This document shows positions 1 through 62,296 of a DNA stretch of 62,296 nt, one piece after another. The notes beneath the pieces were generated by a model. It saw nothing but the letters and a program-made list of their open reading frames with translations. It had not been told where the DNA came from and ran no database searches. This DNA comes from a virus. The stretch is taken from the UHGV virus genome UHGV-1379142. One strand, 5' to 3'. The number at the start of each line of letters is the position of its first letter. Within the stretch, counting starts at the first letter, position 1. The position numbers were made by a program, and so were the translations under genes.

Positions 1-120
1 GTATAAACCCTATAAGTAACCTACTTCGTAAGAACTATATACTAGTATATGTACTTAAATAGAACCTACTTCGTAAGTACTTTACTAAGGTATATACCCT
101 ATAAGTTAACCTAAGGTACC
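1..120. repeat. Left copy of ~120-bp inverted repeat (partner 45625..45743, ~97% identity). Contains internal direct sub-repeats AACCTACTTCGTAAG x2 and CCCTATAAGT(T)AACCT x2 and a 14-bp palindrome ATATACTAGTATAT.
   Basis: Reverse complement of 1..120 matches 45625..45743 with 2-3 mismatches; sub-repeats read directly. Confidence 0.9.
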
Positions 121-164
121 AGACTTCAGAAGTAATTTAATCTGAATATTTTTAACTTGTCCTC

Positions 165-194
165 TTGACAAAGTTAAATTCAAGATTATATTAT
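165..194 (+). promoter_or_regulatory. Sigma70-like promoter P1 (TTGACA-17-ATATTA) upstream of helicase gene
   Basis: cctcTTGACAaag + 17-bp spacer + ATATTA; member of the repeated cCTCTTGACAAa promoter family. Confidence 0.55.
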
Positions 195-237
195 AGCTAA
201 GTCTGCTTCAACCTTAACTTTGAACAAGCAAGGTAAC

Positions 238-1626
238 ATGAACATAGAGGAAATTTCCCTTGTTTTGTTCTTGTTAAGTAAAGAAAACTTTGATAAGTAT
301 TTTAAATTCATATTTGAATTGAATCTTGAACTTGAAACAAAGAACTTTCTTAAAACAATTAGAGAATATTTTCAAGAATATCCTGAAAAAGATTCTCTTT
401 CTGTTGAAGAATTGCTTGTCTTTTTCTCAGTAAAACATCCTATTCTGAAAAAGAAGACATCATATTCTGCATATCTTGAGAGGTTAGGTTCAACTCAAAT
501 AGATAATAAAGTCTTAGAAGAAAACTTAAATCATTTTCTTGAAAAATATTTTGCAAGTGAAATGGTATTTAAGTTAACTGAAGTCTTAGATGGAGAAGCG
601 TACTCTGTTTTAGATGAAGTTCAAGACTTATTATCTGAATTTAATGAACGCAAAGTTAAGCTTAACAAAGATGAAGACCAACTTTTTGTTAAGTCTAACT
701 TAGATGAACTCTTACAAGAAGAAGTTCATGAAGCTGGTTTACGCTGGAGATTATCCTGTCTTAATGAAAGCATCGGAGAGCTGAGAGGTGGTAGCCTTGG
801 CCACGTATTTGCTAGAGTTGATACAGGTAAAACATCTTTCATCGTATCTGAAGTTTCAAACTTTGCATCGCAGCTAAAGGATGATGAGGTTATACTTTGG
901 TGTAACAATGAAGAAAAGGGTAAGCGCGTACTCTTTCGTATCTATCAGTCTATACTTAAATGTAGTAAGACTGATCTCATAAACTATTCTGAAGATGCAG
1001 AAGCAGAGTTCGATAGGTTAGGCGGCAACAAAATAAAGATCTACGATCAAGCTATCATCTCAGTTGAAGACATAGATCAATTGATGAAGACATACAACGT
1101 ACGTGTCTTGGTAATAGACCAAGGTGATAAGATCAGATTCTCTGGTGATCGTGATATGTCTACAGTTGATAGGTTGAAAGCTGTTTACGGTAAGTTCAGA
1201 GAACTTGCTAAAACATACAACTGTGATGTAATTGCTGTTGGTCAGGCGTCTGTTTCCGGTGAAGGATCCAAGTGGTTAAAGATGTCTGACATGGATAACA
1301 GTAAGACTGGTAAACCCGGTGAGCTTGATTATGCAATCGGTATTGGAAAAACATTTGACGATGTTGACAATCCTGTTTGCAGTATTAGATATATATCTCT
1401 GTGTAAGAACAAGATGAATGAAGGTAAACATGGCAGGTATGAAGTAGTGTTTAACGCTTCATGTGCTTTGTATACTGATAAAGCATCAGGTAGTTTCTCT
1501 GAAATGTCGAAGTCCGACGACCAGTCTCTTACGAGTAGTGGAAGCACAAGCTCTGGTTCTGGCTCACCTGTGCTGAACTCTTCATTCAGATCTCTGTTGT
1601 CAGAGGTATATGGAAACCATAACTAA
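238..1626 (+). CDS. DnaB/T7 gp4-like replicative helicase (RecA-fold C-terminal domain)
   Basis: Walker A-like ARVDTGKTSF, Walker B VLVIDQGD, and surrounding pattern typical of hexameric DnaB-family helicases. ATG at 238 preferred over the TTG at 220 given in the ORF track. Confidence 0.6.
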   Translation: MNIEEISLVLFLLSKENFDKYFKFIFELNLELETKNFLKTIREYFQEYPEKDSLSVEELLVFFSVKHPILKKKTSYSAYLERLGSTQIDNKVLEENLNHFLEKYFASEMVFKLTEVLDGEAYSVLDEVQDLLSEFNERKVKLNKDEDQLFVKSNLDELLQEEVHEAGLRWRLSCLNESIGELRGGSLGHVFARVDTGKTSFIVSEVSNFASQLKDDEVILWCNNEEKGKRVLFRIYQSILKCSKTDLINYSEDAEAEFDRLGGNKIKIYDQAIISVEDIDQLMKTYNVRVLVIDQGDKIRFSGDRDMSTVDRLKAVYGKFRELAKTYNCDVIAVGQASVSGEGSKWLKMSDMDNSKTGKPGELDYAIGIGKTFDDVDNPVCSIRYISLCKNKMNEGKHGRYEVVFNASCALYTDKASGSFSEMSKSDDQSLTSSGSTSSGSGSPVLNSSFRSLLSEVYGNHN

Positions 1627-1640
1627 AATGGAATATACTT

Positions 1641-1871
1641 ATGTCTCAGTTTACTAACAAGGTTATCGCTCAGGCTGACATTGCTTTTGAAGAACACGTT
1701 GCTAAGCTTGAACAGGAAACTGGTCTTGCTCTTCGTGACCTGTCTCTGATTGATATGCTTAACGCGCTGAAAGCATATGAGAAAACTCCGTCTGAACCTG
1801 AGGAAGATACCCGTTCGCTTTCTCTGGAAGAACCCGTTACTGCGAAGACCGTAGCTAAGTCGAGCAAGTAA
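1641..1871 (+). CDS. hypothetical small acidic protein
   Basis: ORF immediately upstream of, and coupled to, the polymerase start (TAAATG overlap); weak RBS. Confidence 0.35.
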   Translation: MSQFTNKVIAQADIAFEEHVAKLEQETGLALRDLSLIDMLNALKAYEKTPSEPEEDTRSLSLEEPVTAKTVAKSSK

Positions 1872-2978
1872 ATGTCTTGGGTTGCCATTGACATCGAATG
1901 TTCTCGTGCTCCGAAGCACATGCCTTGGACTGTTGGTTCATACTTGTGCTCTGTTGGAATAGAACGACAAGATGGCACCTCAACCGTGTGGTTCTTTAAT
2001 CCAAACGATAGACCACATGAAGAACTTCTTTCTGAGATTCAACAAGAGATTGACAAAGTTGATTTCTTAGTTGGTCACAACATCAAGTTTGACTTGAACT
2101 GGCTTAAGTGGATTGGTTTGAATGTCAAGGACAAACCAATTTGGTGTACAATGTTAGCAGACTATCTCATAAATGGTCAGCGTAAACTTGAATACAGTTT
2201 GAATGCTGTTGCATCACGTTATAACTTAGGTCATAAGTTAGATGCTATGGCAATGTACTGGCAAGCAGGTTACGAGACTGATGAGATTCCACTAGATATT
2301 CATGAAGAGTATCTTAAGATGGATGTACACTTAACACATGAAGTCTTTAAGAGGCAGCTTCCTCTTATTGAACGAGCAAACCTTGGCAAGATAACAGAAC
2401 TTTCTTTTCGTATTACTCAGATTCTTTCTGACATGGAAGTATCTGGTGCTGCATTTGACAAAGATGGAGCCATAACGTACTGCAACGAAGTGCGCAGTCA
2501 AGTACGTAATATGGATAATCAACTTGTCAAACTTGCAGGTATTGACTTTACTCCCTCCTCTTCTTCACAACTCAGTGCTGTTTTGTTTGGTGGTTCTTTA
2601 AAGAAAGAACTTCGTGAGCTTGTTGCTCGTCAGCTTAAGAGTGGTAAGTATAAGATCACCACACGAAAAGCAAAGGTTGATATTCCTGTTAAGGGACTTG
2701 GCTTTAAAGTTCCAGAAGGATGTCTGTCTAAGAAGACAGGTTTACCTTCAGTTGACAAGAATACAATTGACTTGCTTAAAGCTAAAGACAAACGGTCTGA
2801 GTCCTTCCTAAATGTACTACGAGAACAGCGTAAGCTGCAGAAAGTAGTATCCACTATTGCTGGTTCAAGTGATGAGAATGAAAAAGGTTTGGTAGCAGCC
2901 GTTGGTAAAGACGGTAGACTTCATCCTTCTTTCAACCAGTGTGTCACACGTACTGGTAGACTCTCTTCATCAGACCCT
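1872..2978 (+). CDS. DNA polymerase I (family A) exon 1: 3'-5' exonuclease domain and N-terminal polymerase region, ending ...TGRLSSSDP
   Basis: Exo I motif DIE, then TGRLSSSDP, which lies immediately before the conserved PNLQNIP motif. The ORF breaks exactly inside that motif. Confidence 0.65.
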
Positions 2979-3681
2979 GAATCCCATTGGGGTCTCTAAA
3001 CTGGGTGAACTCATGGGAACCCTAACAGATATTGCTGAGGGCAATCATGAGCCAAGCTTCAGTACATGAACAAGCATACCATCTCTTACTCACAACTTCC
3101 CTTACGTATCAACAGATTGCAACACAATTGTCTACAACTTTCAAAGTTGTTTGGCGCGTAGCTAACACAAAACTTTCAGATGAAGAAAGAAAAGCACGCA
3201 AAGCTAAGAACTATAGACGTGCTCAACTTGGTAAGCTTAACACTATGTATAATAGAAAGAAGACTAACAGTCCTTTCTACAAAGCTGGCCTTTCATTTGA
3301 CGATGATGGTTACGCCTTAGTGTATAAACCTAAATGGTTTACAGGCACGCGAGGGAACTCAAGCAAAGTCTACGCACATCATGTGGTACTATGCAAAAGA
3401 GAAGGTATGACAAAGATTCCAACAGGTTATCATGTTCATCACATAGATGGTCGTCATGCAAATAATAAAGTTTGGAATCTTATATTGTTAACGTCTACAC
3501 AACATAGACGTCTTCATGATATACTGAAGAAGGTGCAGAGACTAGGAGCCTATGAAGATATAGGACAGCGCCCAGCTTGGATAGACATACTGTTTAGGTA
3601 CTGTCTATGCTTGATGATATAGTCCAATTACCATAGTAATATGGGAAACATGCTTATGTTGTTCGGCATGTAAAATTAAAG
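2979..3681 (+). mobile_element. Group I self-splicing intron (~703 nt) inserted in the PNLQNIP codons of the DNA polymerase gene; carries an HNH homing endonuclease ORF
   Basis: P1: exon-1 3' end AGACCCU pairs with intron internal guide GGGGUCU (2988-2994), with a terminal U.G wobble. P10: exon-2 5' AAUGGG pairs with CCCAUU (2982-2987). Intron ends in G (3681). Spliced product reads DP-NGQNMP, close to consensus DPNLQNIP, in frame. Confidence 0.6.
3032..3622 (+). CDS. HNH homing endonuclease (intron-encoded)
   Basis: HVHHIDGRHANNKVWNLILLTSTQHRRLHD HNH motif; located inside the intron. Confidence 0.7.
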   Translation: MLRAIMSQASVHEQAYHLLLTTSLTYQQIATQLSTTFKVVWRVANTKLSDEERKARKAKNYRRAQLGKLNTMYNRKKTNSPFYKAGLSFDDDGYALVYKPKWFTGTRGNSSKVYAHHVVLCKREGMTKIPTGYHVHHIDGRHANNKVWNLILLTSTQHRRLHDILKKVQRLGAYEDIGQRPAWIDILFRYCLCLMI

Positions 3682-4536
3682 AATGGGCAAAACATGCCCC
3701 GTAAAGGTACCAGCCCCATCAAAACATTCTTCAAATCCCAGAAAGGTGTTATCGTTAATCTTGACTTAGCTCAGATTGAGTGGCGTATTGCTGCTGAACT
3801 AAGTAAAGATCCTGTCATGATTCATGAATTAAACGAAGGCTTGGACATTCACACTGACAATGCTATTCGATTCCTTGATGCTGGAAAATATGAGCGTGGT
3901 TCAGAAGAGTTTAAACAAGTTCGTACAATTGCTAAGACAATATCATTCCGTCTTCTCTATGGTGGTTCAGCGGAAGGTTTCTTTAGAGATCAACGTATGC
4001 CTGACTATAGCTTAAAAAGATGGAGAGAGATTGTTAATGCTTTCTATCAAAAGTATCAAGGTCTGAAACGATGGCAGGATGCTAATATCCAAACAGCTTC
4101 TGCACGTGGGTATATACGTAATCCTTCTGGGCGTGTGCTTACCTTTGACGAAGAGGTAAAGTACGGTATTGAATCTGTAGATGTTAAACAGGTTAAGAAC
4201 TATCCAGTTCAATCTGGTTCTACAGATGTTATGTATTTGTGTATGGTTAAGATCTTAGAGAAGATCCAAGCTAGTGGCATCAACCCTTTGCTTATCCTTC
4301 AAGTACATGACTCTCTTGTGTTTGACTGTACGATAGAAGAAGCAGAAACTTTGTGTCGTATAGGTATAGAAACATTCAAGAGTTTACCAGCACTAGCAAA
4401 AGAATACTTTGGTTGGGATATAGTAGTACCACTTTTAGGTGACTGTGAAGTAGGGTATGACTATGGTAACACTAAGGGATTTAAAGAAGAAGAGATGGAC
4501 AAGATCTTCAAAGATCTTCCAGCTTTTCTCTCTTGA
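3682..4536 (+). CDS. DNA polymerase I (family A) exon 2: palm/fingers with motifs A, B, C
   Basis: Motif A DLAQIEWRIAAE, motif B RTIAKTISFRLLYGG, motif C QVHDSLVFD; in frame with exon 1 after intron removal. Confidence 0.7.
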   Translation, partial: NGQNMPRKGTSPIKTFFKSQKGVIVNLDLAQIEWRIAAELSKDPVMIHELNEGLDIHTDNAIRFLDAGKYERGSEEFKQVRTIAKTISFRLLYGGSAEGFFRDQRMPDYSLKRWREIVNAFYQKYQGLKRWQDANIQTASARGYIRNPSGRVLTFDEEVKYGIESVDVKQVKNYPVQSGSTDVMYLCMVKILEKIQASGINPLLILQVHDSLVFDCTIEEAETLCRIGIETFKSLPALAKEYFGWDIVVPLLGDCEVGYDYGNTKGFKEEEMDKIFKDLPAFLS

Positions 4537-4550
4537 CAAATCCTTTAGAA
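4523..4550 (+). promoter_or_regulatory. Sigma70-like promoter P2 (TTGACA-16-TATCTT)
   Basis: ctctcTTGACAaatcc ... TATCTT; same family as P1, P3 and P4. Confidence 0.5.
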
Positions 4551-4590
4551 TGTTTATCTTCTTTTTATACGCGCATGATAGGAAAAACAC

Positions 4591-5022
4591 ATGTGGTTTG
4601 TTTTTAACAACATTGAGTTGAAGCATGATCTCGTATCTAGAGCCGGTAAAACTTTCACTGGTTATGTTCTGAACGGTGAAAAGAAAGGCTATAATGGTGA
4701 ACCCAACACTCCGTACCAAAAGATTCTGTTTGAGAATACTGCTGCTACGGTGATTGAACAAGGTATTGAAAGACCTAACTGTTCTGTTGTACAGTTCTTC
4801 CAGAAAGCTTGTAGGCCAGGAGATATTGTCATCATGAAATTCTCTCGTAGAGGTGGAAATATGTGGGACATAGCTTCGGTTGAAAAACTGAGCAACAGTT
4901 CAGAACTTCCCACGTATGAACCTTTGACAGCAGAGCAAGCGCAAGCTCTCAAGTCACATGGCGTTGTAGGTAGCGAAGCATCGTATGCTGCTACTGGAGC
5001 AACTCCCGCTTGGGTAAGATAA
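4591..5022 (+). CDS. hypothetical protein (possible ssDNA-binding protein by position only)
   Basis: ORF with RBS aggaaaaacac-ATG downstream of P2; no recognisable motif. Confidence 0.45.
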   Translation: MWFVFNNIELKHDLVSRAGKTFTGYVLNGEKKGYNGEPNTPYQKILFENTAATVIEQGIERPNCSVVQFFQKACRPGDIVIMKFSRRGGNMWDIASVEKLSNSSELPTYEPLTAEQAQALKSHGVVGSEASYAATGATPAWVR

Positions 5023-5119
5023 GTTAGCTTAACTCAACAAAAGAAGGCCAGTCTATAGATGTACATATGTAAGCTTGAGACATACATACACTATAGCTGG
5101 CCTTTTGTTTTGGAGAATT

Positions 5120-6028
5120 ATGTACACAAACAAGTTCAATTTGCCCAAGGCTTTTGAGGATGCTCTTCAACCACAACCTTACGATCCTGTTGGTGCATCA
5201 GACTATAGTGCTACATCTTTGATTGACAGTCCGAGATATGTTCAGCTCTATAAACGACATCGTAATGAGATTGTCGAAGACTGCATGGACCAGTGGTATG
5301 TATGGAGAGGTAACGCAGTACATCATGAGATGGAATCAGTTCTTTCAAAGAATCCAAAGTATTTGGTTGAACGTAAGATCACTCGTTTTGACAAGCCTGA
5401 GAATGGCGACGAGTCAACGTACAGACGGGTCGTCGCAAAGTTTGACCTCTATGATAAAGAGACACAGACTTTATCAGACTGGAAGACGTGTTCCGCGTAT
5501 ATGCATGGCAGTACGGGGAAACAAGAATGGATTAACCAGCTCAACCTTAATGCGTACTTCCTTGAGAAAGAAGGGTATCCGGTAAAAGATGTTGCTATCA
5601 ACGCCATCTATATGGATTGGAGACCTCAATCTGGACGGTACAAAGATGACAAGTATCCCGAATTACCTTTCAACGAATTCCGCTACCGCGTGCTGCCTCT
5701 TGAAGAGCGCGAGTCCTACTACAAGGAACGCCTTCGTCTACACGTGGAGGCCGAATCCTGTAGCGATGACATGCTGCCAGTATGCACTGCGGACGAATGC
5801 TGGGAGAAGCCTGCTAAGTATGCCGTTTACAAGGTAGGAGCAGCGAAGGCCACAAAACTTTGTGACACTCGTGAAGAAGCAGATGAGTACATTCGCCACA
5901 AGAGACTTGGACCTGACTACAAGGTTGAGTATCGACCTGGGGAGAGAACAAGATGTGAGAGGTACTGTCCCGTAAAAGCTTGGTGTAATCAGTATGCAGA
6001 GTACAAGAAAAACCAACTGGGGAGCTAG
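5120..6028 (+). CDS. PD-(D/E)xK nuclease with C-terminal 4-Cys cluster (Cas4/RecB-family-like exonuclease)
   Basis: D..D...E.K-like core (FDLYDKETQTLSDWK) plus C-x3-C ... C-x3-C-x5-C near the C-terminus (CTADEC ... CERYCPVKAWC). GGAG RBS before ATG at 5120. Confidence 0.5.
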   Translation: MYTNKFNLPKAFEDALQPQPYDPVGASDYSATSLIDSPRYVQLYKRHRNEIVEDCMDQWYVWRGNAVHHEMESVLSKNPKYLVERKITRFDKPENGDESTYRRVVAKFDLYDKETQTLSDWKTCSAYMHGSTGKQEWINQLNLNAYFLEKEGYPVKDVAINAIYMDWRPQSGRYKDDKYPELPFNEFRYRVLPLEERESYYKERLRLHVEAESCSDDMLPVCTADECWEKPAKYAVYKVGAAKATKLCDTREEADEYIRHKRLGPDYKVEYRPGERTRCERYCPVKAWCNQYAEYKKNQLGS

Positions 6029-6512
6029 GTACAAAGGTCTTGTTTATATTTACTTGTGCTTGTCTCTAAGCTTCTTCCCGTTGTCGTTCAGTTTTATTTC
6101 ACGCACAGTAGGTATGCACCGCAATGTGTTGTATGATATCATGCGTCAAGTACCTTTGCTGTCTACACAGCAAGATATGCATAAGCAAGCTGCTATCAAA
6201 AATACTACATTTTGTGGTCTACAAAATCCTAGATACAAACTTGATGGTGTATCTTCCATAAAAGGTTATAAGGCAATTCGTCCACCTTCATGGTATACAG
6301 GGTATGTATCAAGAGGTTTTGTTAGAGAGCATATCCTACTGGTGTGTGAGAAGTTTGGTTGGACACAGCTACCAAAAGGATATGAAGTTCATCACATTGA
6401 TATGAACAAGCTAAATAATGACATAAACAATCTAGCTGTTCTTACAAAAAGTGAACATGCTAAAGTGCATAACCAATACAAGGAGTGGAAAGATGCTCAA
6501 GGTACAAGATAG
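5994..6512 (+). CDS. HNH homing endonuclease (free-standing)
   Basis: GWTQLPKGYEVHHIDMNKLNNDINNLAVLTKSEHAKVH; overlaps the end of the nuclease gene. Confidence 0.65.
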   Translation: MQSTRKTNWGARYKGLVYIYLCLSLSFFPLSFSFISRTVGMHRNVLYDIMRQVPLLSTQQDMHKQAAIKNTTFCGLQNPRYKLDGVSSIKGYKAIRPPSWYTGYVSRGFVREHILLVCEKFGWTQLPKGYEVHHIDMNKLNNDINNLAVLTKSEHAKVHNQYKEWKDAQGTR

Positions 6513-6801
6513 TCCTGTATGGGCAGATGACCCTGTGATCAAGTATGCTATACAATACTCTGATGAGCAGTTCTCTGAACTGTCCAAGGTCTGGGCTGAT
6601 CTAGGACTTGAACTTCTTGTGCATAAGCAGGAAGTAGACCCCTTGATTGATATCATTCAGAGAGGTGAGGATGGCTACATTATAGACGCCATGACAATTG
6701 GCGTTGGCGAATGGTTCATCTTCGATCCTATGGTCAAGGACGACTGGTACATTGCTACGAACAAAGAGTTCGAAGGAACATACATTGTAGTGGAGGATTA
6801 A
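6493..6801 (+). CDS. hypothetical protein
   Basis: AAGGAG RBS before ATG at 6493; overlaps HNH stop. Confidence 0.45.
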   Translation: MLKVQDSPVWADDPVIKYAIQYSDEQFSELSKVWADLGLELLVHKQEVDPLIDIIQRGEDGYIIDAMTIGVGEWFIFDPMVKDDWYIATNKEFEGTYIVVED

Positions 6802-6857
6802 ACATCTCATGCACAACTTGACTCAACTCGGGAGATTTTTAAGGAGGTGATTGTGTA

Positions 6858-7022
6858 GTGATTAGATATGAGTTGAAGATACCTGCTATTGTTACATATA
6901 GAGACAAGGGTATTGTCGATGTGCAACTTCGGTCTGGTATCAAGGTTACTTTGAAGGAAGACGACTTCGTTCGTTGCTTCAAGGTTATGAAGGATGTCTC
7001 TACTGTAGGAGATAGTTAGTAA
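6858..7022 (+). CDS. hypothetical small protein (GTG start)
   Basis: AAGGAGG at 6841-6847 followed by GTG; 54 codons; not in ORF track (<60 aa). Confidence 0.25.
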
Positions 7023-7294
7023 TGACAACGCCACAGTGGCTTCTAGCCATAAACCAATTTGTTAATGCAGTCTTTGGTGGTAATGCTTACACTACATTGT
7101 CAACACGTGCGTACATGGCACGAAGAGACAAGGGTTATGCATGGCCAGCCAACCTCCTTGACAAGTTGTTCTTTTGGCATAAGAAGTACGGAGGACATTG
7201 TAAGTATGCATACTGGACAGATATGTGTAGGTGGCAGAACTTGCATGAGTCCGAAGGTAAAGACCTTGGCAAAGTTAACGTGCCTCAAAACTAA
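7022..7294 (+). CDS. hypothetical protein
   Basis: GGAG RBS; ORF track. Confidence 0.45.
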   Translation: MTTPQWLLAINQFVNAVFGGNAYTTLSTRAYMARRDKGYAWPANLLDKLFFWHKKYGGHCKYAYWTDMCRWQNLHESEGKDLGKVNVPQN

Positions 7295-7308
7295 TAAGTG
7301 GGTGTAGT

Positions 7309-7572
7309 GTGAATAAGCTTGAACCGATGACTGTTGTGAAACATTTCAAAGGTAATCAGTATATTGTTCTTGGTGTTGCTAAACATACAGAACTGAATAC
7401 TGATCTTGTGATCTACCGTAGTTTGGATGGAGAACGTAAGCTGTATGCTCGCCCTCTTGATATGTTCATGTCTGATGTAGACAAGGATAAATATCCTGAT
7501 GTACAACAGAAAGAAAGGTTTGAGTACGTTGGTTCTGTTAAAGATGTCTTAACAGCGAAGGCTAAAAACTAG
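7309..7572 (+). CDS. DUF1653-like small protein
   Basis: KHFKGNQYIVLGVAKHTE ... VIYRSLDGE ... YARPLDMF pattern recalls the DUF1653 family (from memory). Confidence 0.4.
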   Translation: MNKLEPMTVVKHFKGNQYIVLGVAKHTELNTDLVIYRSLDGERKLYARPLDMFMSDVDKDKYPDVQQKERFEYVGSVKDVLTAKAKN

Positions 7573-7624
7573 TGAACATTTAACGTGGGGTAGCTTAGGT
7601 TGCCCCACTTACACAGGAGTAGTA

Positions 7625-7819
7625 ATGGTTGTTTATGTAGTTACGTATTCGCAACCAACCTACTGTGGTAATGGATGTTCCACAGACAATGTGATTGGAG
7701 TGTGTGCTTCAAAAGAACGTGCCGAACAACTTATGGAAGAACACCATAAAGAGTTCAACGAATCCAATGAGTATTGGAGACTTGAGTACACGCAAGAAGC
7801 TTTTGAGATAAAGGAATAG
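7625..7819 (+). CDS. hypothetical protein
   Basis: ORF with GGAG RBS. Confidence 0.4.
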   Translation: MVVYVVTYSQPTYCGNGCSTDNVIGVCASKERAEQLMEEHHKEFNESNEYWRLEYTQEAFEIKE

Positions 7820-7821
7820 TT

Positions 7822-7953
7822 ATGTATATCGTTAAGAAACTTGCCAGCACTGTGTGGAGCTGTGTTGCTAACGTGTACTGGACTACTTTGATTCTTGTTA
7901 ACTTACCAGTTCTTTTTCTTGACGTTCTTATCAGGGCATTTACGGAGGTATAG
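7822..7953 (+). CDS. small hydrophobic (single-TM) protein, 43 aa
   Basis: AAAGGAA RBS, ATG 7822; WTTLILVNLPVLFLDVLI hydrophobic stretch; below ORF-track cutoff. Confidence 0.3.
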   Translation: MYIVKKLASTVWSCVANVYWTTLILVNLPVLFLDVLIRAFTEV

Positions 7954-7956
7954 ATT

Positions 7957-8325
7957 ATGAATTACCCTAGCTCTCTCAACGTGTTTGGTCATCACGTTGA
8001 TGTAAAAATATTCAGTGACCCGATTGAAGTAGTGGAGGCCGGTGGAAACACTGATGTTGTGCTTGCACAATATGATCCTCAGACGACTACGATTTCTTTG
8101 ATGCATGTGCCTGATAAACCAGCTGTGGGAGGCTCGAACCTGCTTCATGAGATCATCGAAGCTATTGATGTTCATGGAGATCTGCAGTTGAACCATACGC
8201 AAATTTCTACACTGGCGTCTGGTTTGTATCAGGCGCTTGTATCTGGGGAGGTAAACTTTGGAAGAACCAGCAATGAAACTGTTCCCGTTGTCGAACGGGA
8301 GCGTATGTCCTGTGTGCTCCAGTAG
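7957..8325 (+). CDS. hypothetical protein (3' end uncertain; overlaps next ORF)
   Basis: GGAGG RBS before ATG 7957. Confidence 0.4.
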   Translation: MNYPSSLNVFGHHVDVKIFSDPIEVVEAGGNTDVVLAQYDPQTTTISLMHVPDKPAVGGSNLLHEIIEAIDVHGDLQLNHTQISTLASGLYQALVSGEVNFGRTSNETVPVVERERMSCVLQ

Positions 8326-8443
8326 TTATCTGGAAATGCACAAGACTATCAACGGTCAGTTCTTTATCAAGTGTTATAGTTGCGGTTATGAATCTCCTGT
8401 TGTAGACTCTGTGGAACAAGCCAAGGTAATCTGGCTATCTTAA
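8273..8443 (+). CDS. small zinc-ribbon protein
   Basis: CPVCSSS ... CYSCGYES (CxxC x2). Confidence 0.35.
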   Translation: MKLFPLSNGSVCPVCSSSYLEMHKTINGQFFIKCYSCGYESPVVDSVEQAKVIWLS

Positions 8444-8461
8444 CAGAGGAAGTACATATAT

Positions 8462-8956
8462 GTGAGATCAATAAAAGCAACGTATAACAAGACAAGGTTT
8501 GCTTCTAAGTTTGAAGCAGAGCTTGCAAAAAAGTTCGACGAGCTTGGTATCAAGTGGGAGTATGAACCTTGTCGTATTCCTTGGCAACCCGCTGTACGGT
8601 ACTATAAGCCTGACTTTAAAGTCACGCTACCTAGTGGCGAGGAGTTCTTTGTCGAAGCAAAAGGATACTTTGATCCTTCTATGCGAAGCAAGATGGCTCA
8701 GATTCGTGAGCAACATCCAGACATGGATATACGATTCGTCTTCATGCTTGAAGACAAAGTAATATCTAGGTCTACAAAGAATCCTACTACGTACAAAATG
8801 TGGGCGAAGCGGCATGGTTATTCATGCTGGCAGCCTGATACCTTAGCTGAGAGTAACAAGAATAATGTCGAACGAAAGACTGGTAGAACAGGCAAACATG
8901 GAAGTGCTCGAAGAAGTAAAGGAAGCAATCAAAGATGCACACAAGAGGCATCCTGA
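8462..8956 (+). CDS. PD-(D/E)xK-type endonuclease (possible Holliday-junction resolvase/VRR-NUC-like); true stop may be earlier than the ORF end
   Basis: YKPDFKV ... FFVEAKG (PD ... EAK) core. Confidence 0.4.
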   Translation: MRSIKATYNKTRFASKFEAELAKKFDELGIKWEYEPCRIPWQPAVRYYKPDFKVTLPSGEEFFVEAKGYFDPSMRSKMAQIREQHPDMDIRFVFMLEDKVISRSTKNPTTYKMWAKRHGYSCWQPDTLAESNKNNVERKTGRTGKHGSARRSKGSNQRCTQEAS

Positions 8957-9173
8957 AACTCATCCTTCTCTCGAACACTCGGCTTGGGTTCTGAAAGAAG
9001 AAATGGCCGAGTTGAAACATGAACTTTACAAACCAGAAAGATGGCGTGACGTTTCTGCTATTTGTGAAGAAGCCTGTCAAGTTGCTGCTTCTGCCATTCG
9101 TCTTATTGCTGACATGAAGGTTCGCAAGATGGAAGGCTACAAGGAGCACGAGCATTACCGTCACGCAGCGTAA
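8898..9173 (+). CDS. hypothetical protein, possibly MazG-like all-alpha NTP pyrophosphohydrolase
   Basis: LEEVKEAIKDAHKRHPE ... EEMAELKHEL loosely resembles MazG EExxE motifs; start uncertain (8865 or 8898). Confidence 0.25.
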   Translation: MEVLEEVKEAIKDAHKRHPETHPSLEHSAWVLKEEMAELKHELYKPERWRDVSAICEEACQVAASAIRLIADMKVRKMEGYKEHEHYRHAA

Positions 9174-9185
9174 GCTGAGGTACAC

Positions 9186-9479
9186 ATGGGATTGATGTGT
9201 TTCTTGAAAGACCACAATTGGGAAAGTACAGAGACGTGGGTCGGCACTGCTTATGATGTTATCAAAGTAGAAGTCGAACACTTCAAATGTTCTCGTTGTG
9301 GTAAGACCAAGAAAGTTGTCCGTGTCTTTGGTAAGCTAAGTAAAAAAGTTGCAGAAGATATTATTGACAATTCCACAGGAGTGGTTAATAATAGATATGT
9401 AGCTGAAGAACTTCCTGAACCGGAAGTAGTTACTCTAACTACCACAGAGGACAAACAATGCAAGAAGAAAGCAGCGTAA
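9186..9479 (+). CDS. zinc-ribbon protein
   Basis: CSRCGKTKK CxxC; ORF track. Confidence 0.35.
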   Translation: MGLMCFLKDHNWESTETWVGTAYDVIKVEVEHFKCSRCGKTKKVVRVFGKLSKKVAEDIIDNSTGVVNNRYVAEELPEPEVVTLTTTEDKQCKKKAA

Positions 9480-10600
9480 TAGCATACAGTACTCCCGTTC
9501 TTTATGCGCTTGCAGCTAATGGTAACATTATGATATGGCAAGCTCATGTATATGAGAACGCTGATAGTACAGCCAGTATTCTTTTTCAATCAGGTTACGA
9601 AGGAAAGACTATCAAAGAGTCTCATCGTTCCTATGACAAAGGAAAGAATGCTGGTAAGAAGAATGCTACGACTGCCTTGCAACAAGCTATTAGTGAAGCG
9701 AAGTCTCGCTTTAAAAAACAGCTTGACAAAGGATACCGGGAGAGTAAGTCTGAGTTGACTGCTCTCCCTATTCGTCCTATGCTAGCGCAGTCTTACATAG
9801 AACATCAGGATAAAGTTAAAGACGATACTATCTACATATGTCAACCTAAACTTAACGGTGTACGTTGTACTGTTCAGCGACATGGAAATAAGTTGACATT
9901 CCTGTCTCGTACTGGTAAAGTTTACGATGTGTTGTATCATCACAATGCTCTGTGCAAAGAGCTGTTTGATGTTATGCCAGAAAGCTGTGTATGGGATGGG
10001 GAGATATATTGTCACGGTATGCCGTTGCAAGACATTGTGTCTGCTGTTAAAGCATACAGTCCGGCAACAAAGAAGTTACAATACTGGGTATACGATACAA
10101 TAAGTGATGAACTTCAGTTTGAACGTATAGCTAGGTATCGTGCTTTGCTTGCTGATAAGAAGTACAAACAAGTTGTCGCTTGTCCTGTTGACTATGTTAA
10201 AGGAATAGAAAACATAAAGAAGAAACAAGAAGACTATCTTGCTCAAGGCTTTGAAGGATTGATGCTTAGGAAGTACAGCTCTAAGTATCGTCAAGGTTAT
10301 AGATCTTATGATCTTCTAAAGTACAAACAGTACAAAGATTTTAATGCTAAGATAGTTGGCTTTACTTCCGATGTGAATGGAGCTATCATCTTTATGTTCA
10401 GACTACACGGCGAACCCTTTAATGCTGTACCTGCGTTCTCTTTGAAGGAACGACAGGATATGTATAAAGAGGGAAGTAACAAACCTTTTACTTTTATAGG
10501 CAAGACTGCAAACATTCGTTGCGTAGAATTTTCTAAGAAGGGTCTTCCTATAGGTAACCCTGTTGTTACTCAAATCAGACTGGAGGAGGACGTTGAGTAA
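9458..10600 (+). CDS. ATP-dependent DNA ligase
   Basis: Motif I KLNGVR (KxDG-type), motif IV EGLMLRK, motif V LLKYK. Confidence 0.7.
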   Translation: MQEESSVIAYSTPVLYALAANGNIMIWQAHVYENADSTASILFQSGYEGKTIKESHRSYDKGKNAGKKNATTALQQAISEAKSRFKKQLDKGYRESKSELTALPIRPMLAQSYIEHQDKVKDDTIYICQPKLNGVRCTVQRHGNKLTFLSRTGKVYDVLYHHNALCKELFDVMPESCVWDGEIYCHGMPLQDIVSAVKAYSPATKKLQYWVYDTISDELQFERIARYRALLADKKYKQVVACPVDYVKGIENIKKKQEDYLAQGFEGLMLRKYSSKYRQGYRSYDLLKYKQYKDFNAKIVGFTSDVNGAIIFMFRLHGEPFNAVPAFSLKERQDMYKEGSNKPFTFIGKTANIRCVEFSKKGLPIGNPVVTQIRLEEDVE

Positions 10601-11159
10601 ACGTACATGGATAACTCCAGAAGATCTATTAGCAATTAGGTATGATTTATATGACACATCTCTGACCACATATGATATAGCATACAAGCACAACTGTTCA
10701 CAAAGAACAGTAGTAAAGGTTCTCTTTCATAAGGATTTACAAGAGCTGAGAGAACTACGCAAACAAGTAGCTAATACAAACAGAGCTTTGTATAATGCAA
10801 ACAGGTGGAGGCATGGATGCAAGGTATCTGTTGGTGCTGATGGTTATCTTTATAGAAGAGTACCAGACTGGTATGATATATCTTCCTTGGCAAAGCGGCC
10901 TAGAAACATTAAACCTAGACAGGCAGTACACGTACTGATTGTCTGCAAGTATCTAGGATTAGCTTCGTTGCCAAAAGGTTATGTAGTTCATCACAAGAAT
11001 CTGAAACGTAACGACAATCGTATATCGAACCTTTTGCTTATGTCTATAAGCGATCACAGATATTACCATACTACTGGGATTTACAGAAAGACAGGAACCT
11101 ATCCTGCATGTAAACGAACTGCGTTTGGTATACTTCCAGATTCTTACCAAGTAGAGTAA
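10593..11159 (+). CDS. HNH homing endonuclease (free-standing, TTG start with strong SD)
   Basis: GYVVHHKNLKRNDNRISNLLLMSISDHRYYH HNH motif. tGGAGGAGGacg-TTG start overlaps ligase stop by 8 nt; the ORF-track start at 10563 is also TTG. Confidence 0.55.
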   Translation: MSKRTWITPEDLLAIRYDLYDTSLTTYDIAYKHNCSQRTVVKVLFHKDLQELRELRKQVANTNRALYNANRWRHGCKVSVGADGYLYRRVPDWYDISSLAKRPRNIKPRQAVHVLIVCKYLGLASLPKGYVVHHKNLKRNDNRISNLLLMSISDHRYYHTTGIYRKTGTYPACKRTAFGILPDSYQVE

Positions 11160-11163
11160 TATT

Positions 11164-11436
11164 GTGAGTTTCTTCGATATGATTACACAAGCACAGAAAC
11201 AACTAGGCAATCCACAAATACCTACACGGCGCAAAGATGAACCCTACTGGGGTACTTTGCCACGGATGTGCAGACTGTGCTCAAATAGAGAGGAAGCAAC
11301 TCCTCCAGCGTCTTTAAAAAAGAACGGTGTTAAGCCGTGTCAATTTTGTAAAGCGTTTGAGAAAGCTTGTTACATAGCTACTGCTTTGTGCAGAGAAGTT
11401 GCTGAACCTCTAAACTTTAAGGTTAGAAAGAAATGA
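11164..11436 (+). CDS. hypothetical Cys-rich protein
   Basis: CRLCSN ... CQFCKAFEKAC. Confidence 0.4.
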   Translation: MSFFDMITQAQKQLGNPQIPTRRKDEPYWGTLPRMCRLCSNREEATPPASLKKNGVKPCQFCKAFEKACYIATALCREVAEPLNFKVRKK

Positions 11437-11792
11437 AAGACACAAAGTATTTCAAGGCAAAAGAATTTCAGTGCAAGTGTGGTTGTAATACAAACGGAAT
11501 TGAGCAGTCCTTTGTAGACAAGCTTACACAGGCACGTGAAATCGCTGGTATTCCTTTCGTGATTACTTCTGGTTATCGTTGTGCAGAACATAACAAAGCT
11601 GTAGGTGGTGTTGCTGGATCTGCACATACGACAGGCTGGGCTGTTGACATCTCAGCTGGTACAGGTGAACAGAAGTTCAAAATTGTCAAAGCTCTTATTG
11701 ACGCTGGCTTTACTCGTATTGGTGTAGCCAAGACATTCATTCATGTAGATATGGACTCGACAAAACCTAGTCCTACTATCTGGTTGTATTAG
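11433..11792 (+). CDS. Peptidase M15 family protein (putative endolysin, L-alanyl-D-glutamate / DD-peptidase-like)
   Basis: SGYRCAEHNKAVGGVAGSAHTTGWAVDI matches the Zn-binding H...D...H arrangement of M15 peptidases. Confidence 0.6.
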   Translation: MKDTKYFKAKEFQCKCGCNTNGIEQSFVDKLTQAREIAGIPFVITSGYRCAEHNKAVGGVAGSAHTTGWAVDISAGTGEQKFKIVKALIDAGFTRIGVAKTFIHVDMDSTKPSPTIWLY

Positions 11793-11800
11793 GAGCTCTT

Positions 11801-12037
11801 ATGAAGTTCCGTGCTCGTTACCGTGGTAAAGGAGCCAACGGAAAATATGTTACAACTCAAATGTTTATCAACGCAGCTAACGAGCTTGAAGCTAAAGAGG
11901 AAGCAAACAAGCGTATCTCTGAAGTGACAAAACGTTTGGTAGAACGTGAAGGACAAGAAGTTGGACATGTTGTCTGTTGGAAGATTGAACCTCATGAACA
12001 AAAGAAACGAAAGGAAAAAGAATATGTCGGTGAATAA
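11801..12037 (+). CDS. hypothetical protein
   Basis: ORF track; GGAG RBS. Confidence 0.4.
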   Translation: MKFRARYRGKGANGKYVTTQMFINAANELEAKEEANKRISEVTKRLVEREGQEVGHVVCWKIEPHEQKKRKEKEYVGE

Positions 12038-12473
12038 AGAAGCTGTTCTGGATGAAGTGCGTAATCAGTTGTCTGTTGAAGATTGGGTGAAGACGATGGC
12101 AAAGGAGCATGAAGAACTTGATGAGGTTAAGGATTACGAACCTCGTTCTAATCGTCTCCTTCTTTGGGATTGTTTCTCTGACGAAGTAGGCAGACATATT
12201 GAAGAGTACACTGTTCCTCAGTACGGTGACTTCCCTGGAGACAATGTGGCGAGCTGGTCTGAAGAAGACTGCATTAAGCAGATGCAGAAGTATATGAATC
12301 GTATTGATTCTAATGCTCGTGGTGATGTTGAACGCACGCGAGATCTTCTGAAGATTGCGCACTATGCTTCTCTGGTGTGGTGTAAACGTCTTGGCTTTGA
12401 AGAAGCCTTGGTTGAAGTGCGTGCTGAAAGGAATGAATCTACTGCAGAAAAGGAAGAGGTGCAGAATGCCTAA
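12024..12473 (+). CDS. hypothetical protein (possible nucleotide pyrophosphohydrolase)
   Basis: AAAGGAAAAAG RBS before ATG 12024. Confidence 0.35.
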   Translation: MSVNKEAVLDEVRNQLSVEDWVKTMAKEHEELDEVKDYEPRSNRLLLWDCFSDEVGRHIEEYTVPQYGDFPGDNVASWSEEDCIKQMQKYMNRIDSNARGDVERTRDLLKIAHYASLVWCKRLGFEEALVEVRAERNESTAEKEEVQNA

Positions 12474-12816
12474 GTGTTACTTTGTTTTCACCGACAGTTC
12501 TATGGAAGGTTTGTTGCAGCATAAGGCAGCTACTGGTGAGTTCGGTATACTGGACACCGCATTCCTTTGTGTTAAGGATATTCCAGACTTTGAGGAGAAA
12601 GCCAAAGTTATTACTGCTGATGACTCAGTAGTTTACATTGGGTTTGAACCTGATTGTCCTCGTGGCAAACATATCAAGCATGAACTCAACTGTAAAGTTC
12701 TTTGGTGTGACAAGGTTGCTGACTTGAAGTACTTTGATTTCTCTCGCATCTTTGTGAAGAGTCCTCAGGTCGATGAAGAGATTCCTGAACCTACATTTGT
12801 CGGTGGAGAAGTTTAA
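12469..12816 (+). CDS. hypothetical protein
   Basis: GAGGTG RBS before ATG 12469. Confidence 0.35.
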   Translation, partial: PKCYFVFTDSSMEGLLQHKAATGEFGILDTAFLCVKDIPDFEEKAKVITADDSVVYIGFEPDCPRGKHIKHELNCKVLWCDKVADLKYFDFSRIFVKSPQVDEEIPEPTFVGGEV

Positions 12817-13781
12817 TGGACAAGACATACGTATTCTATCATGACGATGCTGATGGCCACTGTGCTGGTGCTATCTACAAGTTTCACCATGAACAAACGC
12901 CAGAAGCAGAAAGAACGACAGAACTCATTATGTCTACCATTCAGTATGGCTACGATTCTGCTAAGACATTCCCTGTAGAAGAACAGTCTGTTCACTATGT
13001 CTTTCTTGATTTCTGTCCCAAACGTGAAGATGTCCAGATGCTTCACGATCGTGGACACACTATTGTAATTATAGATCATCACAAATCTTCTGAGTGGGTT
13101 AAGGAACTTGACACCACTGGTAAGAAAGATCCAGTTTACATTCGTGTGTACCACACTCTGTTCCAGTCTGGATGTGAACTCACGTGGGATACACTCATGG
13201 ATGGCAAGAAGCTGCCACCTGCTGTCTGGATGACTGGACGGTGGGACATGTGGGATCACAAAGCTGACGAACGTATTGTTCCGTTTGTCACCGGTATGAG
13301 GCTTATCCTTACTGACCCTGCTACGGAAGATGGTTACGAGTTCTGGAAAGCTTGTTTTGACACGCTTGACTGCCTGCCTGCTGATGCTCCAGAAGAAGAG
13401 AAAGCTAAACGTATGCATTGGGATGTAGTAATGCAACTGATTAACATGGGTCAAGTTGCACAGATGTATCGTTCTGCTATTGCAGAAGATAGGATCGACA
13501 ACTTGCACGACATGGTTATCGGAGGCAAGAAGTTCCTGATGCTTAATGCTGACCTTAAGGATTCTTATGATTTTCCTGTGTACAAAGTAACTGATGATTA
13601 CTTCGGTTATGGTTGGTACAAATGGTCTGGTAATCTCTGGAAGTTCTCTCTGAGATCTACTGGAGAGAATGACCTCACGTCTATTGAAGGCGTAGGTGGT
13701 CATAAGAATGCTGCAGGTTTTGCTATGTTTGGTTTCCAAGACCCTAGCATCTATATAAAGGCAGCTAATGAAAGTAATTGA
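12816..13781 (+). CDS. DHH-family phosphoesterase (RecJ/NrnA-like) with DHHA1 domain
   Basis: Motif I YHDDADGH, motif III IIDHHK, DHHA1 GGHKNAAGF. Confidence 0.65.
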   Translation: MDKTYVFYHDDADGHCAGAIYKFHHEQTPEAERTTELIMSTIQYGYDSAKTFPVEEQSVHYVFLDFCPKREDVQMLHDRGHTIVIIDHHKSSEWVKELDTTGKKDPVYIRVYHTLFQSGCELTWDTLMDGKKLPPAVWMTGRWDMWDHKADERIVPFVTGMRLILTDPATEDGYEFWKACFDTLDCLPADAPEEEKAKRMHWDVVMQLINMGQVAQMYRSAIAEDRIDNLHDMVIGGKKFLMLNADLKDSYDFPVYKVTDDYFGYGWYKWSGNLWKFSLRSTGENDLTSIEGVGGHKNAAGFAMFGFQDPSIYIKAANESN

Positions 13782-14457
13782 TCCTACTGTAGTAGTATCT
13801 CTTCAGTCTGAACCACAGTTCATCATGCAGACGATTGAAGAAGCTGGTCGTACATGCTATAAAAGCGAGGACAGAATAAATGAAAATTCCTACGTGGCTT
13901 TCATCGAACGACTTGTACGTCGAGGGCACGAGGCTATGCTCGAACACGGGTACGCTACTGCACACTTTCGGATTGACCGTGGTGTCTCTCATGAACTGGT
14001 GCGTCACCGCCTTGCTAGCTATGCTCAGGAAAGTACTCGCTACTGCAACTACAAGGATAAAGACATTGAGTTCGTAAGACCAAGCTACTTGAATGAATCT
14101 TCCTACGAGTTGTGGACTAATGCTATGCTGACTGCTGAAGAAGCGTATAACCAGATGATTAAGAATGGTTGTACACCTCAGCAAGCACGAGCTGTGTTGC
14201 CTAACTCCTTGGCTACAACTATTGTAGTTACAGCTAATCTCCGTGAATGGAGAACTATCTTTAAACTTAGGTGTGCAAAAGATGCACATCCAGACATGCG
14301 ATATATTATGCTTCGCTTGTTGTCTGATATGTACAAACTCTTTCCTCCTGTGTTTGAAGATATTTATCAACTGTATAAGGAAGAAGTAGATGAGTTGGAT
14401 AGAGAACTTGTGTTCGTTCTTCCGTCTACGCAAGAAGAGAATCAACAAGACTCCTGA
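13768..14457 (+). CDS. thyX: Flavin-dependent thymidylate synthase ThyX
   Basis: ThyX signature RHRLASYAQESTRY (RHRx7-8S) and overall ~230-aa size. Confidence 0.8.
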   Translation: MKVIDPTVVVSLQSEPQFIMQTIEEAGRTCYKSEDRINENSYVAFIERLVRRGHEAMLEHGYATAHFRIDRGVSHELVRHRLASYAQESTRYCNYKDKDIEFVRPSYLNESSYELWTNAMLTAEEAYNQMIKNGCTPQQARAVLPNSLATTIVVTANLREWRTIFKLRCAKDAHPDMRYIMLRLLSDMYKLFPPVFEDIYQLYKEEVDELDRELVFVLPSTQEENQQDS

Positions 14458-14578
14458 GACATGTCACTGGTATAAAGATCAAACATACTGGGATGCTTGT
14501 CACGACTGGCGAGACGGCTTTGGTAGTTGTGCAGACTGCAAACAGTGGAAACCTTCTAACGATTATAAGGAATAGACA

Positions 14579-14719
14579 ATGACTAAGTTTGAAATTACTG
14601 CTAACTGTAATGGCAAGGACTACAAGATCAACTTCGATGTGCCGAAGGATATTACTGAGCACGATTGGGATCAGTTCTCCAAGCTCATTAAGATGGCCTG
14701 CCAGCAGATGGGTAAGTAA
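14579..14719 (+). CDS. hypothetical small protein, 46 aa
   Basis: AAGGAA RBS then ATG; below ORF-track cutoff. Confidence 0.3.
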   Translation: MTKFEITANCNGKDYKINFDVPKDITEHDWDQFSKLIKMACQQMGK

Positions 14720-14727
14720 ACTTCCTC

Positions 14728-14755
14728 TTGACAAATTCCTAATGAGTCTTATACT
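14728..14755 (+). promoter_or_regulatory. Sigma70-like promoter P3 (TTGACA-16-TATACT)
   Basis: cctcTTGACAaattcc ... TATACT; upstream context GGTAAGTAA shared with P4. Confidence 0.55.
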
Positions 14756-14771
14756 AATATAAGACACGTCA

Positions 14772-14840
14772 TGTTACCTTAAACGTAGTTGTTAGCTACG
14801 TCAGGAATAGGTAGACGAATTAGTACCTCCCTACCTATTC
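14772..14840 (+). promoter_or_regulatory. 5'-leader hairpins (6-bp ACGTAG/CTACGT and 12-bp AGGAATAGGTAG/CTACCTATTCCT) between P3 and the 14875 gene
   Basis: Perfect inverted repeats read directly; no T-tract after the second stem. Confidence 0.4.
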
Positions 14841-14874
14841 CTGTTACAACGCTTAACTAACTAGAAGGTTGAAC

Positions 14875-15615
14875 ATGATGGAACAAGGCTCTCTTGCGGA
14901 TCTCCTTACTCTCGCTAAGTCTGGTGACGACAACAAGCTTGGCGAAATGATAGCTATGATGAACAGTGGTATGGGTGGTCAGCAGTGGATGTGGTGGATC
15001 CTCATCATTCTGTTCGCTTTCGGAGGACTGGGTAACGGTATGTTTGGACGTAACATGGCTCCCAATGGTCTGGACAATGCTAACCAGCTTATCCTCGAAA
15101 AGCTTAATGGTATGAGTGTCGAACAGTGTGGTCAGTTCGCTCGTGTAGGCAACGGTATTTGTGACAGCACATTTGCTATTACCAATGCAGTGCGTGATGC
15201 GCGGGATGCCGCTTCCGCCTGTTGCTGCGAAACGAACTTGAACCTCGAACGCATGAAGAATCAGGTTGAACGTGGGCAGGATATGCTGTCTCACCAGCTC
15301 TCTGATTGCTGCTGCCAGACCCAACTCCGTATGCAAGATCTTGCTACCGGTATTCGTGAACAGGCTACGGCCAATCAGTTTGCGAACCAGCAGGAATTTT
15401 GTGACATCAAGACCCGCATGGCCGCTAACCATTGCGAGACGCTTGCTGCCATCCAGGCTAATCAGGCGGCTATCCTTGGTTACATGACTCAGGAAAAGAT
15501 CAGCAATCTTGAACGTGAGAATGCTGCTCTTACCATGCAGTTGTCGCAGAATGCTCAGACGAGAGCTATTATTGAAGCTCTGTCTACCAAGAGCACTACG
15601 ACTCCTGCCGCCTAG
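14875..15615 (+). CDS. membrane protein with one TM helix and two CCC-containing motifs (ASACCCETNL / LSDCCCQTQL)
   Basis: GAAGG RBS; hydrophobic WMWWILIILFAFGGLG; Q/A-rich C-terminal region. Confidence 0.5.
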   Translation: MMEQGSLADLLTLAKSGDDNKLGEMIAMMNSGMGGQQWMWWILIILFAFGGLGNGMFGRNMAPNGLDNANQLILEKLNGMSVEQCGQFARVGNGICDSTFAITNAVRDARDAASACCCETNLNLERMKNQVERGQDMLSHQLSDCCCQTQLRMQDLATGIREQATANQFANQQEFCDIKTRMAANHCETLAAIQANQAAILGYMTQEKISNLERENAALTMQLSQNAQTRAIIEALSTKSTTTPAA

Positions 15616-15640
15616 TAGTTAATGCTTAGCTGAAATATTG

Positions 15641-15664
15641 GGGAGCTTAGGCTCCCCTTTATAG
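15641..15664 (+). terminator. Rho-independent terminator
   Basis: GGGGAGC-ttag-GCTCCCC followed by TTTAT. Confidence 0.6.
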
Positions 15665-15677
15665 TAAAGGACTAAAC

Positions 15678-15929
15678 ATGTTTGGTGTTCCTTCTATTGA
15701 AGAACGTATTCAGGCTGCAAAGAATGAGATCGCTAATCTGGACAAGGTTAGAGAACAGAACCTCAAGGAGTTCGATCGCATTCAGGAACGTCTTGAAGCT
15801 TTGCAGGCAATGCGTAATAAAGAAGTGTCGCGAGTAGGGGAGCTCACCCTGCTGAAAGACGTACGGGATGGTAAGCTCCTCGTACTCGATGTGAATACTA
15901 TGGAACCTGCCCGTATTAAATTCCTCTAA
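15678..15929 (+). CDS. hypothetical coiled-coil protein
   Basis: AAAGGA RBS; ORF track. Confidence 0.45.
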   Translation: MFGVPSIEERIQAAKNEIANLDKVREQNLKEFDRIQERLEALQAMRNKEVSRVGELTLLKDVRDGKLLVLDVNTMEPARIKFL

Positions 15930-15970
15930 GGAGGTGCCTTATGGCTTGTGGCGGCAAGAAGAAAAAGAAA

Positions 15971-15998
15971 GGTAAGTAACTTGACAAATTGAAAAGAG
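15971..15998 (+). promoter_or_regulatory. Sigma70-like promoter P4 (TTGACA-16-TATCTT)
   Basis: GGTAAGTAAC-TTGACAaattg ... TATCTT. Confidence 0.55.
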
Positions 15999-16005
15999 TG
16001 ATTAT

Positions 16006-16190
16006 CTTATAATCAAGAGCGACAGTTGTGCATCTGGCTGTACTCTGAGGTGTCTTGTTATTGAAACTAGGTTCTAGCATAGCCGCTAAACCAGCTATCA
16101 AAACTTGTCCCTTCTTGGTTGCTTCTTCTGCGTTACATGCACATGTCTAAGGCTGGGCCCCCTATGCGAAAGTGTAGGGGGTTTTTATTT
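16006..16190 (+). ncRNA. Candidate small non-coding RNA (~170-180 nt) running from P4 to an intrinsic terminator
   Basis: Promoter P4, then no ORF with RBS, then terminator CCCCCTA-tgcgaaagtg-TAGGGGG + TTTTTATTTT at 16153-16190. Confidence 0.4.
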
Positions 16191-16207
16191 TATACAGAGG
16201 AAAGGTT

Positions 16208-16519
16208 ATGTCAAAGCTTACCACACTCGCTGAATACGTTCATACATGGGCACCGATAGCTACGCAACTTCTTACATCTGACAACCCTACTGTCAAGATG
16301 TACGGCGTAAAGATTCAGCAAGAAGTAGATTCAAAAAGAAAATTACTTGAGGCTGAACTTAAAGAAGCGAAAGCTTTCCTTGGTCTTGACTTAGCTACAC
16401 AGGAAGCTAAGCAGCCACCAATTAAACAAGAAGAACATCATAAAGATGTAGAGCATTCGACTCTTTGTGGATGTACTAAAACAACAAGTAAAACAGAATG
16501 CACAATTACAATCGAATAA
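16208..16519 (+). CDS. hypothetical protein
   Basis: GAGGAAAGG RBS; ORF track. Confidence 0.45.
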   Translation: MSKLTTLAEYVHTWAPIATQLLTSDNPTVKMYGVKIQQEVDSKRKLLEAELKEAKAFLGLDLATQEAKQPPIKQEEHHKDVEHSTLCGCTKTTSKTECTITIE

Positions 16520-16521
16520 AA

Positions 16522-16560
16522 CAAAGAACCCCCTAAGAACCACTTGGCTCCTAGGGGGTT
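16522..16560. terminator. Bidirectional intrinsic terminator separating the + block from the - late operon
   Basis: CCCCCTA ... TAGGGGG stem flanked by T-runs on both strands. Confidence 0.55.
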
Positions 16561-16566
16561 TTCTTT

Positions 16567-17031
16567 TTACTTACCTTCAGGCATGTCAGCAAGTAACTGT
16601 TTTATCTCATGAACACGCGACACGTTGACGCCATTCTTTAAAGACATGATCTCGGCAAACTTCTTAAAGCCAAAGGCAGAAGACACACAGATACCAAATG
16701 CTATCTGATACCAGTCAGGCATAGCAGCAAAGGTATTAAATCCTTCTGTAACCCACTCTGATGTCCAAGGACACCAAGCGAGGATAAGCGGCATAGAGAT
16801 CACGATTGTCCAGAACTCATCCTTCCAACCAGAATTGTCGAGGGAATCTTTTTCCCACGCAATATCTCCCACCACTCCAGACTTGTACAAGTCGATCTTA
16901 GCTGCGGCCTTAGCTTTAGCTACTTCGATCTTGCTTTCAAGTTCTACTTCTTTAAGCTTTTGCTTGCTCTCGAACCATCCCACAATACCTGAGACAATAG
17001 ACTCTATAGGTTTTGCTATTAGGTTCCACAT
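16567..17031 (-). CDS. membrane protein with two TM segments (holin-like candidate), last gene of late operon
   Basis: Hydrophobic FWTIVISMPLILAWCPW and YQIAFGICVSSAFGF; position at operon end. Confidence 0.35.
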   Translation of the reverse strand: MWNLIAKPIESIVSGIVGWFESKQKLKEVELESKIEVAKAKAAAKIDLYKSGVVGDIAWEKDSLDNSGWKDEFWTIVISMPLILAWCPWTSEWVTEGFNTFAAMPDWYQIAFGICVSSAFGFKKFAEIMSLKNGVNVSRVHEIKQLLADMPEGK

Positions 17032-17034
17032 GAT

Positions 17035-20000
17035 TTAATCCCGATAGTCAAGACCTGACTGATTAGCTACACGGTTAAGCTCTTTCATGAGGAACTCACG
17101 CTGCTTTTGCAACCGTTCCTTTTCCTCGTAGAACTTCTTACCAGTAGACTTGTTCTTCTTTTCATTCTCCTTCTCAAGCTTGCGTACATTATTAAGTCTA
17201 GAAGTAATAGAATCATATCTGCCCTTAAGAGCTTGAATGTTTCTATTCTTCAGTCTAATTTCTGTACGTTCTTCAGGCGACATCGTTTGATCTTTCTTCG
17301 CCAAGTCAAGCTCATTCAAACCAGTCTGAATCTTATTCCGTATCTTACTGAACTCATTAAGTGTATCTCCATAGCCAACCTTCCCAAAGAAAGAGTTAGC
17401 GATAGGAACATCCTTAAGTTCAACAGGAGCACCGGTCACAGGTGAGGTCAAGATGCCAAGGGCTTGAGTCACAACTCGACCAAGACCACCCATGTAAGAT
17501 TCAGTAAGGTGTTGAATAGTTTCAGGAGAAACGTCAATAAAACCAGACTCAACCTTAGAACCAAACGTCCAAGAGTTAAGTGTCTCTGCTACAGCACGAC
17601 ACCACATGGGGTTAGTACCCCAGTACTTTTGACTGTCTGGCACTTCACCCTTAAAGCTATGTGTGCTTTCTGGCATAAGCGCATAACCAAAACTATTCTT
17701 GTTAGCTGCTACTTCTCCAATAGGACGGAAGATAGTAGGTAAGAAGTTAAGCAGAGATGCACCGCCAGTAGGATTAAAGTTATCGAAAGATGCACCAAAG
17801 ATCTTAGACGCAGCGGAGGAAGGCTTAACACGTCCGTTGATAACACCTTCGATAGCATTACCAGCTACCCAGAATATGTTGTATCCATAAGGCAAAGGAA
17901 TCTTTACGTAACCACCATCTCCAAAAGGAGAAGGAATAATAAAGTTACTGTCCTTTACGTAGTCTGGAATTTTATCGTACTTATTAACACCGTCATCATC
18001 ATCACCCATGAGCCACCTACACAGCAATGCATGAGGAATACCACAAGCAATTGAGTATGCCATGAAGGCTGCAGTACGCTTAGCATTAGTAGCAAAGCTG
18101 TCACTACGACGCCACAAGTTCCGAAGAATACGGACGTTACCTCCAATGTTAGCAGAGGAGAATGCCCACAGACTATTAAACAACGGAGCCCAAGAACCCT
18201 TACGTGTAAAGTTCACAGTAATTTCAAGAGCTTCGTTAGCTGCACGTTGGTGTGCAGTTTCCATCATCATCTGTACCTGCTGAGGAGACCAGTTGTTACG
18301 TCGTGCTTCCTGAGCAATATGATTGTCAAACTCTTGTGTCAATGCTACAAACACAGAGAAGCGAGTAGCATTTTCAGATACGTCAGAGATAGAATCCAAA
18401 TACTTAAGAGCACTGTCAAGAGTCTTACGAAGATTACCCTTCTGCTTGGACAGTTCTCGTACATCTTTGTACATGGTCTTGTAGTCATTAGCAAGGAACA
18501 TACGAGTATGTCCACCAAAGTCTACAAAGTTCTTGTACATTTCCTTGAGATATGCAGCATCCTTACCTGTGTATTCCTTACCGTTCAATTCTGACCAGAG
18601 GAACTTAACCATACGGAAAGATGTAGCATCCTTGATAATACGAGCACGAATGTTGTTTTCCTTACCAAGCAAATTGTTTGCTTGTGCCTCAGATATAACA
18701 TTACCCACGTTAAGGATAGCAGTCTGAATATCTCTAGGATAGTTCTTAATAGCAAACACAGGGTTATATGTAGTCAACAAAGAAGAGAACTTCTGTGTAA
18801 TCTTACGAATAAAGTCGATGACTGCACCAGTCTCAACTGTATTCTCATTACGCAACGCAGCAGCAAGAGCAACATCTCGAATACCTATACGTTGCCTGTT
18901 GCCCTTCTCATCAACTACGTTGATAAACTTCAAGCCTTCACCAGACATGCTATGCTCTTTACGTTCATAGTAAAGAGTACCGTCTCCCTTCTCAGACATA
19001 CGGAAGTATGGTCTGCCCTTCTCATCTCTCGGAGTTGCGATCTCCCAAAGATCTGCATTCGGAGCTTCCCTTACGAGGTTAAGCAGTCTACGAGACACAT
19101 CATTCTTTTCGCCAATGTTTACAGTGTCCATTATCTGTAACAGCAGATGCGTCGTCGGAGATTCTGCAAGACCTTCCCGCCCCTTTGCCTTCTTCACAAA
19201 CTCCCGTCCACCAACAGAGATACCTGCCTTAGAACGCTTGTGTGCATAGTCAGGATCAAGATCGTCTACAAATTCTTCCCAGTTCTTCAAAGGCACATAG
19301 TGCTTGTATGTAGCACGAAGCTTGTCAGTAAGTGTCTTTGGAACAAGTCTGTACCTGTCAAGCATATCCAGATGGAATCTGCCAAGCTGGTCAAACTCAG
19401 CAGCAATCTCATTGATACCTTCAACATCTGAATACTTATCAATGATAGCTTGAGCTTGTTGATCTGTCAAACCAGAAGGAGACTCCAACTTATTCTTGCC
19501 ACGATAACGTCTGTTAATCTCAGCGTTACGTTCGATAGCATGACGAGCCATCATGAATTCGTCAAGCGCAGCCCAGATTGCATTAACCCTATCCTGTTCA
19601 GTAATCTTTCGTCCTGCTCTACGAAGTTCATCAAGAGTTTGTGTTACAGCAGGAATGTCCAGTTTACCGATACGTTCACACAGAGGAGCAATCCTTTGAT
19701 TCATAATGTCAGTACGAATACTGTTGATTCTATTAACCAGACCAGTCAAATGCCTGTAAATATTTGTAGCAGGCTTAATGATGTTCTGACCTATAGTATC
19801 TTTAATGAATCGCTGAACAACTTGTACTCGACGATACTTATCGTACAACCCTTCAACAGCACGTTCAAAGCCAGTGTGCGAAATGATCTTACCATCCATA
19901 CCTACAGACTTACCAGTATTCCTGACCTTAACCATACGGTCAGTCCAAGTCTGCTGATTCATCTGTTGCCTCTTCCATTGTTCAAGATACAAGGGAGGCA

Positions 20001-23000
20001 TATCAGTATAGGTAGTATCGTCATCAATCATGAAACGAACTTCAGGCTTACTGTAGTTAGGAGTAGAATGACTAATGTCATCGCCTTCAAACAAACAGTA
20101 ACTCTGATTGTTGTTATAAGCAAAGGTAGTTCCAGCTACACCAAGAGAACGTAGAGTCTTAGCCACAGACTTAGAGTCACCAGACTGAGACGCAAGATAT
20201 TCATAAACATCCTGCCCAGTAACTTGTGCAAGATAGTCCTTGTTCTTCATGAAGTTGTTGTAGTCTTCTCTATTCAAAAAGACACCAACTTCCTTACCCA
20301 TGAAGTTTACATGAATACCATCCTGCATAGCTGTAGCCTTAGGAGGCATACGTCTAAACAAACGAGTAAGGTGTTCAGACACATATCTTTGTTCAGACAA
20401 AGGACGTTCCCAATTAAGGAACTGTTCAAACGAAGGAGCGTAGTTTTTGTAGATCTGTCCAGGAAGACCAGACTGCTTATTGTTGAACCTACGATAATAA
20501 TCTGCAAGCTTTACAGGTGTAGAAAAATAAGTTCCCCAACCATAAGGTGCAGTGAAATCGTCAGGGCCAACAAGGTCTACACGTTCATACTGAGGTGCAA
20601 CATTATTCATGTCGTTAGACATAAACATAGCACGACCCCAGATAGTGTAGTTAGAAGAAACACCCTTAGGCTTCTTACTAGCAAGGTTCTGTGCAGAGGC
20701 TGCGAGCACATCCTTAATGTCTGCTTCAGTTACATAACCATCTACCCCAAACAACTTCTGATAAAGCTTACGAATAAACTTATACAGATCTCTAATGATG
20801 GGAAGACGTTCTAGCAACGAACGAGGAGACTCACGTTCTGCTAACCATGCAATAAACTCTTCTGTACGAACCAAGTCATTTGCATTCTCGTAGGCAGGAC
20901 GAGCACGTTCAAAGTCTCTCCACAACGGAGTACCATAAGCATCTCGATACACAGCAGCCATAAAGCCCGTAAACTGACGAGGCGTCATGATAGCACGAAG
21001 ACCGTAGTGGGCTACACCTTCATGCATCATAAGTCTGACAGCTTGTGCTTTTGACTTAACACGGTCAGCAAAGATATAGATCTTACCGTCGCAGTACATA
21101 GCTTGAGGAATAGACTTCTTGTTACGTGCCCTAAAGGACATGTTAACAAGAGCATCATGCACAGCTACAGGTACGTTACTATCTGTAACAGAAGAACAAA
21201 TAGACACAACATCTTTAAGACCAGGAAGCTGGTTAAGAATATTCTTAATCCAATCATACACTTGCTGTGTCTTTTCAGAAGCAAGCTCAAAGTCTACTTC
21301 TTGTTCTTGCTGAGTGTACTGTTCAAACGAACGTCTTTGTGTTTCTATGTTAGAACGAATCTGCTTAGATCTCTGTTCTTGCTTGTACATTCTCTGAAGC
21401 TGTTCTGCTTCAAGATCACGACGAGCCTGAGATGTTTGCTGCGGGATAGCTTGACGTTCAGGAAGATTACCATCAAGAGCATTATCCATACGTTGCTTAT
21501 CAGCAGCAACCTTGAGATCAGCTTGATATGCAGGAGATGATTCATACGCACGCTGCTGTTGTTCAGCAATCGTGTCACGCATGTACTGTTCAGCTGCACG
21601 CCGGTCAGCATCAATCTGATTGTTTAGCGCAGCAGCTTGGTCAAGTGTAACATTCTGCTGAAGAGCACCATACTGAGCAGTGAAAGAATCTGCTGCAGGA
21701 AGAGCAGCTTGCTGATTACTTGTACCCAACTGAGCAGCTTGCCAGTTGCCAAAGTCAGCAGCCAAGTTAAGATTTTCATTACCAGTCAACCGAGCTTCTT
21801 GCTTAAGAGCATGAACATTCTTAAGGATAGCATCAATACGATCTTGTACTTCTTTATCAGCAAGATCCTTAAGTTGCTTCCTCAAATCAAGTTCAAAAGG
21901 AACAGCAGGGTCTAGCTTGTCAGCCTTAGTAAAAACATTTTCTACTTCATTCTGAATAACACTAAGATCTTGTGTGCGCGCAGCACCACGAGCCATGTTA
22001 ATAGCAGACCTACGTGCATCCACACGAGCACGGCTAAGATTAGCCATGTCTTTATCAAGACGAGCAAGTTCAGAAGTTACCCATTCATACTGTCTGTCAT
22101 TCCAAGGAATAGCACCTTGGTTGAGAAGATCAAGAAAGACATTCAGTTCGCCCTTTCGCACGTGCATCTTAGACAGACGTTCATCCGCACGATTAAGCTT
22201 TCTTTGTACGTACTGATTTGCATCTTGAATACTGTTAAGAATCTCTGTATACTTAAGCGGATCTTTCTTAAAAAGAGCTTCTTGGTACAAACGATCATCA
22301 ACAATTTGTTCTGCAGTAAGATTAGAATCGTAACCAAGATTCTTAAAACGTTCAGTCACAGTTTCTCTGAAAGCCTTACGAGCTTTCTTGTCAGACTCAG
22401 ACAAGTCCTTTTCAAACTGTTCCTTTCTGTTCTTAATATCGGTACGTTCAGCTTCAGCAAGACGGGCAAGCTGAGCAACATACTTCTGCTGATCTTTTTC
22501 AAGACGCTTAATATATGCGTCCTTTGCTTCTTGTGTAGAAAGCAAAGCATATTCAGGAGAAGTACCAGCACGTGCAGTTTGCAGCTTAGCCTTTATAGAC
22601 CTAAGCTTATTCACAATCGGGTTACGTGCTTTAGAAAAAGATTCTTCAGATGCAGCTACTGCGTCTTGTGCTTCCTTACGAATAGCATCCCGCATCATGC
22701 TTTCACCCTTACTAATCTGAGTGAAAGGATCTATCTTAGTAAGTTCATCTTGATACGTAGCTTGCAAATCAAGAGGAGCTTGATCAGGATTAACGTAAGG
22801 AATGTCAGTTCTTGGTGCTCTCTTGAACAGGTCAGTCATTACGCTGGCACCACCAGAAGCAGCACCAACAAGAGCACCAGCAACAGCAGCCTCAAACATC
22901 TGGTCAAAGTCTTCAGGATTAAGCTTAGCTCTATCATCCTGAATCATACTGTTAACAGCACCAAGCCATTCCTGTGTGTACTCTTCTGCACCTTCACCAA

Positions 23001-24027
23001 TCATTGCCTTGGGCAAAGACTTAGCAGACTGAAAGAGCTTTTTCTTAAATGATTCTTCTACTGAGTCAGGAACCTTTACACCAGTAATCTTACGTAGCAG
23101 TTGGCTTTCACCACCAAGCAGAGTCACAGCAGACTGAAGTAGACCAGTACCAATATCCATACCCGGATTAGAAGTAAGCAGACCACCTTCAGCATAATTA
23201 CCAGAATAGTTCTCGCCAGTATTCAAAACAAATTCTGGTACCATTGCGCCTACTTGGGCACCAACAGTAGCTGTAATAGCTTGTGTTGCAGCTGCACGAG
23301 CTTCGTTCTCAGCAACACCAGCAGCAATAAGTTGAGCAGCTTTCTTGTCAATAGCTCCTGACAGAGCTCTTGCAAGAACTTGCTTCCCACCCGCAGCACT
23401 AGCACCACCAAGACCACCAACCAAAGACATAGCGATGTTCATGCTTTGTTCGCCAAGAAGACTAGCAAAGTAATCACCAAACTTCTGAATACTGTCTACG
23501 TCCTTATAGGATTCAACAGCAGCCTTAAGTTCAGGAGCTTGTGCTTCATCCATCTTTTGCTGAGCATAAAACATCAAGTCACCGGCAGTTTGTTCGTGAC
23601 CAGTAATGTCAGCAAGAGCAGCACCAGCACTAGCAGCTAGAGCTTGTGTCTGTGGGATAGAACGAAGAAAACCCTTTACAAATTCTCCACGTTCAGGAGT
23701 AGGTTCTTGAACTTCAAAGGGTTGAGAATAACCAGAGTAAGCTGGCATCTCTTCTTCAAAAGAAGTAAACTGAGGCACAGCAGCTGCTGCTCTTCGCATA
23801 CTACCACGTATGTTAGGACTACCAACAGAAACAGAAGCATTAAACGTTTGTCTGGGGTAGACAGCTTCATGTGCCAGAGCTTCTTGTAAAGGGCCTTGTT
23901 CGGTCAGGCCCGGAACCATCACAACACTATACGGTTGTACACCAGAATTAATAACAGGAGCAGCTTGAGCACGAGCATACGCATCTGCTGCAGAATTATC
24001 CGTATTCAAAACACCATCCAGTGCCAT
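17035..24027 (-). CDS. Giant virion-associated protein (2330 aa). N-terminal Gln/Ala-rich coiled-coil region, then a central zincin-like HExxH metallopeptidase motif (MMHEGVAH) and further globular domains; likely ejected internal-virion/polyvalent protein
   Basis: Single uninterrupted ORF. HEGVAH motif in a context like SprT/ArdC-type zincins. Sits next to other Q/A-rich internal-virion-like genes. No DxDGD or T7-RNAP motifs found. Confidence 0.55.
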   Translation of the reverse strand: MALDGVLNTDNSAADAYARAQAAPVINSGVQPYSVVMVPGLTEQGPLQEALAHEAVYPRQTFNASVSVGSPNIRGSMRRAAAAVPQFTSFEEEMPAYSGYSQPFEVQEPTPERGEFVKGFLRSIPQTQALAASAGAALADITGHEQTAGDLMFYAQQKMDEAQAPELKAAVESYKDVDSIQKFGDYFASLLGEQSMNIAMSLVGGLGGASAAGGKQVLARALSGAIDKKAAQLIAAGVAENEARAAATQAITATVGAQVGAMVPEFVLNTGENYSGNYAEGGLLTSNPGMDIGTGLLQSAVTLLGGESQLLRKITGVKVPDSVEESFKKKLFQSAKSLPKAMIGEGAEEYTQEWLGAVNSMIQDDRAKLNPEDFDQMFEAAVAGALVGAASGGASVMTDLFKRAPRTDIPYVNPDQAPLDLQATYQDELTKIDPFTQISKGESMMRDAIRKEAQDAVAASEESFSKARNPIVNKLRSIKAKLQTARAGTSPEYALLSTQEAKDAYIKRLEKDQQKYVAQLARLAEAERTDIKNRKEQFEKDLSESDKKARKAFRETVTERFKNLGYDSNLTAEQIVDDRLYQEALFKKDPLKYTEILNSIQDANQYVQRKLNRADERLSKMHVRKGELNVFLDLLNQGAIPWNDRQYEWVTSELARLDKDMANLSRARVDARRSAINMARGAARTQDLSVIQNEVENVFTKADKLDPAVPFELDLRKQLKDLADKEVQDRIDAILKNVHALKQEARLTGNENLNLAADFGNWQAAQLGTSNQQAALPAADSFTAQYGALQQNVTLDQAAALNNQIDADRRAAEQYMRDTIAEQQQRAYESSPAYQADLKVAADKQRMDNALDGNLPERQAIPQQTSQARRDLEAEQLQRMYKQEQRSKQIRSNIETQRRSFEQYTQQEQEVDFELASEKTQQVYDWIKNILNQLPGLKDVVSICSSVTDSNVPVAVHDALVNMSFRARNKKSIPQAMYCDGKIYIFADRVKSKAQAVRLMMHEGVAHYGLRAIMTPRQFTGFMAAVYRDAYGTPLWRDFERARPAYENANDLVRTEEFIAWLAERESPRSLLERLPIIRDLYKFIRKLYQKLFGVDGYVTEADIKDVLAASAQNLASKKPKGVSSNYTIWGRAMFMSNDMNNVAPQYERVDLVGPDDFTAPYGWGTYFSTPVKLADYYRRFNNKQSGLPGQIYKNYAPSFEQFLNWERPLSEQRYVSEHLTRLFRRMPPKATAMQDGIHVNFMGKEVGVFLNREDYNNFMKNKDYLAQVTGQDVYEYLASQSGDSKSVAKTLRSLGVAGTTFAYNNNQSYCLFEGDDISHSTPNYSKPEVRFMIDDDTTYTDMPPLYLEQWKRQQMNQQTWTDRMVKVRNTGKSVGMDGKIISHTGFERAVEGLYDKYRRVQVVQRFIKDTIGQNIIKPATNIYRHLTGLVNRINSIRTDIMNQRIAPLCERIGKLDIPAVTQTLDELRRAGRKITEQDRVNAIWAALDEFMMARHAIERNAEINRRYRGKNKLESPSGLTDQQAQAIIDKYSDVEGINEIAAEFDQLGRFHLDMLDRYRLVPKTLTDKLRATYKHYVPLKNWEEFVDDLDPDYAHKRSKAGISVGGREFVKKAKGREGLAESPTTHLLLQIMDTVNIGEKNDVSRRLLNLVREAPNADLWEIATPRDEKGRPYFRMSEKGDGTLYYERKEHSMSGEGLKFINVVDEKGNRQRIGIRDVALAAALRNENTVETGAVIDFIRKITQKFSSLLTTYNPVFAIKNYPRDIQTAILNVGNVISEAQANNLLGKENNIRARIIKDATSFRMVKFLWSELNGKEYTGKDAAYLKEMYKNFVDFGGHTRMFLANDYKTMYKDVRELSKQKGNLRKTLDSALKYLDSISDVSENATRFSVFVALTQEFDNHIAQEARRNNWSPQQVQMMMETAHQRAANEALEITVNFTRKGSWAPLFNSLWAFSSANIGGNVRILRNLWRRSDSFATNAKRTAAFMAYSIACGIPHALLCRWLMGDDDDGVNKYDKIPDYVKDSNFIIPSPFGDGGYVKIPLPYGYNIFWVAGNAIEGVINGRVKPSSAASKIFGASFDNFNPTGGASLLNFLPTIFRPIGEVAANKNSFGYALMPESTHSFKGEVPDSQKYWGTNPMWCRAVAETLNSWTFGSKVESGFIDVSPETIQHLTESYMGGLGRVVTQALGILTSPVTGAPVELKDVPIANSFFGKVGYGDTLNEFSKIRNKIQTGLNELDLAKKDQTMSPEERTEIRLKNRNIQALKGRYDSITSRLNNVRKLEKENEKKNKSTGKKFYEEKERLQKQREFLMKELNRVANQSGLDYRD

Positions 24028-24080
24028 AATAGAATACCTTTCTTTGGCCCATATTTCAATTCTGAGGGCCTTAAATTAAG

Positions 24081-25226
24081 TTATTGAATAAAACCATACC
24101 TGCGTGCATATTCAAGCCTTCTAGCCTGCGCAGTGGCTTGCTGAGCAGCAGCTTCAGCTTGTCTTTGTTCAACAGCTTGCTGTGCTGCCATAGCCTGCTG
24201 ACCACCATAGTTCATACCAAAGTTGTTCATGAAGGTAGGAGCAGGAGTAACTCCAGACATCTGCAAAGAAGGAATTGTAAAAGGCGTAGCCATCGTCTGG
24301 TCAAACAGCATAGCATTCTGTGCAGCAGTCGGAGAATTACCGTAGACAATCTCTTCGTTGTACGCATACGGCAACGTAACACGAGGACCATAACGACCCT
24401 GAAGAGAAGTCATTCCAGCATAAGCATTAAGAGCAGCAGTCTGCTGTTCAGGTGTCATCTCAGGCCAGATATAGTTACCGGTAGAAGAATCAATACTAGG
24501 AGCCTTGCCAGTAGCAGCAGTCACAGCCTGCGTCCACTTAACAAGATCCATGTTCTTCGTGTTCTCCATAGCACCAAGTCTAAGGCGAGTATCGGCGTCA
24601 AGATTAGCTTTGTACATGTCTGCATTAGCTTTTGCTTGAGCAGAACCAAGCGTAGCATTGGCACTCATAGAAGCAGAACCCAACTGGGCATTAGCTCCGA
24701 TGTTTGCAACATCAACAGCTTTCTTCCAGTCAAATCCCTTTTCTTCCCGCATCTTCGTCATTTCAAAGGCACGTTGCTGAGCAGTCTGTTGTGCAGCTAC
24801 AGACGTAGCGTACGTCTGGTCAATAGTATTACCGAGCTGCATCAGCTTAGCAATACCATCCATACCAGTAAGAGGCTTCTGACGAGCAACCTCTTTACCA
24901 TCCTTAGACACAATTACTACTTCACTTGTAGTGGGATCTACAGTAACCTTACCATCAAAGTCACGATAGATAGTATCACGCAGTACGTTAGCTGTACCAG
25001 TAGGATCACCTATCAGGATACGTTCACGGTTGTTAGCGATAGACTTCTTTGCACCACGAGCCTGTTCATTCACAGTACTCAAATAGTCAGCAGCAGCCTC
25101 AGCTTCTTTCAACTGTGCATCCCACAGCTTACGTCCAGCAAGATAGCGATCGTTGTCTTCTTTTTCTTTACGTTCGCTTTCCCACATCTGTCGCCCCGCA
25201 TGAAGGGCAAGTCCAATCGAAGGCAT
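24081..25226 (-). CDS. Gln/Ala-rich virion protein (internal virion/ejection-protein-like)
   Basis: Low-complexity Q/A-rich sequence; position. Confidence 0.45.
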   Translation of the reverse strand: MPSIGLALHAGRQMWESERKEKEDNDRYLAGRKLWDAQLKEAEAAADYLSTVNEQARGAKKSIANNRERILIGDPTGTANVLRDTIYRDFDGKVTVDPTTSEVVIVSKDGKEVARQKPLTGMDGIAKLMQLGNTIDQTYATSVAAQQTAQQRAFEMTKMREEKGFDWKKAVDVANIGANAQLGSASMSANATLGSAQAKANADMYKANLDADTRLRLGAMENTKNMDLVKWTQAVTAATGKAPSIDSSTGNYIWPEMTPEQQTAALNAYAGMTSLQGRYGPRVTLPYAYNEEIVYGNSPTAAQNAMLFDQTMATPFTIPSLQMSGVTPAPTFMNNFGMNYGGQQAMAAQQAVEQRQAEAAAQQATAQARRLEYARRYGFIQ

Positions 25227-26047
25227 TACACACTACCTCCAGTAAGATATTGCAAACCACGTGCAGCACCGTTCCAGCTGTTCTGCGCACTGGTGTTATA
25301 CATACCAGCAAGACTAGCAGCACTACCACCAGAACTGCTAAGGCCAGACAGAATAGACGAGCTGTTCACAGAAGGAGTAGCTTGATACGTCTGTAAAGAT
25401 GCACCCTTCTGGTAATTCAAAGCCTGAGACTGACGAGACAGAGCAAGGTCTTCTGCCTGTCTAGAAGCCTGCGTTCTAGCCATAGCTTCAGACAAAGCTT
25501 GCTGCGAACCCATACGATTCATGTAGTTCGCATAAGCACCAGAGCTAGCGTTTATACCAGCCATGCCCATAGAACGTGTGTCTTGTTCACGTTGCTGTGC
25601 ATAACCAGCAGCAATGTCAGCAGTAGCTTGTTGCATCAGACGGTCACGAAGAACGTCTTCACCTTCAGTCAACTTACGAATAACAGACTTTTCTGTTTCC
25701 CTATAAATAGGATCAAGTTCTCTTTGCTGTTGAATATCCGCAAGTCCTCTATCTACCGCATACTGAGCCTGTGCTTGACCAAGAGGTCTAAGCGTTTGAA
25801 GATCTTCCATAGCATACTGTATGTTCAAGTCTTCAAGAGGCCAGTACTTTTCCTTCTGTCTATCCCAAGCTTCCTGTGCATACTCGTCCTGTTTCTCAAT
25901 AGAACCAAAAGCAAGGTCTGCATATTTTGAGGCTTGGTTAGCAGATTGAATACCAGAGTAGATGTCGTATCCTGTGGCAGCAAGATTACCTACAGTACCG
26001 AGAGCACTCCAAGTATCGTCCCAAGTCCAGTTATCAAAAAGTCCCAT
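25226..26047 (-). CDS. Gln/Ala/Ser-rich virion protein (internal virion-like)
   Basis: ORF track; composition. Confidence 0.45.
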   Translation of the reverse strand: MGLFDNWTWDDTWSALGTVGNLAATGYDIYSGIQSANQASKYADLAFGSIEKQDEYAQEAWDRQKEKYWPLEDLNIQYAMEDLQTLRPLGQAQAQYAVDRGLADIQQQRELDPIYRETEKSVIRKLTEGEDVLRDRLMQQATADIAAGYAQQREQDTRSMGMAGINASSGAYANYMNRMGSQQALSEAMARTQASRQAEDLALSRQSQALNYQKGASLQTYQATPSVNSSSILSGLSSSGGSAASLAGMYNTSAQNSWNGAARGLQYLTGGSV

Positions 26048-26081
26048 ATGTTAAATTCCTTTTTGTAAGTGACTCCAGTAG

Positions 26082-27632
26082 TTACCAACCACCACTGTCA
26101 CCACCGTCATCGCCACCACTACTATCACCGCCATCGGAACCGTCAGAACCGTCAGAGCCGTCGCTACCGGAGTCACCTCCGTCACTGTCTCCGCCCATAC
26201 CGCTGTCACTTCCCATGCCACCGTCAGGGCCAGAGCCACCTCCGCTATCGCCTCCGCCTTCTCCACCATCGCCACCGTCGTTGCCGTTGTCACCGCCGTC
26301 GTTGCCTTCGCTGGCACCACCTTCACCAGTCGTACCGCTATCGGAAGAAGAGGCACCACCTGAGGTGTCACCGCCAGTAGCTGTACCACCAGCAGTATCA
26401 GACTCAGCAGCAGAAGTAGAAGCAGACGTGTCACTGGCTGTGCTTTCAGAAACACCACCCATGTTGGAAGGACCGCCTATGTTGCCATAACCACCAAAGC
26501 CCATATTGTTAGACGGACCGTGGGACATAGCACCACCACCAGTAGGACCACCAACATTTGTGCCAGCACCACCAGCGTCTGTACCGATACCTCCAAAACT
26601 ACCCGTAGAAGCAAAGCCACCGGTCGTACTACTAGGACCATCAAAACCACCAGTGTCTTGACCAAGATCACCGAGGCTAGCCATAGCTCCAGCATAAGCA
26701 GCTACAGCAGGACCAACCATGTCTCTACCCCACGAAGAAGTAGGGTTAGCAAAACCGATAGAGTTGGTAACAGCAGACATAGCGTTAGTCTTAGCCTGAT
26801 CACTCAAAGACTTAGAATCAGCAATAGCATCATTCATAGCTTGAGCCAAGCTAATATCATTTATAGTAGCCATATCCTGATTGTGTGCGGCTAGAGAACC
26901 AGCGTAAGCAGCACCAATCTGTCTACCAGTAATAGTACCGAAAGCATCTTCAAAAGAATCTCGTGTAGCTTCTTCGTCACGCATACCTAAAGCGTCTGCA
27001 ACAAGGCCACCAAGAGCAGGCCCAACAAGACCACCGAGGAGACCGCCAATAGGCCCAGCCAAAGAACCAAGTAAACCACCAAGCATAGCACCTGTAGTAG
27101 TACCTGTGGTCATACCCATAGCTGCGGCTGCTGCTTTACCAGCAGTAGCACCAAGAGCACCAGGTGTACCAGATAAGCCAAAACCAAGAGCAGCATTAGT
27201 AGGAGCACCAAAGCCCATAGCAAGACCAGCCTTAGCTGCAGCACTCAAACCCATGTCTGCTAGACCTTGAGTCATAGCATCCATAGCTGCTTTATCTGTG
27301 TACCCATGACCTTGGTTAGAAGATCCAGCACTGTTACCCTTACCGGAACTACTTCCACCAAAACCACCACCAAAGCCATCACGACCGTCGCCACTAGTAA
27401 ACTCTTTGCCTAGAGTTGTACTTTTGTTAGCACGTTCATTATCTTCAGCAGACTGTTGTCCAGAGTAACGGTTCTGGTTCTCTTCCCACTTTTGTCTCTT
27501 TGACTTACTACTCGAACTACTCTTTCGTGTAGATCCACCAGTAAGACCGTAACCACCAAAGAAACTACTGTACAGCGGAAGCATCGTAGTGTACGATGGG
27601 AAGTAATAACCATAACTATTCATTATGTCCAC
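26082..27632 (-). CDS. Gly/Ser/Asp-rich virion protein with (GDS)n low-complexity C-terminal tail
   Basis: C-terminal GGDSDGGDSGSDGSDGSDGSDGGDSSGGDDGGDSGGW. Confidence 0.45.
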   Translation of the reverse strand: MDIMNSYGYYFPSYTTMLPLYSSFFGGYGLTGGSTRKSSSSSKSKRQKWEENQNRYSGQQSAEDNERANKSTTLGKEFTSGDGRDGFGGGFGGSSSGKGNSAGSSNQGHGYTDKAAMDAMTQGLADMGLSAAAKAGLAMGFGAPTNAALGFGLSGTPGALGATAGKAAAAAMGMTTGTTTGAMLGGLLGSLAGPIGGLLGGLVGPALGGLVADALGMRDEEATRDSFEDAFGTITGRQIGAAYAGSLAAHNQDMATINDISLAQAMNDAIADSKSLSDQAKTNAMSAVTNSIGFANPTSSWGRDMVGPAVAAYAGAMASLGDLGQDTGGFDGPSSTTGGFASTGSFGGIGTDAGGAGTNVGGPTGGGAMSHGPSNNMGFGGYGNIGGPSNMGGVSESTASDTSASTSAAESDTAGGTATGGDTSGGASSSDSGTTGEGGASEGNDGGDNGNDGGDGGEGGGDSGGGSGPDGGMGSDSGMGGDSDGGDSGSDGSDGSDGSDGGDSSGGDDGGDSGGW

Positions 27633-28090
27633 CTCCCAAAAGCCAACACTAATAAGCTTTTTGTTTCTGTTAGTTGCGAACCTTGTAATGTAGACGTTTG
27701 GATATTAGCACGTCCCTTTTCTTTTTTCCACACACAAGTGTGTGGTATTTGTGAACCAGTACCTAAATTATCAATTGAAGAAACAACAACATATGCAGTG
27801 TCAATAAATTCTACAGGCCATGTAATTGTTTTACCTGATACATTAGGACTTAAGGATGTGCATAATCCTTGAATAAGTTTACCACCTGGAAATTTTACAT
27901 ACCAACCGTCTGTATCATTACCACCTGTAACAACGCCTTCATTATCTATACGAGACGACAAAGCGTTGACTTGTTCTTGCAAAGATTTTAAGGCAGAGTT
28001 AACAGAAACAAGGTATTCATAAGTAGACCAGTCATCAGTATAGGGAACATCTGAAAGTTGTACTTGTTTTACTGTTGAAGTTGTAGCCAT
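27623..28090 (-). CDS. hypothetical virion protein
   Basis: ORF track; coupled to neighbours. Confidence 0.4.
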   Translation of the reverse strand: MATTSTVKQVQLSDVPYTDDWSTYEYLVSVNSALKSLQEQVNALSSRIDNEGVVTGGNDTDGWYVKFPGGKLIQGLCTSLSPNVSGKTITWPVEFIDTAYVVVSSIDNLGTGSQIPHTCVWKKEKGRANIQTSTLQGSQLTETKSLLVLAFGRWT

Positions 28091-30081
28091 TACTTAGCAT
28101 CTCCTTCGATTAGTTCACCCATACTAGAAGCAAGCGTTATCGAATGAATATAAGCATTCGACTTAATCTCAACCTCGATAGTCTCACCTCTGAAACCAGA
28201 AGGAAGTCTAAAAGGTTTAGAGTCCGTTACTTCTCTAGAATACTTAAGCTCACCATCTACATAGTAGTTAAAGATAGTAGCGTCCGCTAGTTCGAGCTCA
28301 TTAGTTTTACACCAACCATTTATTGGCTGTCCATTCATAACACGGGCCGCGAGACTAGAACCAGTTAGCTTACCTTCCCAAACATGATCATCTTCTTTCT
28401 GTTGAGATTGGGAAGTCATCATAACACGGGCCGCGAGACTAGAACCAGTTAGCTTACCTTCCCAAACATGATCATCTTCTTTCTGTTGAGATTGGGAAGT
28501 CATCATAACACGGGCCGCGCTCAAAGTAAACAAACCTTGAGGACTAACGTTGATCTTAGATCTCCAACGAAAAGATTTGTTTACACGTGACTCTGAAGCA
28601 AACGAACAAAGACTGTACTGCGTACCGTTGTCTAGAGGATAGCATACATACAACTGTGACTGTTCTATATCATTATACACAACTTTAGCAGGTTGTGTTG
28701 TATAGACAAGACCAGAAGATACAATGCTATTGTATACCGTACTGTATGTATAACTATCTAAGTCAAAGATTATACCAGCAGCGGTGTCTGTAGGATTAGC
28801 AAAGAAACCATAGTAGGTGTTATTAAGAAAAGCACCTTTCAATGAATCAGGATTCAACGGAAGCCACTCGTCTTGCGTAATCAACTTCTCTGTAATAAAA
28901 GTAGGACTAGTACTGTTGATAAGTACCAAGCCATTCTGACTAGCAAAAATAACACCATTACGAGTATTTACTATAGAGTCTGCAGACACACACGGACAGT
29001 TCTCTTGAATAGCTTTTGTTGTAGGACTAGAAGGATTTTGTACTACAATAAGTACAGGAGCAGCTTCTGTACACACAACAATAGTATTACCAAAAGAACC
29101 AAGACCAACGATTGGATAGTCGATTGTCACGGTGTATTCGTACGGCCAAGCGTGCGGAGAGTTCCAGTCAGAAACATAAATAGTAGAATCTTTGTAAGCA
29201 GCAAACAAACCGTTCTGCAAAGATACTAAACCTTTGAGACCTTCTACTGGAGCATCCCAATACATAGAAGGACAGTACTCACCTAAGTCTGCGCTAGTCT
29301 TAGAATCAACATACTCGTAGTGATCTGTCTGCCATGTAGCTGCTGTGTTATTTGTAGTTCTGTTTGAGTTAACATCAAACTCGTCAACAAAACTATACAA
29401 AGCCTGACCAGCAGAAGTTACTTCTGATCTGTACACATACACCTTATTGATGCCAATTGCTGCACCATCTACTTCATCAGTAAGAGGATCAGCGATCTGT
29501 AACTTTACAGTTTGTCCCGGTCTAACATCAACAGTTAGATTCTTACCTTCGTTTGCAGTCAAAGGTTGACTAGCCTTACCTACGTCGATAGTACCATCAA
29601 TCCATTTTCTTACATAACAGTAGACATAAGATCGTGCTTCAATATCACCTTCACCAGTACCGTCAACACTCATGATAGAAGATTGCTTTGGTTCAGGTAT
29701 ACCAGCCTTATAGTAGTTACCTTCTGTTTCGTCAAGACCATTATTATAATCTTGATCTTTCAGCAAAGAACTATCTGTAACAAAGAATCCATTCTCATTC
29801 ATGAAGTAGATACGATTGTTCTCGTCATCATAAATAGGACTCTTTGCAACACGTGTGTTGTACGGCCACATTAGCCAGTGATAGTTTTTATTCTTCCATT
29901 TATACCGATAGATAGTCTCTACAGTAGTAGGTATATACTGCAAGATCTCATCGGCATAGTGTGGGCGAAGCTCTCCACTCCGCAGCTTAACGTCGAGAGC
30001 TTCCTGTGCAAGAGTAGCGGGCAAAAGCCGTGGAGCCAAACGAGGAGCAATCCCGCTAAACTGTTGGAATGTTAGTTTCAT
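28090..30081 (-). CDS. tail/baseplate structural protein (663 aa) containing an exact 28-aa tandem duplication
   Basis: Large ORF in tail module; duplicated SLAARVMMTSQSQQKEDDHVWEGKLTGS. Confidence 0.45.
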   Translation of the reverse strand: MKLTFQQFSGIAPRLAPRLLPATLAQEALDVKLRSGELRPHYADEILQYIPTTVETIYRYKWKNKNYHWLMWPYNTRVAKSPIYDDENNRIYFMNENGFFVTDSSLLKDQDYNNGLDETEGNYYKAGIPEPKQSSIMSVDGTGEGDIEARSYVYCYVRKWIDGTIDVGKASQPLTANEGKNLTVDVRPGQTVKLQIADPLTDEVDGAAIGINKVYVYRSEVTSAGQALYSFVDEFDVNSNRTTNNTAATWQTDHYEYVDSKTSADLGEYCPSMYWDAPVEGLKGLVSLQNGLFAAYKDSTIYVSDWNSPHAWPYEYTVTIDYPIVGLGSFGNTIVVCTEAAPVLIVVQNPSSPTTKAIQENCPCVSADSIVNTRNGVIFASQNGLVLINSTSPTFITEKLITQDEWLPLNPDSLKGAFLNNTYYGFFANPTDTAAGIIFDLDSYTYSTVYNSIVSSGLVYTTQPAKVVYNDIEQSQLYVCYPLDNGTQYSLCSFASESRVNKSFRWRSKINVSPQGLFTLSAARVMMTSQSQQKEDDHVWEGKLTGSSLAARVMMTSQSQQKEDDHVWEGKLTGSSLAARVMNGQPINGWCKTNELELADATIFNYYVDGELKYSREVTDSKPFRLPSGFRGETIEVEIKSNAYIHSITLASSMGELIEGDAK
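28336..28519. repeat. Perfect 84-bp tandem duplication (2 copies + 16-bp partial third), in frame within the 663-aa gene
   Basis: 28336-28419 identical to 28420-28503; 28504-28519 repeats the first 16 nt. Confidence 0.85.
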
Positions 30082-30099
30082 AATGTCCTCTACATAGCG

Positions 30100-30801
30100 T
30101 TATTGACCAGCAAGTTCTGCACTAAGCGGACGCAACTCTGGAGGGGACTGTCTCCCTTCCTTCTCACTTTCGTAACTGCTCTTGCAGTGTTCCTTCTGCC
30201 AGAAGAACAGCCCGTCTACGAACTTGCAGGGCCATGTTCTTACTCCATCCCGCGCCCAACGATAACAGCGCGAGGACAGGGTTTCGTCCGGCCAGCCGCC
30301 GAGAAGCGTATTGAGAAGCTGATCGTGAGCGTGCCGCGCCGTGCGCCTTCTCCACTCTTGAAATCGTCGAAATCGAAGTTCATAGCTTGCCAGAGGGGCA
30401 GGGACAGATCTCCGATCCATACCATCGCCTTTCCTCGAAAAATCAGCTCGTGCCTGCAAGCGATAGGTTCCGTCCGGCAGATCGTGCGACTCTTCGATCC
30501 GCTGGAGATAGGTCGTGTACTCCTTCCATGTACCATCGGGCTGCAATGCATCGAGGCCGATAGTTCCTTTCCAGCGACCGAAAATGGACACTGTGATCTT
30601 GTTCGTCGTTATGTACTGGACGGAATCGCCGGGGAAAGTGAACTGGCTATGCCCGCTGCCGGCAAGTGGCCACACCCACGATTGCGGATCACGGGCAAAA
30701 CGCAGCGTGACGCCGGACGGCAATGCGGCCTCAAGAAGCAGGATGTAGGGCGATTCTGAATGTCGACGGTTGCGCTCGATAAGTTGGGAAAGTTTCGTCA
30801 T
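30100..30801 (-). CDS. hypothetical protein in high-GC tail-fibre island (233 aa from internal ATG with GGAG RBS; ORF track extends to 31044, overlapping the upstream gene)
   Basis: ggagtgaagcg-ATG at 30801 lies 30 nt after the upstream stop; the 5' extension would overlap the Tfa-like gene by 212 nt. Confidence 0.4.
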   Translation of the reverse strand: MTKLSQLIERNRRHSESPYILLLEAALPSGVTLRFARDPQSWVWPLAGSGHSQFTFPGDSVQYITTNKITVSIFGRWKGTIGLDALQPDGTWKEYTTYLQRIEESHDLPDGTYRLQARADFSRKGDGMDRRSVPAPLASYELRFRRFQEWRRRTARHAHDQLLNTLLGGWPDETLSSRCYRWARDGVRTWPCKFVDGLFFWQKEHCKSSYESEKEGRQSPPELRPLSAELAGQ

Positions 30802-30832
30802 CGCTTCACTCCGGCAAAGGTATTCGTGACGC

Positions 30833-31660
30833 TCACGCCTGCACTTCTTCCCACTGCCAGAGCCCGCTTGTATCCGGAGTCCAGACACAGGCAGGCATGT
30901 CGGCTTTTGCCAGATACAGCTTCCCGCCGTAGCTGTAGTAAAGCCCGGTTTTGACATCCATCCCGTAGATGAAGGGGACGGGATCTTCGGCGGTTCCGGC
31001 GGGGTCTTCGCCTTCTGTGTTTGACAACGGCCTATAGACTGCAAGCATGCCTTTCGCGTCAGGGGCCTGATGCTCCTGAGCCGTCACATCCTGCACTACC
31101 TCGTAGACCACACCCTTGCGCGTCAGCCGATAGCCGGCCACGTAGGTTTCGCCAGCTTTCCATTCATCGAAAAGCCCCGCCTTGGCGAAGGTCGCAAACT
31201 CCAGAGCAGAGAAAGCCATAGTCTGCACGGCGTTCCGGTATAAGCTGGCCGTGATGATGGTGGCTGTTTTTGCCTGTGCAGCGGCAAGTTCAGCGGCGGC
31301 TACTTCCTCCGGGGTCTTTTCCGTCTGTACCGTAACCGCCCCCTCCGGGAGCGGCCCAAGCTCTTCGACGTATCGGGCGGGAGACTGCCACGTATCGCCC
31401 TCGGCAGGCAGCCAGTATGGTGTTCCGCCATACTTCCTGCCTTGTTCGTCCATCTTTTGTCGATGATCTTCCACTAACTCCCACGCCTCCCCCATCCATC
31501 GGGCGGCGTAGCCTGCCGGGGCATCAGGAGGGGCGACAGGCGTGGCAAACGTGGCTTGCAAGATATAGCCACGCTCACGGGGACGTGCGGCTGCGTCTCG
31601 CTGGCCGAGCAGTTCTTTTGTCTTTGGATCATACAAATACAATTTGGGAATTGTGTTCAT
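30833..31660 (-). CDS. Tail fibre assembly chaperone, lambda Tfa/Mu U-like
   Basis: APPDAPAGYAARWMGEAWELVEDHR ... VEELGPLPEGAVT parallels lambda Tfa APPDIPAGFVAVF ... WHLVEDHR ... ISELGPLPENFT. AGGTGA RBS before ATG 31660. Confidence 0.6.
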   Translation of the reverse strand: MNTIPKLYLYDPKTKELLGQRDAAARPRERGYILQATFATPVAPPDAPAGYAARWMGEAWELVEDHRQKMDEQGRKYGGTPYWLPAEGDTWQSPARYVEELGPLPEGAVTVQTEKTPEEVAAAELAAAQAKTATIITASLYRNAVQTMAFSALEFATFAKAGLFDEWKAGETYVAGYRLTRKGVVYEVVQDVTAQEHQAPDAKGMLAVYRPLSNTEGEDPAGTAEDPVPFIYGMDVKTGLYYSYGGKLYLAKADMPACVWTPDTSGLWQWEEVQA

Positions 31661-31686
31661 AGCATCACCTGTCATTATATAAAAAA

Positions 31687-33681
31687 CTATTTGATTACAC
31701 CAAGATAAATGGCATAAGGCTGTGCGATATTCATCGGCCTCGTTTCGCTTCCTCCCGTCGATGTAGTGGCCCATCCATCTCCAGAATAAAAGAAAGCCGT
31801 ATCTATTGGATCAGTATGAAAACCGTTTGTATCTCCTATATAACCGTATCTGTGGACATGCGCTCTAAGTTCGTCACGCTGAAACGAGCCCGCTTCCCGT
31901 CCCGCGTCCACGCTTTGTCCGGGCACCCAGGCGCGGGAAAACTGCCCGCCCCAATTAGGTACAAATAAACCAGTAGGCGTAGCTGCGTTTGGCCTCCATT
32001 TTCCAAGCTTAGCTGCGATGGTTTCTTCATCCGCATCCCATGCCAGCAACATGCCATCAAATCCACCGGCTTCGTACTTTTCTTTAACTTCCGGGTAGTC
32101 TTCAAAGAGAATTAAACTTCCATCCGCCCAAACAAAACCTTCGGGAAGTGTCGTGGACGGAAACGGGAATGACATGCCGATCATAGACTTACGGAAATTA
32201 TTCAATACCTCCAATGAGGGCGTAACGGGTCTATACGTTCCATCTCCATGCAAAACGAAATTTTCTTCTCCAGCTGCGGCAGGTGGAACTAACCCGGACG
32301 TTCCGGCGGCCGATGCCGTTGCGCCTTCATATTCGGGCACGGAGATGATGCCGTTATTCACAGTGATGCCGTCGCCGGTATTGGAAGACATCAAGATCTC
32401 TGACCAGGGAGACCAATCTTTGCTCGCTATGCGATACTGCCTGATGAAGGTCCTTTCTCTTGCCAATGAATAGCTATATGCTATCTGATAAAAATTCTTG
32501 TTGAGCGTGTCTTTTTTACTACGAAAAACTTGCAGGAAGAATGCATTTCCAGCGAACGGGGCGTTCACACTGCCATTCGCATTTATTAAGTAAAACCCGG
32601 CTTCGACAACCGTATTGTAGTCTACGTTATTCCCAAGTTCTCGGGCATGCCCGATCTGTCCCCGCATACTCGCCAGATCGTTCACATCCCCGCCAACCGC
32701 CACATCTGCCGGATACGTCCACTCTCCGTTGGCTCCCAGAGACTTCCCAAGATCTGCTTTCAACGGAAGCGGGACGAGGCCAGACACGCCATTGGCCGAA
32801 GCTGTAGCTCCTTCCATCTCTGGGACTGAGATAATGCCGTTGGTGATGCGAATACCGTCGCCGATATCGCCTGTACGTAGTTCTTGCTCCCATGCGTACC
32901 ATGCGACTGCATTCGTGTCTTGGTTTCTGCTCCAAGTCTTTCTATCGCTACCAAATACAGTAAACCGCTGGTTCAGCCGTTGGTGCGATGATACTGTTGA
33001 CGCTGACTTTATCCTTGTAATTTCTAGGATACCATCATTCGTACCGCTACCTGTAAAAAGACGAATATCTGGACGATTCAGTGTGTCCCTACTGACAACA
33101 ATGTGATATGTTCCGGGCAATGTCAGTAGATTGAAGTCATCGACAGGATTACTTCCTCTCCCCGGATAGTAGGGGAGATAAGTGTCGTAGAAGAACCCTC
33201 TCGCACTCGCCAGATCCGACGCGTCCCCGCCTATCGCCAGGTCTTTCGCGGTGATCACGCCGCCCGCGTCGGCCTGCGTGGTCTGCCCATCTACGCCAGC
33301 AAAGCCAACGTTCGTAGTAGAAGCAACACCAGTTGCATCTACGTAGTCTTTAGCAAGTTGTACCGCTGTAGGCACAAAAGAGTTAAGAGCATCGGCAGTG
33401 ATACGCATCTCTACGCGAGTACCCGCAGGCCACGCTTGTGCAGTAGTACCTTCCTGCGCACGCCTAATCTTAAAGCCTTGTCTACCTTCTGAATTATATA
33501 CTTCAAAAGCTTCTACAATCTCTAAGGTATCATCACCAACAAGAGTAAGCTTAAACACATCACCTGAGTCAGATGCAATAACAGGAAACACAGAAGCATC
33601 TGCTACATACAGTACTTCTTGTACATCTGTCATTTTATAGGTAAGCGTAGAAGCAGCATTGTTTTTAAACAAGATAGCCAT
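31687..33681 (-). CDS. Tail fibre protein (Stf-like) with internal ~160-aa duplicated repeat (GIISVPExEGATASAxGxSGLVP)
   Basis: Conserved N-terminal MAILFKNNAASTL shared with the 259-aa paralogue; Gly-rich fibre repeats; followed by Tfa chaperone; high GC. Confidence 0.55.
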   Translation of the reverse strand: MAILFKNNAASTLTYKMTDVQEVLYVADASVFPVIASDSGDVFKLTLVGDDTLEIVEAFEVYNSEGRQGFKIRRAQEGTTAQAWPAGTRVEMRITADALNSFVPTAVQLAKDYVDATGVASTTNVGFAGVDGQTTQADAGGVITAKDLAIGGDASDLASARGFFYDTYLPYYPGRGSNPVDDFNLLTLPGTYHIVVSRDTLNRPDIRLFTGSGTNDGILEITRIKSASTVSSHQRLNQRFTVFGSDRKTWSRNQDTNAVAWYAWEQELRTGDIGDGIRITNGIISVPEMEGATASANGVSGLVPLPLKADLGKSLGANGEWTYPADVAVGGDVNDLASMRGQIGHARELGNNVDYNTVVEAGFYLINANGSVNAPFAGNAFFLQVFRSKKDTLNKNFYQIAYSYSLARERTFIRQYRIASKDWSPWSEILMSSNTGDGITVNNGIISVPEYEGATASAAGTSGLVPPAAAGEENFVLHGDGTYRPVTPSLEVLNNFRKSMIGMSFPFPSTTLPEGFVWADGSLILFEDYPEVKEKYEAGGFDGMLLAWDADEETIAAKLGKWRPNAATPTGLFVPNWGGQFSRAWVPGQSVDAGREAGSFQRDELRAHVHRYGYIGDTNGFHTDPIDTAFFYSGDGWATTSTGGSETRPMNIAQPYAIYLGVIK

Positions 33682-33690
33682 GTGTTACTC

Positions 33691-34470
33691 CTACAGCTTC
33701 ATGATATATGCCAAAGCATAGTAAGGGGGACGATTATCAAAAGACACAACCTGAGCAGTGTGCGCATGACTGTTGTCTGTTACACCGTGCGTATGAGCCT
33801 GATTTCCACCAGTAGCACTTGTGGTAAAATCTTTGTCATACATATCCGTCGTAACACCATTTTTTGATCCGGAATCAAAAATATGAACAGCGCCCCTGAG
33901 CGTATGCGTATGCGAGGGTATTTCATTAATCGTAAGCGCGTGGCCTTGGATCTGAATACCTGTAGCAGCAGGATTCACAGTAACAGCAGGAGACATGCTC
34001 TGTGAACCACCTGTATTACCCGGACTGTACGAAGAACCAGCACCAACGATAAACATATTTCTCAGGTCAGGCGTATCGTCAGACCCATCACACAGATGCC
34101 AACCAGACGGTACGTTGTCCGCAGCACCAGCCCACATAGTAATGATGCCTCGCGGAAGAGCGATGGTAATAGCATCAAGAATAGACTGTGCTGTAAGACG
34201 AAGTTCTACTGGACTTCCAGAAGGAAAAGCTTTGGCAGCAGTACCTTCCTGAGCACGAGTCACAGTAAAGGTATCAGCAGTACGAGAAGTCACTTTCATA
34301 ATTTCAAGCGTACCAGTCGTTTGGTCAACAACCGTCACCATGAAATAGTTACCACTTCCCGCCGTTGGAAACAAAGCACCTCCTCCCGGAGAAACAACGA
34401 TCTGCGCATCAGACACAGTTACTGAACTAAAAAGTGTCGTTGCCGCATTGTTTGCAAATTGAATTGCCAT
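33691..34470 (-). CDS. Second tail fibre/spike protein sharing the N-terminal anchor domain with the 664-aa fibre
   Basis: N-terminal MAIQFANNAATTL ... FP similar to the 31687..33681 product. Confidence 0.45.
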   Translation of the reverse strand: MAIQFANNAATTLFSSVTVSDAQIVVSPGGGALFPTAGSGNYFMVTVVDQTTGTLEIMKVTSRTADTFTVTRAQEGTAAKAFPSGSPVELRLTAQSILDAITIALPRGIITMWAGAADNVPSGWHLCDGSDDTPDLRNMFIVGAGSSYSPGNTGGSQSMSPAVTVNPAATGIQIQGHALTINEIPSHTHTLRGAVHIFDSGSKNGVTTDMYDKDFTTSATGGNQAHTHGVTDNSHAHTAQVVSFDNRPPYYALAYIMKL

Positions 34471-35185
34471 TTATGTCACATCCTTCTGGAGGAAAAGTAA
34501 GATTAGGCCCATACACAGGACAATCACAATTACAGTCATAAAGCTTGATAGCGTCACCAACTTTAATTATAACGTCCACAACAGGCCATTCATGACCAGC
34601 TTCGATTACTGTAGCATTCTCAGAAATAACATTACCCCAAGGTTGGGTTTCTGCCACAGCTTCAATTTCTACAGCACCAAGCTGTCCAATCACCACAGGA
34701 ACAACCATGTCCGTACCAGCTTCACAGAACCAAGCACGCTGCAAGATCTCAGCTTCAGTGTCATCAAAATGAGTAATAGACTCAATTGATGTGACACCTA
34801 CCTTACCTACAGTTTGTAGTGTGTCCATGTCGGTCTCAGCTTCAATAAGAACTCCACGAACAATAACGTCAAAAGGAAGTTCTTCCATCCTAACCTGAAC
34901 AACAATGTTAGTTCCTACATCAGTAATAGGAATAACCTTTTCGATGTCTCGGTTAATCATGTAAGCATCAGCCCACATAGGAACTTCGTGAAACTGAATA
35001 CGAACAATTGAGCTATCTAGAAATTCTGCAACTGCGTTAACAGTTACATCAGTTGTCGTTATGACATTACCTTGTGTAAGCAGATCGACAATGGCATCTG
35101 CTGTGAGAGCACCAAGCTGAAGGGTGCCTGCATTTATCAAGGTAGTGTTGACAAGCATCCCATTTATAGGGTTCATTAATGTCAT
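34427..35185 (-). CDS. hypothetical tail protein
   Basis: ORF track. Confidence 0.4.
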   Translation of the reverse strand: MTLMNPINGMLVNTTLINAGTLQLGALTADAIVDLLTQGNVITTTDVTVNAVAEFLDSSIVRIQFHEVPMWADAYMINRDIEKVIPITDVGTNIVVQVRMEELPFDVIVRGVLIEAETDMDTLQTVGKVGVTSIESITHFDDTEAEILQRAWFCEAGTDMVVPVVIGQLGAVEIEAVAETQPWGNVISENATVIEAGHEWPVVDVIIKVGDAIKLYDCNCDCPVYGPNLTFPPEGCDINGNSICKQCGNDTF

Positions 35186-35210
35186 TGTCTACCTACCTAA
35201 GCATAAAGTA

Positions 35211-35648
35211 TTACACAGTGGTACTGTCAGTGATACGGATGCTAGAGGTCTCAGCACGAATAATAAACTGGTCGCCAGCATCAACATCACGAGGACGTTC
35301 GTCCAGAGTCTGAGGATTACGAATAGCACCCCAAGCCAAGACATTGCCACCCGTCGCAGCATCCATAATAGCTACATGCGTAACACGTCCCCAGTTAGAG
35401 ATAGCCACAGGGAACTCGATAGCAGAAGCATTCTTGACGACACTGCTAGCAGCCGTAGTGAAGTCCGTGTTCTCAGCCTTCACACGTTTATAGCCTTCGC
35501 CATCAACTTCTTCTTTAACAGGGCTATTATCAGTCAAGCCAGTCGGAGACGTGAACAAAGCCCAGTACTTAGCCGGAGTGTTATAAACGGTACCGTTAAA
35601 CACGTGGGCAAGAATCTTGTCATCAAGATAAGTACTAAAACCAGACAT
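35211..35648 (-). CDS. hypothetical virion protein (start at internal ATG with AAGGAA RBS)
   Basis: aaaggaaataac-ATG at 35648. Confidence 0.4.
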   Translation of the reverse strand: MSGFSTYLDDKILAHVFNGTVYNTPAKYWALFTSPTGLTDNSPVKEEVDGEGYKRVKAENTDFTTAASSVVKNASAIEFPVAISNWGRVTHVAIMDAATGGNVLAWGAIRNPQTLDERPRDVDAGDQFIIRAETSSIRITDSTTV

Positions 35649-35658
35649 GTTATTTCCT

Positions 35659-36348
35659 TTAGAAAATTTTATGTTTAAGAGGGAGCATCGTCTTTGACTG
35701 AGCAACCCACGACTTGTAAGCCTTTGACTTAGCACGAGAAATGCCAGCACGGAACTTACGAATGTAGTAGTTCACAAGATTCGCTTTAGCCCAGACACGA
35801 CTGGACAAACTATGCAAGTACGCTAACGCACCAGCAGCAATTGTTTCAGCCCAGTCTGTATACAAGAACTTAGGAATCTCATCAGCTTCACGTGTAGGCT
35901 TAACTGCAGCAAGCATATGCAAAGCTTCAGGGATGTCTTCCATAGGAACACCAACAAGATGCATCGTGTTGGGATCTTCCATATAGAAGTACTTAGGATA
36001 CTTATCCTTTCTCAAACGCCAGTCAGGAGAGTATGAATCCAAGTCCTGCCTATTCGTCTTTTCTACTTGGAACTGTCTCAGCTGTCCCTCAACAGTATCA
36101 CGAATAGTAACAGTTACAGGCATAACAATTGTAGCATCTTTATCTACGATGTTAATACCATACTTAGGTTCATCCTTTACCAAGTCACCACAATAAATTT
36201 CTTGTTGCCAAATGAGAGACTTTTCACAAAACTCTATACAAGCATTCCGTATAGCTTCTTTAACCATAGCTACAGGGCAACCATGAACGTCAGGACGGAC
36301 ATACTTATAAAAGTCTTCCCACACAGCATTATTAAGATGATCAATCAT
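35659..36348 (-). CDS. hypothetical head-tail connector/neck protein
   Basis: Position between MCP and tail genes. Confidence 0.35.
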   Translation of the reverse strand: MIDHLNNAVWEDFYKYVRPDVHGCPVAMVKEAIRNACIEFCEKSLIWQQEIYCGDLVKDEPKYGINIVDKDATIVMPVTVTIRDTVEGQLRQFQVEKTNRQDLDSYSPDWRLRKDKYPKYFYMEDPNTMHLVGVPMEDIPEALHMLAAVKPTREADEIPKFLYTDWAETIAAGALAYLHSLSSRVWAKANLVNYYIRKFRAGISRAKSKAYKSWVAQSKTMLPLKHKIF

Positions 36349-37051
36349 TTGTAGGCTGTGCCTCCCCTATGTTCGTAGGCAACTCATCAATCTTAGGCAT
36401 AGCAATCACAGAAGCGTTATACTCTTGTCCAAGAGCTTGATAAAAAGATTGCATATATTGCTGTGCAATCTGTCTATCGTTAGATGACGTACTGTCTGTG
36501 CTATAAGCAAGGTACAGCATATAATCAACAAGAGGGCCACGGTAGTTACCGACAAGCTCAAGATCTTGCTGCATAGCTACATCTTCTTGCATGTCTGCAA
36601 ACGATACGTACGGAGCAGAGTAAGCCATCTCGATGTAAACATCTTTGTCTTTAGCAACAGGAGGATTTACAAGGAACTGTCTCGGAGTCTTACGATCATA
36701 AATAAATTCGTAAACAACGTCAGATGCTTCTGCACGCCTCCAATCAGAGAAGTAATCAAGATCTCTACGTTCTACTTGAAAGATAGGTTCACCATAAGTA
36801 AACGTACCATCTTCCTCTTTGGTTGCATTACAATAGATGTCTATCAAAGAATAGGCTTCATCAGGAAGAGTCTGACGAATGCCGGGCTGCAACTTAACAA
36901 CCTCAGTCTTTACCCACACATCAGGACGCATCGTAATCAGCGTATTGATAGCATCATCAAGAAACTCAAGGTACTGGTGCTTTGAGAGTCGAACATAGTC
37001 CATATCATTGTACAAAAGAGTTACCCTATCTATGATATTAGAGACTTTCAT
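36341..37051 (-). CDS. hypothetical head-tail connector/neck protein
   Basis: GAGGG RBS before ATG 37051. Confidence 0.35.
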   Translation of the reverse strand: MKVSNIIDRVTLLYNDMDYVRLSKHQYLEFLDDAINTLITMRPDVWVKTEVVKLQPGIRQTLPDEAYSLIDIYCNATKEEDGTFTYGEPIFQVERRDLDYFSDWRRAEASDVVYEFIYDRKTPRQFLVNPPVAKDKDVYIEMAYSAPYVSFADMQEDVAMQQDLELVGNYRGPLVDYMLYLAYSTDSTSSNDRQIAQQYMQSFYQALGQEYNASVIAMPKIDELPTNIGEAQPTND

Positions 37052-37080
37052 TATTACCCTCAAGTAAGCAGAATGTTAGA

Positions 37081-37656
37081 CTAACTATTCTTACGCGGAC
37101 GACCAGGACGACGCTTAACAATTTCAGGAATCTGAATACTGTTCAGAGAATCTTCAGTCATCTTAGTAACCTGTTCAGGCGTAGGAACAACTTCTTCCGT
37201 ACCGTCAGGCTGTTCTTCAACATAACCAAGGAACGTATACGGATACGTAGGAATCTTTACCTCAACAGTAGACTGACGTCCAAACTCGTCAGACTTAGAC
37301 TGATACGAAGTCGTATAGGCACGGTCAATACATTCACGCAGCATGTATTCAGGAACCACAACTTCCTTTCCATAAGGAGCCTGGAAGTTCTTGTTGTTCA
37401 CAGAAGCAAACACATAAGGACCAGCAGAAGGATTAGAAGACGTATGGAAGATAACCCGACACTTACGAGTCGTCGGATCCACACCAGCGTGTTCCTGCCT
37501 CCAATCCATAAGCAACGACACAGCGTGCTTACGGATAAGCTTGTTATCCTCAGTCAGAGGAATATGCAGGCCACGTTCAAAGAGCATGTCACGGATCTGC
37601 AGGTCAGAGGCCGTGTTGAGATCCATATCAGTAAAAGAAGTATTCTTGTTAGCCAT
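37081..37656 (-). CDS. hypothetical virion protein with basic AT-hook-like C-terminus (KRRPGRPRKNS)
   Basis: ORF track; immediately downstream of MCP. Confidence 0.4.
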   Translation of the reverse strand: MANKNTSFTDMDLNTASDLQIRDMLFERGLHIPLTEDNKLIRKHAVSLLMDWRQEHAGVDPTTRKCRVIFHTSSNPSAGPYVFASVNNKNFQAPYGKEVVVPEYMLRECIDRAYTTSYQSKSDEFGRQSTVEVKIPTYPYTFLGYVEEQPDGTEEVVPTPEQVTKMTEDSLNSIQIPEIVKRRPGRPRKNS

Positions 37657-37759
37657 AAAAATTATACCTTATGTTAAAGTGTAGAGCTAGATGAAGCAGA
37701 GCTAGATACGAAAAAGGGGAGAACCCTTTGATAGTTGTTCTCCCCGTATGGGTCATGGC

Positions 37760-38800
37760 TTAGTACGCAGTCACCGCGACTTCGGCACGAACCATCCAAG
37801 CCTGATTGAGAATCACGCAGGTCTGCATGGTCTTCCAAGCAACGTGAGCACGCTGAGCCAGCGGGTCAGATTCAGTGTGAGAAGGATTGATGATCACAGG
37901 AGTCAGAGACTCAGCACCCTTCAGGGGCACCAGACCATAGGCATCCTTCGCGAGGAAGAGGATGGGATACACGTCAGCCTTGGTGCCAGTGGTCGAAACC
38001 ATCGTGTCACCAGCAGCATTCGTCTTGTTACCACCCGCATCCGGCCAGCTCTTCATCAGAGTCGTGAAGAGGTAACGCACGCCTTCAACAGCACCGATTT
38101 CGTTTTCCCACGGACCAGCATTGCCATAGTCCTTCACGTCAATGAAGTGAGGCATCGAACGGATGTCAGCTTCACAGTCGGGATGGCACACAGCAACGAA
38201 GCAGGGAGCAACGGATTCAGTGTAGAAACGAGGCGTAGACTTGATCGAATCAGTGATCATACGCGCCTTCTGGTTCTTCAGCTTGCGCGTAATGCGACGC
38301 TGCAGAGGCAGAGAGATCGGCGTATTCACTTCAGCACGAGACGCACCGTTAGCGTATTCCACGTTGGTACCACCAAGCAGAACACCGATACGCATGTTTT
38401 CAACAGTTTCAGCGGCCTGTTCACCCACAATCTGAGTCACCTGTTCCATAACAGGGGAGTCGTTAGTGTCGAGCAGAACGTCGGTCATGGTCACGAGGTT
38501 GCCATACTGATGCACAGTAGCTTCAATGTCGGTAACAGTGAAGGTCTGAGCAGTAGGCGTAACACCTTCGGTCAGTTCCGTAGGCGTAGCATCGAGGGAC
38601 TCGAAGCGACGGAACTTAGCAGTCTTCGTGCTCTTCGTCGGCAGGGGATAAGCCTGACCAAACTTTTCAAACACGAGGTAAGGCAGAGCGCGAATGAGCA
38701 TCTTAGCGACGACATAAACATTCGCCATCGTGGAAAGGGTACCCTGAGAAGCATCAGAGGTCGTACCCGTATGCATGATAGTATTCGGAGTAGAAGCCAT
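37760..38800 (-). CDS. Major capsid protein (HK97-fold candidate)
   Basis: 346-aa ORF immediately after the scaffold-like gene in TerL-portal-scaffold-MCP order; sequence pattern typical of MCPs (no motif certainty). Confidence 0.55.
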   Translation of the reverse strand: MASTPNTIMHTGTTSDASQGTLSTMANVYVVAKMLIRALPYLVFEKFGQAYPLPTKSTKTAKFRRFESLDATPTELTEGVTPTAQTFTVTDIEATVHQYGNLVTMTDVLLDTNDSPVMEQVTQIVGEQAAETVENMRIGVLLGGTNVEYANGASRAEVNTPISLPLQRRITRKLKNQKARMITDSIKSTPRFYTESVAPCFVAVCHPDCEADIRSMPHFIDVKDYGNAGPWENEIGAVEGVRYLFTTLMKSWPDAGGNKTNAAGDTMVSTTGTKADVYPILFLAKDAYGLVPLKGAESLTPVIINPSHTESDPLAQRAHVAWKTMQTCVILNQAWMVRAEVAVTAY

Positions 38801-38828
38801 TAGATTAAATTCCTAATTCAAAACGAGT

Positions 38829-39764
38829 TTAGCGCACACGTCTGCTGCGTTCATACTCACGAGCTAGGTCATCAAAAGTCTTTTCTTTTGGCTTAGCTTT
38901 CGGCTTAGAGCTAATATCAATAGGTTCCTTGCCAGTACGAACTGCCATAGCAGCGAGCACTTGTTTAACAATATCCTCAGTTTCAGACACAGTGTTATGC
39001 TGTGGAGCTGACTTAGGTGCCATAGTCGTACGAGGCTTAACACCACGAGCAGACTTGTAATCGTTCAGAAGAGATATGACTTCCTGTGCAGTTCCGTACT
39101 GATACACGTACTTGGCTCCATTCTGCATCACAGGAGGCAGACTGTCAATCCAAGTAAAGAGATCACCACTATCCAATATAGCATTAATATCAGGGTGGGC
39201 AGCACGAATAGCACTGAAATGCCTATCAGCTTCTGTTTGAAAAAGTTGCTGCTGAATAGGTTCAACGCGAGTCTTAAGTTCAGTCTCTACGTTTTTCTTT
39301 ACAGCAGAAACCTTAGCATCAACAAGCGTCTTCACTGCGTTAGCAATCTCAGGATGAATCTCAAAGAGTTCCTTTACGTTTTCAGGAAGTTCATCTGGAT
39401 CTTCCTTCTGCGTTACGGTCTGTTTCTTTTCCTCTTTGAGTTCTGAGTACTTACGAGACAGATCTGTGAGTCTGCTAGCCCACAGGTTATTCTGTGCTTC
39501 AGCATCACGCTTGGCCTTTTCATAAAGCTCTTTGTAATTCAGAGGAAGTTCAGTAGTCTCAGAAGACTGGGAGCTTTCTTCCGTAAGATCTTCTGAGGGC
39601 TGATCTTCTTCATCATCAGGCTGGCTTTCGACGTTTTCTTCTTCGGAAGAATCTTCAGGCTCACTCGTAATATCTTCAAATGAAGGCTCTGGCCTAGAGG
39701 GATCTTCATAAGACTTAGCAAGTTCGTCAAAGGCTTCCATAAAATCTTGGTTCTGTTCGGTCAT
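38829..39764 (-). CDS. Scaffolding protein (acidic N-terminus, helical)
   Basis: Highly acidic E/D/S-rich N-terminal third; position between portal and MCP. Confidence 0.5.
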   Translation of the reverse strand: MTEQNQDFMEAFDELAKSYEDPSRPEPSFEDITSEPEDSSEEENVESQPDDEEDQPSEDLTEESSQSSETTELPLNYKELYEKAKRDAEAQNNLWASRLTDLSRKYSELKEEKKQTVTQKEDPDELPENVKELFEIHPEIANAVKTLVDAKVSAVKKNVETELKTRVEPIQQQLFQTEADRHFSAIRAAHPDINAILDSGDLFTWIDSLPPVMQNGAKYVYQYGTAQEVISLLNDYKSARGVKPRTTMAPKSAPQHNTVSETEDIVKQVLAAMAVRTGKEPIDISSKPKAKPKEKTFDDLAREYERSRRVR

Positions 39765-39802
39765 AGTTTTATTCTTAGTTAGGGAGGGGTTAACCCTAAG
39801 TC

Positions 39803-40066
39803 CTAACTGGATTGGCTCATGAGCAAGCTATCCGAAAGGGGCTCACTCCCAAGTTCCAGTACATCCAAGAGCTTTTGTATTACACGTAGTTCACCGATGA
39901 GTCGGTCTACGTTATCTGTATTGTCAGGACTTAGCAACTTACTATACCTTTGGCTTCTCAGCACTTTAAGGTAAGTAACTATATTCCTTTGTAAATCGGC
40001 GTTGGCCGTGAGCCTGAAGGATTTCTCCAAGCTCACACGCCTACCGTTAAGTGGAGTATCAGTCAT
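39803..40066 (-). CDS. hypothetical small protein
   Basis: ORF track. Confidence 0.35.
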   Translation of the reverse strand: MTDTPLNGRRVSLEKSFRLTANADLQRNIVTYLKVLRSQRYSKLLSPDNTDNVDRLIGELRVIQKLLDVLELGSEPLSDSLLMSQSS

Positions 40067-40070
40067 AGGC

Positions 40071-42152
40071 TTACGCCTGTACCTGTCCCTGATTCTGATT
40101 CGTTTCCATATCTTCCCTTAGTTGGCGAAGACTCGTAATAAGAGCAGACGGACTAACACCTTCAGCACGAGCGGTCTCAACCATATCGGTCATCCACTCA
40201 CGTTCTTCCTGAGCAGCCTTTTCTTGCTGCTGCTTCTGTACTTCAATTTCCTTATCCGTATAAACAAGATTATCGTCGGACAGATCAAGAGAATCTGCAA
40301 TCGAACGGATAATATTCGGACGCTTGACTGTACCCAGATCAGTAGGATTATTCGTAATCTGAGCAAAGTTAATCAAAGACTGCGCTCTGATTTCCTTAGC
40401 AATCAAAGAAGAAGTACCACGAGCAACTACAGCATAGTCACCCTTGATGTCTGCATCACTGTTAAACTTCATGTTCCAGTGATACATAGCAGAAATGAAA
40501 GGCTTTGTGATACCGTCGTCAAAGTTCTTAACTTGATCCTTGATGGTGATATTAGCAGAACCCATCAACATAGACAAGCCAGAAGCAGTACGACCAGCAG
40601 CACCAGAAGGTTCTCCCCACATCTGACGAGGAATGGAAGTAACTTCATCCCCGTAGCTGCGGAAGAGTTCAATCATACGTTCAAACTCAGTTGTGTAACT
40701 AGGAAGCTGAAACACACGAATCGCAGGATTCGCAGCGTCTGCACCTTCACCAGTACGCATCCAAACCTTAAAGGGATATACGTCACGAGGATCTTCATCT
40801 TCGGACATAAGATCAAGGTTTACTTCAATCTGAGGTCCAGCAGAGATAGCTGCGTTATCAAGCATAGCTCTGAACGCACTATTAATAAGCTCCTGAACAT
40901 CAGACATAATGGACGGAATACCTTCACCAAAGATAGAGGTTTCGTCCTTGTCATAGTAATAGAAGAAGTAAGGCCACTTAACGCCCTCCATAGGCATGAG
41001 AGACGCTTTAATAACGTGGTCGCCAAGTACCCAAATGTTTGCAGCAAGTTCAACTTGACCCTGCATACGTTCAGGAATATCTACACCTACTTCATTCAAA
41101 TCGTCAGCATCAACAAAACCCCAGAACTCCAACACCTCGTACTTCTTTGAGTGAGCAGCATCAGCGATACCACTGTCAATTACATCACCCATAGAAGTGA
41201 GTTGGTTCTCAAAGTCTTGTTTCTGGTAGTCACCATCAGGATTCTCAGTAAGATACGTAGCGATAATGTCTCCGTTAAAGTCAGACCTTTTCGCTAAGCC
41301 TATTACGTCATGCTTGTCCATCTTTCTACGCTGAATGATAAATCTACATTCAGACGGACAAGTCGATTCCATGTCCGGGTAAATATCCCAGATACGTACG
41401 TTTTCAATGAACGGAGTAATCGAGTCATAGTCCTGAAGAATCCACTTCTCTTTGTCTCCATTCTTTTCCTTTTTGTAGTACTGACGGTTTTCAGAAATAG
41501 AAACAAGCGGGCCTTTGAGAATACCAGTACCGTACAGATTACCAGAATGCAGAACATCTCTCATAATCTCACGATACTTAAGCTCAGCAAGCTGATCTTC
41601 GATAACCTTAGACATCTTGTTGGCTTGACTCTTGGCTTCGTCTTGCATCAAGACATAAAGCTGTTCAGAAGAAATCTGTTGTCCTTGTTCTTGAGAAACA
41701 AGTTCAAGGATTGCTTTTTCTTTCTGAGTACTAAATTGTGGAATAGGTGTAGGTTCAATTCCCCAGTTCTTATCACCATTCGCAGGGAACAGCAAGTCAG
41801 AAAGCCTACTGTCTACAGTCTTTACTTTCGTACGAGTCATGCGTACAAAAGCCTTACTGCGAAGAGGATCCATACGTTCTAGAACTTCTGGAGAGTAGAT
41901 ACCTTTGTATTGGCGAAGAGCATTCAACCACTTTTCTTCAATAGTCTTACGCGCACTGTCCGATCTTTCATAAGCATCTCGGACAAACGCAGCCAAACCT
42001 TGTGGCGTTTCAGGTGCTCCTTCGGTATCTTCTGTTCCATTGTCTTCGTCTACTATCATCTTAGAAGAAACTTCTTCAAGAAAGTCTTCTACATCTTTAT
42101 CAGTAGCTGCATCAACAACAGTTCCAGAACCGAAAAAATCTTTTTCAGTCAT
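40071..42152 (-). CDS. Portal protein
   Basis: 693-aa ORF directly downstream of TerL; GGAGG RBS. Confidence 0.55.
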   Translation of the reverse strand: MTEKDFFGSGTVVDAATDKDVEDFLEEVSSKMIVDEDNGTEDTEGAPETPQGLAAFVRDAYERSDSARKTIEEKWLNALRQYKGIYSPEVLERMDPLRSKAFVRMTRTKVKTVDSRLSDLLFPANGDKNWGIEPTPIPQFSTQKEKAILELVSQEQGQQISSEQLYVLMQDEAKSQANKMSKVIEDQLAELKYREIMRDVLHSGNLYGTGILKGPLVSISENRQYYKKEKNGDKEKWILQDYDSITPFIENVRIWDIYPDMESTCPSECRFIIQRRKMDKHDVIGLAKRSDFNGDIIATYLTENPDGDYQKQDFENQLTSMGDVIDSGIADAAHSKKYEVLEFWGFVDADDLNEVGVDIPERMQGQVELAANIWVLGDHVIKASLMPMEGVKWPYFFYYYDKDETSIFGEGIPSIMSDVQELINSAFRAMLDNAAISAGPQIEVNLDLMSEDEDPRDVYPFKVWMRTGEGADAANPAIRVFQLPSYTTEFERMIELFRSYGDEVTSIPRQMWGEPSGAAGRTASGLSMLMGSANITIKDQVKNFDDGITKPFISAMYHWNMKFNSDADIKGDYAVVARGTSSLIAKEIRAQSLINFAQITNNPTDLGTVKRPNIIRSIADSLDLSDDNLVYTDKEIEVQKQQQEKAAQEEREWMTDMVETARAEGVSPSALITSLRQLREDMETNQNQGQVQA

Positions 42153-42157
42153 GATTC

Positions 42158-43573
42158 TTAGTAGCCTCCAATCTGGCTAGCAGCGCGATATTTACGTTGT
42201 GTGTTAAACAAGAACTTCTTTTCACGCTTGTGGACATACTCCATCATAGCGTACTGTAAAGCATCATGAATATGCGAGTACTCATTCTTAACAGGAGATG
42301 CCTTATAAAGAATACCGTTTACAGTCTTAGACTCAGCATACTTGTATTCTGAGACAAAACCTTTTCTTAGAGCCACACACTTAGGCCCAAGTTTAAAGCG
42401 TCCCTTTAAGCGAAGGAACTGAGCAACGGATTCAAAACGTGGAGTCCAATTGTTTGTCTTACCAAGCTTAGCAGGCAAGTTACATTCTTTAAGAATCTCC
42501 ATGCCAGACTTAGCATCATTCATAGATCTCTGCGATGTTGCAGGGTCACACACAACTTTAAAGTTATTCACAATCCAAGGGTATTCTGCTGTAATCTTAG
42601 GCCAAAGATGTTCTTCACAAAATTCTTTCAAAGAACAGTTGTCTGTGCAGATCTCATCAAAGACAAGCACAGTACCGTCAGGAGCTTGTTGTGTAAAAGC
42701 AGCTGAAGGTGTGAGACCTTGGTCCATACCAATTACAACAGGAACACCACGAAGAGGAAGCATTTCATCATCTACATGATGTTCAAGATCACTATAGTCT
42801 TTGTAGACAGGTTTACCTTTCTTAACTTCACCATAGTTGTTCATGACGTTGACGTTGATGAAATCTTCGTCAGCACCCATACACATGGTTTCATAGTAAC
42901 CTTTGTCTAGATTCTTTAAGTTCTCTGCTTCAGGGTTAAGTACAAGTTTACCGTCAACTTTAATCATAGCAGGAGGTTGACGATAAAAGCTATGACCTTC
43001 TGGCTTATCTTCTTCTGCAAGTCTGTAAAGCCAGTGGTCAGTACTTACTGCGTTGTAGTCAAGAATAATAAACGGATTAACAGGCCCGCCATCTTTCATA
43101 GCAGGGTATCGTTTAAAACGTGTCTTGACTAGTTGGAAAGTTCCTTCTGATAGTTCAGAAGCTTCGTTAAGGTGAGCAGAGGTAACTTCAAGAGAACGAA
43201 GCTTTTCAGCAGAACGATCATCGTCAACAGCTATAAACAGAACTTCAAGGTCGACCTTTGTTCCGTCAGCTAAAGGATACTTAATCCTGCCGACGATAGG
43301 GGTAGAATATGTAATAGTGATCTTGTCTTTAAACCATGACAACCATGTTTTGATTGTGGTTGACTTCAGGGCAGGATACGTAGCACGAACAACAAGGTGT
43401 CTACTGTGTCTTACCCCATGCTCATCTGGTTTCTGACGCATAGCATTAAAGAACGCTTGAAAGATACAGCCTGAGGATTTGCCAGAACCTACAGGCCCCA
43501 TCACGAACAAATATGGATTAGGATCACGATGAACCTTTGCAAACGTTGGCAGGACTTGATAATCAATATCCAT
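42158..43573 (-). CDS. Terminase large subunit
   Basis: N-terminal Walker A VMGPVGSGKSSG; C-terminal nuclease-like region; 471 aa. Confidence 0.7.
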   Translation of the reverse strand: MDIDYQVLPTFAKVHRDPNPYLFVMGPVGSGKSSGCIFQAFFNAMRQKPDEHGVRHSRHLVVRATYPALKSTTIKTWLSWFKDKITITYSTPIVGRIKYPLADGTKVDLEVLFIAVDDDRSAEKLRSLEVTSAHLNEASELSEGTFQLVKTRFKRYPAMKDGGPVNPFIILDYNAVSTDHWLYRLAEEDKPEGHSFYRQPPAMIKVDGKLVLNPEAENLKNLDKGYYETMCMGADEDFINVNVMNNYGEVKKGKPVYKDYSDLEHHVDDEMLPLRGVPVVIGMDQGLTPSAAFTQQAPDGTVLVFDEICTDNCSLKEFCEEHLWPKITAEYPWIVNNFKVVCDPATSQRSMNDAKSGMEILKECNLPAKLGKTNNWTPRFESVAQFLRLKGRFKLGPKCVALRKGFVSEYKYAESKTVNGILYKASPVKNEYSHIHDALQYAMMEYVHKREKKFLFNTQRKYRAASQIGGY

Positions 43574-43581
43574 AACAGCCC

Positions 43582-43950
43582 TTACTGATTTTCTTTCACC
43601 AAATCCTTAAGCCCAGCAGGAGCTGTGTCTTCATCCGGGAAAGAAATGTTTACGTTGATAACTTCACCAGCGTTCGGATTAAAGTCCATAGCTTTCATCT
43701 TTGGCTGGTAGTAAGAGAGGAGTTCAGTAGCGATCTTAATCTTTTCAGTACTGTTTGTTTTTGCAGACCTAGCCAGATGCACAAGTTCTTTGATAGGATC
43801 GTACCCAAACTCAAAGCGAAGACGACGAAGAAGTTCGTCTCCCTTGGTACAACCCTTCCCATCAGGAACAACAGCAGAAGGACTAGGCTTCTTCAGAAGA
43901 GGTTTTACAGAGTCTTTCTTCATCAATATCACCTGAGTCAGAGCGTTCAA
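43582..43950 (-). CDS. putative terminase small subunit
   Basis: 122-aa basic protein immediately upstream of TerL. Confidence 0.4.
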   Translation of the reverse strand: MNALTQVILMKKDSVKPLLKKPSPSAVVPDGKGCTKGDELLRRLRFEFGYDPIKELVHLARSAKTNSTEKIKIATELLSYYQPKMKAMDFNPNAGEVINVNISFPDEDTAPAGLKDLVKENQ

Positions 43951-44608
43951 GCAAGGTAGCTATCTTCTCTGCGTATGTTTTTAAAAGGAACTGAAAGTCA
44001 GAAGAAGTAATGTCTTCACGCAGTCTACAGAACTCTACAATGATAAAACCAAACACCATGCCATCATCGGTCATGAGGGGTTCTAAAGCAAAGGACGTTA
44101 CCTTATGTCCTTTCAGTAAAGTATATGTAGACATGTCGAACTTACGTAACCTATCAATGTTTAGAACAACGTTGGAGTCAAACCCAAACGAAGCGTTTGT
44201 TAGATATGAATATGCAGACACAGGCAAGTTCAAGAACTCAGGTTGTGCTGGCTTCAACCCTGGACGAACTGCTTCATGTGTACACGACATCTTAGCAAAA
44301 TCAATTCTAGAAAGATTCTGGCAACCATTGTGGAATTGAATAACAGCTGCTCTGTCTGCATTTAGTTCTGTTTTAAGATGTCTAAGCTTCGTAAGTACGC
44401 GCTCATTCATATCTACTAACGAAGGGAAGTCCTTGGCAAACTTTGAAACTTTATCTTTAGCTACACGTTTAAGATAAGATGATAAAGCTGCACACTCATA
44501 TAAAATAAGTGCAGTTCCTCCAAGCATTGCTAGGGATATGTAGTCGGCGTCTTTTACTAGGCTTGACAGGCTGTTTAAAACCTCTAGTAAAAATTGACCA
44601 TCTACCAT
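43883..44608 (-). CDS. hypothetical protein, first gene of late operon
   Basis: ORF track; downstream of P5. Confidence 0.4.
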   Translation of the reverse strand: MVDGQFLLEVLNSLSSLVKDADYISLAMLGGTALILYECAALSSYLKRVAKDKVSKFAKDFPSLVDMNERVLTKLRHLKTELNADRAAVIQFHNGCQNLSRIDFAKMSCTHEAVRPGLKPAQPEFLNLPVSAYSYLTNASFGFDSNVVLNIDRLRKFDMSTYTLLKGHKVTSFALEPLMTDDGMVFGFIIVEFCRLREDITSSDFQFLLKTYAEKIATLLERSDSGDIDEERLCKTSSEEA

Positions 44609-44662
44609 CTTGACATTCCTTGAAATAATGGTTATAATTAAATAGGAACTATAACCTTTATA

Positions 44663-44691
44663 ATATATAATACATATTGTAATTTTGTCAA
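44663..44691 (-). promoter_or_regulatory. Sigma70-like promoter P5 driving the late (- strand) operon (TTGACA-17-ATATAT)
   Basis: Reverse complement reads cctcTTGACAaaattacaatatgtatt-ATATAT. Confidence 0.5.
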
Positions 44692-44735
44692 GAGGTTATA
44701 GTAAAAAAAAAAATAAAAAAGAAGAGAAGAATATC

Positions 44736-45608
44736 ATGAGTGAGATTGTAAGAGAAAGACAACTTTGGAAGCGTACAGTTTATCTTAACGAAGATAGCCC
44801 TGAACCTTATAAGATACCTAATTGTAGATGTCAGATAAGGTTGTCTGATTATGTTCCTGAGAATTCTTCAGACAAAGGTATGTACACAAAAGGAGATCTT
44901 GCTAATGATATGAACATCTTCTTTAACTACTTACCTGAGTCAGAAGTAAACAGAATGGTCAACTGCTTCTTCTGGTGTATAGCTACTGCTTTAAAGAACA
45001 GAGGTAAGGTAGACATTAAAGACTTTGCTTTGTTCATGGTTGAAGAGAGAAAGATAAAAGATACTATTACACAAAGTGTACGTGGGCCTCTTGGTATTCC
45101 ACGTAGAGTGCGTAGAGCTCCTATTATGAGATTTATAACACTAAGAGAGTACCCACAACTTAAGTCAGTTATACTTCCAAGAACTAAGGACTACTTTGCA
45201 GGAACAGAACGTACATGGTATACATGGAAGTTAAGTGCAACTAATCAACCGTACTACTATGCTAGACACTGGAGAAGAGGTGCTTTGTTCTTACAACAAG
45301 TCTTTGACAAGACATTCGAGTATACAGGTTATACAGATGAATATCTAGAAATGGCTGAGAAAGGAGTAATAGAACCTTTTGGTACAGAACGAAAGCATAT
45401 GAATAAGATGTACTTAAGTCTTAACACACCACCTTATGTTAAGGCAGCTTTCACAGATGAACTTATCAAAGTACCAGCTAATCATGTAGCAACAGAGTAC
45501 TTTACTGATCCTTCTGTGAAGAGAAAGATATGCAGTTTGACTATCACTCCAGAAGAGGCAGAGAAGTATTTAAAACAAGGTCAACAACCAAGTGTTCAGA
45601 CTTCTTAG
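44736..45608 (+). CDS. hypothetical AT-rich ORFan (290 aa) between the late promoter and the right inverted repeat
   Basis: ATG 44736 chosen over track start 44685, which lies inside P5. Confidence 0.4.
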   Translation: MSEIVRERQLWKRTVYLNEDSPEPYKIPNCRCQIRLSDYVPENSSDKGMYTKGDLANDMNIFFNYLPESEVNRMVNCFFWCIATALKNRGKVDIKDFALFMVEERKIKDTITQSVRGPLGIPRRVRRAPIMRFITLREYPQLKSVILPRTKDYFAGTERTWYTWKLSATNQPYYYARHWRRGALFLQQVFDKTFEYTGYTDEYLEMAEKGVIEPFGTERKHMNKMYLSLNTPPYVKAAFTDELIKVPANHVATEYFTDPSVKRKICSLTITPEEAEKYLKQGQQPSVQTS

Positions 45609-45624
45609 GCTGTTCTAGGGTATA

Positions 45625-45743
45625 GTACCTTAGGTTAACTTATAGGGTATATACCTTTATAAAGTACTTACGAAGTAGGTTCTATTTAAGTACATATACT
45701 AGTATATAGTTCTTACGAAGTAGGTTACTTATAGGGTTTATAC
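45625..45743. repeat. Right copy of ~120-bp inverted repeat (partner 1..120)
   Basis: See left copy. Confidence 0.9.
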
Positions 45744-45769
45744 CTTTCTTACTGTTTTAAGTAATAAGA

Positions 45770-45812
45770 AAGAGCCCACGGTTACGTAAGGTAACTATGG
45801 GCTCTTTTAGTA
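45770..45812 (+). terminator. Intrinsic terminator (may be bidirectional)
   Basis: AGAGCCCA-cggttacgtaaggtaacta-TGGGCTCT + TTTTAG. Confidence 0.55.
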
Positions 45813-45814
45813 TC

Positions 45815-45846
45815 CTATGGTATAATCACTAATTGGAACTTGTCAA
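45815..45846 (-). promoter_or_regulatory. Promoter-like module P11 on - strand (ggtacTTGACAagtt-16-TATACC), mirror of P10 at the window end
   Basis: Reverse complement gggtacTTGACAagttccaattagtgatTATACCatagg is nearly identical in layout to 62186-62222 gggtcTTGACAacgaagtattcgtgctTATACCtatag. Confidence 0.35.
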
Positions 45847-46700
45847 GTACCCTTATATACTCTTATATATAATATATACTATAGGTATCTTAGGGGGCTG
45901 GCCGGGGGCTGTTGCTCTGGTTACTGTTGGTTAGAGTATGGTGAGAGTATAGGGGAGGTATGAACACATAGACTTCTACGAATGTTGTGTACGTATGTGT
46001 ACTATACATATACTAAAGAATGATTATGATGAAGTCATTCGGCTGGTAAAAGTTCTAGAAATTTACGAGCGAAGCTGGTGTCACATGTACCCCCAGTGCT
46101 CCGCTGTGTCCCACGGGTAGGGTAAGGTACCCTCTCCCCCTGTTGAAAAGGTATGGGTATACCTATGGTAAACAATGTTACCTATGGGTAACTAACTTAT
46201 GTTACTAATGGGTAGCATAGGAAAAGGTAATAATTACAGTACTTTACGTAAGTATGCGTAATCATTGTACTTTTTGGTATACCCCTAGTTCCCTATCGCA
46301 ATACCCTGAGCATGATACCAAAGATAACTAATAATATCCAATACTTACCAATAGTTTCCAATAATTTCAATATATTACAAAAAGGTTAATAATGACAACT
46401 ACTTATGGTTAGGCATGTACAAAAAGTACAAAGATTTAGCATGTTTACCATAGGTTCAACTTATTGTACCGCATGTTTCCAAAGGTACAAGATTTTGAAC
46501 GTAGTCCTAAATACCTATAGTTCTTATAGTTCTTTGCAAAGCAAGGTTCCATATGTACTATAGAATTAAGCCCCGGCGCGAACCTAGGTACAAATATTTG
46601 TACTAAACCGGGTATGCCAAGTTCAATGATTTCAACAACTTACAACATGGCACGGGGCTTGCTATATGAGAGGCAAACAGAGCTAAAAGAGCCAAGAAAA
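45840..46700. other. ORF-free region dense in GTAC-core palindromes and short iterons; candidate origin of replication or packaging site
   Basis: Palindromes TGTACAAAAAGTACA, GTACAAATATTTGTAC, GGTATACC x2, GGTACC. Iterons GCATGTTT(A)CCA(T/A)AGG x2. CCTATGGTAAAC and its reverse complement. Confidence 0.3.
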
Positions 46701-46727
46701 AAGAGTGAAAAAACCTCTTGACAAGCT

Positions 46728-46756
46728 CAAAAAGCTATGCTTTACTAAGCCCACGA
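46728..46756 (+). promoter_or_regulatory. Early promoter P6 with A-rich UP-like upstream region
   Basis: aaaaacctcTTGACAagctcaaaaagctatgc-TTTACT. Confidence 0.45.
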
Positions 46757-46799
46757 AAAGCAAAGAGAGGCAAAAAAAGCCAAGAGGTCAAGAAAACAC

Positions 46800-46828
46800 T
46801 TGACAAAGGTTTTAAACCTTGTTAATCT
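46800..46828 (+). promoter_or_regulatory. Early promoter P7 (TTGACA-17-TAATCT)
   Basis: aaaacacTTGACAaaggttttaaaccttgt-TAATCT. Confidence 0.45.
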
Positions 46829-47041
46829 GCTTTTCAACAAAGATTGTTCTTTTACAAACTCATAGAGGCCAGAAGTTAAGAACTTCCATAAGTACCTGTT
46901 TTTCTTGGGAATACCAGAAGTAGGCGGACGTTAAAAAGGCATAAGCCTTTTCTTACTTGCGGATACTACGGTATCTTACAGAGTAGTTGCCAGCCGGAAT
47001 AATGAGCCACAAAAGAAAGTAAACAGGATGCAAAAAAGTTC

Positions 47042-47075
47042 TTGACAAGGCCAAAAAGTTGTGAGAGAACAAGCC
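47042..47075 (+). promoter_or_regulatory. Promoter-like repeat unit P8 (paralogue of the P6 unit; -10 unclear)
   Basis: aaaaagttcTTGACAaggccaaaaag ... AAGCCCAacgaaagagag, paralogous to the P6 unit (... AAGCCCAcgaaaagcaaagagag). Confidence 0.3.
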
Positions 47076-47159
47076 CAACGAAAGAGAGAAAAACCGGAAC
47101 TCAATAGAGGCCGCCCTAGTAGTAAGAATAGCATTCTGAACAAGAGCGTGATAGCCTGA

Positions 47160-47198
47160 AAACGTATATCTGCGAAAGTACGGTTTTTTCACAAACAG
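47160..47198 (+). terminator. Intrinsic terminator downstream of P8 (bulged stem + T6)
   Basis: gAAAACGTA-tatctgcgaaag-TACGGTTTTTTcac. Confidence 0.45.
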
Positions 47199-47599
47199 GG
47201 CACTAGCTATATGTGTCCTCCGCTTGGGATACAGGCATATATACAAGTCTGTATCATGCGTCTAGCCGAAAGGTTAAGCGAAAGATAGGATTCAGCGGTT
47301 AAGCTGTATACAGCGCAAAACCTGAAAATCGCGTATGTCTTAAAGTAATTGTGCTTTAGTTGCGGTTATTTAAGCCATGATTCAACGGTAGCTGTATATG
47401 GTACTGAAAAGATTGTCTAGTCTATATACTCAAAGGGGCTTGTATGCTACCTTGTGCGAAGTAATAGCTAGATGCCGAAACAAAGTTTGCTGGCGTTCTC
47501 GTGCATAGTTGCGAGTAAAGGCGAACGGAAAGGCAGACTAACAACTAGACTATACTACAGCGATAAACCGTGAACGGTAGTACAAACTAGCAACTTGTG

Positions 47600-47800
47600 C
47601 TATGATAATTCGGCTCAAAGGCTGTAGTGAAAGTAGCCTTAGACAAGCTACAGCCGTAAGGTGTTGGTGTTAAAAGGATGCGTTTCATCCTGCATTGGAG
47701 ACAACACAACGGCTATAAATAATAAACTGTAGTGCATTAGACTGTAAACAATTTAACAGGTACAAGGGTAAAGGGTGCATAGTTGCGTTTTACCCTTGTA
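47600..47800 (+). other. Structured leader upstream of the first early ORF: nested hairpins
   Basis: GGCTGTAG/CTACAGCC, GGATG/CATCC inside GTTGGTGTT/AACACAAC, and the 11-bp perfect stem ACAAGGGTAAA/TTTACCCTTGT, read directly. Confidence 0.35.
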
Positions 47801-47833
47801 TCCAATTAAATTGTTCAACAAAGGAGAAAAACC

Positions 47834-48364
47834 ATGCACGATAAGCCACAAGGTTATAAGAGGCAAGCAAACGCCTTGAATATCTGTAAGAATCAGGGAC
47901 TTTCCAATCTTTACCAAACAGAACAGGAACCGGCTGTATATAGTCCTGTTTGGAACAAGAACGGGGAAGTTGTTGGCTATAAGGACAACACGGGGAAGTT
48001 TTTAGATTATCGTTCCCTTCCTGTTGACGACATAACCGGCTATCCTATTCTTCCAAGTCTTGCTAACGTGCCATATCTCTTTGCAGAATACGGACAAAAC
48101 AAGTCTATTTCTGGCCGTCATGGTAAGAGGATACAGATTCGGAAAGTTCGCATATCCGAACGCCCTCGTGCCAAGTATCTTACCCAAAACATTGGCGTAG
48201 GTGAGCCTCTTGATAAGCAAGATGGGTACTCTTGCGCTCTGGTAACACTCGACAAGCCGGAAAAGAGGCGCCGTGCTCATAACCGCCATGCCCGCGTGTT
48301 TGTGCATACTAGCGAACAGATAACCGAAACACGGTCTAGCCGTCGTTTCAGAAACGTTGATTAG
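47834..48364 (+). CDS. hypothetical early protein with strongly basic C-terminus
   Basis: AAGGAG RBS; higher-GC block. Confidence 0.45.
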   Translation: MHDKPQGYKRQANALNICKNQGLSNLYQTEQEPAVYSPVWNKNGEVVGYKDNTGKFLDYRSLPVDDITGYPILPSLANVPYLFAEYGQNKSISGRHGKRIQIRKVRISERPRAKYLTQNIGVGEPLDKQDGYSCALVTLDKPEKRRRAHNRHARVFVHTSEQITETRSSRRFRNVD

Positions 48365-48444
48365 TATACAAAAGCCAAGTGTTACGGCTTGGCTTTTCTA
48401 ACTAGGCAACGAATACTAACTTTTAAACATATAGGAGACTTACC

Positions 48445-49350
48445 ATGTCGAATGCTACCGCTACCATCATTGAGCCCATCGCTCCCGTTACGGCTGAAAT
48501 CGCTACCGCTCCCGCTCGTATCACGGACTGGACTGAGGCTGATTTCCGGCTTCAGGTTAACGCCTTTATCCACAGCCAAAAGCTGTTTGTTGAAGGTGTC
48601 ACGAAGTGTACGCTTTACGCCGTGCGTCAGGCCATGATGAACAGCAACAACCAACCGCTGAACTACATTCTTGGCAATCTCTCGGAAAAGCTCCGCCCGG
48701 CGTGGACTTCTTGGCTGTTCTATTTCTCCCCGTTCCAGTTGGCGGGCGGGAAGGACGCTACGTCTATCGCTCTGGACGATGGCACCATCGTTGACCTCAA
48801 GTCTTCCATCAAGTTGTCTGCCAAGCGTTGCGACGAACTTTGCGACACTTTCGAGCTGAACAAGCTCGTTCGTGACAAGGGCGGAAACATCAACGACCCC
48901 GCCGGCATGACCCGGTTGTGTGATGCAGTTCTGGGTTCTCTCCGCGGCGCTCCGCGTTTCGATACGTGGAAGAAGGAAAAGAGCGGCGGACGTGGCGAAA
49001 CTCCGTTGACTGAGGCTGATGTTCAGGCAAAGTACACCAGCATCACCAACAAGCTGAACAAGTTGTTGGAACAGGCAAAGGCGTCTGGCGTCCACAATCC
49101 GCTCAAGTTCCCCGGTATTGAAGTACCTCACGGCTTGGATTACTACATCCAGATGTTGGAAAACGCGGACGAGAACGATATGGACGAAACCACTCTCGCT
49201 AAGGTTCGTCTGCTCAAGGGTGAGGGGCTTCCGTTCCGTTCGCTTCTGAACATGATTTCCTCTTGCGATACCTCTAACCTCTCGGTAGAGGAAGAATTTA
49301 TTTACAACGCCCTGCTGAACGCCGCCGTTGAAAAGGGCATCGAACTGTAA
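48445..49350 (+). CDS. hypothetical early protein
   Basis: AGGAG RBS; ORF track. Confidence 0.45.
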   Translation: MSNATATIIEPIAPVTAEIATAPARITDWTEADFRLQVNAFIHSQKLFVEGVTKCTLYAVRQAMMNSNNQPLNYILGNLSEKLRPAWTSWLFYFSPFQLAGGKDATSIALDDGTIVDLKSSIKLSAKRCDELCDTFELNKLVRDKGGNINDPAGMTRLCDAVLGSLRGAPRFDTWKKEKSGGRGETPLTEADVQAKYTSITNKLNKLLEQAKASGVHNPLKFPGIEVPHGLDYYIQMLENADENDMDETTLAKVRLLKGEGLPFRSLLNMISSCDTSNLSVEEEFIYNALLNAAVEKGIEL

Positions 49351-49401
49351 GTTCACGCTACATAGAAAGCCTAAAGCAAACGTCAACAACAGGATAACAA
49401 C

Positions 49402-49752
49402 ATGGAAAGTTTATCTAAGCGTTTTCGCTCTATGTTCTGTGCCTCTTTTCCCAATCAACCGGAATGGATGGCATACCGTCTTGTGGAAATGCGTGAAAAG
49501 AAACGCCTTTCAAAGACAAACAGAAAGCCTTTCCGCGAAACAGAGATTCCGAAATGGTCAAAGCGCCTATCTCGTGTTCACATAAACTACATTTCAACAA
49601 AACATTGGAGCAACACCCGCGTTGAAAGCGCGTACAAGATTTTCCTTTCTACTTGTGCAGAGCGCAACGAACGGCTTGGGAAACCGCAACGTGTTGTATG
49701 GATTGCCCCTAACACTTGCGTTGAAGCTCGTTCTCTGTACTTTAACATATAG
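49402..49752 (+). CDS. hypothetical basic protein
   Basis: ORF track. Confidence 0.4.
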   Translation: MESLSKRFRSMFCASFPNQPEWMAYRLVEMREKKRLSKTNRKPFRETEIPKWSKRLSRVHINYISTKHWSNTRVESAYKIFLSTCAERNERLGKPQRVVWIAPNTCVEARSLYFNI

Positions 49753-49767
49753 AACATAACAAAGAAG

Positions 49768-49806
49768 CCCCTAAAGTAGCAATACTCTAGGGGCTTTTTC
49801 ATTAAG
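49768..49806 (+). terminator. Intrinsic terminator
   Basis: AGCCCCTA-aagtagcaatact-cTAGGGGCT + TTTTCATT. Confidence 0.55.
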
Positions 49807-49916
49807 TAGGACTATCATAGAAACAGGCATCCATTTTGCTTGTTTCTATTGGTGTTCCTACGAACATCAATTAACCTTAACTGGCAAGGCTAAAACCTTG
49901 AAAGGAAATTGTTTGT

Positions 49917-50066
49917 ATGGAAAAAGAAAGTTATGTTTGCATTCTGTGCCCGCTCTACGGTGTAGGTTGTGACGGTGTTAGTCAAGAGGATATTCCTGTT
50001 GACGATACCAAAGTAGCTAGTGAGCCGTACGAGTTCGAGTTTGAACGGGATTGCTACTCTTTCTAA
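49917..50066 (+). CDS. small Cys-containing protein (49 aa; CxxC ... C ... C)
   Basis: aaagga RBS; MEKESYVCILCPLYGVGCDG ...; below ORF-track cutoff. Confidence 0.25.
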   Translation: MEKESYVCILCPLYGVGCDGVSQEDIPVDDTKVASEPYEFEFERDCYSF

Positions 50067-50129
50067 CATACTTACAAAGGAACCACAACTAATGTGGTTC
50101 CAAATGCAAGTGTGCAAAAGGAGGTTCTC

Positions 50130-50375
50130 GTGAAGAAAATCAAACGGTACATCGCTACGCTTGTATATCCGTCAAACCGAACAGTACATAGATTCGCTAG
50201 GCGGATTGATGCTGTAAACTTTTTACGTGACCAATGCAAGAATAACTTACAAGTACCTTTGTACATTATTCTTGAACGAGAAGAAGTTTACAACTCCTTA
50301 CTTCAACCTTTTAAGATTAAAGCTCACGTCAATCCTATGACGCGACGAATCTTATGGAGAGATTACAATGCTTGA
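50130..50375 (+). CDS. hypothetical protein (GTG start after AAGGAGG)
   Basis: aaAAGGAGGttctc-GTG; ORF track begins at 50094. Confidence 0.35.
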   Translation: MKKIKRYIATLVYPSNRTVHRFARRIDAVNFLRDQCKNNLQVPLYIILEREEVYNSLLQPFKIKAHVNPMTRRILWRDYNA

Positions 50376-50478
50376 AATCCTGCTTCTCATTGCTGTATCG
50401 TTTGCTCTTGGCATGTGTACCATGTACTTGTGGCAAGAACATACCAACAAACGCAACACCTACAGGAGTAAGCCATGA
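50368..50478 (+). CDS. 36-aa single-TM peptide
   Basis: MLEILLLIAVSFALGMCTMYLW ...; stop overlaps next start (ATGA). Confidence 0.25.
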   Translation: MLEILLLIAVSFALGMCTMYLWQEHTNKRNTYRSKP

Positions 50479-50666
50479 TTAAGAACTCCATGCGAAAGGT
50501 GCTTGACTGGTTGTGTCTCACAGAAACAGGGAAGATCATTCTTTTCTTTGTTCTGTTTCTGCTGATGTTCCTTTGTGGATGCGCAAAACAAAACTCTGAT
50601 TCGGTGCTCACGAGTGTAGTTTTGCCTGAGCTAGAGATGGTCATACAACATTCCCTTGGATACTAA
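50475..50666 (+). CDS. small membrane/lipoprotein-like protein (hydrophobic segment followed by CGC)
   Basis: IILFFVLFLLMFLCGCAKQN. Confidence 0.35.
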   Translation: MIKNSMRKVLDWLCLTETGKIILFFVLFLLMFLCGCAKQNSDSVLTSVVLPELEMVIQHSLGY

Positions 50667-50961
50667 AATGAAACACATTTGCTTGTATCTTGTGGCTATG
50701 TTGTGCATCGGCTACGTATCCGCTATGGATGTTAACGCGGAGACGGTAAGGGATTTCAACGATCCTGAAGGGAAGATGTTTGAAGACTACAGATACTTCC
50801 CACCTGCTCTTATCGCGCACGCCAAAAAGATATTCGAGGCAGGCGCGTTTAAAGATACAGAACTTTACCTTTTTATCAAGGAGGAATACGGATTCCAAGC
50901 GGCAGAAGACTTTCGTATGTGGTGGATTCGTTCTGAAATCATGAAGCATAACGGTTATTAA
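50656..50961 (+). CDS. small secreted/periplasmic protein (signal peptide MKHICLYLVAMLCIGYVSA)
   Basis: N-terminal signal-like segment. Confidence 0.4.
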   Translation: MDTKMKHICLYLVAMLCIGYVSAMDVNAETVRDFNDPEGKMFEDYRYFPPALIAHAKKIFEAGAFKDTELYLFIKEEYGFQAAEDFRMWWIRSEIMKHNGY

Positions 50962-50972
50962 TGGTGTAGTCT

Positions 50973-51221
50973 ATGAATATCGAACTCGCTAGAGAAGACT
51001 ACGGTGAAGGCAACTACGTATCTCTTGTCCTCAATTATCAGGACGACAAAAGGAGATACCTTATTTTCACTCACTATACGGATAAGGCTACCGTTCCCCT
51101 CATTCTTGAATACGAACTCAAGAAAGTTCTTCGCAAGTACGAACAGATTTGCTATCTGTTTAGCAACGTGTGCAGAGCACTTAACGATTTGACCCAAGCC
51201 TTGACCACCACTGAAGACTGA
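50973..51221 (+). CDS. hypothetical protein
   Basis: ORF track. Confidence 0.35.
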   Translation: MNIELAREDYGEGNYVSLVLNYQDDKRRYLIFTHYTDKATVPLILEYELKKVLRKYEQICYLFSNVCRALNDLTQALTTTED

Positions 51222-51274
51222 GCCACGGAGAAAGCCTGAATCCTTCAGGCATCTACATACAAAGGACATTAAAC

Positions 51275-51460
51275 ATGGGGGTTGAAGACGTAAAAAGTAT
51301 CTTCTCGTACATGCTCCAGTCTGGCCTCTGTGATGAGAAGGACTGGCCTCATGCAAAGGAACTCGTTCGTGATTGGTTAAACATTTATAAAGAAACCTTA
51401 GCTCAAGAAGGAGAGTATTTCTATGGCGATAATCAAATCGTTAGGGTCGTCTGCTCTTGA
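51275..51460 (+). CDS. hypothetical protein
   Basis: ORF track. Confidence 0.3.
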   Translation: MGVEDVKSIFSYMLQSGLCDEKDWPHAKELVRDWLNIYKETLAQEGEYFYGDNQIVRVVCS

Positions 51461-51845
51461 TGCGGACATTGTGAATTTCTTTGCAGAAATCACAGAGTTC
51501 TACGGACATGGGAGTCCGCAAGCCCGTATCGTTGACAGGATTCAGCGCAAACTTGGCGTTGTTCAGGTCGGCGATAAGTATGACCGGCTGTGCCCGACAT
51601 GCAAATGTCCGTTGTGTGGTAAGACCAGAGCGCAAGCCGCCGCTCTTGCCAGACAAAGGCAGGAACGTGGACGCCAGAAATGGTTGCAACGTAAAGGAGC
51701 CGCAGGCATCGAGCTGTCTCAGCCTACGTCCGACTTCGATGACGAACTTCCGTCTGGCAAAGGGTTCTCTGTTCTCGACATTGAACAGGCAACCCAACGC
51801 GCTGACGAATACAAAGCACGGCAAGACTACAACGTGAGCAAGTAG
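51423..51845 (+). CDS. zinc-ribbon protein with basic/coiled C-terminal region
   Basis: CPTCKCPLCGK. Confidence 0.4.
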   Translation: MAIIKSLGSSALDADIVNFFAEITEFYGHGSPQARIVDRIQRKLGVVQVGDKYDRLCPTCKCPLCGKTRAQAAALARQRQERGRQKWLQRKGAAGIELSQPTSDFDDELPSGKGFSVLDIEQATQRADEYKARQDYNVSK

Positions 51846-51907
51846 CCAACCAAAAGGTTACACTCAATATACACAACCACAAACATTATAACAAAAGAGG
51901 TACTACT

Positions 51908-52930
51908 ATGTCCATGCGTGATGTTTTCTCCAAGGTTCTTGATTCCACCGCCGAAGCTACCAAACTGAATGCCGCCCGCATCGTGGGCCGTGTGTCCACC
52001 GAAGCTCTGTTCTCCGATCCCAACACCATGAACTCCGTTCTGTCCGCCGGTGCTGTTCTCAGCATGGCGTCCCTCTCTGATCCCGAATCCAAGCACGGCC
52101 AGCTTCTGCATTACCTCGGCCTCGGCATGGCGCTGTATGCCAGCGACGAACTGCTTCGTCTGTGCGATGAAGCCAAGGTCTTCCAGCTTCCTGAAAGTGC
52201 CAAGGAAGAATACGAGGCGGCCTTGGAAGAAACCTTCAAGTCTTCCCCTCTGGAAGAACTGGTGAAGCCCATCAAAGAAGGCGAAAAGAAAAAGGTTCGC
52301 TTCTCGACGCAGGCCAAGCCTGCCGGTGTCACTGCCAACGCCATCGACAACCCGAACAAAACGGTGGAAGCTGAAGTCACCACTGACACTCCCACAACTG
52401 TGAAGGTTGGCCCCGAAGTTGCTACCCCGGTTCTGATTCCGGGTTCCGTGAAGGCCAAGGAAGAAGCTCCGGTGTTGAAGTGCGCCTTTGAAGGATGCGG
52501 TCAGGTTCTTCGTAAGGCTGCCGAGAAGAAGCCCTTCCATCTTCCGAAGGACGCTGACACCCAGCCCTTCATCACGGATTCCGAAAAGGTTCTCGAAGGT
52601 TCCTACCTGTGCAAGTTCCATCGCAATGTGGTGCTCACGGGTATCCAGAAGAGGAAGAACGAAGCCCGTACCAACAAGGTACGCCTCGAACGTCTGGAAC
52701 ATGCGACCGAAGAACTGACCAACATCACCGCTGAGATTCGCGAAGCGGAACGTGCGATGGCGGCTTCCGAAAAGTCGGCGGCCAAGATCACTGACCCTCT
52801 GCTCAAGGAAGGTGTTCAGAAGACCTTGGAAACCAAGCGCAACAGCATCCAGAATCTGCGCAAGAAGCAGATCGTGTTGCAGAACACTTGCAAGCAGCTC
52901 GAAACGGAACTGGCCAAGGCCACCGCGTAA
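51908..52930 (+). CDS. hypothetical early protein (340 aa), GC-rich
   Basis: ORF track; AGAGG RBS. Confidence 0.45.
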   Translation: MSMRDVFSKVLDSTAEATKLNAARIVGRVSTEALFSDPNTMNSVLSAGAVLSMASLSDPESKHGQLLHYLGLGMALYASDELLRLCDEAKVFQLPESAKEEYEAALEETFKSSPLEELVKPIKEGEKKKVRFSTQAKPAGVTANAIDNPNKTVEAEVTTDTPTTVKVGPEVATPVLIPGSVKAKEEAPVLKCAFEGCGQVLRKAAEKKPFHLPKDADTQPFITDSEKVLEGSYLCKFHRNVVLTGIQKRKNEARTNKVRLERLEHATEELTNITAEIREAERAMAASEKSAAKITDPLLKEGVQKTLETKRNSIQNLRKKQIVLQNTCKQLETELAKATA

Positions 52931-52959
52931 ATTAAAACTTTCAAAACAGAGAGGAACAC

Positions 52960-53454
52960 ATGAACAAAGACCCCAACATCGTAGCGGATGAAGTCCGGGA
53001 ACCTGTCGGACTTGGTTCCAAAATCATGGGCATGGCACGGTCTGTTACGTCGTCGCCGACGATGCACAGACAGATAAACGCAACGAAACAAGCCGGTGTT
53101 ATCATTACCAAACTGGCCGCAGGGCGGTTGGTTCTGAACAACATTACCGAAGTTGCCGCCAAGGGTTTGCCCTTCGGCATGGGGATGTACATCAAAGCCA
53201 ACCCGCTGAACGAAGCTCTGTTCAAATTCAGCATGGCTCAGGCCCTTGCCATCATGGGCGGGGCGTTCATCTCCAATCTTTCGGACGATGACCCCAGAGC
53301 TGGCTACTTTCTGACGGCTATCGACGCGGCCACCTTGGCGTCTGTCGATGCCTTGCGTGAAGCCTCTGGAATCGAGGACTTCATCATGGAGAAAATCCTC
53401 ACCAAGGATGTGCTTGACAAGATCAAGCCGCTCGTGAACAAGAATCCCATGTAA
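52960..53454 (+). CDS. hypothetical protein
   Basis: GAGAGGAACAC RBS. Confidence 0.45.
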   Translation: MNKDPNIVADEVREPVGLGSKIMGMARSVTSSPTMHRQINATKQAGVIITKLAAGRLVLNNITEVAAKGLPFGMGMYIKANPLNEALFKFSMAQALAIMGGAFISNLSDDDPRAGYFLTAIDAATLASVDALREASGIEDFIMEKILTKDVLDKIKPLVNKNPM

Positions 53455-53460
53455 CCTACA

Positions 53461-53490
53461 CCAAGGGGGAACTTCGGTTCCCCTTTCTAA
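53461..53490 (+). terminator. Intrinsic terminator
   Basis: aaGGGGGAAC-ttcg-GTTCCCCtttct. Confidence 0.6.
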
Positions 53491-53897
53491 CTAGGTTGCA
53501 AGTGAAAGGAGTCAGGCAGTCACTGTCGTGTACATGAGAGCAAGCGTAATTGGTAGATTACAGCCTCCGCACAAGGTCAGCTCCACCGAACAAGCATACT
53601 TAGAGCGGCTAGATGAACACGTTGTTTAGGTAATCATTGTGCAAACTTGTGTATCAGAGAGAGGTATAGAATCCTCGATGGCTGCTGATACTGTGCTCGA
53701 TGTCGGCACATCAAAACAAACTACGGATACACAACGGTGGTATAAGAGGCAAACACACGCTAGTGGATGACGCAAGCAACATTAGTACCGACTAGCCATG
53801 TCGCGAAGTACGTTGCTGAATTGGCAGGTAAGATAGTCTAGTGTTTGTGCATCATGTCCTTCAAAAGATCAACTCTCTGACTACATAGGAGCCAGAT

Positions 53898-54305
53898 ATG
53901 TTTGATGTACTAGGAGAACTCATGGTGTCCAGCTATGCAGTACAACGAGTATGTCTGCATACTGGTATCGTGTTGGTCGGAACGGCGGGAACTGTCTTTA
54001 CTCTAGCACGCATAAGAGAGTATAAGCATTGTCGTCGTTTGTTGACGGAGGAAATCAACGAGCTGTACTCAGTGAGTTTACTTCGTCGTGGATTCTTGTT
54101 CACAACGAGGACGAGTTTAGTGATGGCTCGTCTCATTGAGACGATGGCTACAACTAGGAGTAGATGGTATGTCTTACACCTCGTTGTTCGGTCACTTAGA
54201 AGAACCCCCGTAAAAGAACTATTGCTAGACGCAATGCATGTGAACACGGTGCATCCGTTGTCTGGACTTGAATGGATTAAAGCGTTGTTTACGTCTGCGT
54301 TCTAG
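53898..54305 (+). CDS. hypothetical protein
   Basis: AGGAG RBS; followed by hairpin GGACTGAG ... CTCAGTCC at 54322-54358. Confidence 0.4.
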   Translation: MFDVLGELMVSSYAVQRVCLHTGIVLVGTAGTVFTLARIREYKHCRRLLTEEINELYSVSLLRRGFLFTTRTSLVMARLIETMATTRSRWYVLHLVVRSLRRTPVKELLLDAMHVNTVHPLSGLEWIKALFTSAF

Positions 54306-54430
54306 CCACCTTCCTTTTCCATACTAACTACTCGGACTGAGGCTGGTTATCTCATGGCTGGTCTCAGTCCGTTTACTTCAACACCATGTTGTAAGTAGTT
54401 GAAATCATTGAACTTTTTAAAGGAAACAAT

Positions 54431-54715
54431 ATGACTACGTACAAAGACAAACTTCACTCTTGGTCTACTCGTGATCTTCTTGGGCCGCGTAAGACCAACA
54501 GCAAACCTCAGTTGTCTGAGGAAGAGGTTGAGGAATGGATGAAAAAGAACCATGAAAATCTTATCACTTGCCCTCGCGCCAAAGCAAAAGTTCTCATGCA
54601 GAACTGCGGACACATGCGTATCTGCTACCAGCAGACTGACTGCATGTTCATTTGCCCCGAAGATTACGACCCCATCCTTAAGAGGTCGGTACGGTGTGAG
54701 TCATCCTTTGGGTAA
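54431..54715 (+). CDS. Cys-rich small protein
   Basis: CPRAK ... CGHMRICYQQTDCMFICPEDY. Confidence 0.4.
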   Translation: MTTYKDKLHSWSTRDLLGPRKTNSKPQLSEEEVEEWMKKNHENLITCPRAKAKVLMQNCGHMRICYQQTDCMFICPEDYDPILKRSVRCESSFG

Positions 54716-54793
54716 AGAGAAAGTGTGGCAGGTGTAGAGGCAGGGAGTGGTTCCTTGTCTCTTTCCTGTCACACTTTTACAAAGGAGAACATC

Positions 54794-54943
54794 ATGTTCC
54801 GTTTTGTCAAACCCATTCTTTATGCGGCGATTGCCCTCGTCTCCGGCACCTTTGCTTACAAGGAAGGCAAAGAGGCCATGTTCCCCACGCCGTCTTCCGA
54901 ACAGACGGTTGATGTGAAGCCCACCGAGGACAAGAACAATTAA
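54794..54943 (+). CDS. small single-TM protein (50 aa)
   Basis: AAAGGAG RBS; ILYAAIALVSGTFAY. Confidence 0.3.
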   Translation: MFRFVKPILYAAIALVSGTFAYKEGKEAMFPTPSSEQTVDVKPTEDKNN

Positions 54944-54964
54944 CCTTTAATCGGAGAAGTTGTC

Positions 54965-55372
54965 ATGGTAGAACAAGATGCTCTTGACATCTTATGTGAA
55001 GTCTTCGATGATAGGATCGAGGATGTCATGTCTAACCGTGACAACCTCTCCTATACTTTGTATGACGAAGATGGCTACCCTGTGGGTGCTGCTATCTATG
55101 AAGAGTACAAGGATGGCGACAACGTCAGATATGTATACGTCTTCTGGATTGGGGTGCGCTACCGTGGTGTAGGTATCGGAGGACAGATACTTAACACCCT
55201 GCACCAGCAGTACCCAAACCACTGGTTTGCTTTGAGCACACTCAAGTCAAACACTAATGCCATCAAGTTCTACCAACACCACGGGTATACGATTACTGGA
55301 GATCTACCCGGATGTCCTACATTCTACCACCTCCAGAGAAAACCTGAAAAGGAGTTCACCCATGAGCGGTGA
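54965..55372 (+). CDS. GNAT-family N-acetyltransferase
   Basis: Motif A VRYRGVGIGGQIL, motif B NAIKFYQHHGY. Confidence 0.6.
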   Translation: MVEQDALDILCEVFDDRIEDVMSNRDNLSYTLYDEDGYPVGAAIYEEYKDGDNVRYVYVFWIGVRYRGVGIGGQILNTLHQQYPNHWFALSTLKSNTNAIKFYQHHGYTITGDLPGCPTFYHLQRKPEKEFTHER

Positions 55373-55934
55373 TCAGAATCAGAATCAGCAACAGCAGCAG
55401 AAACAAAAGGGTGGTAACCAGAACGGGTCGAAAGAAGGCATCACCATTGCCACCAGTGTGAATCCGTCCCAGTCTGGTACCCTCGGTCAGCAGGTTCAGG
55501 GCGCCATCGTTACCGGTATCGGCGGTGCGATTGCTGCCTTGGCGTGCGCCGGTGTGCAGAAAGGATTCGACTGGCTGGTTGGGAAATGGACTGGTCGCAA
55601 GGTTCGTCCGGTGTTCAATATTGATCCTGCTGGCCCCGTTAAAGCGACGGGGAACATCATGCAGGAACTTCATTCCGTCGCTGGAACCAACCCCGAAGAA
55701 GCCAAGCGTGCCATTCAGTCCGTTGCCAAACGGCTGGGTATGCAGCTTGAACAGCCTGCTCCTGCTGCGCCTGCCCCGGTCACTGTTGATGCCGGGGTTG
55801 TGGAGATGACTCCTCCGGTCGCTCCCACCCCCACTCCTGTTCCGGTGGTTGAGGTTCCCAAACCTGTGGAACCTGCTCCGGTTGCTGAAGCTCCCAAGAA
55901 ACAGCAGCCTCAGAATAAAGGCGGCAAGAAGTAA
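55352..55934 (+). CDS. membrane-associated Pro/Ala-rich protein (Q-rich N-terminus, one TM, PAPA-rich tail)
   Basis: AAGGAG RBS before ATG 55352; GAIVTGIGGAIAALACAGV. Confidence 0.4.
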
Positions 55935-56057
55935 TGACATACTGGCAGGCTCTTGGGAAATGCGTGGCCAGTATGTTCTACTTCGGACTCGCTGGCATCT
56001 ATGCTTACATGGGTGTGAAGCGAGTTCGTGAAGCTGAACAGTACGAAGAACGCTAAC
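55935..56057 (+). CDS. 40-aa single-TM peptide
   Basis: TAATG coupling; ASMFYFGLAGIYAYMGV. Confidence 0.25.
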
Positions 56058-56067
56058 CTCTAACACA

Positions 56068-56175
56068 TAGCAGAATACAGATCCTATCTTAGTAGGTATA
56101 GGGGATGCAGTGTGTGAGTCGTACCCATGTGGGATTGGCCTGCATGTAGGACGTGGTTCTGTATTCTGCTATGCA
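56068..56175 (+). promoter_or_regulatory. Large perfect 16-bp inverted repeat (CATAGCAGAATACAGA / TCTGTATTCTGCTATG) enclosing ~70-nt loop with internal hairpins; candidate RNase III processing site or structured regulatory RNA
   Basis: Read directly; no T-tract after the 3' arm; further hairpins CTAGAG/CTCTAG and GCTTAAGC follow up to 56300. Confidence 0.35.
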
Positions 56176-56305
56176 ACTAGAGATTAGAACAACGGGCTAA
56201 CTCTAGCGTTGCCATTCAGTACGGGTGTAGATGATTAGCTTAAGCGTATGCTAACATGTGCATTGCTTTGTACTAACAACTGTCTAGTTTTCAGAGGGTA
56301 TACTT

Positions 56306-56785
56306 ATGTGTAATTGTGCTTGCTTTGCTACCACCTCCATTGTCGTTCCCGCTCCTGTTAAGTCCAGCGTTTCTCGTGGTGCTCTGCTCATGGCTACGAC
56401 TGGTGAACACGTCGGTGATATGTACATGCTGGTTCGTGAGACCGATGGTGTGTACGCAAAGGACGCTGCCGGTAACGACATTGGCGGTGCCAAGTATCTG
56501 TACAACCTTGTAAACCTTACCAACGAAGGCAAGACTCGTGTGTCTCGTCCTTCCCGTAAGCTGATCTGGGGTAGTCAGGAGGTTCCTCTGTCTGTCCTCA
56601 AGGCGCATTTCGGTTTTGGTATGGATGTACTCGCTGACAACATCAGTGAAGTCTCGGACGTGATGAACCTTGTGAAGAACACCCTTCTTGTGAAGGCCGC
56701 TCAGAACCAAGTCATCACGCTCCCCGTTGGCCATAAGACTAAGAACTACATCGACATGCTCGGTGCTCTTGGCGGCCTGATGTAA
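56306..56785 (+). CDS. hypothetical protein
   Basis: ORF track. Confidence 0.45.
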   Translation: MCNCACFATTSIVVPAPVKSSVSRGALLMATTGEHVGDMYMLVRETDGVYAKDAAGNDIGGAKYLYNLVNLTNEGKTRVSRPSRKLIWGSQEVPLSVLKAHFGFGMDVLADNISEVSDVMNLVKNTLLVKAAQNQVITLPVGHKTKNYIDMLGALGGLM

Positions 56786-56836
56786 TCTTTAACTCGTAGC
56801 CCATACGTACCAAACGAAACGGTGGGAGTAGATTGA

Positions 56837-58414
56837 GTGCGTATGGGCTACACTTTTCAGGAGAGAGCTATGTCCATTGATCTGAATAAGCAATGGCCTG
56901 CTGTCACAAGTACTTACACTGGTATCAAGAGTGATGGAAGCAACACAAAGATTCCACAGATTCTTGATCTTTGTAGGCGTAACAAGATGCATCTCGCAAA
57001 GACGATGCACATCGAAGACACGTTGACTGTGGAACAAGAAATCACAGTTGATGTGAAGAAGAAGTTTAGTCATGTCCTTCAAGCTCTTTTGTCTACCATT
57101 CCGAAGGACAAGAACATTACCGAACAGGAATTGTTAAACAACAAGATTGAATCCGCTGCTGGTATGAAGGCCAGCAAACTTCTACTCAGGTGGGCTAAGG
57201 AAAACGATTCGTATATTACGAAGTGGTGCATGACTGTGATTTGTTCTGGCATGTACCGTAACCATTTGTACGAAGAACTTCCCAAGCTCCCTAACTACGC
57301 AGAGTATGTGAACGGTGACACGTTCAGGATCTATGACTTTTACTCTACGTTTATTCAGAACTTCTTCTCTGAATTGGCAGCAGTACAAAAGACCTTGTAC
57401 GGATTCAGTATTGAACCTGTACTTATGCTGCAAGCAGGAAGCAGTTCTACTTTCAAGTCCTGCTTTTCTGTGGGCCGATTCAACAGTAAGGGGCCTTTGA
57501 ACATTGCACTTAACCCATTCACTGGTGTTATCTATAACCGAACCGCCAACAATGTGACAGGTAGGGCTTGGGTTTTGTTTGACCAAGCTCTGCAAAAGTT
57601 TGTCATCATGAAGTCTTATGGTTTCATTGATGACGTAACTATTCATAAGGTTGGAAGCTGGTTGTGTGCTATGTTGGATAACAAAAGCCAATGGTCGTAC
57701 ACAACCGGATCTGAGAACGACATATACATTACTCTGGATTATACTCCAGGGGGTTGGTACATAGATCCGGTTAAGTTCTTCTACTTCTCAGAGAAGTCTG
57801 ATAAGGTCAGGAACATTGTTATCTCTGGGGCAGTAGATGCGCCGTGCATTATCTGCGGCAACAGCACAGGAGATAGTTCGACATTGATATGTCATGATTG
57901 CATGGAGAATGCTTTCGTTGTTTGCAAGAAGTGTGGTAAGACCATGCTTAAGAGCAAGGACATGCGGACATATCCTTTGTGTGATCATTGCATACAGAAG
58001 ACAACGACATGCCCTGTATGTGGAACTATTGTTCCTGAAGGAAAGGAATGCCCTAAGTGTGCATGGAATCATACGTGTTCTCTTTGTGGCAAGAAGCATC
58101 CTCGTCCCCTTAAGTGGATCAACGATGTGCCTGTATGTGAAACTTGCATAAGTTTGATGCATAAGGATACGTGTGAATGCTGCGGTAGTGTGGGTATGGT
58201 CTACCCGTACAACGGTCATGCTGTATGCAGTGCTTGCTACAGGCAGTTATCTTATTACACGAATCAGATAGTGTCGAGGACACAAACATACCTTGACTAC
58301 GACACTATCAAGAAGTTCGTGGAGGCAAACCCTGACTGCGGCTTAACAATTTCCACGAACCGAGACGAACATGAACCAGAAGGAGGTGGAGATGATGACG
58401 ACTACGATGATTGA
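56837..58414 (+). CDS. large early protein with C-terminal array of CxxC zinc-ribbon/treble-clef modules
   Basis: At least 7 CxxC pairs in the last ~170 aa (CIICGN ... CHDC ... CKKCGK ... CDHC ... CPVCG ... CPKC ... CSLCGK ... CETC ... CECCG ... CSAC). Confidence 0.5.
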   Translation: MRMGYTFQERAMSIDLNKQWPAVTSTYTGIKSDGSNTKIPQILDLCRRNKMHLAKTMHIEDTLTVEQEITVDVKKKFSHVLQALLSTIPKDKNITEQELLNNKIESAAGMKASKLLLRWAKENDSYITKWCMTVICSGMYRNHLYEELPKLPNYAEYVNGDTFRIYDFYSTFIQNFFSELAAVQKTLYGFSIEPVLMLQAGSSSTFKSCFSVGRFNSKGPLNIALNPFTGVIYNRTANNVTGRAWVLFDQALQKFVIMKSYGFIDDVTIHKVGSWLCAMLDNKSQWSYTTGSENDIYITLDYTPGGWYIDPVKFFYFSEKSDKVRNIVISGAVDAPCIICGNSTGDSSTLICHDCMENAFVVCKKCGKTMLKSKDMRTYPLCDHCIQKTTTCPVCGTIVPEGKECPKCAWNHTCSLCGKKHPRPLKWINDVPVCETCISLMHKDTCECCGSVGMVYPYNGHAVCSACYRQLSYYTNQIVSRTQTYLDYDTIKKFVEANPDCGLTISTNRDEHEPEGGGDDDDYDD

Positions 58415-59942
58415 TTCACTCAAGGCCGTCATCAGAATGACGGACAGAGAGCTGATTGAACATTTGATCAGCACATATTCGGCAGAGGGTTCGGGATATG
58501 AAGTCTACACAGACGATGAGAACTTTGTGTTCTGCATCCCGACAACAGAAAAGATTTGTCCTGTACTTTTACAGGCACACGTTGACACCAGAAGAAATGC
58601 CAAGGTAGACGAACCTCTTATCTTGTGTACTGAACATGGTGTCATCACAAATGCCAACGGTATTCTTGGTGGGGATGACCGTTGTGGTGTAGCAGGCATT
58701 ATGGAAATTGCTTCTCGTCATGAGAGCAAACCTTTCCTTCTCTTTACGAACTATGAAGAGACTGGTGGACTTGGAATGAAGAAGTTCCTTGACACCAAAT
58801 ATCTTGACAAGTATCTGGATGTCATCTATTGTGTCATCGCTCTTGACAGGCGAGGACATAATGAATATGTTTATTACAGCCCGAAGTTACCGGAAACTCT
58901 GGAGTATTATCTCAACAAGTTGGGGTACTACGAAGGCAACGGTTCGTATTCGGACTGCAAAGACATCTGGCTTCTGCATGATGTGGCGCACGTTAACTTG
59001 TCGTGTGGTTATGCACGACAGCATACGGCTGATGAGTTCGTGCTCGCTGAAAGCTACGTAAGTTCAGTGCTTCGAGCTGACAGATTCATGCAGATGATTG
59101 AAGAACCGTACCGTGTACCTGAACGTCTTGCATACAGATACACATATGGATACGGTGTTCCTGTAAACTTCCCCAAGGCTTACGAGAACAGCGGTCAAGG
59201 GACGGCAGCTCTCGATGTAACGGGTAGTGAAGACTTAAACTCTGATGACGGCCCTGAATATGTGCAAGGCACACACGTCCATTCTCCTGTTCACATGCCA
59301 CCTGAAGCGGTGTATGCTTACTCAGCAGCACCTAAATGTTTCGTGTGCGGCAGGGATGACAGGTCGATGGAGTACGATACCAAGAACAGTATCTTCCTGT
59401 GTGATGTTTGCAGAAGACAGATCATCAAGCACTTCGATTATGTCACGCAAGACAATGCGCTTGCTTACTATGGCATGCTTGAAGAGCAAAGAGAAAAGAG
59501 TCGAGAAGCAAACAGGAACTTAAACAAAGCTAAGCCTAAGATAAACTATCCAACATGCCCCGGTTGTGGAGACAACCACAATGTCACTTGGAGTAAGCAA
59601 GACATAGGCTTCGTATGTCTGTCTTGTTCTGAATATCCGCAAGACGGGTATGACGGTAGGTTCTGGGTACAACAAGGAACAAAAACATTCGTAAAGAATG
59701 TAGATGGAAAGGACGTAGTACTTACTACGAATATGGAAGGAACAAAGCTTCTGTCCAGCGAAGACCTGTCTACCAGCAGTAAGCTTCGCCTTTGCGCTGT
59801 ATGTAAGAAGCCACACCCTCTGTGCTCTTGCGAAACAGTAGGAGCAAGAAGGAAAACAAACAAGTACATATGTCCTTCGTGTAAGCGAGAAGCTACGGAA
59901 ACAATCCTTAACGACAACCTCCCTCCTTGGGATCTTGACTAG
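58392..59942 (+). CDS. large early protein: N-terminal M28/M20-like metallopeptidase-type domain plus C-terminal CxxC zinc ribbons
   Basis: HVDT ... ILGGDDRCGVAGIME resembles the H-x-D ... D-D metal-binding motifs of M28/M42 peptidases. C-terminal CFVCG ... CDVC, CPGCG ... CLSC, CAVCKK ... CSC, CPSCKRE. AGGAGG RBS before ATG 58392. Confidence 0.4.
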   Translation: MMTTTMIDSLKAVIRMTDRELIEHLISTYSAEGSGYEVYTDDENFVFCIPTTEKICPVLLQAHVDTRRNAKVDEPLILCTEHGVITNANGILGGDDRCGVAGIMEIASRHESKPFLLFTNYEETGGLGMKKFLDTKYLDKYLDVIYCVIALDRRGHNEYVYYSPKLPETLEYYLNKLGYYEGNGSYSDCKDIWLLHDVAHVNLSCGYARQHTADEFVLAESYVSSVLRADRFMQMIEEPYRVPERLAYRYTYGYGVPVNFPKAYENSGQGTAALDVTGSEDLNSDDGPEYVQGTHVHSPVHMPPEAVYAYSAAPKCFVCGRDDRSMEYDTKNSIFLCDVCRRQIIKHFDYVTQDNALAYYGMLEEQREKSREANRNLNKAKPKINYPTCPGCGDNHNVTWSKQDIGFVCLSCSEYPQDGYDGRFWVQQGTKTFVKNVDGKDVVLTTNMEGTKLLSSEDLSTSSKLRLCAVCKKPHPLCSCETVGARRKTNKYICPSCKREATETILNDNLPPWDLD

Positions 59943-59952
59943 GAGAATTACC

Positions 59953-60237
59953 ATGATCTTAGGTAAGAGACCGGAGATATGCAATCCTTCGTATCCCGGT
60001 TGTGAGTTAAAGCTTCCTCTGCTCACAGCTGAAGAACGTAAGCGCATTGAAAACATGCTCGACTATCCGAGTGAGTACACATCGGAAGAGTTTCGTATGG
60101 CGCTTGATCATGTGCTCGAACGCTGCACGAAAGCGGAAGCTTTCATCAGAGGCTTTCACGACTATTTCCTGCGCATGAAAGGCATATGGAAACGGTGGCT
60201 CCCGATTGTTCGGAAGTCTTTTGTCGTGTCCAAGTAA
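59953..60237 (+). CDS. hypothetical protein
   Basis: AGGAG RBS. Confidence 0.4.
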   Translation: MILGKRPEICNPSYPGCELKLPLLTAEERKRIENMLDYPSEYTSEEFRMALDHVLERCTKAEAFIRGFHDYFLRMKGIWKRWLPIVRKSFVVSK

Positions 60238-60255
60238 CCATAACTAGGAGTGCTT

Positions 60256-60594
60256 ATGCGTAATCGTATCAAGCAGTTCTTTGGCTGGCTCATTCAGGGA
60301 ATTAAAACACTCTGGCAGATCGGTTGGAAGAAGATCATGGACTTCGTTACGAACATAGAAAAAGCTAACGAGGTACTTGACAAACTTGAAAGAAATGATT
60401 ATGTGATCGTCCCTGAAAAGATGTCAAGGTCCAAGAAGATCTTTGCTTTCATTACTGGAGCTGGTCACAGCTTCTTTAGCAGATTCACGAAGACTGCTAC
60501 AAAGAAAGGAGAGATCTTAGACATCCATGTTCCTAAGAACTGGATGCGGGGTAAGAGAAGACGGTTAAGCGCCGAAGAACCCCTTGTTCTGTAG
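60256..60594 (+). CDS. hypothetical basic protein
   Basis: TAGGAG RBS before ATG 60256. Confidence 0.4.
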   Translation: MRNRIKQFFGWLIQGIKTLWQIGWKKIMDFVTNIEKANEVLDKLERNDYVIVPEKMSRSKKIFAFITGAGHSFFSRFTKTATKKGEILDIHVPKNWMRGKRRRLSAEEPLVL

Positions 60595-60775
60595 AAGCGA
60601 TTCTAAGCCTCGTTTACTATGAAGATGAACTATGAGTCATCTTTTAAATAAACGTGTCTTAAAATCAATCCTCGTGCGTTTAAACGGTATATCCACATTA
60701 ACTGGAGGATGTACAATGTAATGATACAGACAACACAGCTGTTGTTACATGCGTACTGAGTGTCTCTTGACGTAA

Positions 60776-60832
60776 AGACAAGACATGAACTTTGACTTAG
60801 AGGTCTTGATGTATCAGCTTGTAATCATAACA
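60776..60832 (+). promoter_or_regulatory. possible promoter P9 upstream of primase (ctcTTGACG ...; -10 unclear)
   Basis: tgtctcTTGACGtaaag; weak -10 candidates only. Confidence 0.2.
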
Positions 60833-60846
60833 GAGATACAAAAGGT

Positions 60847-61755
60847 ATGCGTGTTAGTCGAGAGGAACTAGAGAAGTTTCTTAATCTCAATGCACCGATG
60901 GACGTGGCAATACGACAGCCGTACTGTCCTTTCTGTGAACAACATAGAAAGCAAGACAGCGCACACTGTTTTGTTGTTACACGTAGACGAAATGGATTCA
61001 GTATGTGGTGCCATCGGTGTCACACTAAATACTGGATCCCAATTAAAAGTCCGTCATCGTCGGCGATCTTAAATGAATTGCACAAACGAGCAGCGGACAC
61101 CAAACAATCTGCCAGTGTCGTAACGAGGAAAGTCACTCTCCCGTCAGATTTTACAACTGACATTCCTGCGTCGGGTTTGCTGTGGTTACGTACCTATGGA
61201 GTCGGTGAAGACGAGATACGTAAGTATCGTTTTGGGTACAGCCCCAGACTAGATAGGTTAATCCTTCCCGTGTTCCGGGATGGAGAGCTGGTCTTTTGGC
61301 AGGGCCGCAACCTCTCCTCAGACACAACCAGACCTAAGTACATGAACGTGAGATCACAAAGGTCGGACATCGTTCTGTTTGTAAATAACCATACATCGAA
61401 GGTCGTACTCGTCGAGGATATTCTTTCATGCCTCGCAGTAGCTAGGGCCGGTGTGAGTGCCGTTGCTCTACTTGGAAGCTATGTGAAGATGGATCTTTTA
61501 CGTGATGTGCTGGTGGATACTGATATAGAGTGTATAAAGGTCTGGCTTGATCCTGACAAGAGGCAAGAAGCATGTAAGTATGCTAAGCAGTTAAGGGCTC
61601 TCGGTTATAGTGCAAGTCCAGTTATACTAGCCGAGCAAGATCCTAAGACGTACAAACCTTTAGAAGTCTTGCACTTCATTGGAGGTGCAATATGTTTGGA
61701 TTCGGCAAAAGAAAGGTCGAAGGACCTACTTGGAGAGACGTCTCCATCGCCGTGA
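60847..61755 (+). CDS. DnaG-like DNA primase (CHC2 zinc finger + TOPRIM)
   Basis: N-terminal CPFCEQH ... HCF ... CHRCH zinc-binding motif; TOPRIM-like VVLVEDILSCLAVARAG ... VWLDPDKRQEA. Confidence 0.6.
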   Translation: MRVSREELEKFLNLNAPMDVAIRQPYCPFCEQHRKQDSAHCFVVTRRRNGFSMWCHRCHTKYWIPIKSPSSSAILNELHKRAADTKQSASVVTRKVTLPSDFTTDIPASGLLWLRTYGVGEDEIRKYRFGYSPRLDRLILPVFRDGELVFWQGRNLSSDTTRPKYMNVRSQRSDIVLFVNNHTSKVVLVEDILSCLAVARAGVSAVALLGSYVKMDLLRDVLVDTDIECIKVWLDPDKRQEACKYAKQLRALGYSASPVILAEQDPKTYKPLEVLHFIGGAICLDSAKERSKDLLGETSPSP

Positions 61756-61889
61756 CGATTGGAAAGAAAACCATGAGCGTCTTTGAAACGCTTCGGAAGT
61801 TGTTCTGGAATGTAGTCAACATCATCAGCAATGCACGGGCTATCTGGAGAACACTGTGCAAAGCAGTACAGGAGGCTTGTCATGCTTAA
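61692..61889 (+). CDS. small ORF overlapping primase 3' end, with strong GGAGGTG RBS
   Basis: ttGGAGGTGcaat-ATG; 65 aa; different frame from primase. Confidence 0.25.
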   Translation: MFGFGKRKVEGPTWRDVSIAVTIGKKTMSVFETLRKLFWNVVNIISNARAIWRTLCKAVQEACHA

Positions 61890-62169
61890 CTTCAACTCGA
61901 TCAAAACGATTGGCAAGAGCATGTCTTCTCTTTCTGGGTATGATCACCACAGGAACATCATGCGGAAGCGCAGCAGCTTGAATGACGGATATGACTTGCA
62001 ACATCTGTACTGCAACAAGTGCGGTGTCATGTATGCCAAGTGTGACTCTGATGTTGTGTGCCCTAAGTGCGGAACGCCGAATGGCTACTATGTTTCGTGC
62101 AACAAGGCTATCAGCATCATCAACGAGATCCGTCTTCTGACCATTCCACAGTACGCGATGGCCGCCTAA
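61885..62169 (+). CDS. zinc-ribbon protein
   Basis: GGAGG RBS before ATG 61885; CNKCG ... CPKCG. Confidence 0.4.
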   Translation, partial: LNFNSIKTIGKSMSSLSGYDHHRNIMRKRSSLNDGYDLQHLYCNKCGVMYAKCDSDVVCPKCGTPNGYYVSCNKAISIINEIRLLTIPQYAMAA

Positions 62170-62190
62170 ACTTTATAGGGTACAGGGTCT

Positions 62191-62218
62191 TGACAACGAA
62201 GTATTCGTGCTTATACCT
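62191..62218 (+). promoter_or_regulatory. Promoter P10 (TTGACA-16-TATACC) directing transcription across the window end into the left inverted repeat (if circular)
   Basis: gggtcTTGACAacgaagtattcgtgctTATACC. Confidence 0.4.
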
Positions 62219-62296
62219 ATAGTTACTATAGGTTACTTAGAAAATAACTTATTTAGTTAAGTTTATTAACTTAGTAACTTCTTAGATTTTAACTAA

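Follow-up and report, generated by a model that had tools for sequence, protein, structure and literature searches.

Iteron-type origins, among them lambda ori, SPP1 and the iteron plasmids, combine several regularly spaced direct repeats with an AT-rich unwinding element and a cognate initiator. The primary origin of T7 consists of tandem promoters and an AT-rich region, and T4 oriF and oriG pair a promoter with a downstream unwinding element, with an R-loop as the primer; we know of no repeated boxes at the T7 or T4 origins. Inverted repeats are found in other settings. Kilobase-long pairs in plastid genomes and herpes simplex virus segments are associated with roughly equimolar isomers. Mu (G/Gin), P1 (C/Cin) and the shufflons switch tail-fibre genes by means of crossover sites of 26-34 bp and an enhancer, with the gene for a serine or tyrosine recombinase next to the segment. 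Finally, phi29, PRD1 and Cp-1 have inverted terminal repeats and use protein priming, with a terminal protein and a family B polymerase.

In SPP1, ~13 kb of the circular map separates two similar initiator-binding arrays (PMC6316719). The second array has been proposed to stall the fork and not to fire, triggering a recombination-dependent mode of replication that employs an exonuclease and a Holliday-junction resolvase (PMC6316719). Here we analyse an inverted repeat pair in the virus genome UHGV-1379142, whose whole sequence of 62,296 nt we call the window.

Genome context

The window represents a circularly permuted podovirus genome of ~61-62 kb with a T7-like replication set and host sigma-70-type promoters. 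The sequence closes into a circle: an independent contig passes from 53497..62296 directly into 1..5434, and therefore the two arcs between the repeats, of 45.5 kb and ~16.6 kb, belong to one replicon. The source phage is a member of a common, uncultured human-gut group; in a public assembly collection, the exact helicase is present in 180 index blocks and the exact terminase in 282. The features around the two repeat copies are the following.

1..119, plus strand: repeat copy A, the ancestral locus, identical in at least 15 independent assemblies
124..192, plus strand: weak hairpin and T-tract at 124-150; helicase promoter TTGACA-16-TATATT at 165-192
238..1626, plus strand: DnaB-like replicative helicase, first gene of the T7-like replication module
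44736..45608, plus strand: 290-aa protein with a weak HU/IHF-like domain, its gene converging on copy B
45625..45743, minus strand: repeat copy B, an inverted, lineage-specific duplicate, 117/119 identical to copy A
45744..62296, plus strand: early arc, ~16.5 kb, bounded by both copies and appearing inverted relative to the rest in three assemblies
45770..45806, no strand assigned: bidirectional terminator, a strong hairpin that has T-runs on either strand (-25.1 kcal/mol, z -6.25)
45819..45846, minus strand: promoter-like module facing copy B, GGTACTTGACAAG-...-TATACC, ending 75 nt before the repeat
60847-61755, plus strand: primase, which with the zinc-ribbon gene closes the 16.5-kb arc directly 5' of copy A
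61882-62169, plus strand: small zinc-ribbon protein, last gene of the 16.5-kb arc before copy A
62190..62232, plus strand: upstream promoter-like module, TTGACA-16-TATACC followed by the palindrome CCTATAGTTACTATAGG (62216-62232)
62233..62296, plus strand: AT-rich leader (~20% G+C) linking the promoter module to copy A

Anatomy of the repeat

A repeat search returned arms at 1-131 and 45613-45743 with 95% identity. Inspection of the individual bases gives a true repeat length of 119 bp (1-119 against 45743-45625), and the near-perfect inverted pair of ~120 bp reported in a preliminary description of this DNA is borne out, the copies being reverse complements at 117/119 positions. The sole difference is the dinucleotide at 84-85, TTTACTAAGG in copy A and TTTATAAAGG in copy B, which leaves 83 bp of uninterrupted identity. 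The second-longest inverted repeat within the window measures 32 nt, and a chance origin of the 119-bp pair is therefore excluded.

The direct sub-repeats and the 14-bp palindrome that had been described for each copy can be placed exactly.

Copy A, first half, plus strand: box X 1-17, box Y 18-32 and an AT-rich spacer with ATATACTAGTATAT at 37-50
Copy A, second half, plus strand: box Y 63-77, box X 90-107 and AACCTAAGGTAC at 108-119

Box Y, AACCTACTTCGTAAG, is found at 18-32 and 63-77 in copy A and on the minus strand at 45712-45726 and 45667-45681 in copy B; at 0-2 mismatches, it occurs nowhere else in the window. The sequence ACCCTATAAGT(T)AACCTA is at 7-23 and 96-113, the palindrome ATATACTAGTATAT is at 37-50, and AACCTA recurs at 18, 63 and 108 with an exact 45-bp period. 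Within each copy, two exact 15-bp boxes stand at a distance of 45 bp, accompanied by three AACCTA boxes and two X boxes of 17-18 bp. The box count is lower and the spacing wider than in classical iteron origins. As in those origins, an AT-rich DNA-unwinding element is adjacent: the 200-bp stretch with the lowest duplex stability in the genome, 62210..113 (z 3.7), comprises the leader and the first half of copy A. The repeat centre, 28-67, also ranks among the least stable 40-mers of the genome.

Copy A as a candidate origin

The 119-bp unit is part of an AT-rich repeat-box control region directly 5' of the helicase gene, with the primase and zinc-finger genes on the other side of copy A. Beyond the helicase, the T7-like replication module continues with a split PolA, a 5'-3' exonuclease, endonuclease I and a ligase. 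The unit would most likely be an array of sites for a phage DNA-binding protein. Our preferred reading is that the region may act as an origin or as a site of helicase loading, into which the upstream promoter would send transcription, comparable to the T7 and T4 origins.

The arrangement at copy A resembles a transcription-activated origin in that TTGACA-16-TATACC (62190-62217, plus strand), which ends 79 nt before the repeat, enters an AT-rich region free of terminators, although the -10 element is non-canonical. TATACC lacks the conserved final T of the hexamer, and the A-side site fails a consensus scan. As at the T7 and T4 origins, a promoter leads into an easily melted AT-rich stretch at the head of DNA-metabolism genes, and the phage encodes a T7-type helicase, primase and PolA. 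However, the gut-phage promoters are host-type and not phage-RNAP or T4 middle promoters, repeated boxes occur in the gut phage only, and a terminator separates the promoter from copy B.

The preliminary description had listed a duplicated origin or primosome element among its readings. The genomic setting, the duplex stability and the boxes of relatives are compatible with this proposal, but no Rep, O, gp38 or DnaA-like initiator family was found among ~60 ORFs with Pfam and PHROGs, although many of the small proteins are unannotated. If copy A is an origin, it provides a computationally defined origin candidate for a very common uncultured gut phage group.

The same boxes could equally be operators of a phage transcription regulator. 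This regulator would control how far transcripts of the early arc read through into the helicase operon, and copy B would titrate or recruit it close to where the early region begins. The boxes lie between the upstream promoter and the helicase promoter; the relative L135 has a single promoter, with the boxes between it and the start codon of the helicase. In sequence, box X is similar to the upstream promoter's -10/operator region, TATACC(C)TATA(A)GTTA, and the palindrome CCTATAGTTACTATAGG has the appearance of an operator covering the start of transcription. The operator-like palindrome over the upstream-promoter start site, CCTATAGT(T)ACTATAGG, is conserved in relatives. However, no regulator was found, no gene lies downstream of copy B in its orientation, and the box motifs are absent from the other promoters of the genome. 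We regard regulation by operators as rather doubtful and continue to prefer an origin or helicase-loading region.

The context of copy B

Copy B begins 16 nt past the stop codon of the HU-like gene and lacks the AT-rich leader of copy A. The hairpin at 45770-45806 separates copy B from the promoter on its side and is predicted to stop the HU-like gene transcript once this has crossed copy B. Given the missing leader and the intervening terminator, the contexts of the two copies are not equivalent. The arrangement of a transcription-activated origin is not found at copy B because the terminator hairpin (-25 kcal/mol) intervenes. In duplex stability, the B site is the third-least stable in the genome.

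Look-alike promoter modules facing both copies had been noted before, and both are found, ending 79 and 75 nt before the repeat. These sites, aimed into both copies, would also suit two small non-coding RNA genes, each of ~200 nt in the preliminary description, for which the weak hairpin and T-tract 3' of copy A could provide an end. The hairpin at 124-150 is indeed there and is weak, but it fails a terminator scan. On the transcribed strand, folding is no more stable than in shuffled sequences (z -0.70 for the A transcript of 231 nt, +0.30 for the repeat by itself), there is no match to an Rfam family, and a strong terminator precedes copy B while none follows it. A pair of RNA genes is therefore not supported, and we consider it hardly credible.

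The ~100-bp inverted repeat, with one copy at the start of the record, superficially recalls the termini of phi29, PRD1 and Cp-1. Protein-primed terminal repeats were rejected: both copies are internal in many contigs, with contiguous DNA across each, the polymerase belongs to family A, and there is no terminal protein.

Relatives and the origin of the pair

Comparison with related phages shows that copy A is ancestral and copy B derived. Sister phages (~77% nucleotide identity) are syntenic on either side of the B site, where they have a promoter and ~330 nt of non-coding DNA but no copy B. The right half of copy A, in contrast, aligns with the same intergenic region of the sister phages, which have AACCT boxes, one AACCTACTTCGTAAG and two tandem promoters there. 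Other relatives have different boxes at the A site, TTGGCCAA(A) five times in L073 and ACTTAAGTAT four times in L135, whose contig has one box cluster only. The boxes of relatives are often palindromic, in 4-5 copies with 12-26 bp spacing, and stand behind a conserved upstream promoter; this promoter module is the best conserved stretch of the intergenic region. The two-box pattern was found in no other virus or metagenome contig.

The sister phages also bear on the proposal that the repeats are vestigial ends of an acquired module. Their 16.5-kb early arc has the same place and direction but no such pair around it, which refutes the proposal; composite-transposon-like module ends are rejected on the same grounds.

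We propose that in one lineage a 119-bp piece gave rise to an inverted duplicate at the far end of the early arc, where the inserted copy B would have displaced the promoter-driven non-coding segment that the sisters still have. By analogy with SPP1, copy B may serve as a second binding array that works either as another origin or, in line with the proposal for SPP1 oriR, as a barrier to forks. The unit may plausibly be an origin-like or initiator-binding array that was duplicated in the manner of SPP1 oriL/oriR. Both phages would have two dispersed arrays of short repeats and AT-rich DNA, one of them adjoining replication genes, and both encode an exonuclease and a Holliday-junction resolvase. 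The comparison has its limits: the binding protein gp38 of SPP1 is known, with oriL inside its gene, whereas no initiator was found among the scanned ORFs of the gut phage; the gut-phage copies are near-identical, recent, inverted and restricted to one lineage; and the gut-phage replisome is T7-like and self-encoded, whereas that of SPP1 is host-derived. If copy A is an origin, the pair represents a natural duplication of an origin array, similar to SPP1 oriL/oriR, in a T7-type replication system. Our overall explanation, a binding array or origin upstream of the helicase with an inverted copy at the far end of the arc and homologous recombination across the copies, is one that we favour tentatively.

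The pair could also be a neutral recent inverted duplication, produced by template switching or illegitimate recombination and functionless at its new site, with the rearranged contigs described below being assembler mis-joins. Copy B is confined to one shallow lineage, and its context, a 3' UTR behind a terminator, is unlike that of copy A. The A-B divergence of 2/119 is consistent with a neutral recent duplicate, in line with the divergence of ~1-2% between strains of the lineage. Since strain divergence is this low, the perfect conservation of 119 bp cannot demonstrate selection. Against neutrality, all ~25 contigs of the lineage, drawn from many people and studies, have kept the pair unchanged, and the look-alike promoters lie at near-equal distances (79 versus 75 nt). 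On balance, we place a neutral duplication with mis-joined contigs on the unlikely side. If neither the origin nor the inversion proves true, the pair is a harmless recent duplication.

Assemblies with a flipped junction

We fetched 43 A-type and 23 B-type loci from ~25 distinct contigs produced by several assemblers. Both copies occur in at least 25 independent assemblies from the human gut. Many assemblies of the phage break precisely at the repeat. MEGAHIT contigs built with k=119 and k=141 cross it with single k-mers, all in the standard orientation. In 3 of ~27 independent assemblies, the sequence runs from 59962..62296 (plus strand) through the repeat into 45743..43474 (minus strand), joining the left flank of A to the right flank of B. 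Two of these contigs, ERZ24910764 NODE_2 and ERZ24910512 NODE_1, are mutually closest yet represent distinct strains (99.4% identity) from separate samples. The third, ERZ28638353 scaffold_187, comes from another lineage and was probably built by MEGAHIT, which does not guess in repeat resolution. Their separate provenance argues against mis-joining, and the flipped contigs may reflect real molecules. In favour of mis-joining, the reciprocal junction, from the left flank of B to the helicase side of A, was seen at 0/43 helicase-side loci, all of which derive from contigs other than the flipped ones, and the three flipped contigs appear, judging from contig coordinates, to be linear and to stop near the second copy.

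Under our preferred explanation, the copies offer 83-119 bp of inverted homology at which homologous recombination could invert the 16.5-kb early arc, and this would explain the three flipped junctions. If recombination occurs, the T7-like exonuclease and endonuclease I of the phage are as likely to be responsible as RecA. Two natural isomers might then exist, in which the helicase keeps its promoter, leader and repeat and the flipped early genes are collinear with the structural operon, but we judge this unlikely. As in plastid genomes and herpes simplex virus, the inverted pair lies in a circular or concatemeric replicon that has no dedicated invertase, and the inversion junction appears in some assemblies. 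The gut-phage repeat, however, is 119 bp long (83 bp uninterrupted), one orientation prevails at ~24:3, and one junction type only is seen. RecA-mediated flip-flop inversion had been among the original readings. This reading has partial support: the expected junction exists in 3 of ~27 assemblies, but most are fixed in one orientation, and frequent equimolar flip-flop is therefore excluded. Provided that the flipped contigs are real, heritable structural isomers of a phage genome can arise from a short inverted repeat with no invertase, which bears on phage genome evolution and on metagenome assembly and binning.

A stronger proposal is a programmed switch, in which the pair exists to flip the early arc, the order promoter, 75 nt, repeat and helicase is kept in both isomers, and the flipped arc is collinear with the structural operon. 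The three flipped assemblies, the promoter modules on the two left flanks, which match each other and are similarly spaced, and the encoded T7-like recombination enzymes fit such a switch. It is nevertheless very unlikely: one orientation is in large excess (~24:3), clean full-length contigs of a single orientation in most samples argue against frequent switching, and sister lineages manage without the pair. The earlier statement that no recombinase is present holds for site-specific recombinases, as no resolvase, invertase or integrase family matched any of the ~60 ORFs scanned with Pfam and PHROGs. The locus shares with Mu and P1 a phage segment between inverted repeats with two possible orientations, but the segment carries early and replication genes, and for want of a recombinase gene among the scanned ORFs it was not classed as a site-specific invertible segment (Gin/Cin/Hin or shufflon).

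Sequence variation in the copies themselves may also point to contact between them. In strain L244, copy B bears the A-type dinucleotide, which indicates either that the copies have exchanged sequence by gene conversion or that the original state has persisted there.

Anatomy of the repeat pair

Base-by-base reading of the repeat places the unit at 119 bp, with 117 of 119 positions identical between 1-119 and, in inverted orientation, 45743-45625. This bears out the preliminary description of an inverted pair with iteron-like sub-repeats and a palindrome. An automated repeat search stretches the arms to 131 nt at 95%, but the true unit is shorter. The sole difference between the copies is the dinucleotide at 84-85, which is TTTACTAAGG in copy A and TTTATAAAGG in copy B. 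Two kinds of box occur twice in each copy, AACCTACTTCGTAAG, which is found at no other site of the window even when 2 mismatches are allowed, and ACCCTATAAGT(T)AACCTA. The palindrome ATATACTAGTATAT lies at 37-50, and AACCTA recurs at 18, 63 and 108, an exact 45-bp spacing.

The second-longest inverted repeat of the 62-kb window is 32 nt, so a chance origin of the pair is ruled out. Nor is it an assembly artefact, since both copies appear with their own flanks in many independent assemblies (among the loci retrieved, 43 for copy A and 23 for copy B, in ~25 distinct contigs from various assemblers). Some are MEGAHIT contigs built at k119 and k141, where one k-mer is long enough to cross the 83-bp identical core; short-k assemblies stop ~30 nt inside the repeat, as expected of a true repeat. 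Every strain but one keeps the A- and B-specific dinucleotides; the exception is L244, a strain of the window lineage whose B copy has the A-type bases, through either gene conversion or retention of the original state. The 119 bp are otherwise perfectly conserved among strains, which is uninformative about selection because background divergence is only ~1-2%.

In an independent contig, QZLY01000083.1 (62,181 bp), window 53497..62296 runs directly into 1..5434. The window is thus a circular permutation that was probably opened at the edge of a repeat, and copy A has the primase and zinc-ribbon genes on one side and the helicase gene on the other. This continuity across the end-to-start junction excludes a physical terminus at position 1. 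The two copies lie among the following features.

Main features of the genome
1-119, + strand: copy A of the repeat
220 to ~16.5 kb, + strand: replication module, with DnaB-like helicase, family A polymerase split by an HNH gene, 5'-3' exonuclease, endonuclease I/Holliday-junction resolvase, ATP ligase, ThyX and endolysin
44.6 to 16.6 kb, - strand: virion module, with terminase, portal, T7-like capsid, internal virion proteins and tail fibre proteins
17035-24027, - strand: 2330-aa virion-module protein with an LPD38 'large polyvalent protein' domain
44736-45608, + strand: 290-aa protein with a weak HU-like domain, ending 16 nt before copy B
45625-45743, - strand: copy B of the repeat
45744-62296, + strand: early arc, mostly unknown genes, the last encoding primase and a zinc-ribbon protein (61882-62169)

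We found no near DNA match among GenBank phages, in which the phiKMV-like helicases share no more than 35% identity with that of the window, and no helicase relative in bacterial genomes. The phage is nevertheless common: in a public assembly collection, the exact helicase protein occurs in 180 index blocks and the exact terminase in 282, mostly from human-gut metagenomes.

Function of the 119-bp unit

Several explanations of the unit can be set aside. The proposal of two ~200-nt non-coding RNA genes fails, because neither the 231-nt putative A transcript (z -0.70) nor the repeat alone (z +0.30) folds more stably than shuffled sequence, Rfam and tRNA scans gave no hits, and copy B lies behind a terminator. 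The weak hairpin at 124-150 beyond copy A, previously read as a terminator, does not pass a terminator scan. Protein-primed terminal repeats are rejected because both copies are internal and the polymerase belongs to family A. A site-specific invertase system would need a recombinase, and no recombinase family was found among ~60 ORFs scanned, in agreement with the preliminary description.

The look-alike promoters said to point into both copies are present at matching distances, with TTGACA-16-TATACC at 62190-62217 (+) and 45846-45819 (-) ending 79 and 75 nt short of the repeat. Two qualifications apply: TATACC is without the conserved last T of the -10 element, and on the B side a very stable U-run hairpin (45770-45806, -25.1 kcal/mol, z -6.25) stands between promoter and repeat. 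The helicase and structural operon promoters are of the host sigma-70 type. Two other promoter types were rejected. For N4-like hairpin promoters (TACTT-CGT-AAGTA), the hairpin differs between the two boxes and is not kept in relatives, and the 2330-aa virion protein, a polyvalent LPD38 protein, does not match any RNA polymerase. For phage RNA polymerase promoters, suggested by the resemblance of one sub-repeat, box X, to ...CTATA..., no RNA polymerase gene was found and the motif is confined to the repeats.

These exclusions leave a candidate array of boxes for protein binding, set in DNA that melts more readily than any other in the genome. The segment 62210..113 is the least stable 200 bp (z 3.7), with the B region in third place. 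A promoter leads into the array, which stands at the start of a T7-type replication module. We consider the array most likely to be an origin-like or initiator-binding region. The earlier suggestion of a duplicated origin or primosome element is compatible with the promoter-entered boxes and the unstable DNA, but the boxes are few and no initiator was identified among the ~60 ORFs scanned. At the A site, an operator array for a transcription regulator fits equally well as an origin. A palindrome, CCTATAGTTACTATAGG, at 62216-62232 overlaps the -10 and start region of the conserved upstream promoter, is perfect in the sister phages (CCTATAGTACTATAGG; L070 5702-5717), and looks like an operator for a dimeric regulator.

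As an origin-like region, the A site would follow the same layout logic as the transcription-activated origins of T7 and T4 and as iteron origins. The pair as a whole may be compared to SPP1, whose oriL and oriR are two similar gp38-binding arrays ~13 kb apart (PMC6316719), a similar duplicated layout. SPP1 oriR has been proposed to stall forks and so set off replication that depends on recombination and uses an exonuclease and a resolvase (PMC6316719); the window phage encodes enzymes of both types.

Ancestry of the two copies

A sister lineage at ~77% nucleotide identity (89% for the helicase) is syntenic on both sides of the A and B sites. Its A site holds a homologous AT-rich region, to which the right half of the repeat can be aligned. 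In this region the conserved upstream promoter, with its palindrome over the start site, is joined by another consensus promoter, and there are several AACCT boxes as well as a single AACCTACTTCGTAAG. At the sister B site there is no trace of the repeat. What stands there is a promoter with ~330 nt of non-coding DNA after it, closed by a strong GC-rich terminator (L086 4180-4540; L079 6600-6930; L090 6520-6920). This segment, which has no Rfam match, is itself a candidate phage non-coding RNA; the window lineage has the terminator hairpin and copy B there.

Box arrays also occur in more distant relatives, in the primase-helicase intergenic region. L073 has five TTGGCCAA(A) boxes between the upstream promoter and the helicase promoter (640-740). 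L135 has four palindromic ACTTAAGTAT boxes (2860-2970), and a search of that contig for a second cluster found this one only. The site retains an array while its boxes change in sequence. The A site has boxes in relatives and the B site lacks the repeat in sisters, so A is ancestral and B derived. Copy A is a piece of an ancestral, fast-evolving box array before the helicase gene, and copy B a derived inverted duplicate limited to the window lineage. The idea that the copies are vestigial ends of an acquired module is refuted, as the 16.5-kb arc is already in place in sisters that lack the pair.

Two further matches to the repeat carry little weight. In the distant relative L113, the B-site region has a 21-nt match to the repeat that is inside the shuffle range. 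In Paenibacillus, a 38-nt unit, AAGGTTTGCGAAGCAAACCTACTTCGTAAGCATGAGCT, contains the 15-bp box AACCTACTTCGTAAG; the unit is repeated in tandem up to 15 times (L219 4586-5175 and ~50 other loci) and dispersed in many Paenibacillus and related genomes. This unit has no similarity to the repeat past the 15-mer, and its presence there is probably coincidence.

In the sister lineage, at least two IMG/VR contigs of ~43 kb each (030075 and 028364) break in or beside the A-site region and again within ~70 nt upstream of the 241-aa gene heading the structural operon; contigs 073122 and 037105 are of similar size. No inverted repeat is detectable between the two break points in this lineage, and strain mixtures in sample 3300045988 may lie behind the breaks.

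Possible inversion of the early arc

Among the ten terminase-anchored loci listed, three have the primase and zinc-ribbon genes upstream of the HU-like gene. They belong to the following contigs.

Contigs with the flipped junction
ERZ24910764 NODE_2: 60,812 bp
ERZ24910512 NODE_1: 59,953 bp
ERZ28638353 THOM19-1 scaffold_187: 59,880 bp

By BLAST, window 59962..62296 (+) is joined in these contigs via the repeat to 45743..43474 (-). This is the junction expected from early-arc inversion by recombination inside the repeat, and it has the B-type dinucleotide. The two NODE contigs are mutual nearest relatives but distinct strains (99.4%), and scaffold_187 is in another sub-lineage. All other contigs, the k119 and k141 contigs among them, are standard. 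They amount to ~24 distinct records, with at least 15 showing the A junction and at least 17 the B junction.

The proposed flip-flop inversion is partly supported, by the expected junction. Frequent equimolar switching is excluded, since most samples assemble cleanly in one orientation, and the reciprocal junction was seen in none of the 43 helicase-side loci, which lie on contigs other than the three flipped ones. A rare inversion, subsequently fixed in some populations, would explain the flipped contigs; so would assembler mis-joins at the repeat. Mis-joining agrees with the missing reciprocal junction and with the form of the flipped contigs, which by their coordinates appear linear and seem to end close to the second repeat copy. 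It fits less well with scaffold_187, which comes from a separate sub-lineage and is probably a product of MEGAHIT, an assembler with no pairing heuristics for repeat resolution. By name match, we infer that this contig is from the SPIRE resource, which was assembled with MEGAHIT at default settings (PMC10767986). On balance, we lean slightly towards the flipped molecules being real. If they are, the look-alike promoters mean that the helicase operon would still be preceded by a promoter, a ~75-nt leader and the repeat after inversion.

Taken together, these observations best support a three-part account, in which part of the box array upstream of the helicase gene has been duplicated in inverted orientation in this lineage, that array is most likely an origin-like or initiator-binding region, and the pair also offers homology through which the early arc may occasionally be inverted. 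These themes are already known from SPP1-type duplicated origin arrays and inverted-repeat-mediated isomerisation, and this is not a new kind of system.

Other features of the genome

The C-terminal 840 aa of the 2330-aa protein match PHROG families whose members, 2800-3900 aa long, have no known function, and the protein has no match among solved structures. In the window and a few strains, an HNH endonuclease gene (3032-3622) interrupts the family A polymerase gene (1872-4536). The majority of strains whose helicase is identical have an uninterrupted 653-aa polymerase, and further HNH genes are present in some strains and absent from others. A perfect in-frame tandem duplication (2 x 84 bp, 28335-28502) lies within the internal-virion-protein gene 28090-30081.

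The first 2.1 kb of the early arc (45744-47830) have no ORF above ~50 codons and no Rfam or tRNA match. Conservation in the sister lineage is patchy, at 70-80%, and there are several consensus promoters and repeated GTAACAT-type motifs. The 32-nt inverted repeat (46619-46650 and 54384-54415, 31/32 complementary) has one arm in this ORF-poor leader region; the other follows a strong terminator (54333-54371) and precedes the ribosome-binding site of ORF 54431-54715. Other strains conserve this repeat, which is likewise a break point in k=31 assemblies. Both arms are on the early-transcribed + strand, so RNAs of the two sites could pair.

Follow-up and report, generated by a model that had tools for sequence, protein, structure and literature searches.

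Organization of the locus

The unit under study occupies positions 15981-16191 of the window, that is, of the whole 62,296-nucleotide stretch of phage DNA that was analyzed. The 62-kb genome has no DNA-level match among GenBank phages (blastn). Genes for a DnaB-like helicase, a split family-A DNA polymerase, a ligase, ThyX and a DHH protein lie on its + strand, and the terminase, portal and structural genes on its - strand. The portal protein shares ~30-35% identity with its counterparts in HMO-2011-type podoviruses of Roseobacter, Pelagibacter, Puniceispirillum and Rhizobium, a range that also covers some Vibrio and Pseudomonas phages, and all holin homologs are found in phages of Proteobacteria. 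The 61-63 kb contigs that carry the same RNA are mostly human-gut metagenome assemblies. From these comparisons we infer that the source is an uncultivated human-gut podovirus, a distant relative of HMO-2011-type phages, and that its probable host is a proteobacterium. The phages of this clade are mosaic. No phage RNA polymerase was found among the proteins scanned (a subset of all ORFs), and the sigma-70-like promoters of the phage suggest that it relies on the host polymerase.

The features of the locus are listed below; alleles A, B and C are the three main versions of the RNA, described in the next section.

Up to 15615, + strand: gene for a 248-aa protein, ending at 15615, with its own terminator at 15640-15657
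15678-15929, + strand: gene for an 83-aa protein, from the ORF list
15941-15979, + strand: 12-codon micro-ORF, translated as MACGGKKKKKGK and stop, with a strong SD (AAGGAGGT)
15981-15986, + strand: -35 hexamer TTGACA, of the cTTGACAA class, identical across alleles
16000-16014: perfect 6-3-6 palindrome GATTAT-CTT-ATAATC (GATTATCTTATAATC) overlapping the -10, invariant
16003-16008, + strand: -10 hexamer TATCTT after a 16-nt spacer, the same in relatives except for TATTTT in one lineage
16015-16190, + strand: predicted small RNA of ~172-178 nt, its 5' end placed from the -10 and its 3' end in the T-tract
16015-16028, + strand: invariant 5' segment AAGAGCGACAGUUG, nt 1-14 of the RNA, candidate seed or 5' arm of hairpin H1
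16027-16033, + strand: 5' strand of helix P1, UGUGCAU, which includes the sole variable patch of the 5' region
16034-16047, + strand: invariant 14-nt block CUGGCUGUACUCUG, which can form H1 with the 5' segment (-9.5 kcal/mol)
16048-16136, + strand: allele-specific central domain, ~71 nt of which is missing in alleles B and C
16137-16143, + strand: 3' strand of P1, AUGCACA, pair probability 0.94
16144-16147, + strand: UGUC, which pairs with GACA at 16021-16024 and so lengthens P1
16155-16191, + strand: intrinsic terminator with a 13-bp stem (6 G-C), a GAAA loop and then U5AU4, pair probability 0.95
16198-16201, + strand: RBS GAGG, beginning 8 nt past the T-tract and serving the ATG of gene 16208
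16208-16519, + strand: gene 16208, an accessory gene for a 103-aa protein, dispensable in relatives
16527-16560, both strands: bidirectional terminator, which ends the + strand block and the convergent late operon alike
16567-17031, - strand: DUF3154-type holin-like gene of the convergent late operon, followed there by a gene for a 2330-aa protein

The original prediction had set the unit at the junction with a convergent late operon, and this operon does lie beyond it, after the bidirectional terminator. On the upstream side, the micro-ORF is kept in relatives as MACGGKKKKKKGR or MACGKKKKKGK, with synonymous changes, and reads MACKPKKKKRRGK in a relative at 44% identity (L069). Because its stop codon falls just 2 nt upstream of the -35, the RNA is also in the 3'UTR position of the upstream operon. 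There is no terminator between the upstream genes (15678-15979) and the RNA; the RNA and the upstream mRNA would therefore end at the same terminator, and an origin of the RNA by processing is also possible.

Alleles, promoter and predicted fold

Loci were collected from IMG/VR with three queries, namely the 248-aa gene, the 103-aa gene and the C-terminus of the 2330-aa gene, and further loci came from protein-collection look-ups and DNA-pattern searches. About 45 contigs of related phages carry the unit, mostly from human-gut metagenomes and from many samples. They hold 12 distinct RNA sequences, with three main alleles:

Allele A: source genome and four more contigs; ~178 nt, with the extra central insertion of ~71 nt
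Allele B: majority of contigs; ~110 nt, with sub-variants B2 and B3
Allele C: a single contig (L099); ~123 nt

Unchanged in all alleles are the -35, nt 1-14 of the RNA and the 14-nt block, as well as the -10 zone but for the TATTTT lineage. Within the first 34 nt variation is confined to one patch (nt 15-20), and this patch varies in step with a segment that lies shortly before the terminator. The conservation of the 5' part between alleles A and B, ~0.85, does not exceed that of the best-conserved coding patches in the vicinity.

The predicted TTGACA-16-TATCTT promoter is present at 15981-16008. Its hexamers match the consensus at 10/12 positions, and the -10 overlaps a perfect TATAAT at 16008-16013. 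Consensus alone yields 4 promoter-like sites in 3 kb against 4.0 expected, not above chance, so that the promoter owes its credibility to the comparison with relatives rather than to its consensus score. The spacer differs between alleles A and B at 9/16 positions and keeps a fixed length of 16, the pattern expected of a working promoter. Sites of the same cTTGACAA-N16-TATnnT class occur in intergenic gaps, among them 165, 4533, 14728, 15981 and 62190 on the + strand and 44691 and 45846 on the - strand. The sequence GGTAAGTAAC upstream of the -35 had also been proposed as a promoter element, an assignment that does not hold: it is the Gly-Lys-stop end of the micro-ORF. A minus-strand promoter-like site at 16214->16187 (11/12) was taken as chance; its -35 consists of the first codons of gene 16208 (ATGTCAA) and is lost in allele B (ATGTCGA).

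A covariance model of the RNA matches 16015-16192. The fold energy of the + strand is -54.5 kcal/mol (z -2.3 vs shuffles), compared with a z of -0.75 for the - strand, and the + strand of allele B reaches z -3.1 vs shuffles; the strand specificity of the fold is due to G-U pairs. The strong intrinsic terminator that had been predicted just before the RBS of gene 16208 was located at 16155-16191, as a hairpin (16155-16184) followed by TTTTTATTTT. This class of terminator is mildly enriched (6 vs 2.5 expected). The hairpin is found in all 12 minimum-energy folds, with pair probabilities of 0.87-1.0, and no antiterminator fold that competes with it occurs among these 12. The terminator of alleles B and C goes unreported by a simple scanner; its U tract is short or weak and its loop 13 nt long. 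This loop (AAAGAUCAAGAA) is invariant in B and C while the stem below it changes, and is absent from allele A.

Compensatory variation among the allele sequences demonstrates a long-range helix, P1, in which nt 13-19 pair with a segment upstream of the terminator. For each allele, a perfect complement was sought in the shuffled downstream region (20,000 shuffles), which gave the chance values below.

P1 in allele A: 5' strand UGUGCAU, 3' strand AUGCACA; chance 0.0035
P1 in allele B: 5' strand UGCGUG, 3' strand CACGCA; chance 0.014
P1 in allele C: 5' strand UGUAUGU, 3' strand ACAUACA; chance 0.004

In a further variant (L046) one P1 pair becomes G-U. In the alignments (MAFFT, covariance model) the 3' strand of allele B is displaced by 4-5 columns relative to those of A and C. 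An automatic count of pairs misses the P1 compensations because of this offset, and the per-allele complement test was used instead. In the terminator stem both sides are changed in 5/10 pairs. Its covariation score was matched by 0/500 shuffles, and when the partners were slid, the paired cells fell from 91% to 33-63%. These covariation signals rest on few events, since diversity is low and effectively comprises three lineages.

In the main alleles both P1 and the terminator reach pair probabilities of at least ~0.9. For the two invariant segments the unpaired share varies with segment and allele (42-79%); the mean unpaired probability of the 5' segment is 0.49 in allele A and 0.79 in allele B. 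These segments are also complementary to each other and can form the hairpin H1 (-8.6 to -9.5 kcal/mol), with the variable patch in its loop. H1 is no more stable than in shuffles (z -0.4 to -1.3). According to these models, P1 could be an alternative fold to H1 or the second stem of a pseudoknot. Because the invariant segments pair with each other, their invariance may come from structure or protein binding rather than from the action of a free seed.

The original prediction held that no ORF preceded by an RBS lies within the unit. This stands as far as conserved coding is concerned, because the ~140 nt between promoter and hairpin hold no conserved ORF and none is common to alleles A, B and C, and fails for the letter of the sequence, since a TTG-initiated ORF of 31 codons (16055-16150) has a GAGG 5 nt upstream. 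This ORF lies in the insertion that is missing from the other alleles and is thus not a conserved coding feature. Moreover, a conserved peptide is excluded, since a 1-nt indel in the patch puts the invariant block of alleles A and B into different frames. That allele A alone specifies a small mRNA or dual-function RNA, with the central insertion encoding a peptide of 31 residues, is very improbable. The ORF with its SD-like GAGG does exist, and the single substitution among the allele-A copies (TTC to TTT, L001) is synonymous in its frame, although one substitution has no statistical power. Against this coding role stand the TTG start, the lack of the ORF in alleles B and C, which have no insertion, and the position of the signals: the SD is located where the invariant block meets the central domain, and the ORF ends within P1, two regions that the predicted fold shows as mostly paired.

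Distribution of the unit and its relation to gene 16208

Every clade locus with both flanks covered (85/85) has the unit of promoter, RNA and terminator, and this holds also for the loci obtained by protein query only. The covariance model detects exactly one copy per phage, with no paralog and none elsewhere in the genome. More distant relatives, in which the 248-aa protein is <=44% identical (L068-L073), are without the RNA, and one of them (L069) still has the micro-ORF.

A consensus scan found no promoter belonging to gene 16208, which would therefore need read-through of the terminator; the RNA doubles as its leader. The 103-aa product has no match in Pfam, PHROGs, PADLOC, NCBIfam or PDB sequences. 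Three independent contigs (L011, L079, L099) are without the gene and keep the RNA unit intact; in these a bidirectional terminator follows ~25-55 nt past the RNA terminator, and then the holin gene. In five others (L046-L050) the gene is frameshifted or truncated and the RNA unit is again intact. Among type-B phages the RNA is 0.98-1.00 identical, vs ~0.84-0.86 for the downstream gene. As the unit persists where gene 16208 is lost or broken, it is not merely a 5'UTR. The outcome named in advance as refuting the prediction, namely that the transcript is only the 5'UTR of gene 16208, is thus disfavored by these eight contigs. The discrete phage sRNA of ~175 nt that was proposed is, at the level of sequence, supported by the 85/85 loci, the compensatory changes and the contigs without the gene.

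These observations bear on the possibility that the structured RNA and terminator form a cis-acting leader or attenuator, a regulatory 5'UTR that meters transcription into gene 16208. Attenuators classically show this order of promoter, structured RNA, terminator and gene, and expression of gene 16208 must cross the terminator, given that the gene has no promoter of its own and an RBS 8 nt past the T-tract. Nevertheless, the unit is intact where the gene is missing or broken, the RNA is more conserved than the gene, no fold competes with a terminator of pair probability 0.87-1.0, and no leader or riboswitch of Rfam matches. A purely cis-acting role is consequently improbable.

The searches for homologs beyond the clade were negative. 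The whole genome gave no match to Rfam 15 at gathering thresholds, and a search of alleles A and B at a permissive E-value returned sub-threshold terminator-like matches alone. No tRNA or tmRNA is present. Two pattern scans of 185,579 bacterial and archaeal species, each represented by one genome, yielded 0 matches, and the number was likewise 0 when E. coli genomes, plasmids and GenBank phages were searched by blastn. Two IMG/VR scans and one metagenome scan recovered the same phage clade alone, plus two contigs (L080, L103) that appear to be chance matches and were not accepted as members of the family. As far as these searches can see, the RNA would be an invention specific to the clade rather than a captured host sRNA.

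Candidate targets were sought in the phage itself. A duplex scan of the invariant segments over 88 phage translation-start regions gave best energies of -12.8 and -15.2 kcal/mol, which shuffled queries equal. A scan of the whole genome found a perfect complement of 14 nt at 43771-43784; it lies on the antisense strand of late genes and was treated as chance. Since no phage translation-start region is complementary to the RNA, its target, if it pairs at all, is most likely in the host.

Interpretation and comparison with known RNAs

We propose that an autonomous gene occupies 15981-16191 and specifies a structured non-coding sRNA that is expressed early and acts in trans, probably on the host, and we give this reading a probability of about 0.55. 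Its parts differ in strength: that the locus holds a discrete functional RNA gene is likely, and that the RNA works by base pairing in trans is a somewhat less than even proposition. Host RNA polymerase with sigma-70 would initiate at ~16015, from a promoter of the class common to the other + strand promoters of the phage. Most transcripts would end at ~16186-16191, giving an RNA of ~172 nt here and of 105-125 nt in relatives, and a minority would read through the terminator and provide the sole transcription of the accessory gene 16208. The RNA may act in trans early in infection, one or both of its invariant segments pairing with a target RNA, and the terminator hairpin with its U tail may function, like its equivalent in the Hfq-type sRNAs of Proteobacteria, as a stability and chaperone module. 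By analogy, the architecture of a conserved 5' segment, a variable body and a terminator with a U tail matches that of Hfq-type sRNAs. On the present comparisons the RNA appears to represent a new, unannotated family of phage-encoded small RNAs, and a comparatively well supported one. If it is indeed a trans-acting regulator transcribed from a strong early-type promoter, it offers a handle on how an uncultivated gut phage reprograms its host, and the invariant segments would give a testable prediction of host targets once the host is identified. For mutational tests, a ready design is at hand in the three alleles found in nature, the naturally occurring knock-outs of the neighboring gene and the clear P1 compensations.

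An unlikely alternative to pairing is a protein-binding or decoy RNA, which would sequester a host factor or mimic its ligand (a chaperone, a nuclease or the RNA of a defence system), for example as the pseudo-antitoxin of a type III toxin-antitoxin system or as a CRISPR-repeat mimic. In favor of this, the invariant segments can form a mutual hairpin, which a structured site of protein binding would be expected to have; alleles B and C keep the same 13-nt terminator loop over a changing stem; no phage mRNA target was found; and the layout of RNA, terminator and small gene is like that of type III toxin-antitoxin loci. On the other hand, tandem repeats are absent, the downstream protein matches no toxin or defence family, the conserved loop is missing from allele A, and no mimicked host RNA was found among the 185,579 species genomes, the E. 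coli genomes or the plasmids. A further and improbable proposal regards the RNA as a modular anti-host effector of a type that is not known from gut phages, a decoy or mimic directed against an RNA-guided or RNA-regulated system of the host (defence, antitoxin or chaperone). It would comprise an invariant 5' hairpin, a hypervariable loop whose pairing partner, in a pseudoknot or switch, is a co-varying 3' segment, and a swappable central domain. If this were true, the loop variation among alleles would reflect an arms race and not neutral compensatory drift.

A role at the level of DNA has very little probability. In such a case the region would be a regulator site or promoter-proximal region, or a recently exchanged mosaic module, and the transcript would be functionless. 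The perfect and invariant 6-3-6 palindrome over the -10 would fit a regulator site, the conservation of the 5' part between alleles A and B is no higher than in some coding patches, and the phages are mosaic. The palindrome, however, has no second copy in the genome, and it was rejected as an operator because it is single. Furthermore, the invariant sequence reaches 34 nt into the transcribed region, and the compensations in P1 and the terminator, including G-U pairs that are valid on a single strand only, are signals at the RNA level. The proposed trans-acting sRNA can be set against several known systems, as follows.

To our knowledge, temperate phages of model bacteria are the source of nearly all phage small RNAs described. 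PreS/LPR1 of phage lambda and VpdS of phage VP882 are phage-encoded, Hfq-dependent, trans-acting sRNAs that act on host (and phage) mRNAs and favor replication (PMC12197685; bioRxiv 10.1101/2024.10.31.621285). The present RNA resembles them as a stand-alone non-coding phage unit of ~100-200 nt for which transcription by the host polymerase is expected, with a terminator hairpin and U tail and a short conserved segment that is a candidate seed. In contrast, there is no sequence or Rfam similarity between these RNAs and that of the gut phage, and they belong to temperate phages with cultured hosts, whereas the present RNA belongs to an uncultivated gut podovirus.

The gene order of promoter, non-coding RNA, intrinsic terminator and small protein gene is shared with type III toxin-antitoxin systems (ToxIN, AvcID), in which the terminator sets the ratio of RNA to protein. 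Unlike these, the locus is without tandem repeats, its protein matches no toxin family, and the protein is often lost while the RNA is retained. An antitoxin RNA of type III was rejected, as there is no tandem repeat array and no toxin match for the 103-aa protein.

The 6S RNA of phage lambda (PR'-tR', subject to Q antitermination) likewise combines a constitutive promoter, a short non-coding transcript and a strong terminator before further genes. Here, by contrast, a second terminator and convergent genes follow, preceded at most by a single dispensable gene of 103 aa. The opposite strand holds the late operon, which has its own promoter-like sites near 44691, and the upstream neighbors, of 83 aa and 12 aa, include no gene of the size of Q. 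A Q-antitermination unit was rejected on these grounds, namely the convergent late genes of the - strand and the lack of an upstream Q-sized gene.

DapZ and MicL are 'type I' sRNAs, embedded in a 3'UTR and transcribed from their own promoter. The present promoter, 2 nt past the stop codon of the micro-ORF, and the terminator common to the RNA and the upstream mRNA are similar to this arrangement. The promoter of DapZ and MicL usually lies inside the upstream coding region, in contrast to that of the phage RNA, which is in addition followed by a further gene that depends on read-through.

The micro-ORF and the insertion at the RNA promoter

The region upstream of the small RNA carries two further elements, one in the window and one in some related phages that carry allele B, the majority sequence type of the RNA.

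15941-15979 (+), micro-ORF of 12 codons encoding MACGGKKKKKGK before the stop, with a strong SD (AAGGAGGT)
L003 ~5095-5150, promoter insertion; also in L019, L021, L022, L024, L028 and L079 (all loci from related phages)

Close relatives encode MACGGKKKKKKGR or MACGKKKKKGK at the micro-ORF, each followed by a stop, with synonymous changes present. At locus L069 (~3210-3250), where the 248-aa protein of the upstream gene is only 44% identical, the version is MACKPKKKKRRGK, again followed by a stop. The micro-ORF looks like a real gene for a Cys-plus-polylysine micropeptide. Its lysine codons are A-rich, and it ends 2 nt ahead of the sRNA promoter. The insertion (~46 nt) is placed exactly at the -35 of this promoter, between copies of a duplicated CTTGACAAC. 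Within it are a T-rich run and a small hairpin (GGAAC-TAT-GTTCC). For the promoter-proximal TTGACA copy, the spacing is still 16 nt.

The terminator loop and the downstream gene

In alleles B, B2, B3 and C, the terminator stem varies at five positions, yet the 13-nt loop on top of it, AAAGAUCAAGAA (e.g., L003 5250-5262), never does. A GAAA tetraloop takes the place of this loop in the window's allele.

16208-16519 (+), 103-aa gene downstream of the RNA, with homologs P0006, P0007 and P0010; absent at loci L011, L079 and L099
16214->16187 (-), TTGACA-16-TAAAAT site (11/12), directed leftwards into the RNA terminator

Gene 16208 is fast-evolving, several relatives showing an N-terminal truncation, frameshift or deletion, and no family is detectable for its 103-aa protein. 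It seems to be a dispensable accessory gene, expressible only via terminator read-through. The leftward promoter-like site is probably due to chance, because its -35 coincides with the opening codons of gene 16208 and does not persist in allele B, which reads ATGTCGA there. An Rfam His_leader match below the gathering threshold (28.5 bits vs. 49, E 0.023) at 16432-16567 (+), spanning the 3' end of the gene and the bidirectional terminator, is most likely a terminator artefact.

Other sites in the genome

165, 4533, 14728, 15981 and 62190 (+), 44691 and 45846 (-), common promoter pattern c/tcTTGACAA-N16-TATnnT, in intergenic gaps
43771-43784 (+), AGCCAGATGCACAA, 14-nt perfect complement to RNA nt 12-25
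1872-2999, 3032-3622 and 3694-4536 (+), three ORFs of the family-A DNA polymerase region

The divergent pair 44610/44691 probably marks the switch region that separates the late operon from the + strand genes on its right. With respect to the late genes, the complement is on the antisense strand, and the RNA segment that it matches takes in a patch specific to allele A, the window's type; about 0.01 such matches are expected by chance. Two ORFs make up the split family-A DNA polymerase, one comprising the exonuclease and the N-terminal polymerase part and the other the C-terminal polymerase part, with a 196-codon ORF between them.

Follow-up and report, generated by a model that had tools for sequence, protein, structure and literature searches.

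What does a phage keep in a long stretch of DNA that encodes no protein, placed where its two sets of genes diverge? The window, a 62,296-nt stretch of viral DNA (UHGV-1379142), is the genome of a ~62-kb podovirus-like gut phage with a T7-like replication module (family-A polymerase, primase, helicase, exonuclease, and ligase) and sigma-70-type promoters; no phage RNA polymerase gene was recognised in the genome. A gap of ~2.2 kb (45609-47833) separates the stop codon of a 307-aa gene at 45608 from the next ATG at 47834, and counterpart gaps of 2.3-2.6 kb were present in all of the ~33 related human-gut phage contigs. A first-pass annotation had taken this gap for a control region, and a conserved non-coding control region between leftward structural and rightward early/replication genes is indeed what was found. 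We conclude that the gap consists of two parts, a left half made up of DNA signals and a right half that specifies a conserved folded RNA, and that this leader is a new clade-restricted large RNA, while the promoter region is ordinary.

The absence of genes was examined first. No conserved ORF was detected in the gap on either strand when the relatives were compared, and the claim that the gap is free of ORFs of at least 60 aa held in that sense but not literally: one ORF of 97 codons, starting with TTG, occupies 46953-47246 on the - strand, antisense to the structured RNA, and is not kept in relatives. Recoding of TAG, TGA, or TAA gave no long or consistent frame, and the open frames seen within the gaps of relatives are not common to them; a hidden gene read with an alternative genetic code was rejected on these two grounds. 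Downstream of the leftward promoter, no small ORF common to the relatives was found. The coordinates of the features described below are collected in Table 1.

Table 1. Features of the gene-free gap and its surroundings, in window coordinates
Feature	Coordinates	Strand	Details
131-nt inverted copy of window 1-131	45613..45743		95% complementary; adjoins the annotated stretch 45744-47833
Hairpin, 17-nt arms	45769..45807	both	UUUU follows on + strand
Sigma-70-type promoter	45817..45847	-	TTGACA-N16-TATACC; both hexamers kept in relatives
Conserved DNA block	46021..46165		GATTATGATG(A/C)AG unit, then G/C-run island GTACCCCC ... GTGTCCCACGGGTAGGG ... CCCTCTCCCCC
AT-rich patch	46320..46400		0.76-0.79 AT; genome 99th percentile 0.713
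Best-conserved DNA-level block	46405..46690		column conservation 0.78-0.94
P1 promoter-like unit	46699..46746	+	A-tract, -35 46718-46723, 17-nt spacer, TTTACT
P2 promoter unit	46781..46835	+	-35 46800-46805, 17-nt spacer, TAATCT 46823-46828, then TTTCAAC
Structured leader RNA	46835..47819	+	~985 nt, multi-domain, covariation
Leader domain 1	46846-47070	+	
P3 unit	47032..47076	+	A-tract, -35 47042-47047, GAGAAC 47065-47070; ~94% conserved
Leader variable linker	47071-47196	+	includes conserved hairpin 47147-47174
Leader domain	47197-47403	+	
Leader domain	47414-47551	+	
Leader domain	47554-47628	+	invariant unpaired loops GAUAAA, GAUAA, CUCAAAG
Leader domain	47636-47733	+	
Leader terminal hairpin	47744..47819	+	33 pairs, irregular
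First early ORF, 176 aa	47834..48364	+	SD AAAGGAG 47820-47826; no family match
Inverted 31/32 copy of 46619-46650	54384..54415	+	between terminator hairpin and RBS of 94-aa gene

The right half was analysed in an alignment of 23 non-redundant relatives (61-95% identical), in which 287 pairs forming 41 helices were predicted. In the leader, 94.1% of cells were paired, whereas shuffles gave 85.9±0.2 and slid controls 33-40%, and the covariation score was 0.265 versus 0.13 and 0.05. Double compensatory changes were observed in 114 pairs (67.6±4.4 in shuffles, none of 500 of which reached 114, and 22-30 in slid controls), although all aligned sequences come from one narrow phage clade and many of these events are shared by descent, so that the independent lineages number only about 6-8. 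The helices tolerate 639 G·U cells, many of them invariant, while their mirror on the - strand is only 83% paired, and the consensus energy was -173 for the + strand versus -120 for the - strand. From the invariant G·U pairs, the RNA can be assigned to the + strand. The region thus displays the general marks of a structured RNA, compensatory changes above controls and G·U asymmetry between strands; in addition, the single leader sequence folds better than its shuffles (z = -4.8). These comparisons leave us in little doubt that a conserved structured RNA is specified by the + strand. The first-pass annotation had proposed a long structured leader starting at 47200; the leader itself received strong covariation support, but it starts at 46835-46846, ~370 nt further upstream, and is longer than was proposed.

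Covarying hairpins could also act in DNA, as cruciforms or single-strand hairpins of the kind found at N4 early promoters or rolling-circle origins. Local inverted repeats are numerous here, and small covarying ones lie inside the promoter spacers (alignment columns ~134-150). Against this, G·U cells are tolerated on the + strand only, and junction domains with several helices, 75-210 nt in length, do not resemble cruciforms; we consider action in DNA extremely improbable.

A second alternative is that the transcript is made but its fold is passive, a tight C-poor structure that guards the early mRNA against Rho and against decay from the 5' end and has neither a bound factor nor a role in trans, or that the region only supplies DNA whose transcription draws the genome into the cell, as happens at the left end of T7. 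Purines are enriched here (GC skew +0.14, AT skew +0.19 over 47001-48000), the RNA consists of successive domains that each close locally, credible long-range helices are few, and it continues straight into the early genes, all of which would suit such insulation. Passive insulation does not need the invariant unpaired loops of the 47554-47628 domain, however, nor column conservation of 85-98% across 47452-47808, nor overall leader conservation (66-83%) on a par with that of the flanking genes (66-92% for the 176-aa gene). We therefore regard it as unlikely, and favour an RNA that functions as RNA.

Transcription of the leader was expected from three rightward units, each consisting of an A-tract and a CTTGACA box, that had been annotated as early promoters. 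All three are present, at 46717, 46799, and 47041, but the position given for the first, 46728, was ~10 nt off. Exact TTGACA -35 elements with 17-nt spacers, inside the 16-18 nt range of sigma-70-type promoters, start at 46718, 46800, and 47042, and at least two tandem TTGACA-type boxes recur at matching positions in almost every relative (the exact CTTGACA box is reduced to one in 2 of 31 contigs). The -10 elements of the window's units are poor (TTTACT, TAATCT, and GAGAAC): a consensus scan called none of the three, and GAGAAC of P3 is not a canonical -10 element, here or in any other of the sequences. The genome has canonical TTGACA-17-TATAAT promoters at other sites, 44609 being one of them. 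P1 is an extra copy restricted to the lineage of the window, L170, and L182. The first promoter of the relatives (TTGACA-17-TAGAGT; 10/12 matches in relative L002) is orthologous to P2, whose start site would lie near 46835. The P3 sequence doubles as the 3' strand of helices 4-6, which close leader domain 1 (helix 4 is 97% paired, and nearly all changes in it are wobble-compatible), so P3 could be an internal promoter, a part of the RNA, or both. Since helices 5' of P3 (helices 8, 9, and 11; 46923-46991) covary, transcription must start at P1 or P2.

At its other end, the leader closes with the terminal hairpin (dG -31.2 kcal/mol, z = -7.4), whose helix 41 is 96% paired with double changes in 8 pairs. 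Its 3' end is located ~1 nt 5' of the Shine-Dalgarno sequence of the first early gene, and no U-tract follows. Thus, an irregular hairpin of at least ~20 bp is present, and conserved, between the leader and the first ribosome-binding site; the perfect hairpin previously noticed before the first early gene belongs here and measures 12 bp (47761-47772 / 47789-47800). Neither a terminator scan nor hairpin energies revealed a terminator between the leader RNA and the first ORF. The RNA is, on this evidence, quite probably the 5' leader of the early operon, and the terminal hairpin is a candidate processing site for a double-strand-specific RNase. In some relatives a different small ORF lies 3' of the leader; the RNA is therefore a module of its own.

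This modularity bears on the possibility that the RNA is released from the early transcript as a trans-acting first product of infection, either as a decoy or sponge against host defence or a regulator, or as a self-assembling "ornate" RNA like ROOL or GOLLD. Transcription from the early promoters would reach it before anything else, it is a large RNA of several domains under strong constraint, and it can be separated from the ORFs that differ after it; association with phages is typical of GOLLD and ROOL. On the other hand, no terminator ends it and its processing site is only a candidate, it shows no similarity to the ROOL, GOLLD, OLE, or HEARO models, and exact-pattern scans of viral contigs, metagenomes, and bacterial genomes returned only this phage clade or chance matches. 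We judge such a trans-acting role decidedly unlikely, and retain the operon leader as the reading to work from.

The intrinsic terminator that had been annotated at 47160-47198, within the leader, was not substantiated: the stem has 4-5 bp (dG -4.4 kcal/mol, z = -0.5), the terminator scan was silent, and the T-run is found only in the window's own lineage. A ~110-nt small RNA, said to extend from promoter P8 to this terminator, falls with it.

The left half (45744-46700) is organised differently. The hairpin at its outer edge (dG -25.8 kcal/mol on the + strand and -22.9 on the - strand; z = -6.8 and -6.2) is a strong bidirectional terminator, serving the 307-aa gene on the + strand and the leftward transcript as well. 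Next to it, the leftward promoter reads TTGACA-17-TATACT in relative L002 (11/12 matches). Further in, the block at 46021-46165 has column conservation of 0.76-0.79 and carries its GATTATGATG(A/C)AG unit in 1-3 copies among relatives; consensus pairs are few, and only 3 covary, on either strand. The AT-rich patch contains [CT]AATA repeats at 46339, 46349, 46359, and 46368 (spacing 10, 10, and 9 bp), part of the genome's densest cluster of this motif (6 in 45 nt versus 0.08 expected); at the same site the relatives keep short repeats phased by ~10 nt, with different sequences. By its composition and phasing, the patch is a candidate unwinding element with iterons. The adjacent best-conserved block holds an imperfect dyad (GGTTCAACTTATTGTAC ... 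GTACAAGATTTTGAAC, 46452-46500), GTTCAA/TTGAAC repeats, the motifs that had been described as iterons (46441-46456 and 46472-46486), a small covarying hairpin (46537-46552), and a 32-nt element (46619-46650). With only 41-52 consensus pairs, 4-5 of them covarying, it is not a large RNA, and a second large RNA in the left half was ruled out in general by few consensus pairs and little covariation on both strands.

The AT-rich patch, phased repeats, conserved dyad, and GTTCAA repeats all lie between the divergent promoters, in a layout that resembles iteron-type origins (an AT-rich element beside phased direct repeats or a dyad), a resemblance and nothing beyond that. We tentatively read the left half as an origin, a proposal to which we give appreciable but less than even weight. 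Cumulative GC skew reaches its minimum near 43-45 kb, where gene orientation also switches, and this minimum therefore is not independent support for an origin. As for packaging, which had been assigned to the same region, no terminal direct repeat was found in the window; the related 61-63 kb contigs start at different places, which fits circular or permuted assemblies, and since they are circularly permuted to each other, no terminus is visible and none could be located for pac.

Proximity of the leader to this block suggests another role for the transcript, that of a replication primer or origin RNA such as ColE1 RNA II or the untranslated transcript that an early promoter makes at the origin of lactococcal phage c2, with promoters and RNA forming part of the origin. 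A structured untranslated transcript does adjoin an origin-like AT-rich/iteron block, and the phage encodes its own primase, helicase, and DNA polymerase. The AT-rich patch, however, is upstream of the promoters rather than downstream, where a primer RNA would hybridise; the 3' end of the RNA abuts a ribosome-binding site and continues as mRNA; and the end of the RNA showed no conserved R-loop segment rich in G or C. A primer role is very unlikely, and the early-operon leader remains the preferred assignment.

Other motifs of the first-pass annotation are present as written (TGTACAAAAAGTACA at 46416, GTACAAATATTTGTAC at 46588, GGTATACC at 46156 and 46276, GGTACC at 46126, and the iteron motifs GCATGTTTACCATAGG at 46441 and GCATGTTTCCAAAGG at 46472). 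GTAC occurs 19 times in the gap region versus 10.9 expected, and two of the three genomic copies of GGTATACC are found there. As conserved sites, the GTAC-core palindromes did not survive comparison: most are absent or non-palindromic in relatives.

Two sets of repeats extend beyond the gap. The 131-nt inverted copy is made up of ~45-nt direct repeats (three 45-nt units, 45631-45764) and is lineage-specific; among relatives, it is present at the gap site only in L006. Its 45-nt motif, TAGGTTAACTTATAGGGTATA, was considered as a T7/SP6-type promoter and rejected, since it is confined to both copies of the inverted repeat and to sites near 62174 and 62227, none of which precedes a gene. The 32-nt element has a second copy at 54384-54415 only in the window's lineage; there is therefore no conserved partnership, and a conserved antisense RNA/target pair was rejected. 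The early operon contains internal intrinsic terminators, such as that at 54333-54371. The flanking proteins (176 aa and 301 aa) have no recognisable RNA-binding domain, and searches of neighbouring proteins against PDB, Pfam, and PHROGs yielded no usable function. The 307-aa protein contains a sub-threshold HU-like stretch. The 2330-aa protein matched only the LPD38 "polyvalent protein" domain and uncharacterised PHROGs, which gave no support to the idea of a crAss-like or N4-like phage whose virion RNA polymerase would use promoters of its own.

Taken together, the gap probably works as a two-part control region, at the DNA level on the left and at the RNA level on the right. The left-half elements would be bound by a DNA-binding protein of the phage or its host, and a replication origin would be their most likely function, with opening aided by negative supercoiling from divergent transcription; the leftward promoter would direct transcription away from the region. 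On the right, host RNA polymerase would initiate at the tandem A-tract/TTGACA promoters P2 and P1, and perhaps P3. The first product would be a purine-rich untranslated RNA of ~0.9-1.0 kb with, as covariation indicates, about six independently closed domains, and transcription would run on into the early genes with no terminator in the sequence. Start sites, processing, and expression of the leader are inferred. The RNA would function as such, its invariant internal loops binding a host or phage factor, and the 33-pair terminal hairpin would be cut by a double-strand-specific RNase, as is T7 R0.3, which would free a stable non-coding RNA from the early mRNA. That the RNA is processed and acts by factor binding is a possibility we put forward with reservation. 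Rather doubtful is the fuller proposal of a new class of large phage non-coding RNA, the first infection product, which is cut from the early transcript and uses its invariant loops to act in trans on a host factor (defence, RNA polymerase, ribosome, or RNase) or self-assembles like ROOL and GOLLD.

Promoters, a terminator, and origin-like repeats are to be expected at a phage early/late divergence point. The leader is a different matter: comparative support for it is strong, its strand is fixed, and its domain boundaries are clear; its genomic position supplies the timing, since it would be made first, from the early promoters; and the phage clade carrying it is found in many human-gut metagenomes. 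To our knowledge, structured bacterial and phage RNAs longer than 500 nt are rare, and each so far (OLE, GOLLD, ROOL, and HEARO) has led to unexpected biology. A comparison of the leader with Rfam had been suggested along with the first-pass annotation, and it found no known family: at gathering score, Rfam 15 (covering GOLLD, ROOL, OLE, HEARO, group I/II introns, riboswitches, T-box, 6S, RNase P, and tmRNA) gave no matches in the window or in the loci of five relatives, and with E up to 10 the best match in 45500-48000 reached 29 bits where the gathering score is 60, and it covered the promoter/terminator on the - strand. No tRNA or tmRNA was found in the window, and no similar DNA among GenBank phages.

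The closest parallel is provided by the early region of the T7 group, where tandem host promoters (A1/A2/A3) lie at the left end and an RNase III site, R0.3, precedes gene 0.3. In both cases a non-coding stretch heads the early genes and has several strong promoters for host polymerase in tandem (proposed ones in this phage), so that a transcript begun at an upstream promoter includes the downstream ones in its leader. An extended irregular hairpin comes immediately ahead of the first ribosome-binding site in both, and the replication genes are T7-like. The leader here is longer (~1 kb versus ~0.4 kb) and has a covariation-supported multi-domain fold; unlike the T7 group, this phage has no recognised RNA polymerase gene, and its cleavage by RNase III is a prediction from the hairpin. 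With GOLLD, ROOL, OLE, and HEARO the leader shares the 600-1000 nt size class, many helices and junctions, conserved unpaired nucleotides, and carriage by phages; it matches none of their Rfam models, however, and is probably the 5' leader of an operon rather than a gene on its own in the vicinity of tRNAs. It is also built mostly of successive domains that close locally, and its distribution is very narrow. The put RNAs of HK022 (~70 nt, two stem-loops) and the nut sites of lambda act in cis in antitermination. They too are structured RNAs right after early promoters, in an operon with internal intrinsic terminators, but the leader is ~14-fold larger than put, and any contact between it and RNA polymerase would be hypothetical. 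ColE1 RNA II and the lactococcal phage c2 origin transcript are untranslated folded transcripts at origins; the likeness lies in a highly folded, untranslated promoter transcript that adjoins origin-like DNA, and the difference in an AT-rich element upstream of the promoters and an RNA that continues into mRNA. Finally, a catalogue of 8,495 structured RNA candidates of DNA viruses, 29-151 nt long, was drawn from IMG/VR intergenic regions (Fremin, Bhatt and Kyrpides 2023; PMC10690425). It shares with the present work its data source and method, covariation in phage intergenic regions; a ~1-kb multi-domain leader is not described there, but individual hairpins of the leader may be among its candidates.

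Genes of the leftward run, which extends from 44608 down to 16567 in this ~62.3-kb phage genome, include the large terminase, the portal and an LPD38-domain protein (Table). Rightward genes extend from 47834 to the window end and resume at position 1 to ~16.5 kb, small unknown genes first and replication genes (primase, DnaB-type helicase, family-A DNA polymerase, exonuclease, ligase, thymidylate synthase) after. The gap between the stop of the 307-aa gene (45608) and the ATG of the 176-aa gene (47834) therefore sits at the divergence of leftward structural and rightward early/replication genes. The terminase is only 30–37% identical to its nearest cultured relatives, and GenBank phages yielded no match to the non-coding DNA; the relatives used here are 59–63-kb contigs from human-gut metagenomes. 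Elsewhere in the genome, the family-A polymerase is split into two ORFs (1872–2999 and 3694–4536) with an HNH endonuclease ORF between (3032–3622), the replication module contains two more HNH ORFs (5994–6512, 10563–11159), and within a 663-aa ORF (28090–30081, -) a stretch of 84 nt (28 codons) is perfectly duplicated in tandem at 28335–28502. The large terminase subunit of relative L164 (2349–4757) has 802 aa versus 471 aa and a faint LAGLIDADG match, which points to an insertion, either an intein or a homing endonuclease. The genome's most AT-rich spot, 44609–44720 (AT up to 0.84), holds back-to-back canonical promoters: a rightward TTGACA-17-TATAAT for the 307-aa gene, and, for the structural genes, a leftward TTGACA-16-TATATA accompanied by a long T-tract.

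The gap proved non-coding and conserved: every relative has one of 2.3–2.6 kb between its homolog of the 307-aa gene and that of the 176-aa gene, and no conserved ORF lies between 45608 and 47834. The first-pass annotation had put every ORF in the region below 60 aa; strictly, there is a 97-codon frame with a TTG start (46953–47246, -), the largest in the gap, but it is absent as a shared frame in relatives. Reassignment of any single stop codon gave a longest frame of 147 codons, and none was consistent. The motifs listed in that annotation (palindromes, two GCATGTTT..AGG units, three A-tract/CTTGACA units and a 12-bp hairpin) were all found in the window. GTAC is enriched 1.7-fold in the gap, where two of the three GGTATACC sites in the genome fall. 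Most of the listed palindromes are not palindromic in relatives or lie in lineage-specific insertions. The proposed terminator at 47160–47198 is a weak fold (-4.4 kcal/mol, z = -0.5), was not called by a terminator scan and has a T-run restricted to the window's lineage; a proposed 110-nt small RNA is therefore unsupported. What is conserved there is a small hairpin, 47147–47174, in which the loop, GCCUGAAAACGU, is invariant and the stem covaries (helix 16).

When the gaps of the relatives were aligned with MAFFT, conservation was very high at 47452–47808 and compensatory changes were visible. RNAalifold, applied to 11 and then 16 sequences, predicted 178–192 pairs, 69–81 of them with double changes. 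Contigs from ENA, Logan and metagenomes were then added, and the enlarged set was cut to 23 sequences below 96% identity (range 61–95%), giving a consensus structure of 41 helices and 287 pairs. Counted on the same alignment used for structure prediction, which slid and shuffled controls offset only partly, 94.1% of cells were paired (85.9±0.2% in shuffles, 33–40% in slid controls), 114 pairs were changed on both sides (67.6±4.4 in shuffles, 0/500 reaching the observed value; 22–30 in slid controls) and the covariation score was 0.265 (0.13 and 0.05, respectively); one narrow clade supplies all sequences, so many of the changes are shared by descent. The window's own leader sequence folds with z = -4.8 relative to shuffles. 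G·U cells number 639, many of them invariant; pairing in these helices drops to 83% when they are read on the - strand, and the consensus energy is -173 for the + strand versus -120 for the - strand. The covarying hairpins might instead function as DNA hairpins, or the transcript as an origin/primer RNA; geometry and the G·U asymmetry count against both, and we disfavour them. We conclude that the gap encodes a + strand RNA of ~0.9–1.0 kb, with its fold under selection.

Helices at 46923–46991, between the second and third promoter boxes, also covary; the RNA must therefore start upstream of them, probably near 46835, which gives a leader of ~985 nt in the window. Its conservation roughly equals that of neighbouring genes, and it contains invariant unpaired stretches, e.g., GAUAAA, GAUAA and CUCAAAG within 47554–47628. 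The Rfam scan advised in the first-pass annotation, run with Rfam 15 models on the window and five relatives, gave no match to a known RNA family, and the leader turned up in this clade alone when viral, metagenome and bacterial-genome collections were scanned for its patterns. In some relatives, L004, L005, L008 (~5835–6000), L166 (8760–9029) and L168 (8645–8914), the terminal hairpin is followed by an additional small ORF before the 176-aa homolog; thus, the RNA is not bound to one particular downstream gene.

Table. Features of the gap and neighbouring genes
Feature	Coordinates	Strand	Remarks
SU10-type portal	40071-42152	-	leftward gene run
Large terminase	42158-43573	-	leftward gene run
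2330-aa LPD38-domain protein		-	leftward gene run
307-aa gene	44685-45608	+	only rightward gene before gap; weak HU-like stretch
Strong hairpin	45769-45807	both	predicted terminator each way
Conserved leftward promoter	45847	-	TTGACA-17-TATACT in relative L002
Conserved G/C-run island	46079-46150		preceded by GATTATGATG unit, 1-3 copies among relatives
AT-rich patch	46320-46440		AT 0.76-0.79 vs genome 99th percentile 0.713
Best-conserved left-half block	46405-46690		imperfect 17-nt dyad, several GTTCAA/TTGAAC copies
Leader domain	46846-47070	+
Leader variable linker		+	between 46846-47070 and 47197-47403
Leader domain	47197-47403	+
Leader domain	47414-47551	+
Leader domain	47554-47628	+
Leader domain	47636-47733	+
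Terminal hairpin	47744-47819	+	33 pairs; ~1 nt 5' of first ORF's Shine-Dalgarno sequence

The CTTGACA boxes of the tandem A-tract units noticed earlier are widely kept: only two of the 31 relatives scanned lack two or more such boxes in corresponding places. By alignment, the first box of the relatives, which reads TTGACA-17-TAGAGT and passes a consensus scan, is orthologous to the middle one of the window (46800); the first one of the window (46718) is an additional copy restricted to its lineage. Common to the units are an A-tract, a -35 element, a 17-nt spacer, a weak -10 element, [T/G]AGA[G/A][T/C], and TTTCAAC where transcription is expected to begin. In the third unit (47042) the -10 element, GAGAAC, is unacceptable, and the unit's sequence pairs with 46846–46897, closing domain 1 (helices 4–6); it may serve as an internal promoter, as RNA structure, or as both. 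Elsewhere, canonical TTGACA-17-TATAAT promoters occur (e.g., 44609), and together with AGGAG-type ribosome sites they point to a host with σ70-like signals. In the first conserved promoter, the 17-nt spacer (46806–46822) itself forms a small inverted repeat, and its two arms covary from one lineage to another (AGCC-GCAA-GGCT, AGTC-GAAA-GACT, AAGGTTTTAAACCTT; alignment A3 columns ~134–150); it may represent an operator, or a hairpin of transcripts that read through.

Consensus folding of 45880–46700 on either strand gave few pairs, only 3–5 of them covarying, and we take the left half to work at the DNA level. In the window, the leftward promoter reads directly into the strong hairpin. The GTTAC..GTAAC palindromic repeats are lineage-specific. 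The AT-rich patch contains the genome's densest cluster of [CT]AATA repeats, phased by 10, 10 and 9 bp, and this element between divergent promoters looks like a candidate origin. The GC-skew minimum, near 43–45 kb, falls at the gene-orientation switch. As regards packaging sites, a terminal direct repeat is absent from the window, and the points at which related contigs open differ. A 32-nt element in the GTTCAA-repeat block (46619–46650) is kept in all relatives. Its 31/32 inverted copy at 54384–54415, between a terminator hairpin and the RBS of a 94-aa gene, occurs in the window's lineage only, other relatives passing from terminator directly to RBS, and may be an operator site gained recently, or else an antisense target. 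Window positions 1–131 and 45613–45743 are inverted copies of one 131-nt repeat, 95% complementary and both made of ~45-nt direct repeats with TAGGTTA(A)CTTATAGGGT(A/T)TATACC; one precedes the helicase gene and the other lies behind the 307-aa gene, the latter site being occupied in the window/L006 lineage only. That the contig begins precisely at the repeat would follow from a circular assembly graph containing one inverted repeat, and the repeat could also allow the 45-kb segment to flip.

The leader RNA lies directly downstream of the conserved TTGACA boxes, with no terminator between it and the first early gene. Host polymerase would initiate at these boxes, making the leader the first product of infection and the leader of the early operon, and its conserved loops would bind some factor. 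Alternatively, it could be passive insulation against Rho and decay, or act in trans as a decoy or an assembly. The terminal hairpin would be a processing site, by parallel with T7, whose left end has a similar promoter arrangement. Short pieces of it may already be among the candidate structured RNAs, 29–151 nt long, of PMC10690425. The leader resembles GOLLD/ROOL-type RNAs in size and complexity, but its genomic context differs and it has no match in Rfam models, the sole membership test applied. We regard the region as an ordinary control region holding a new, clade-restricted large structured RNA.
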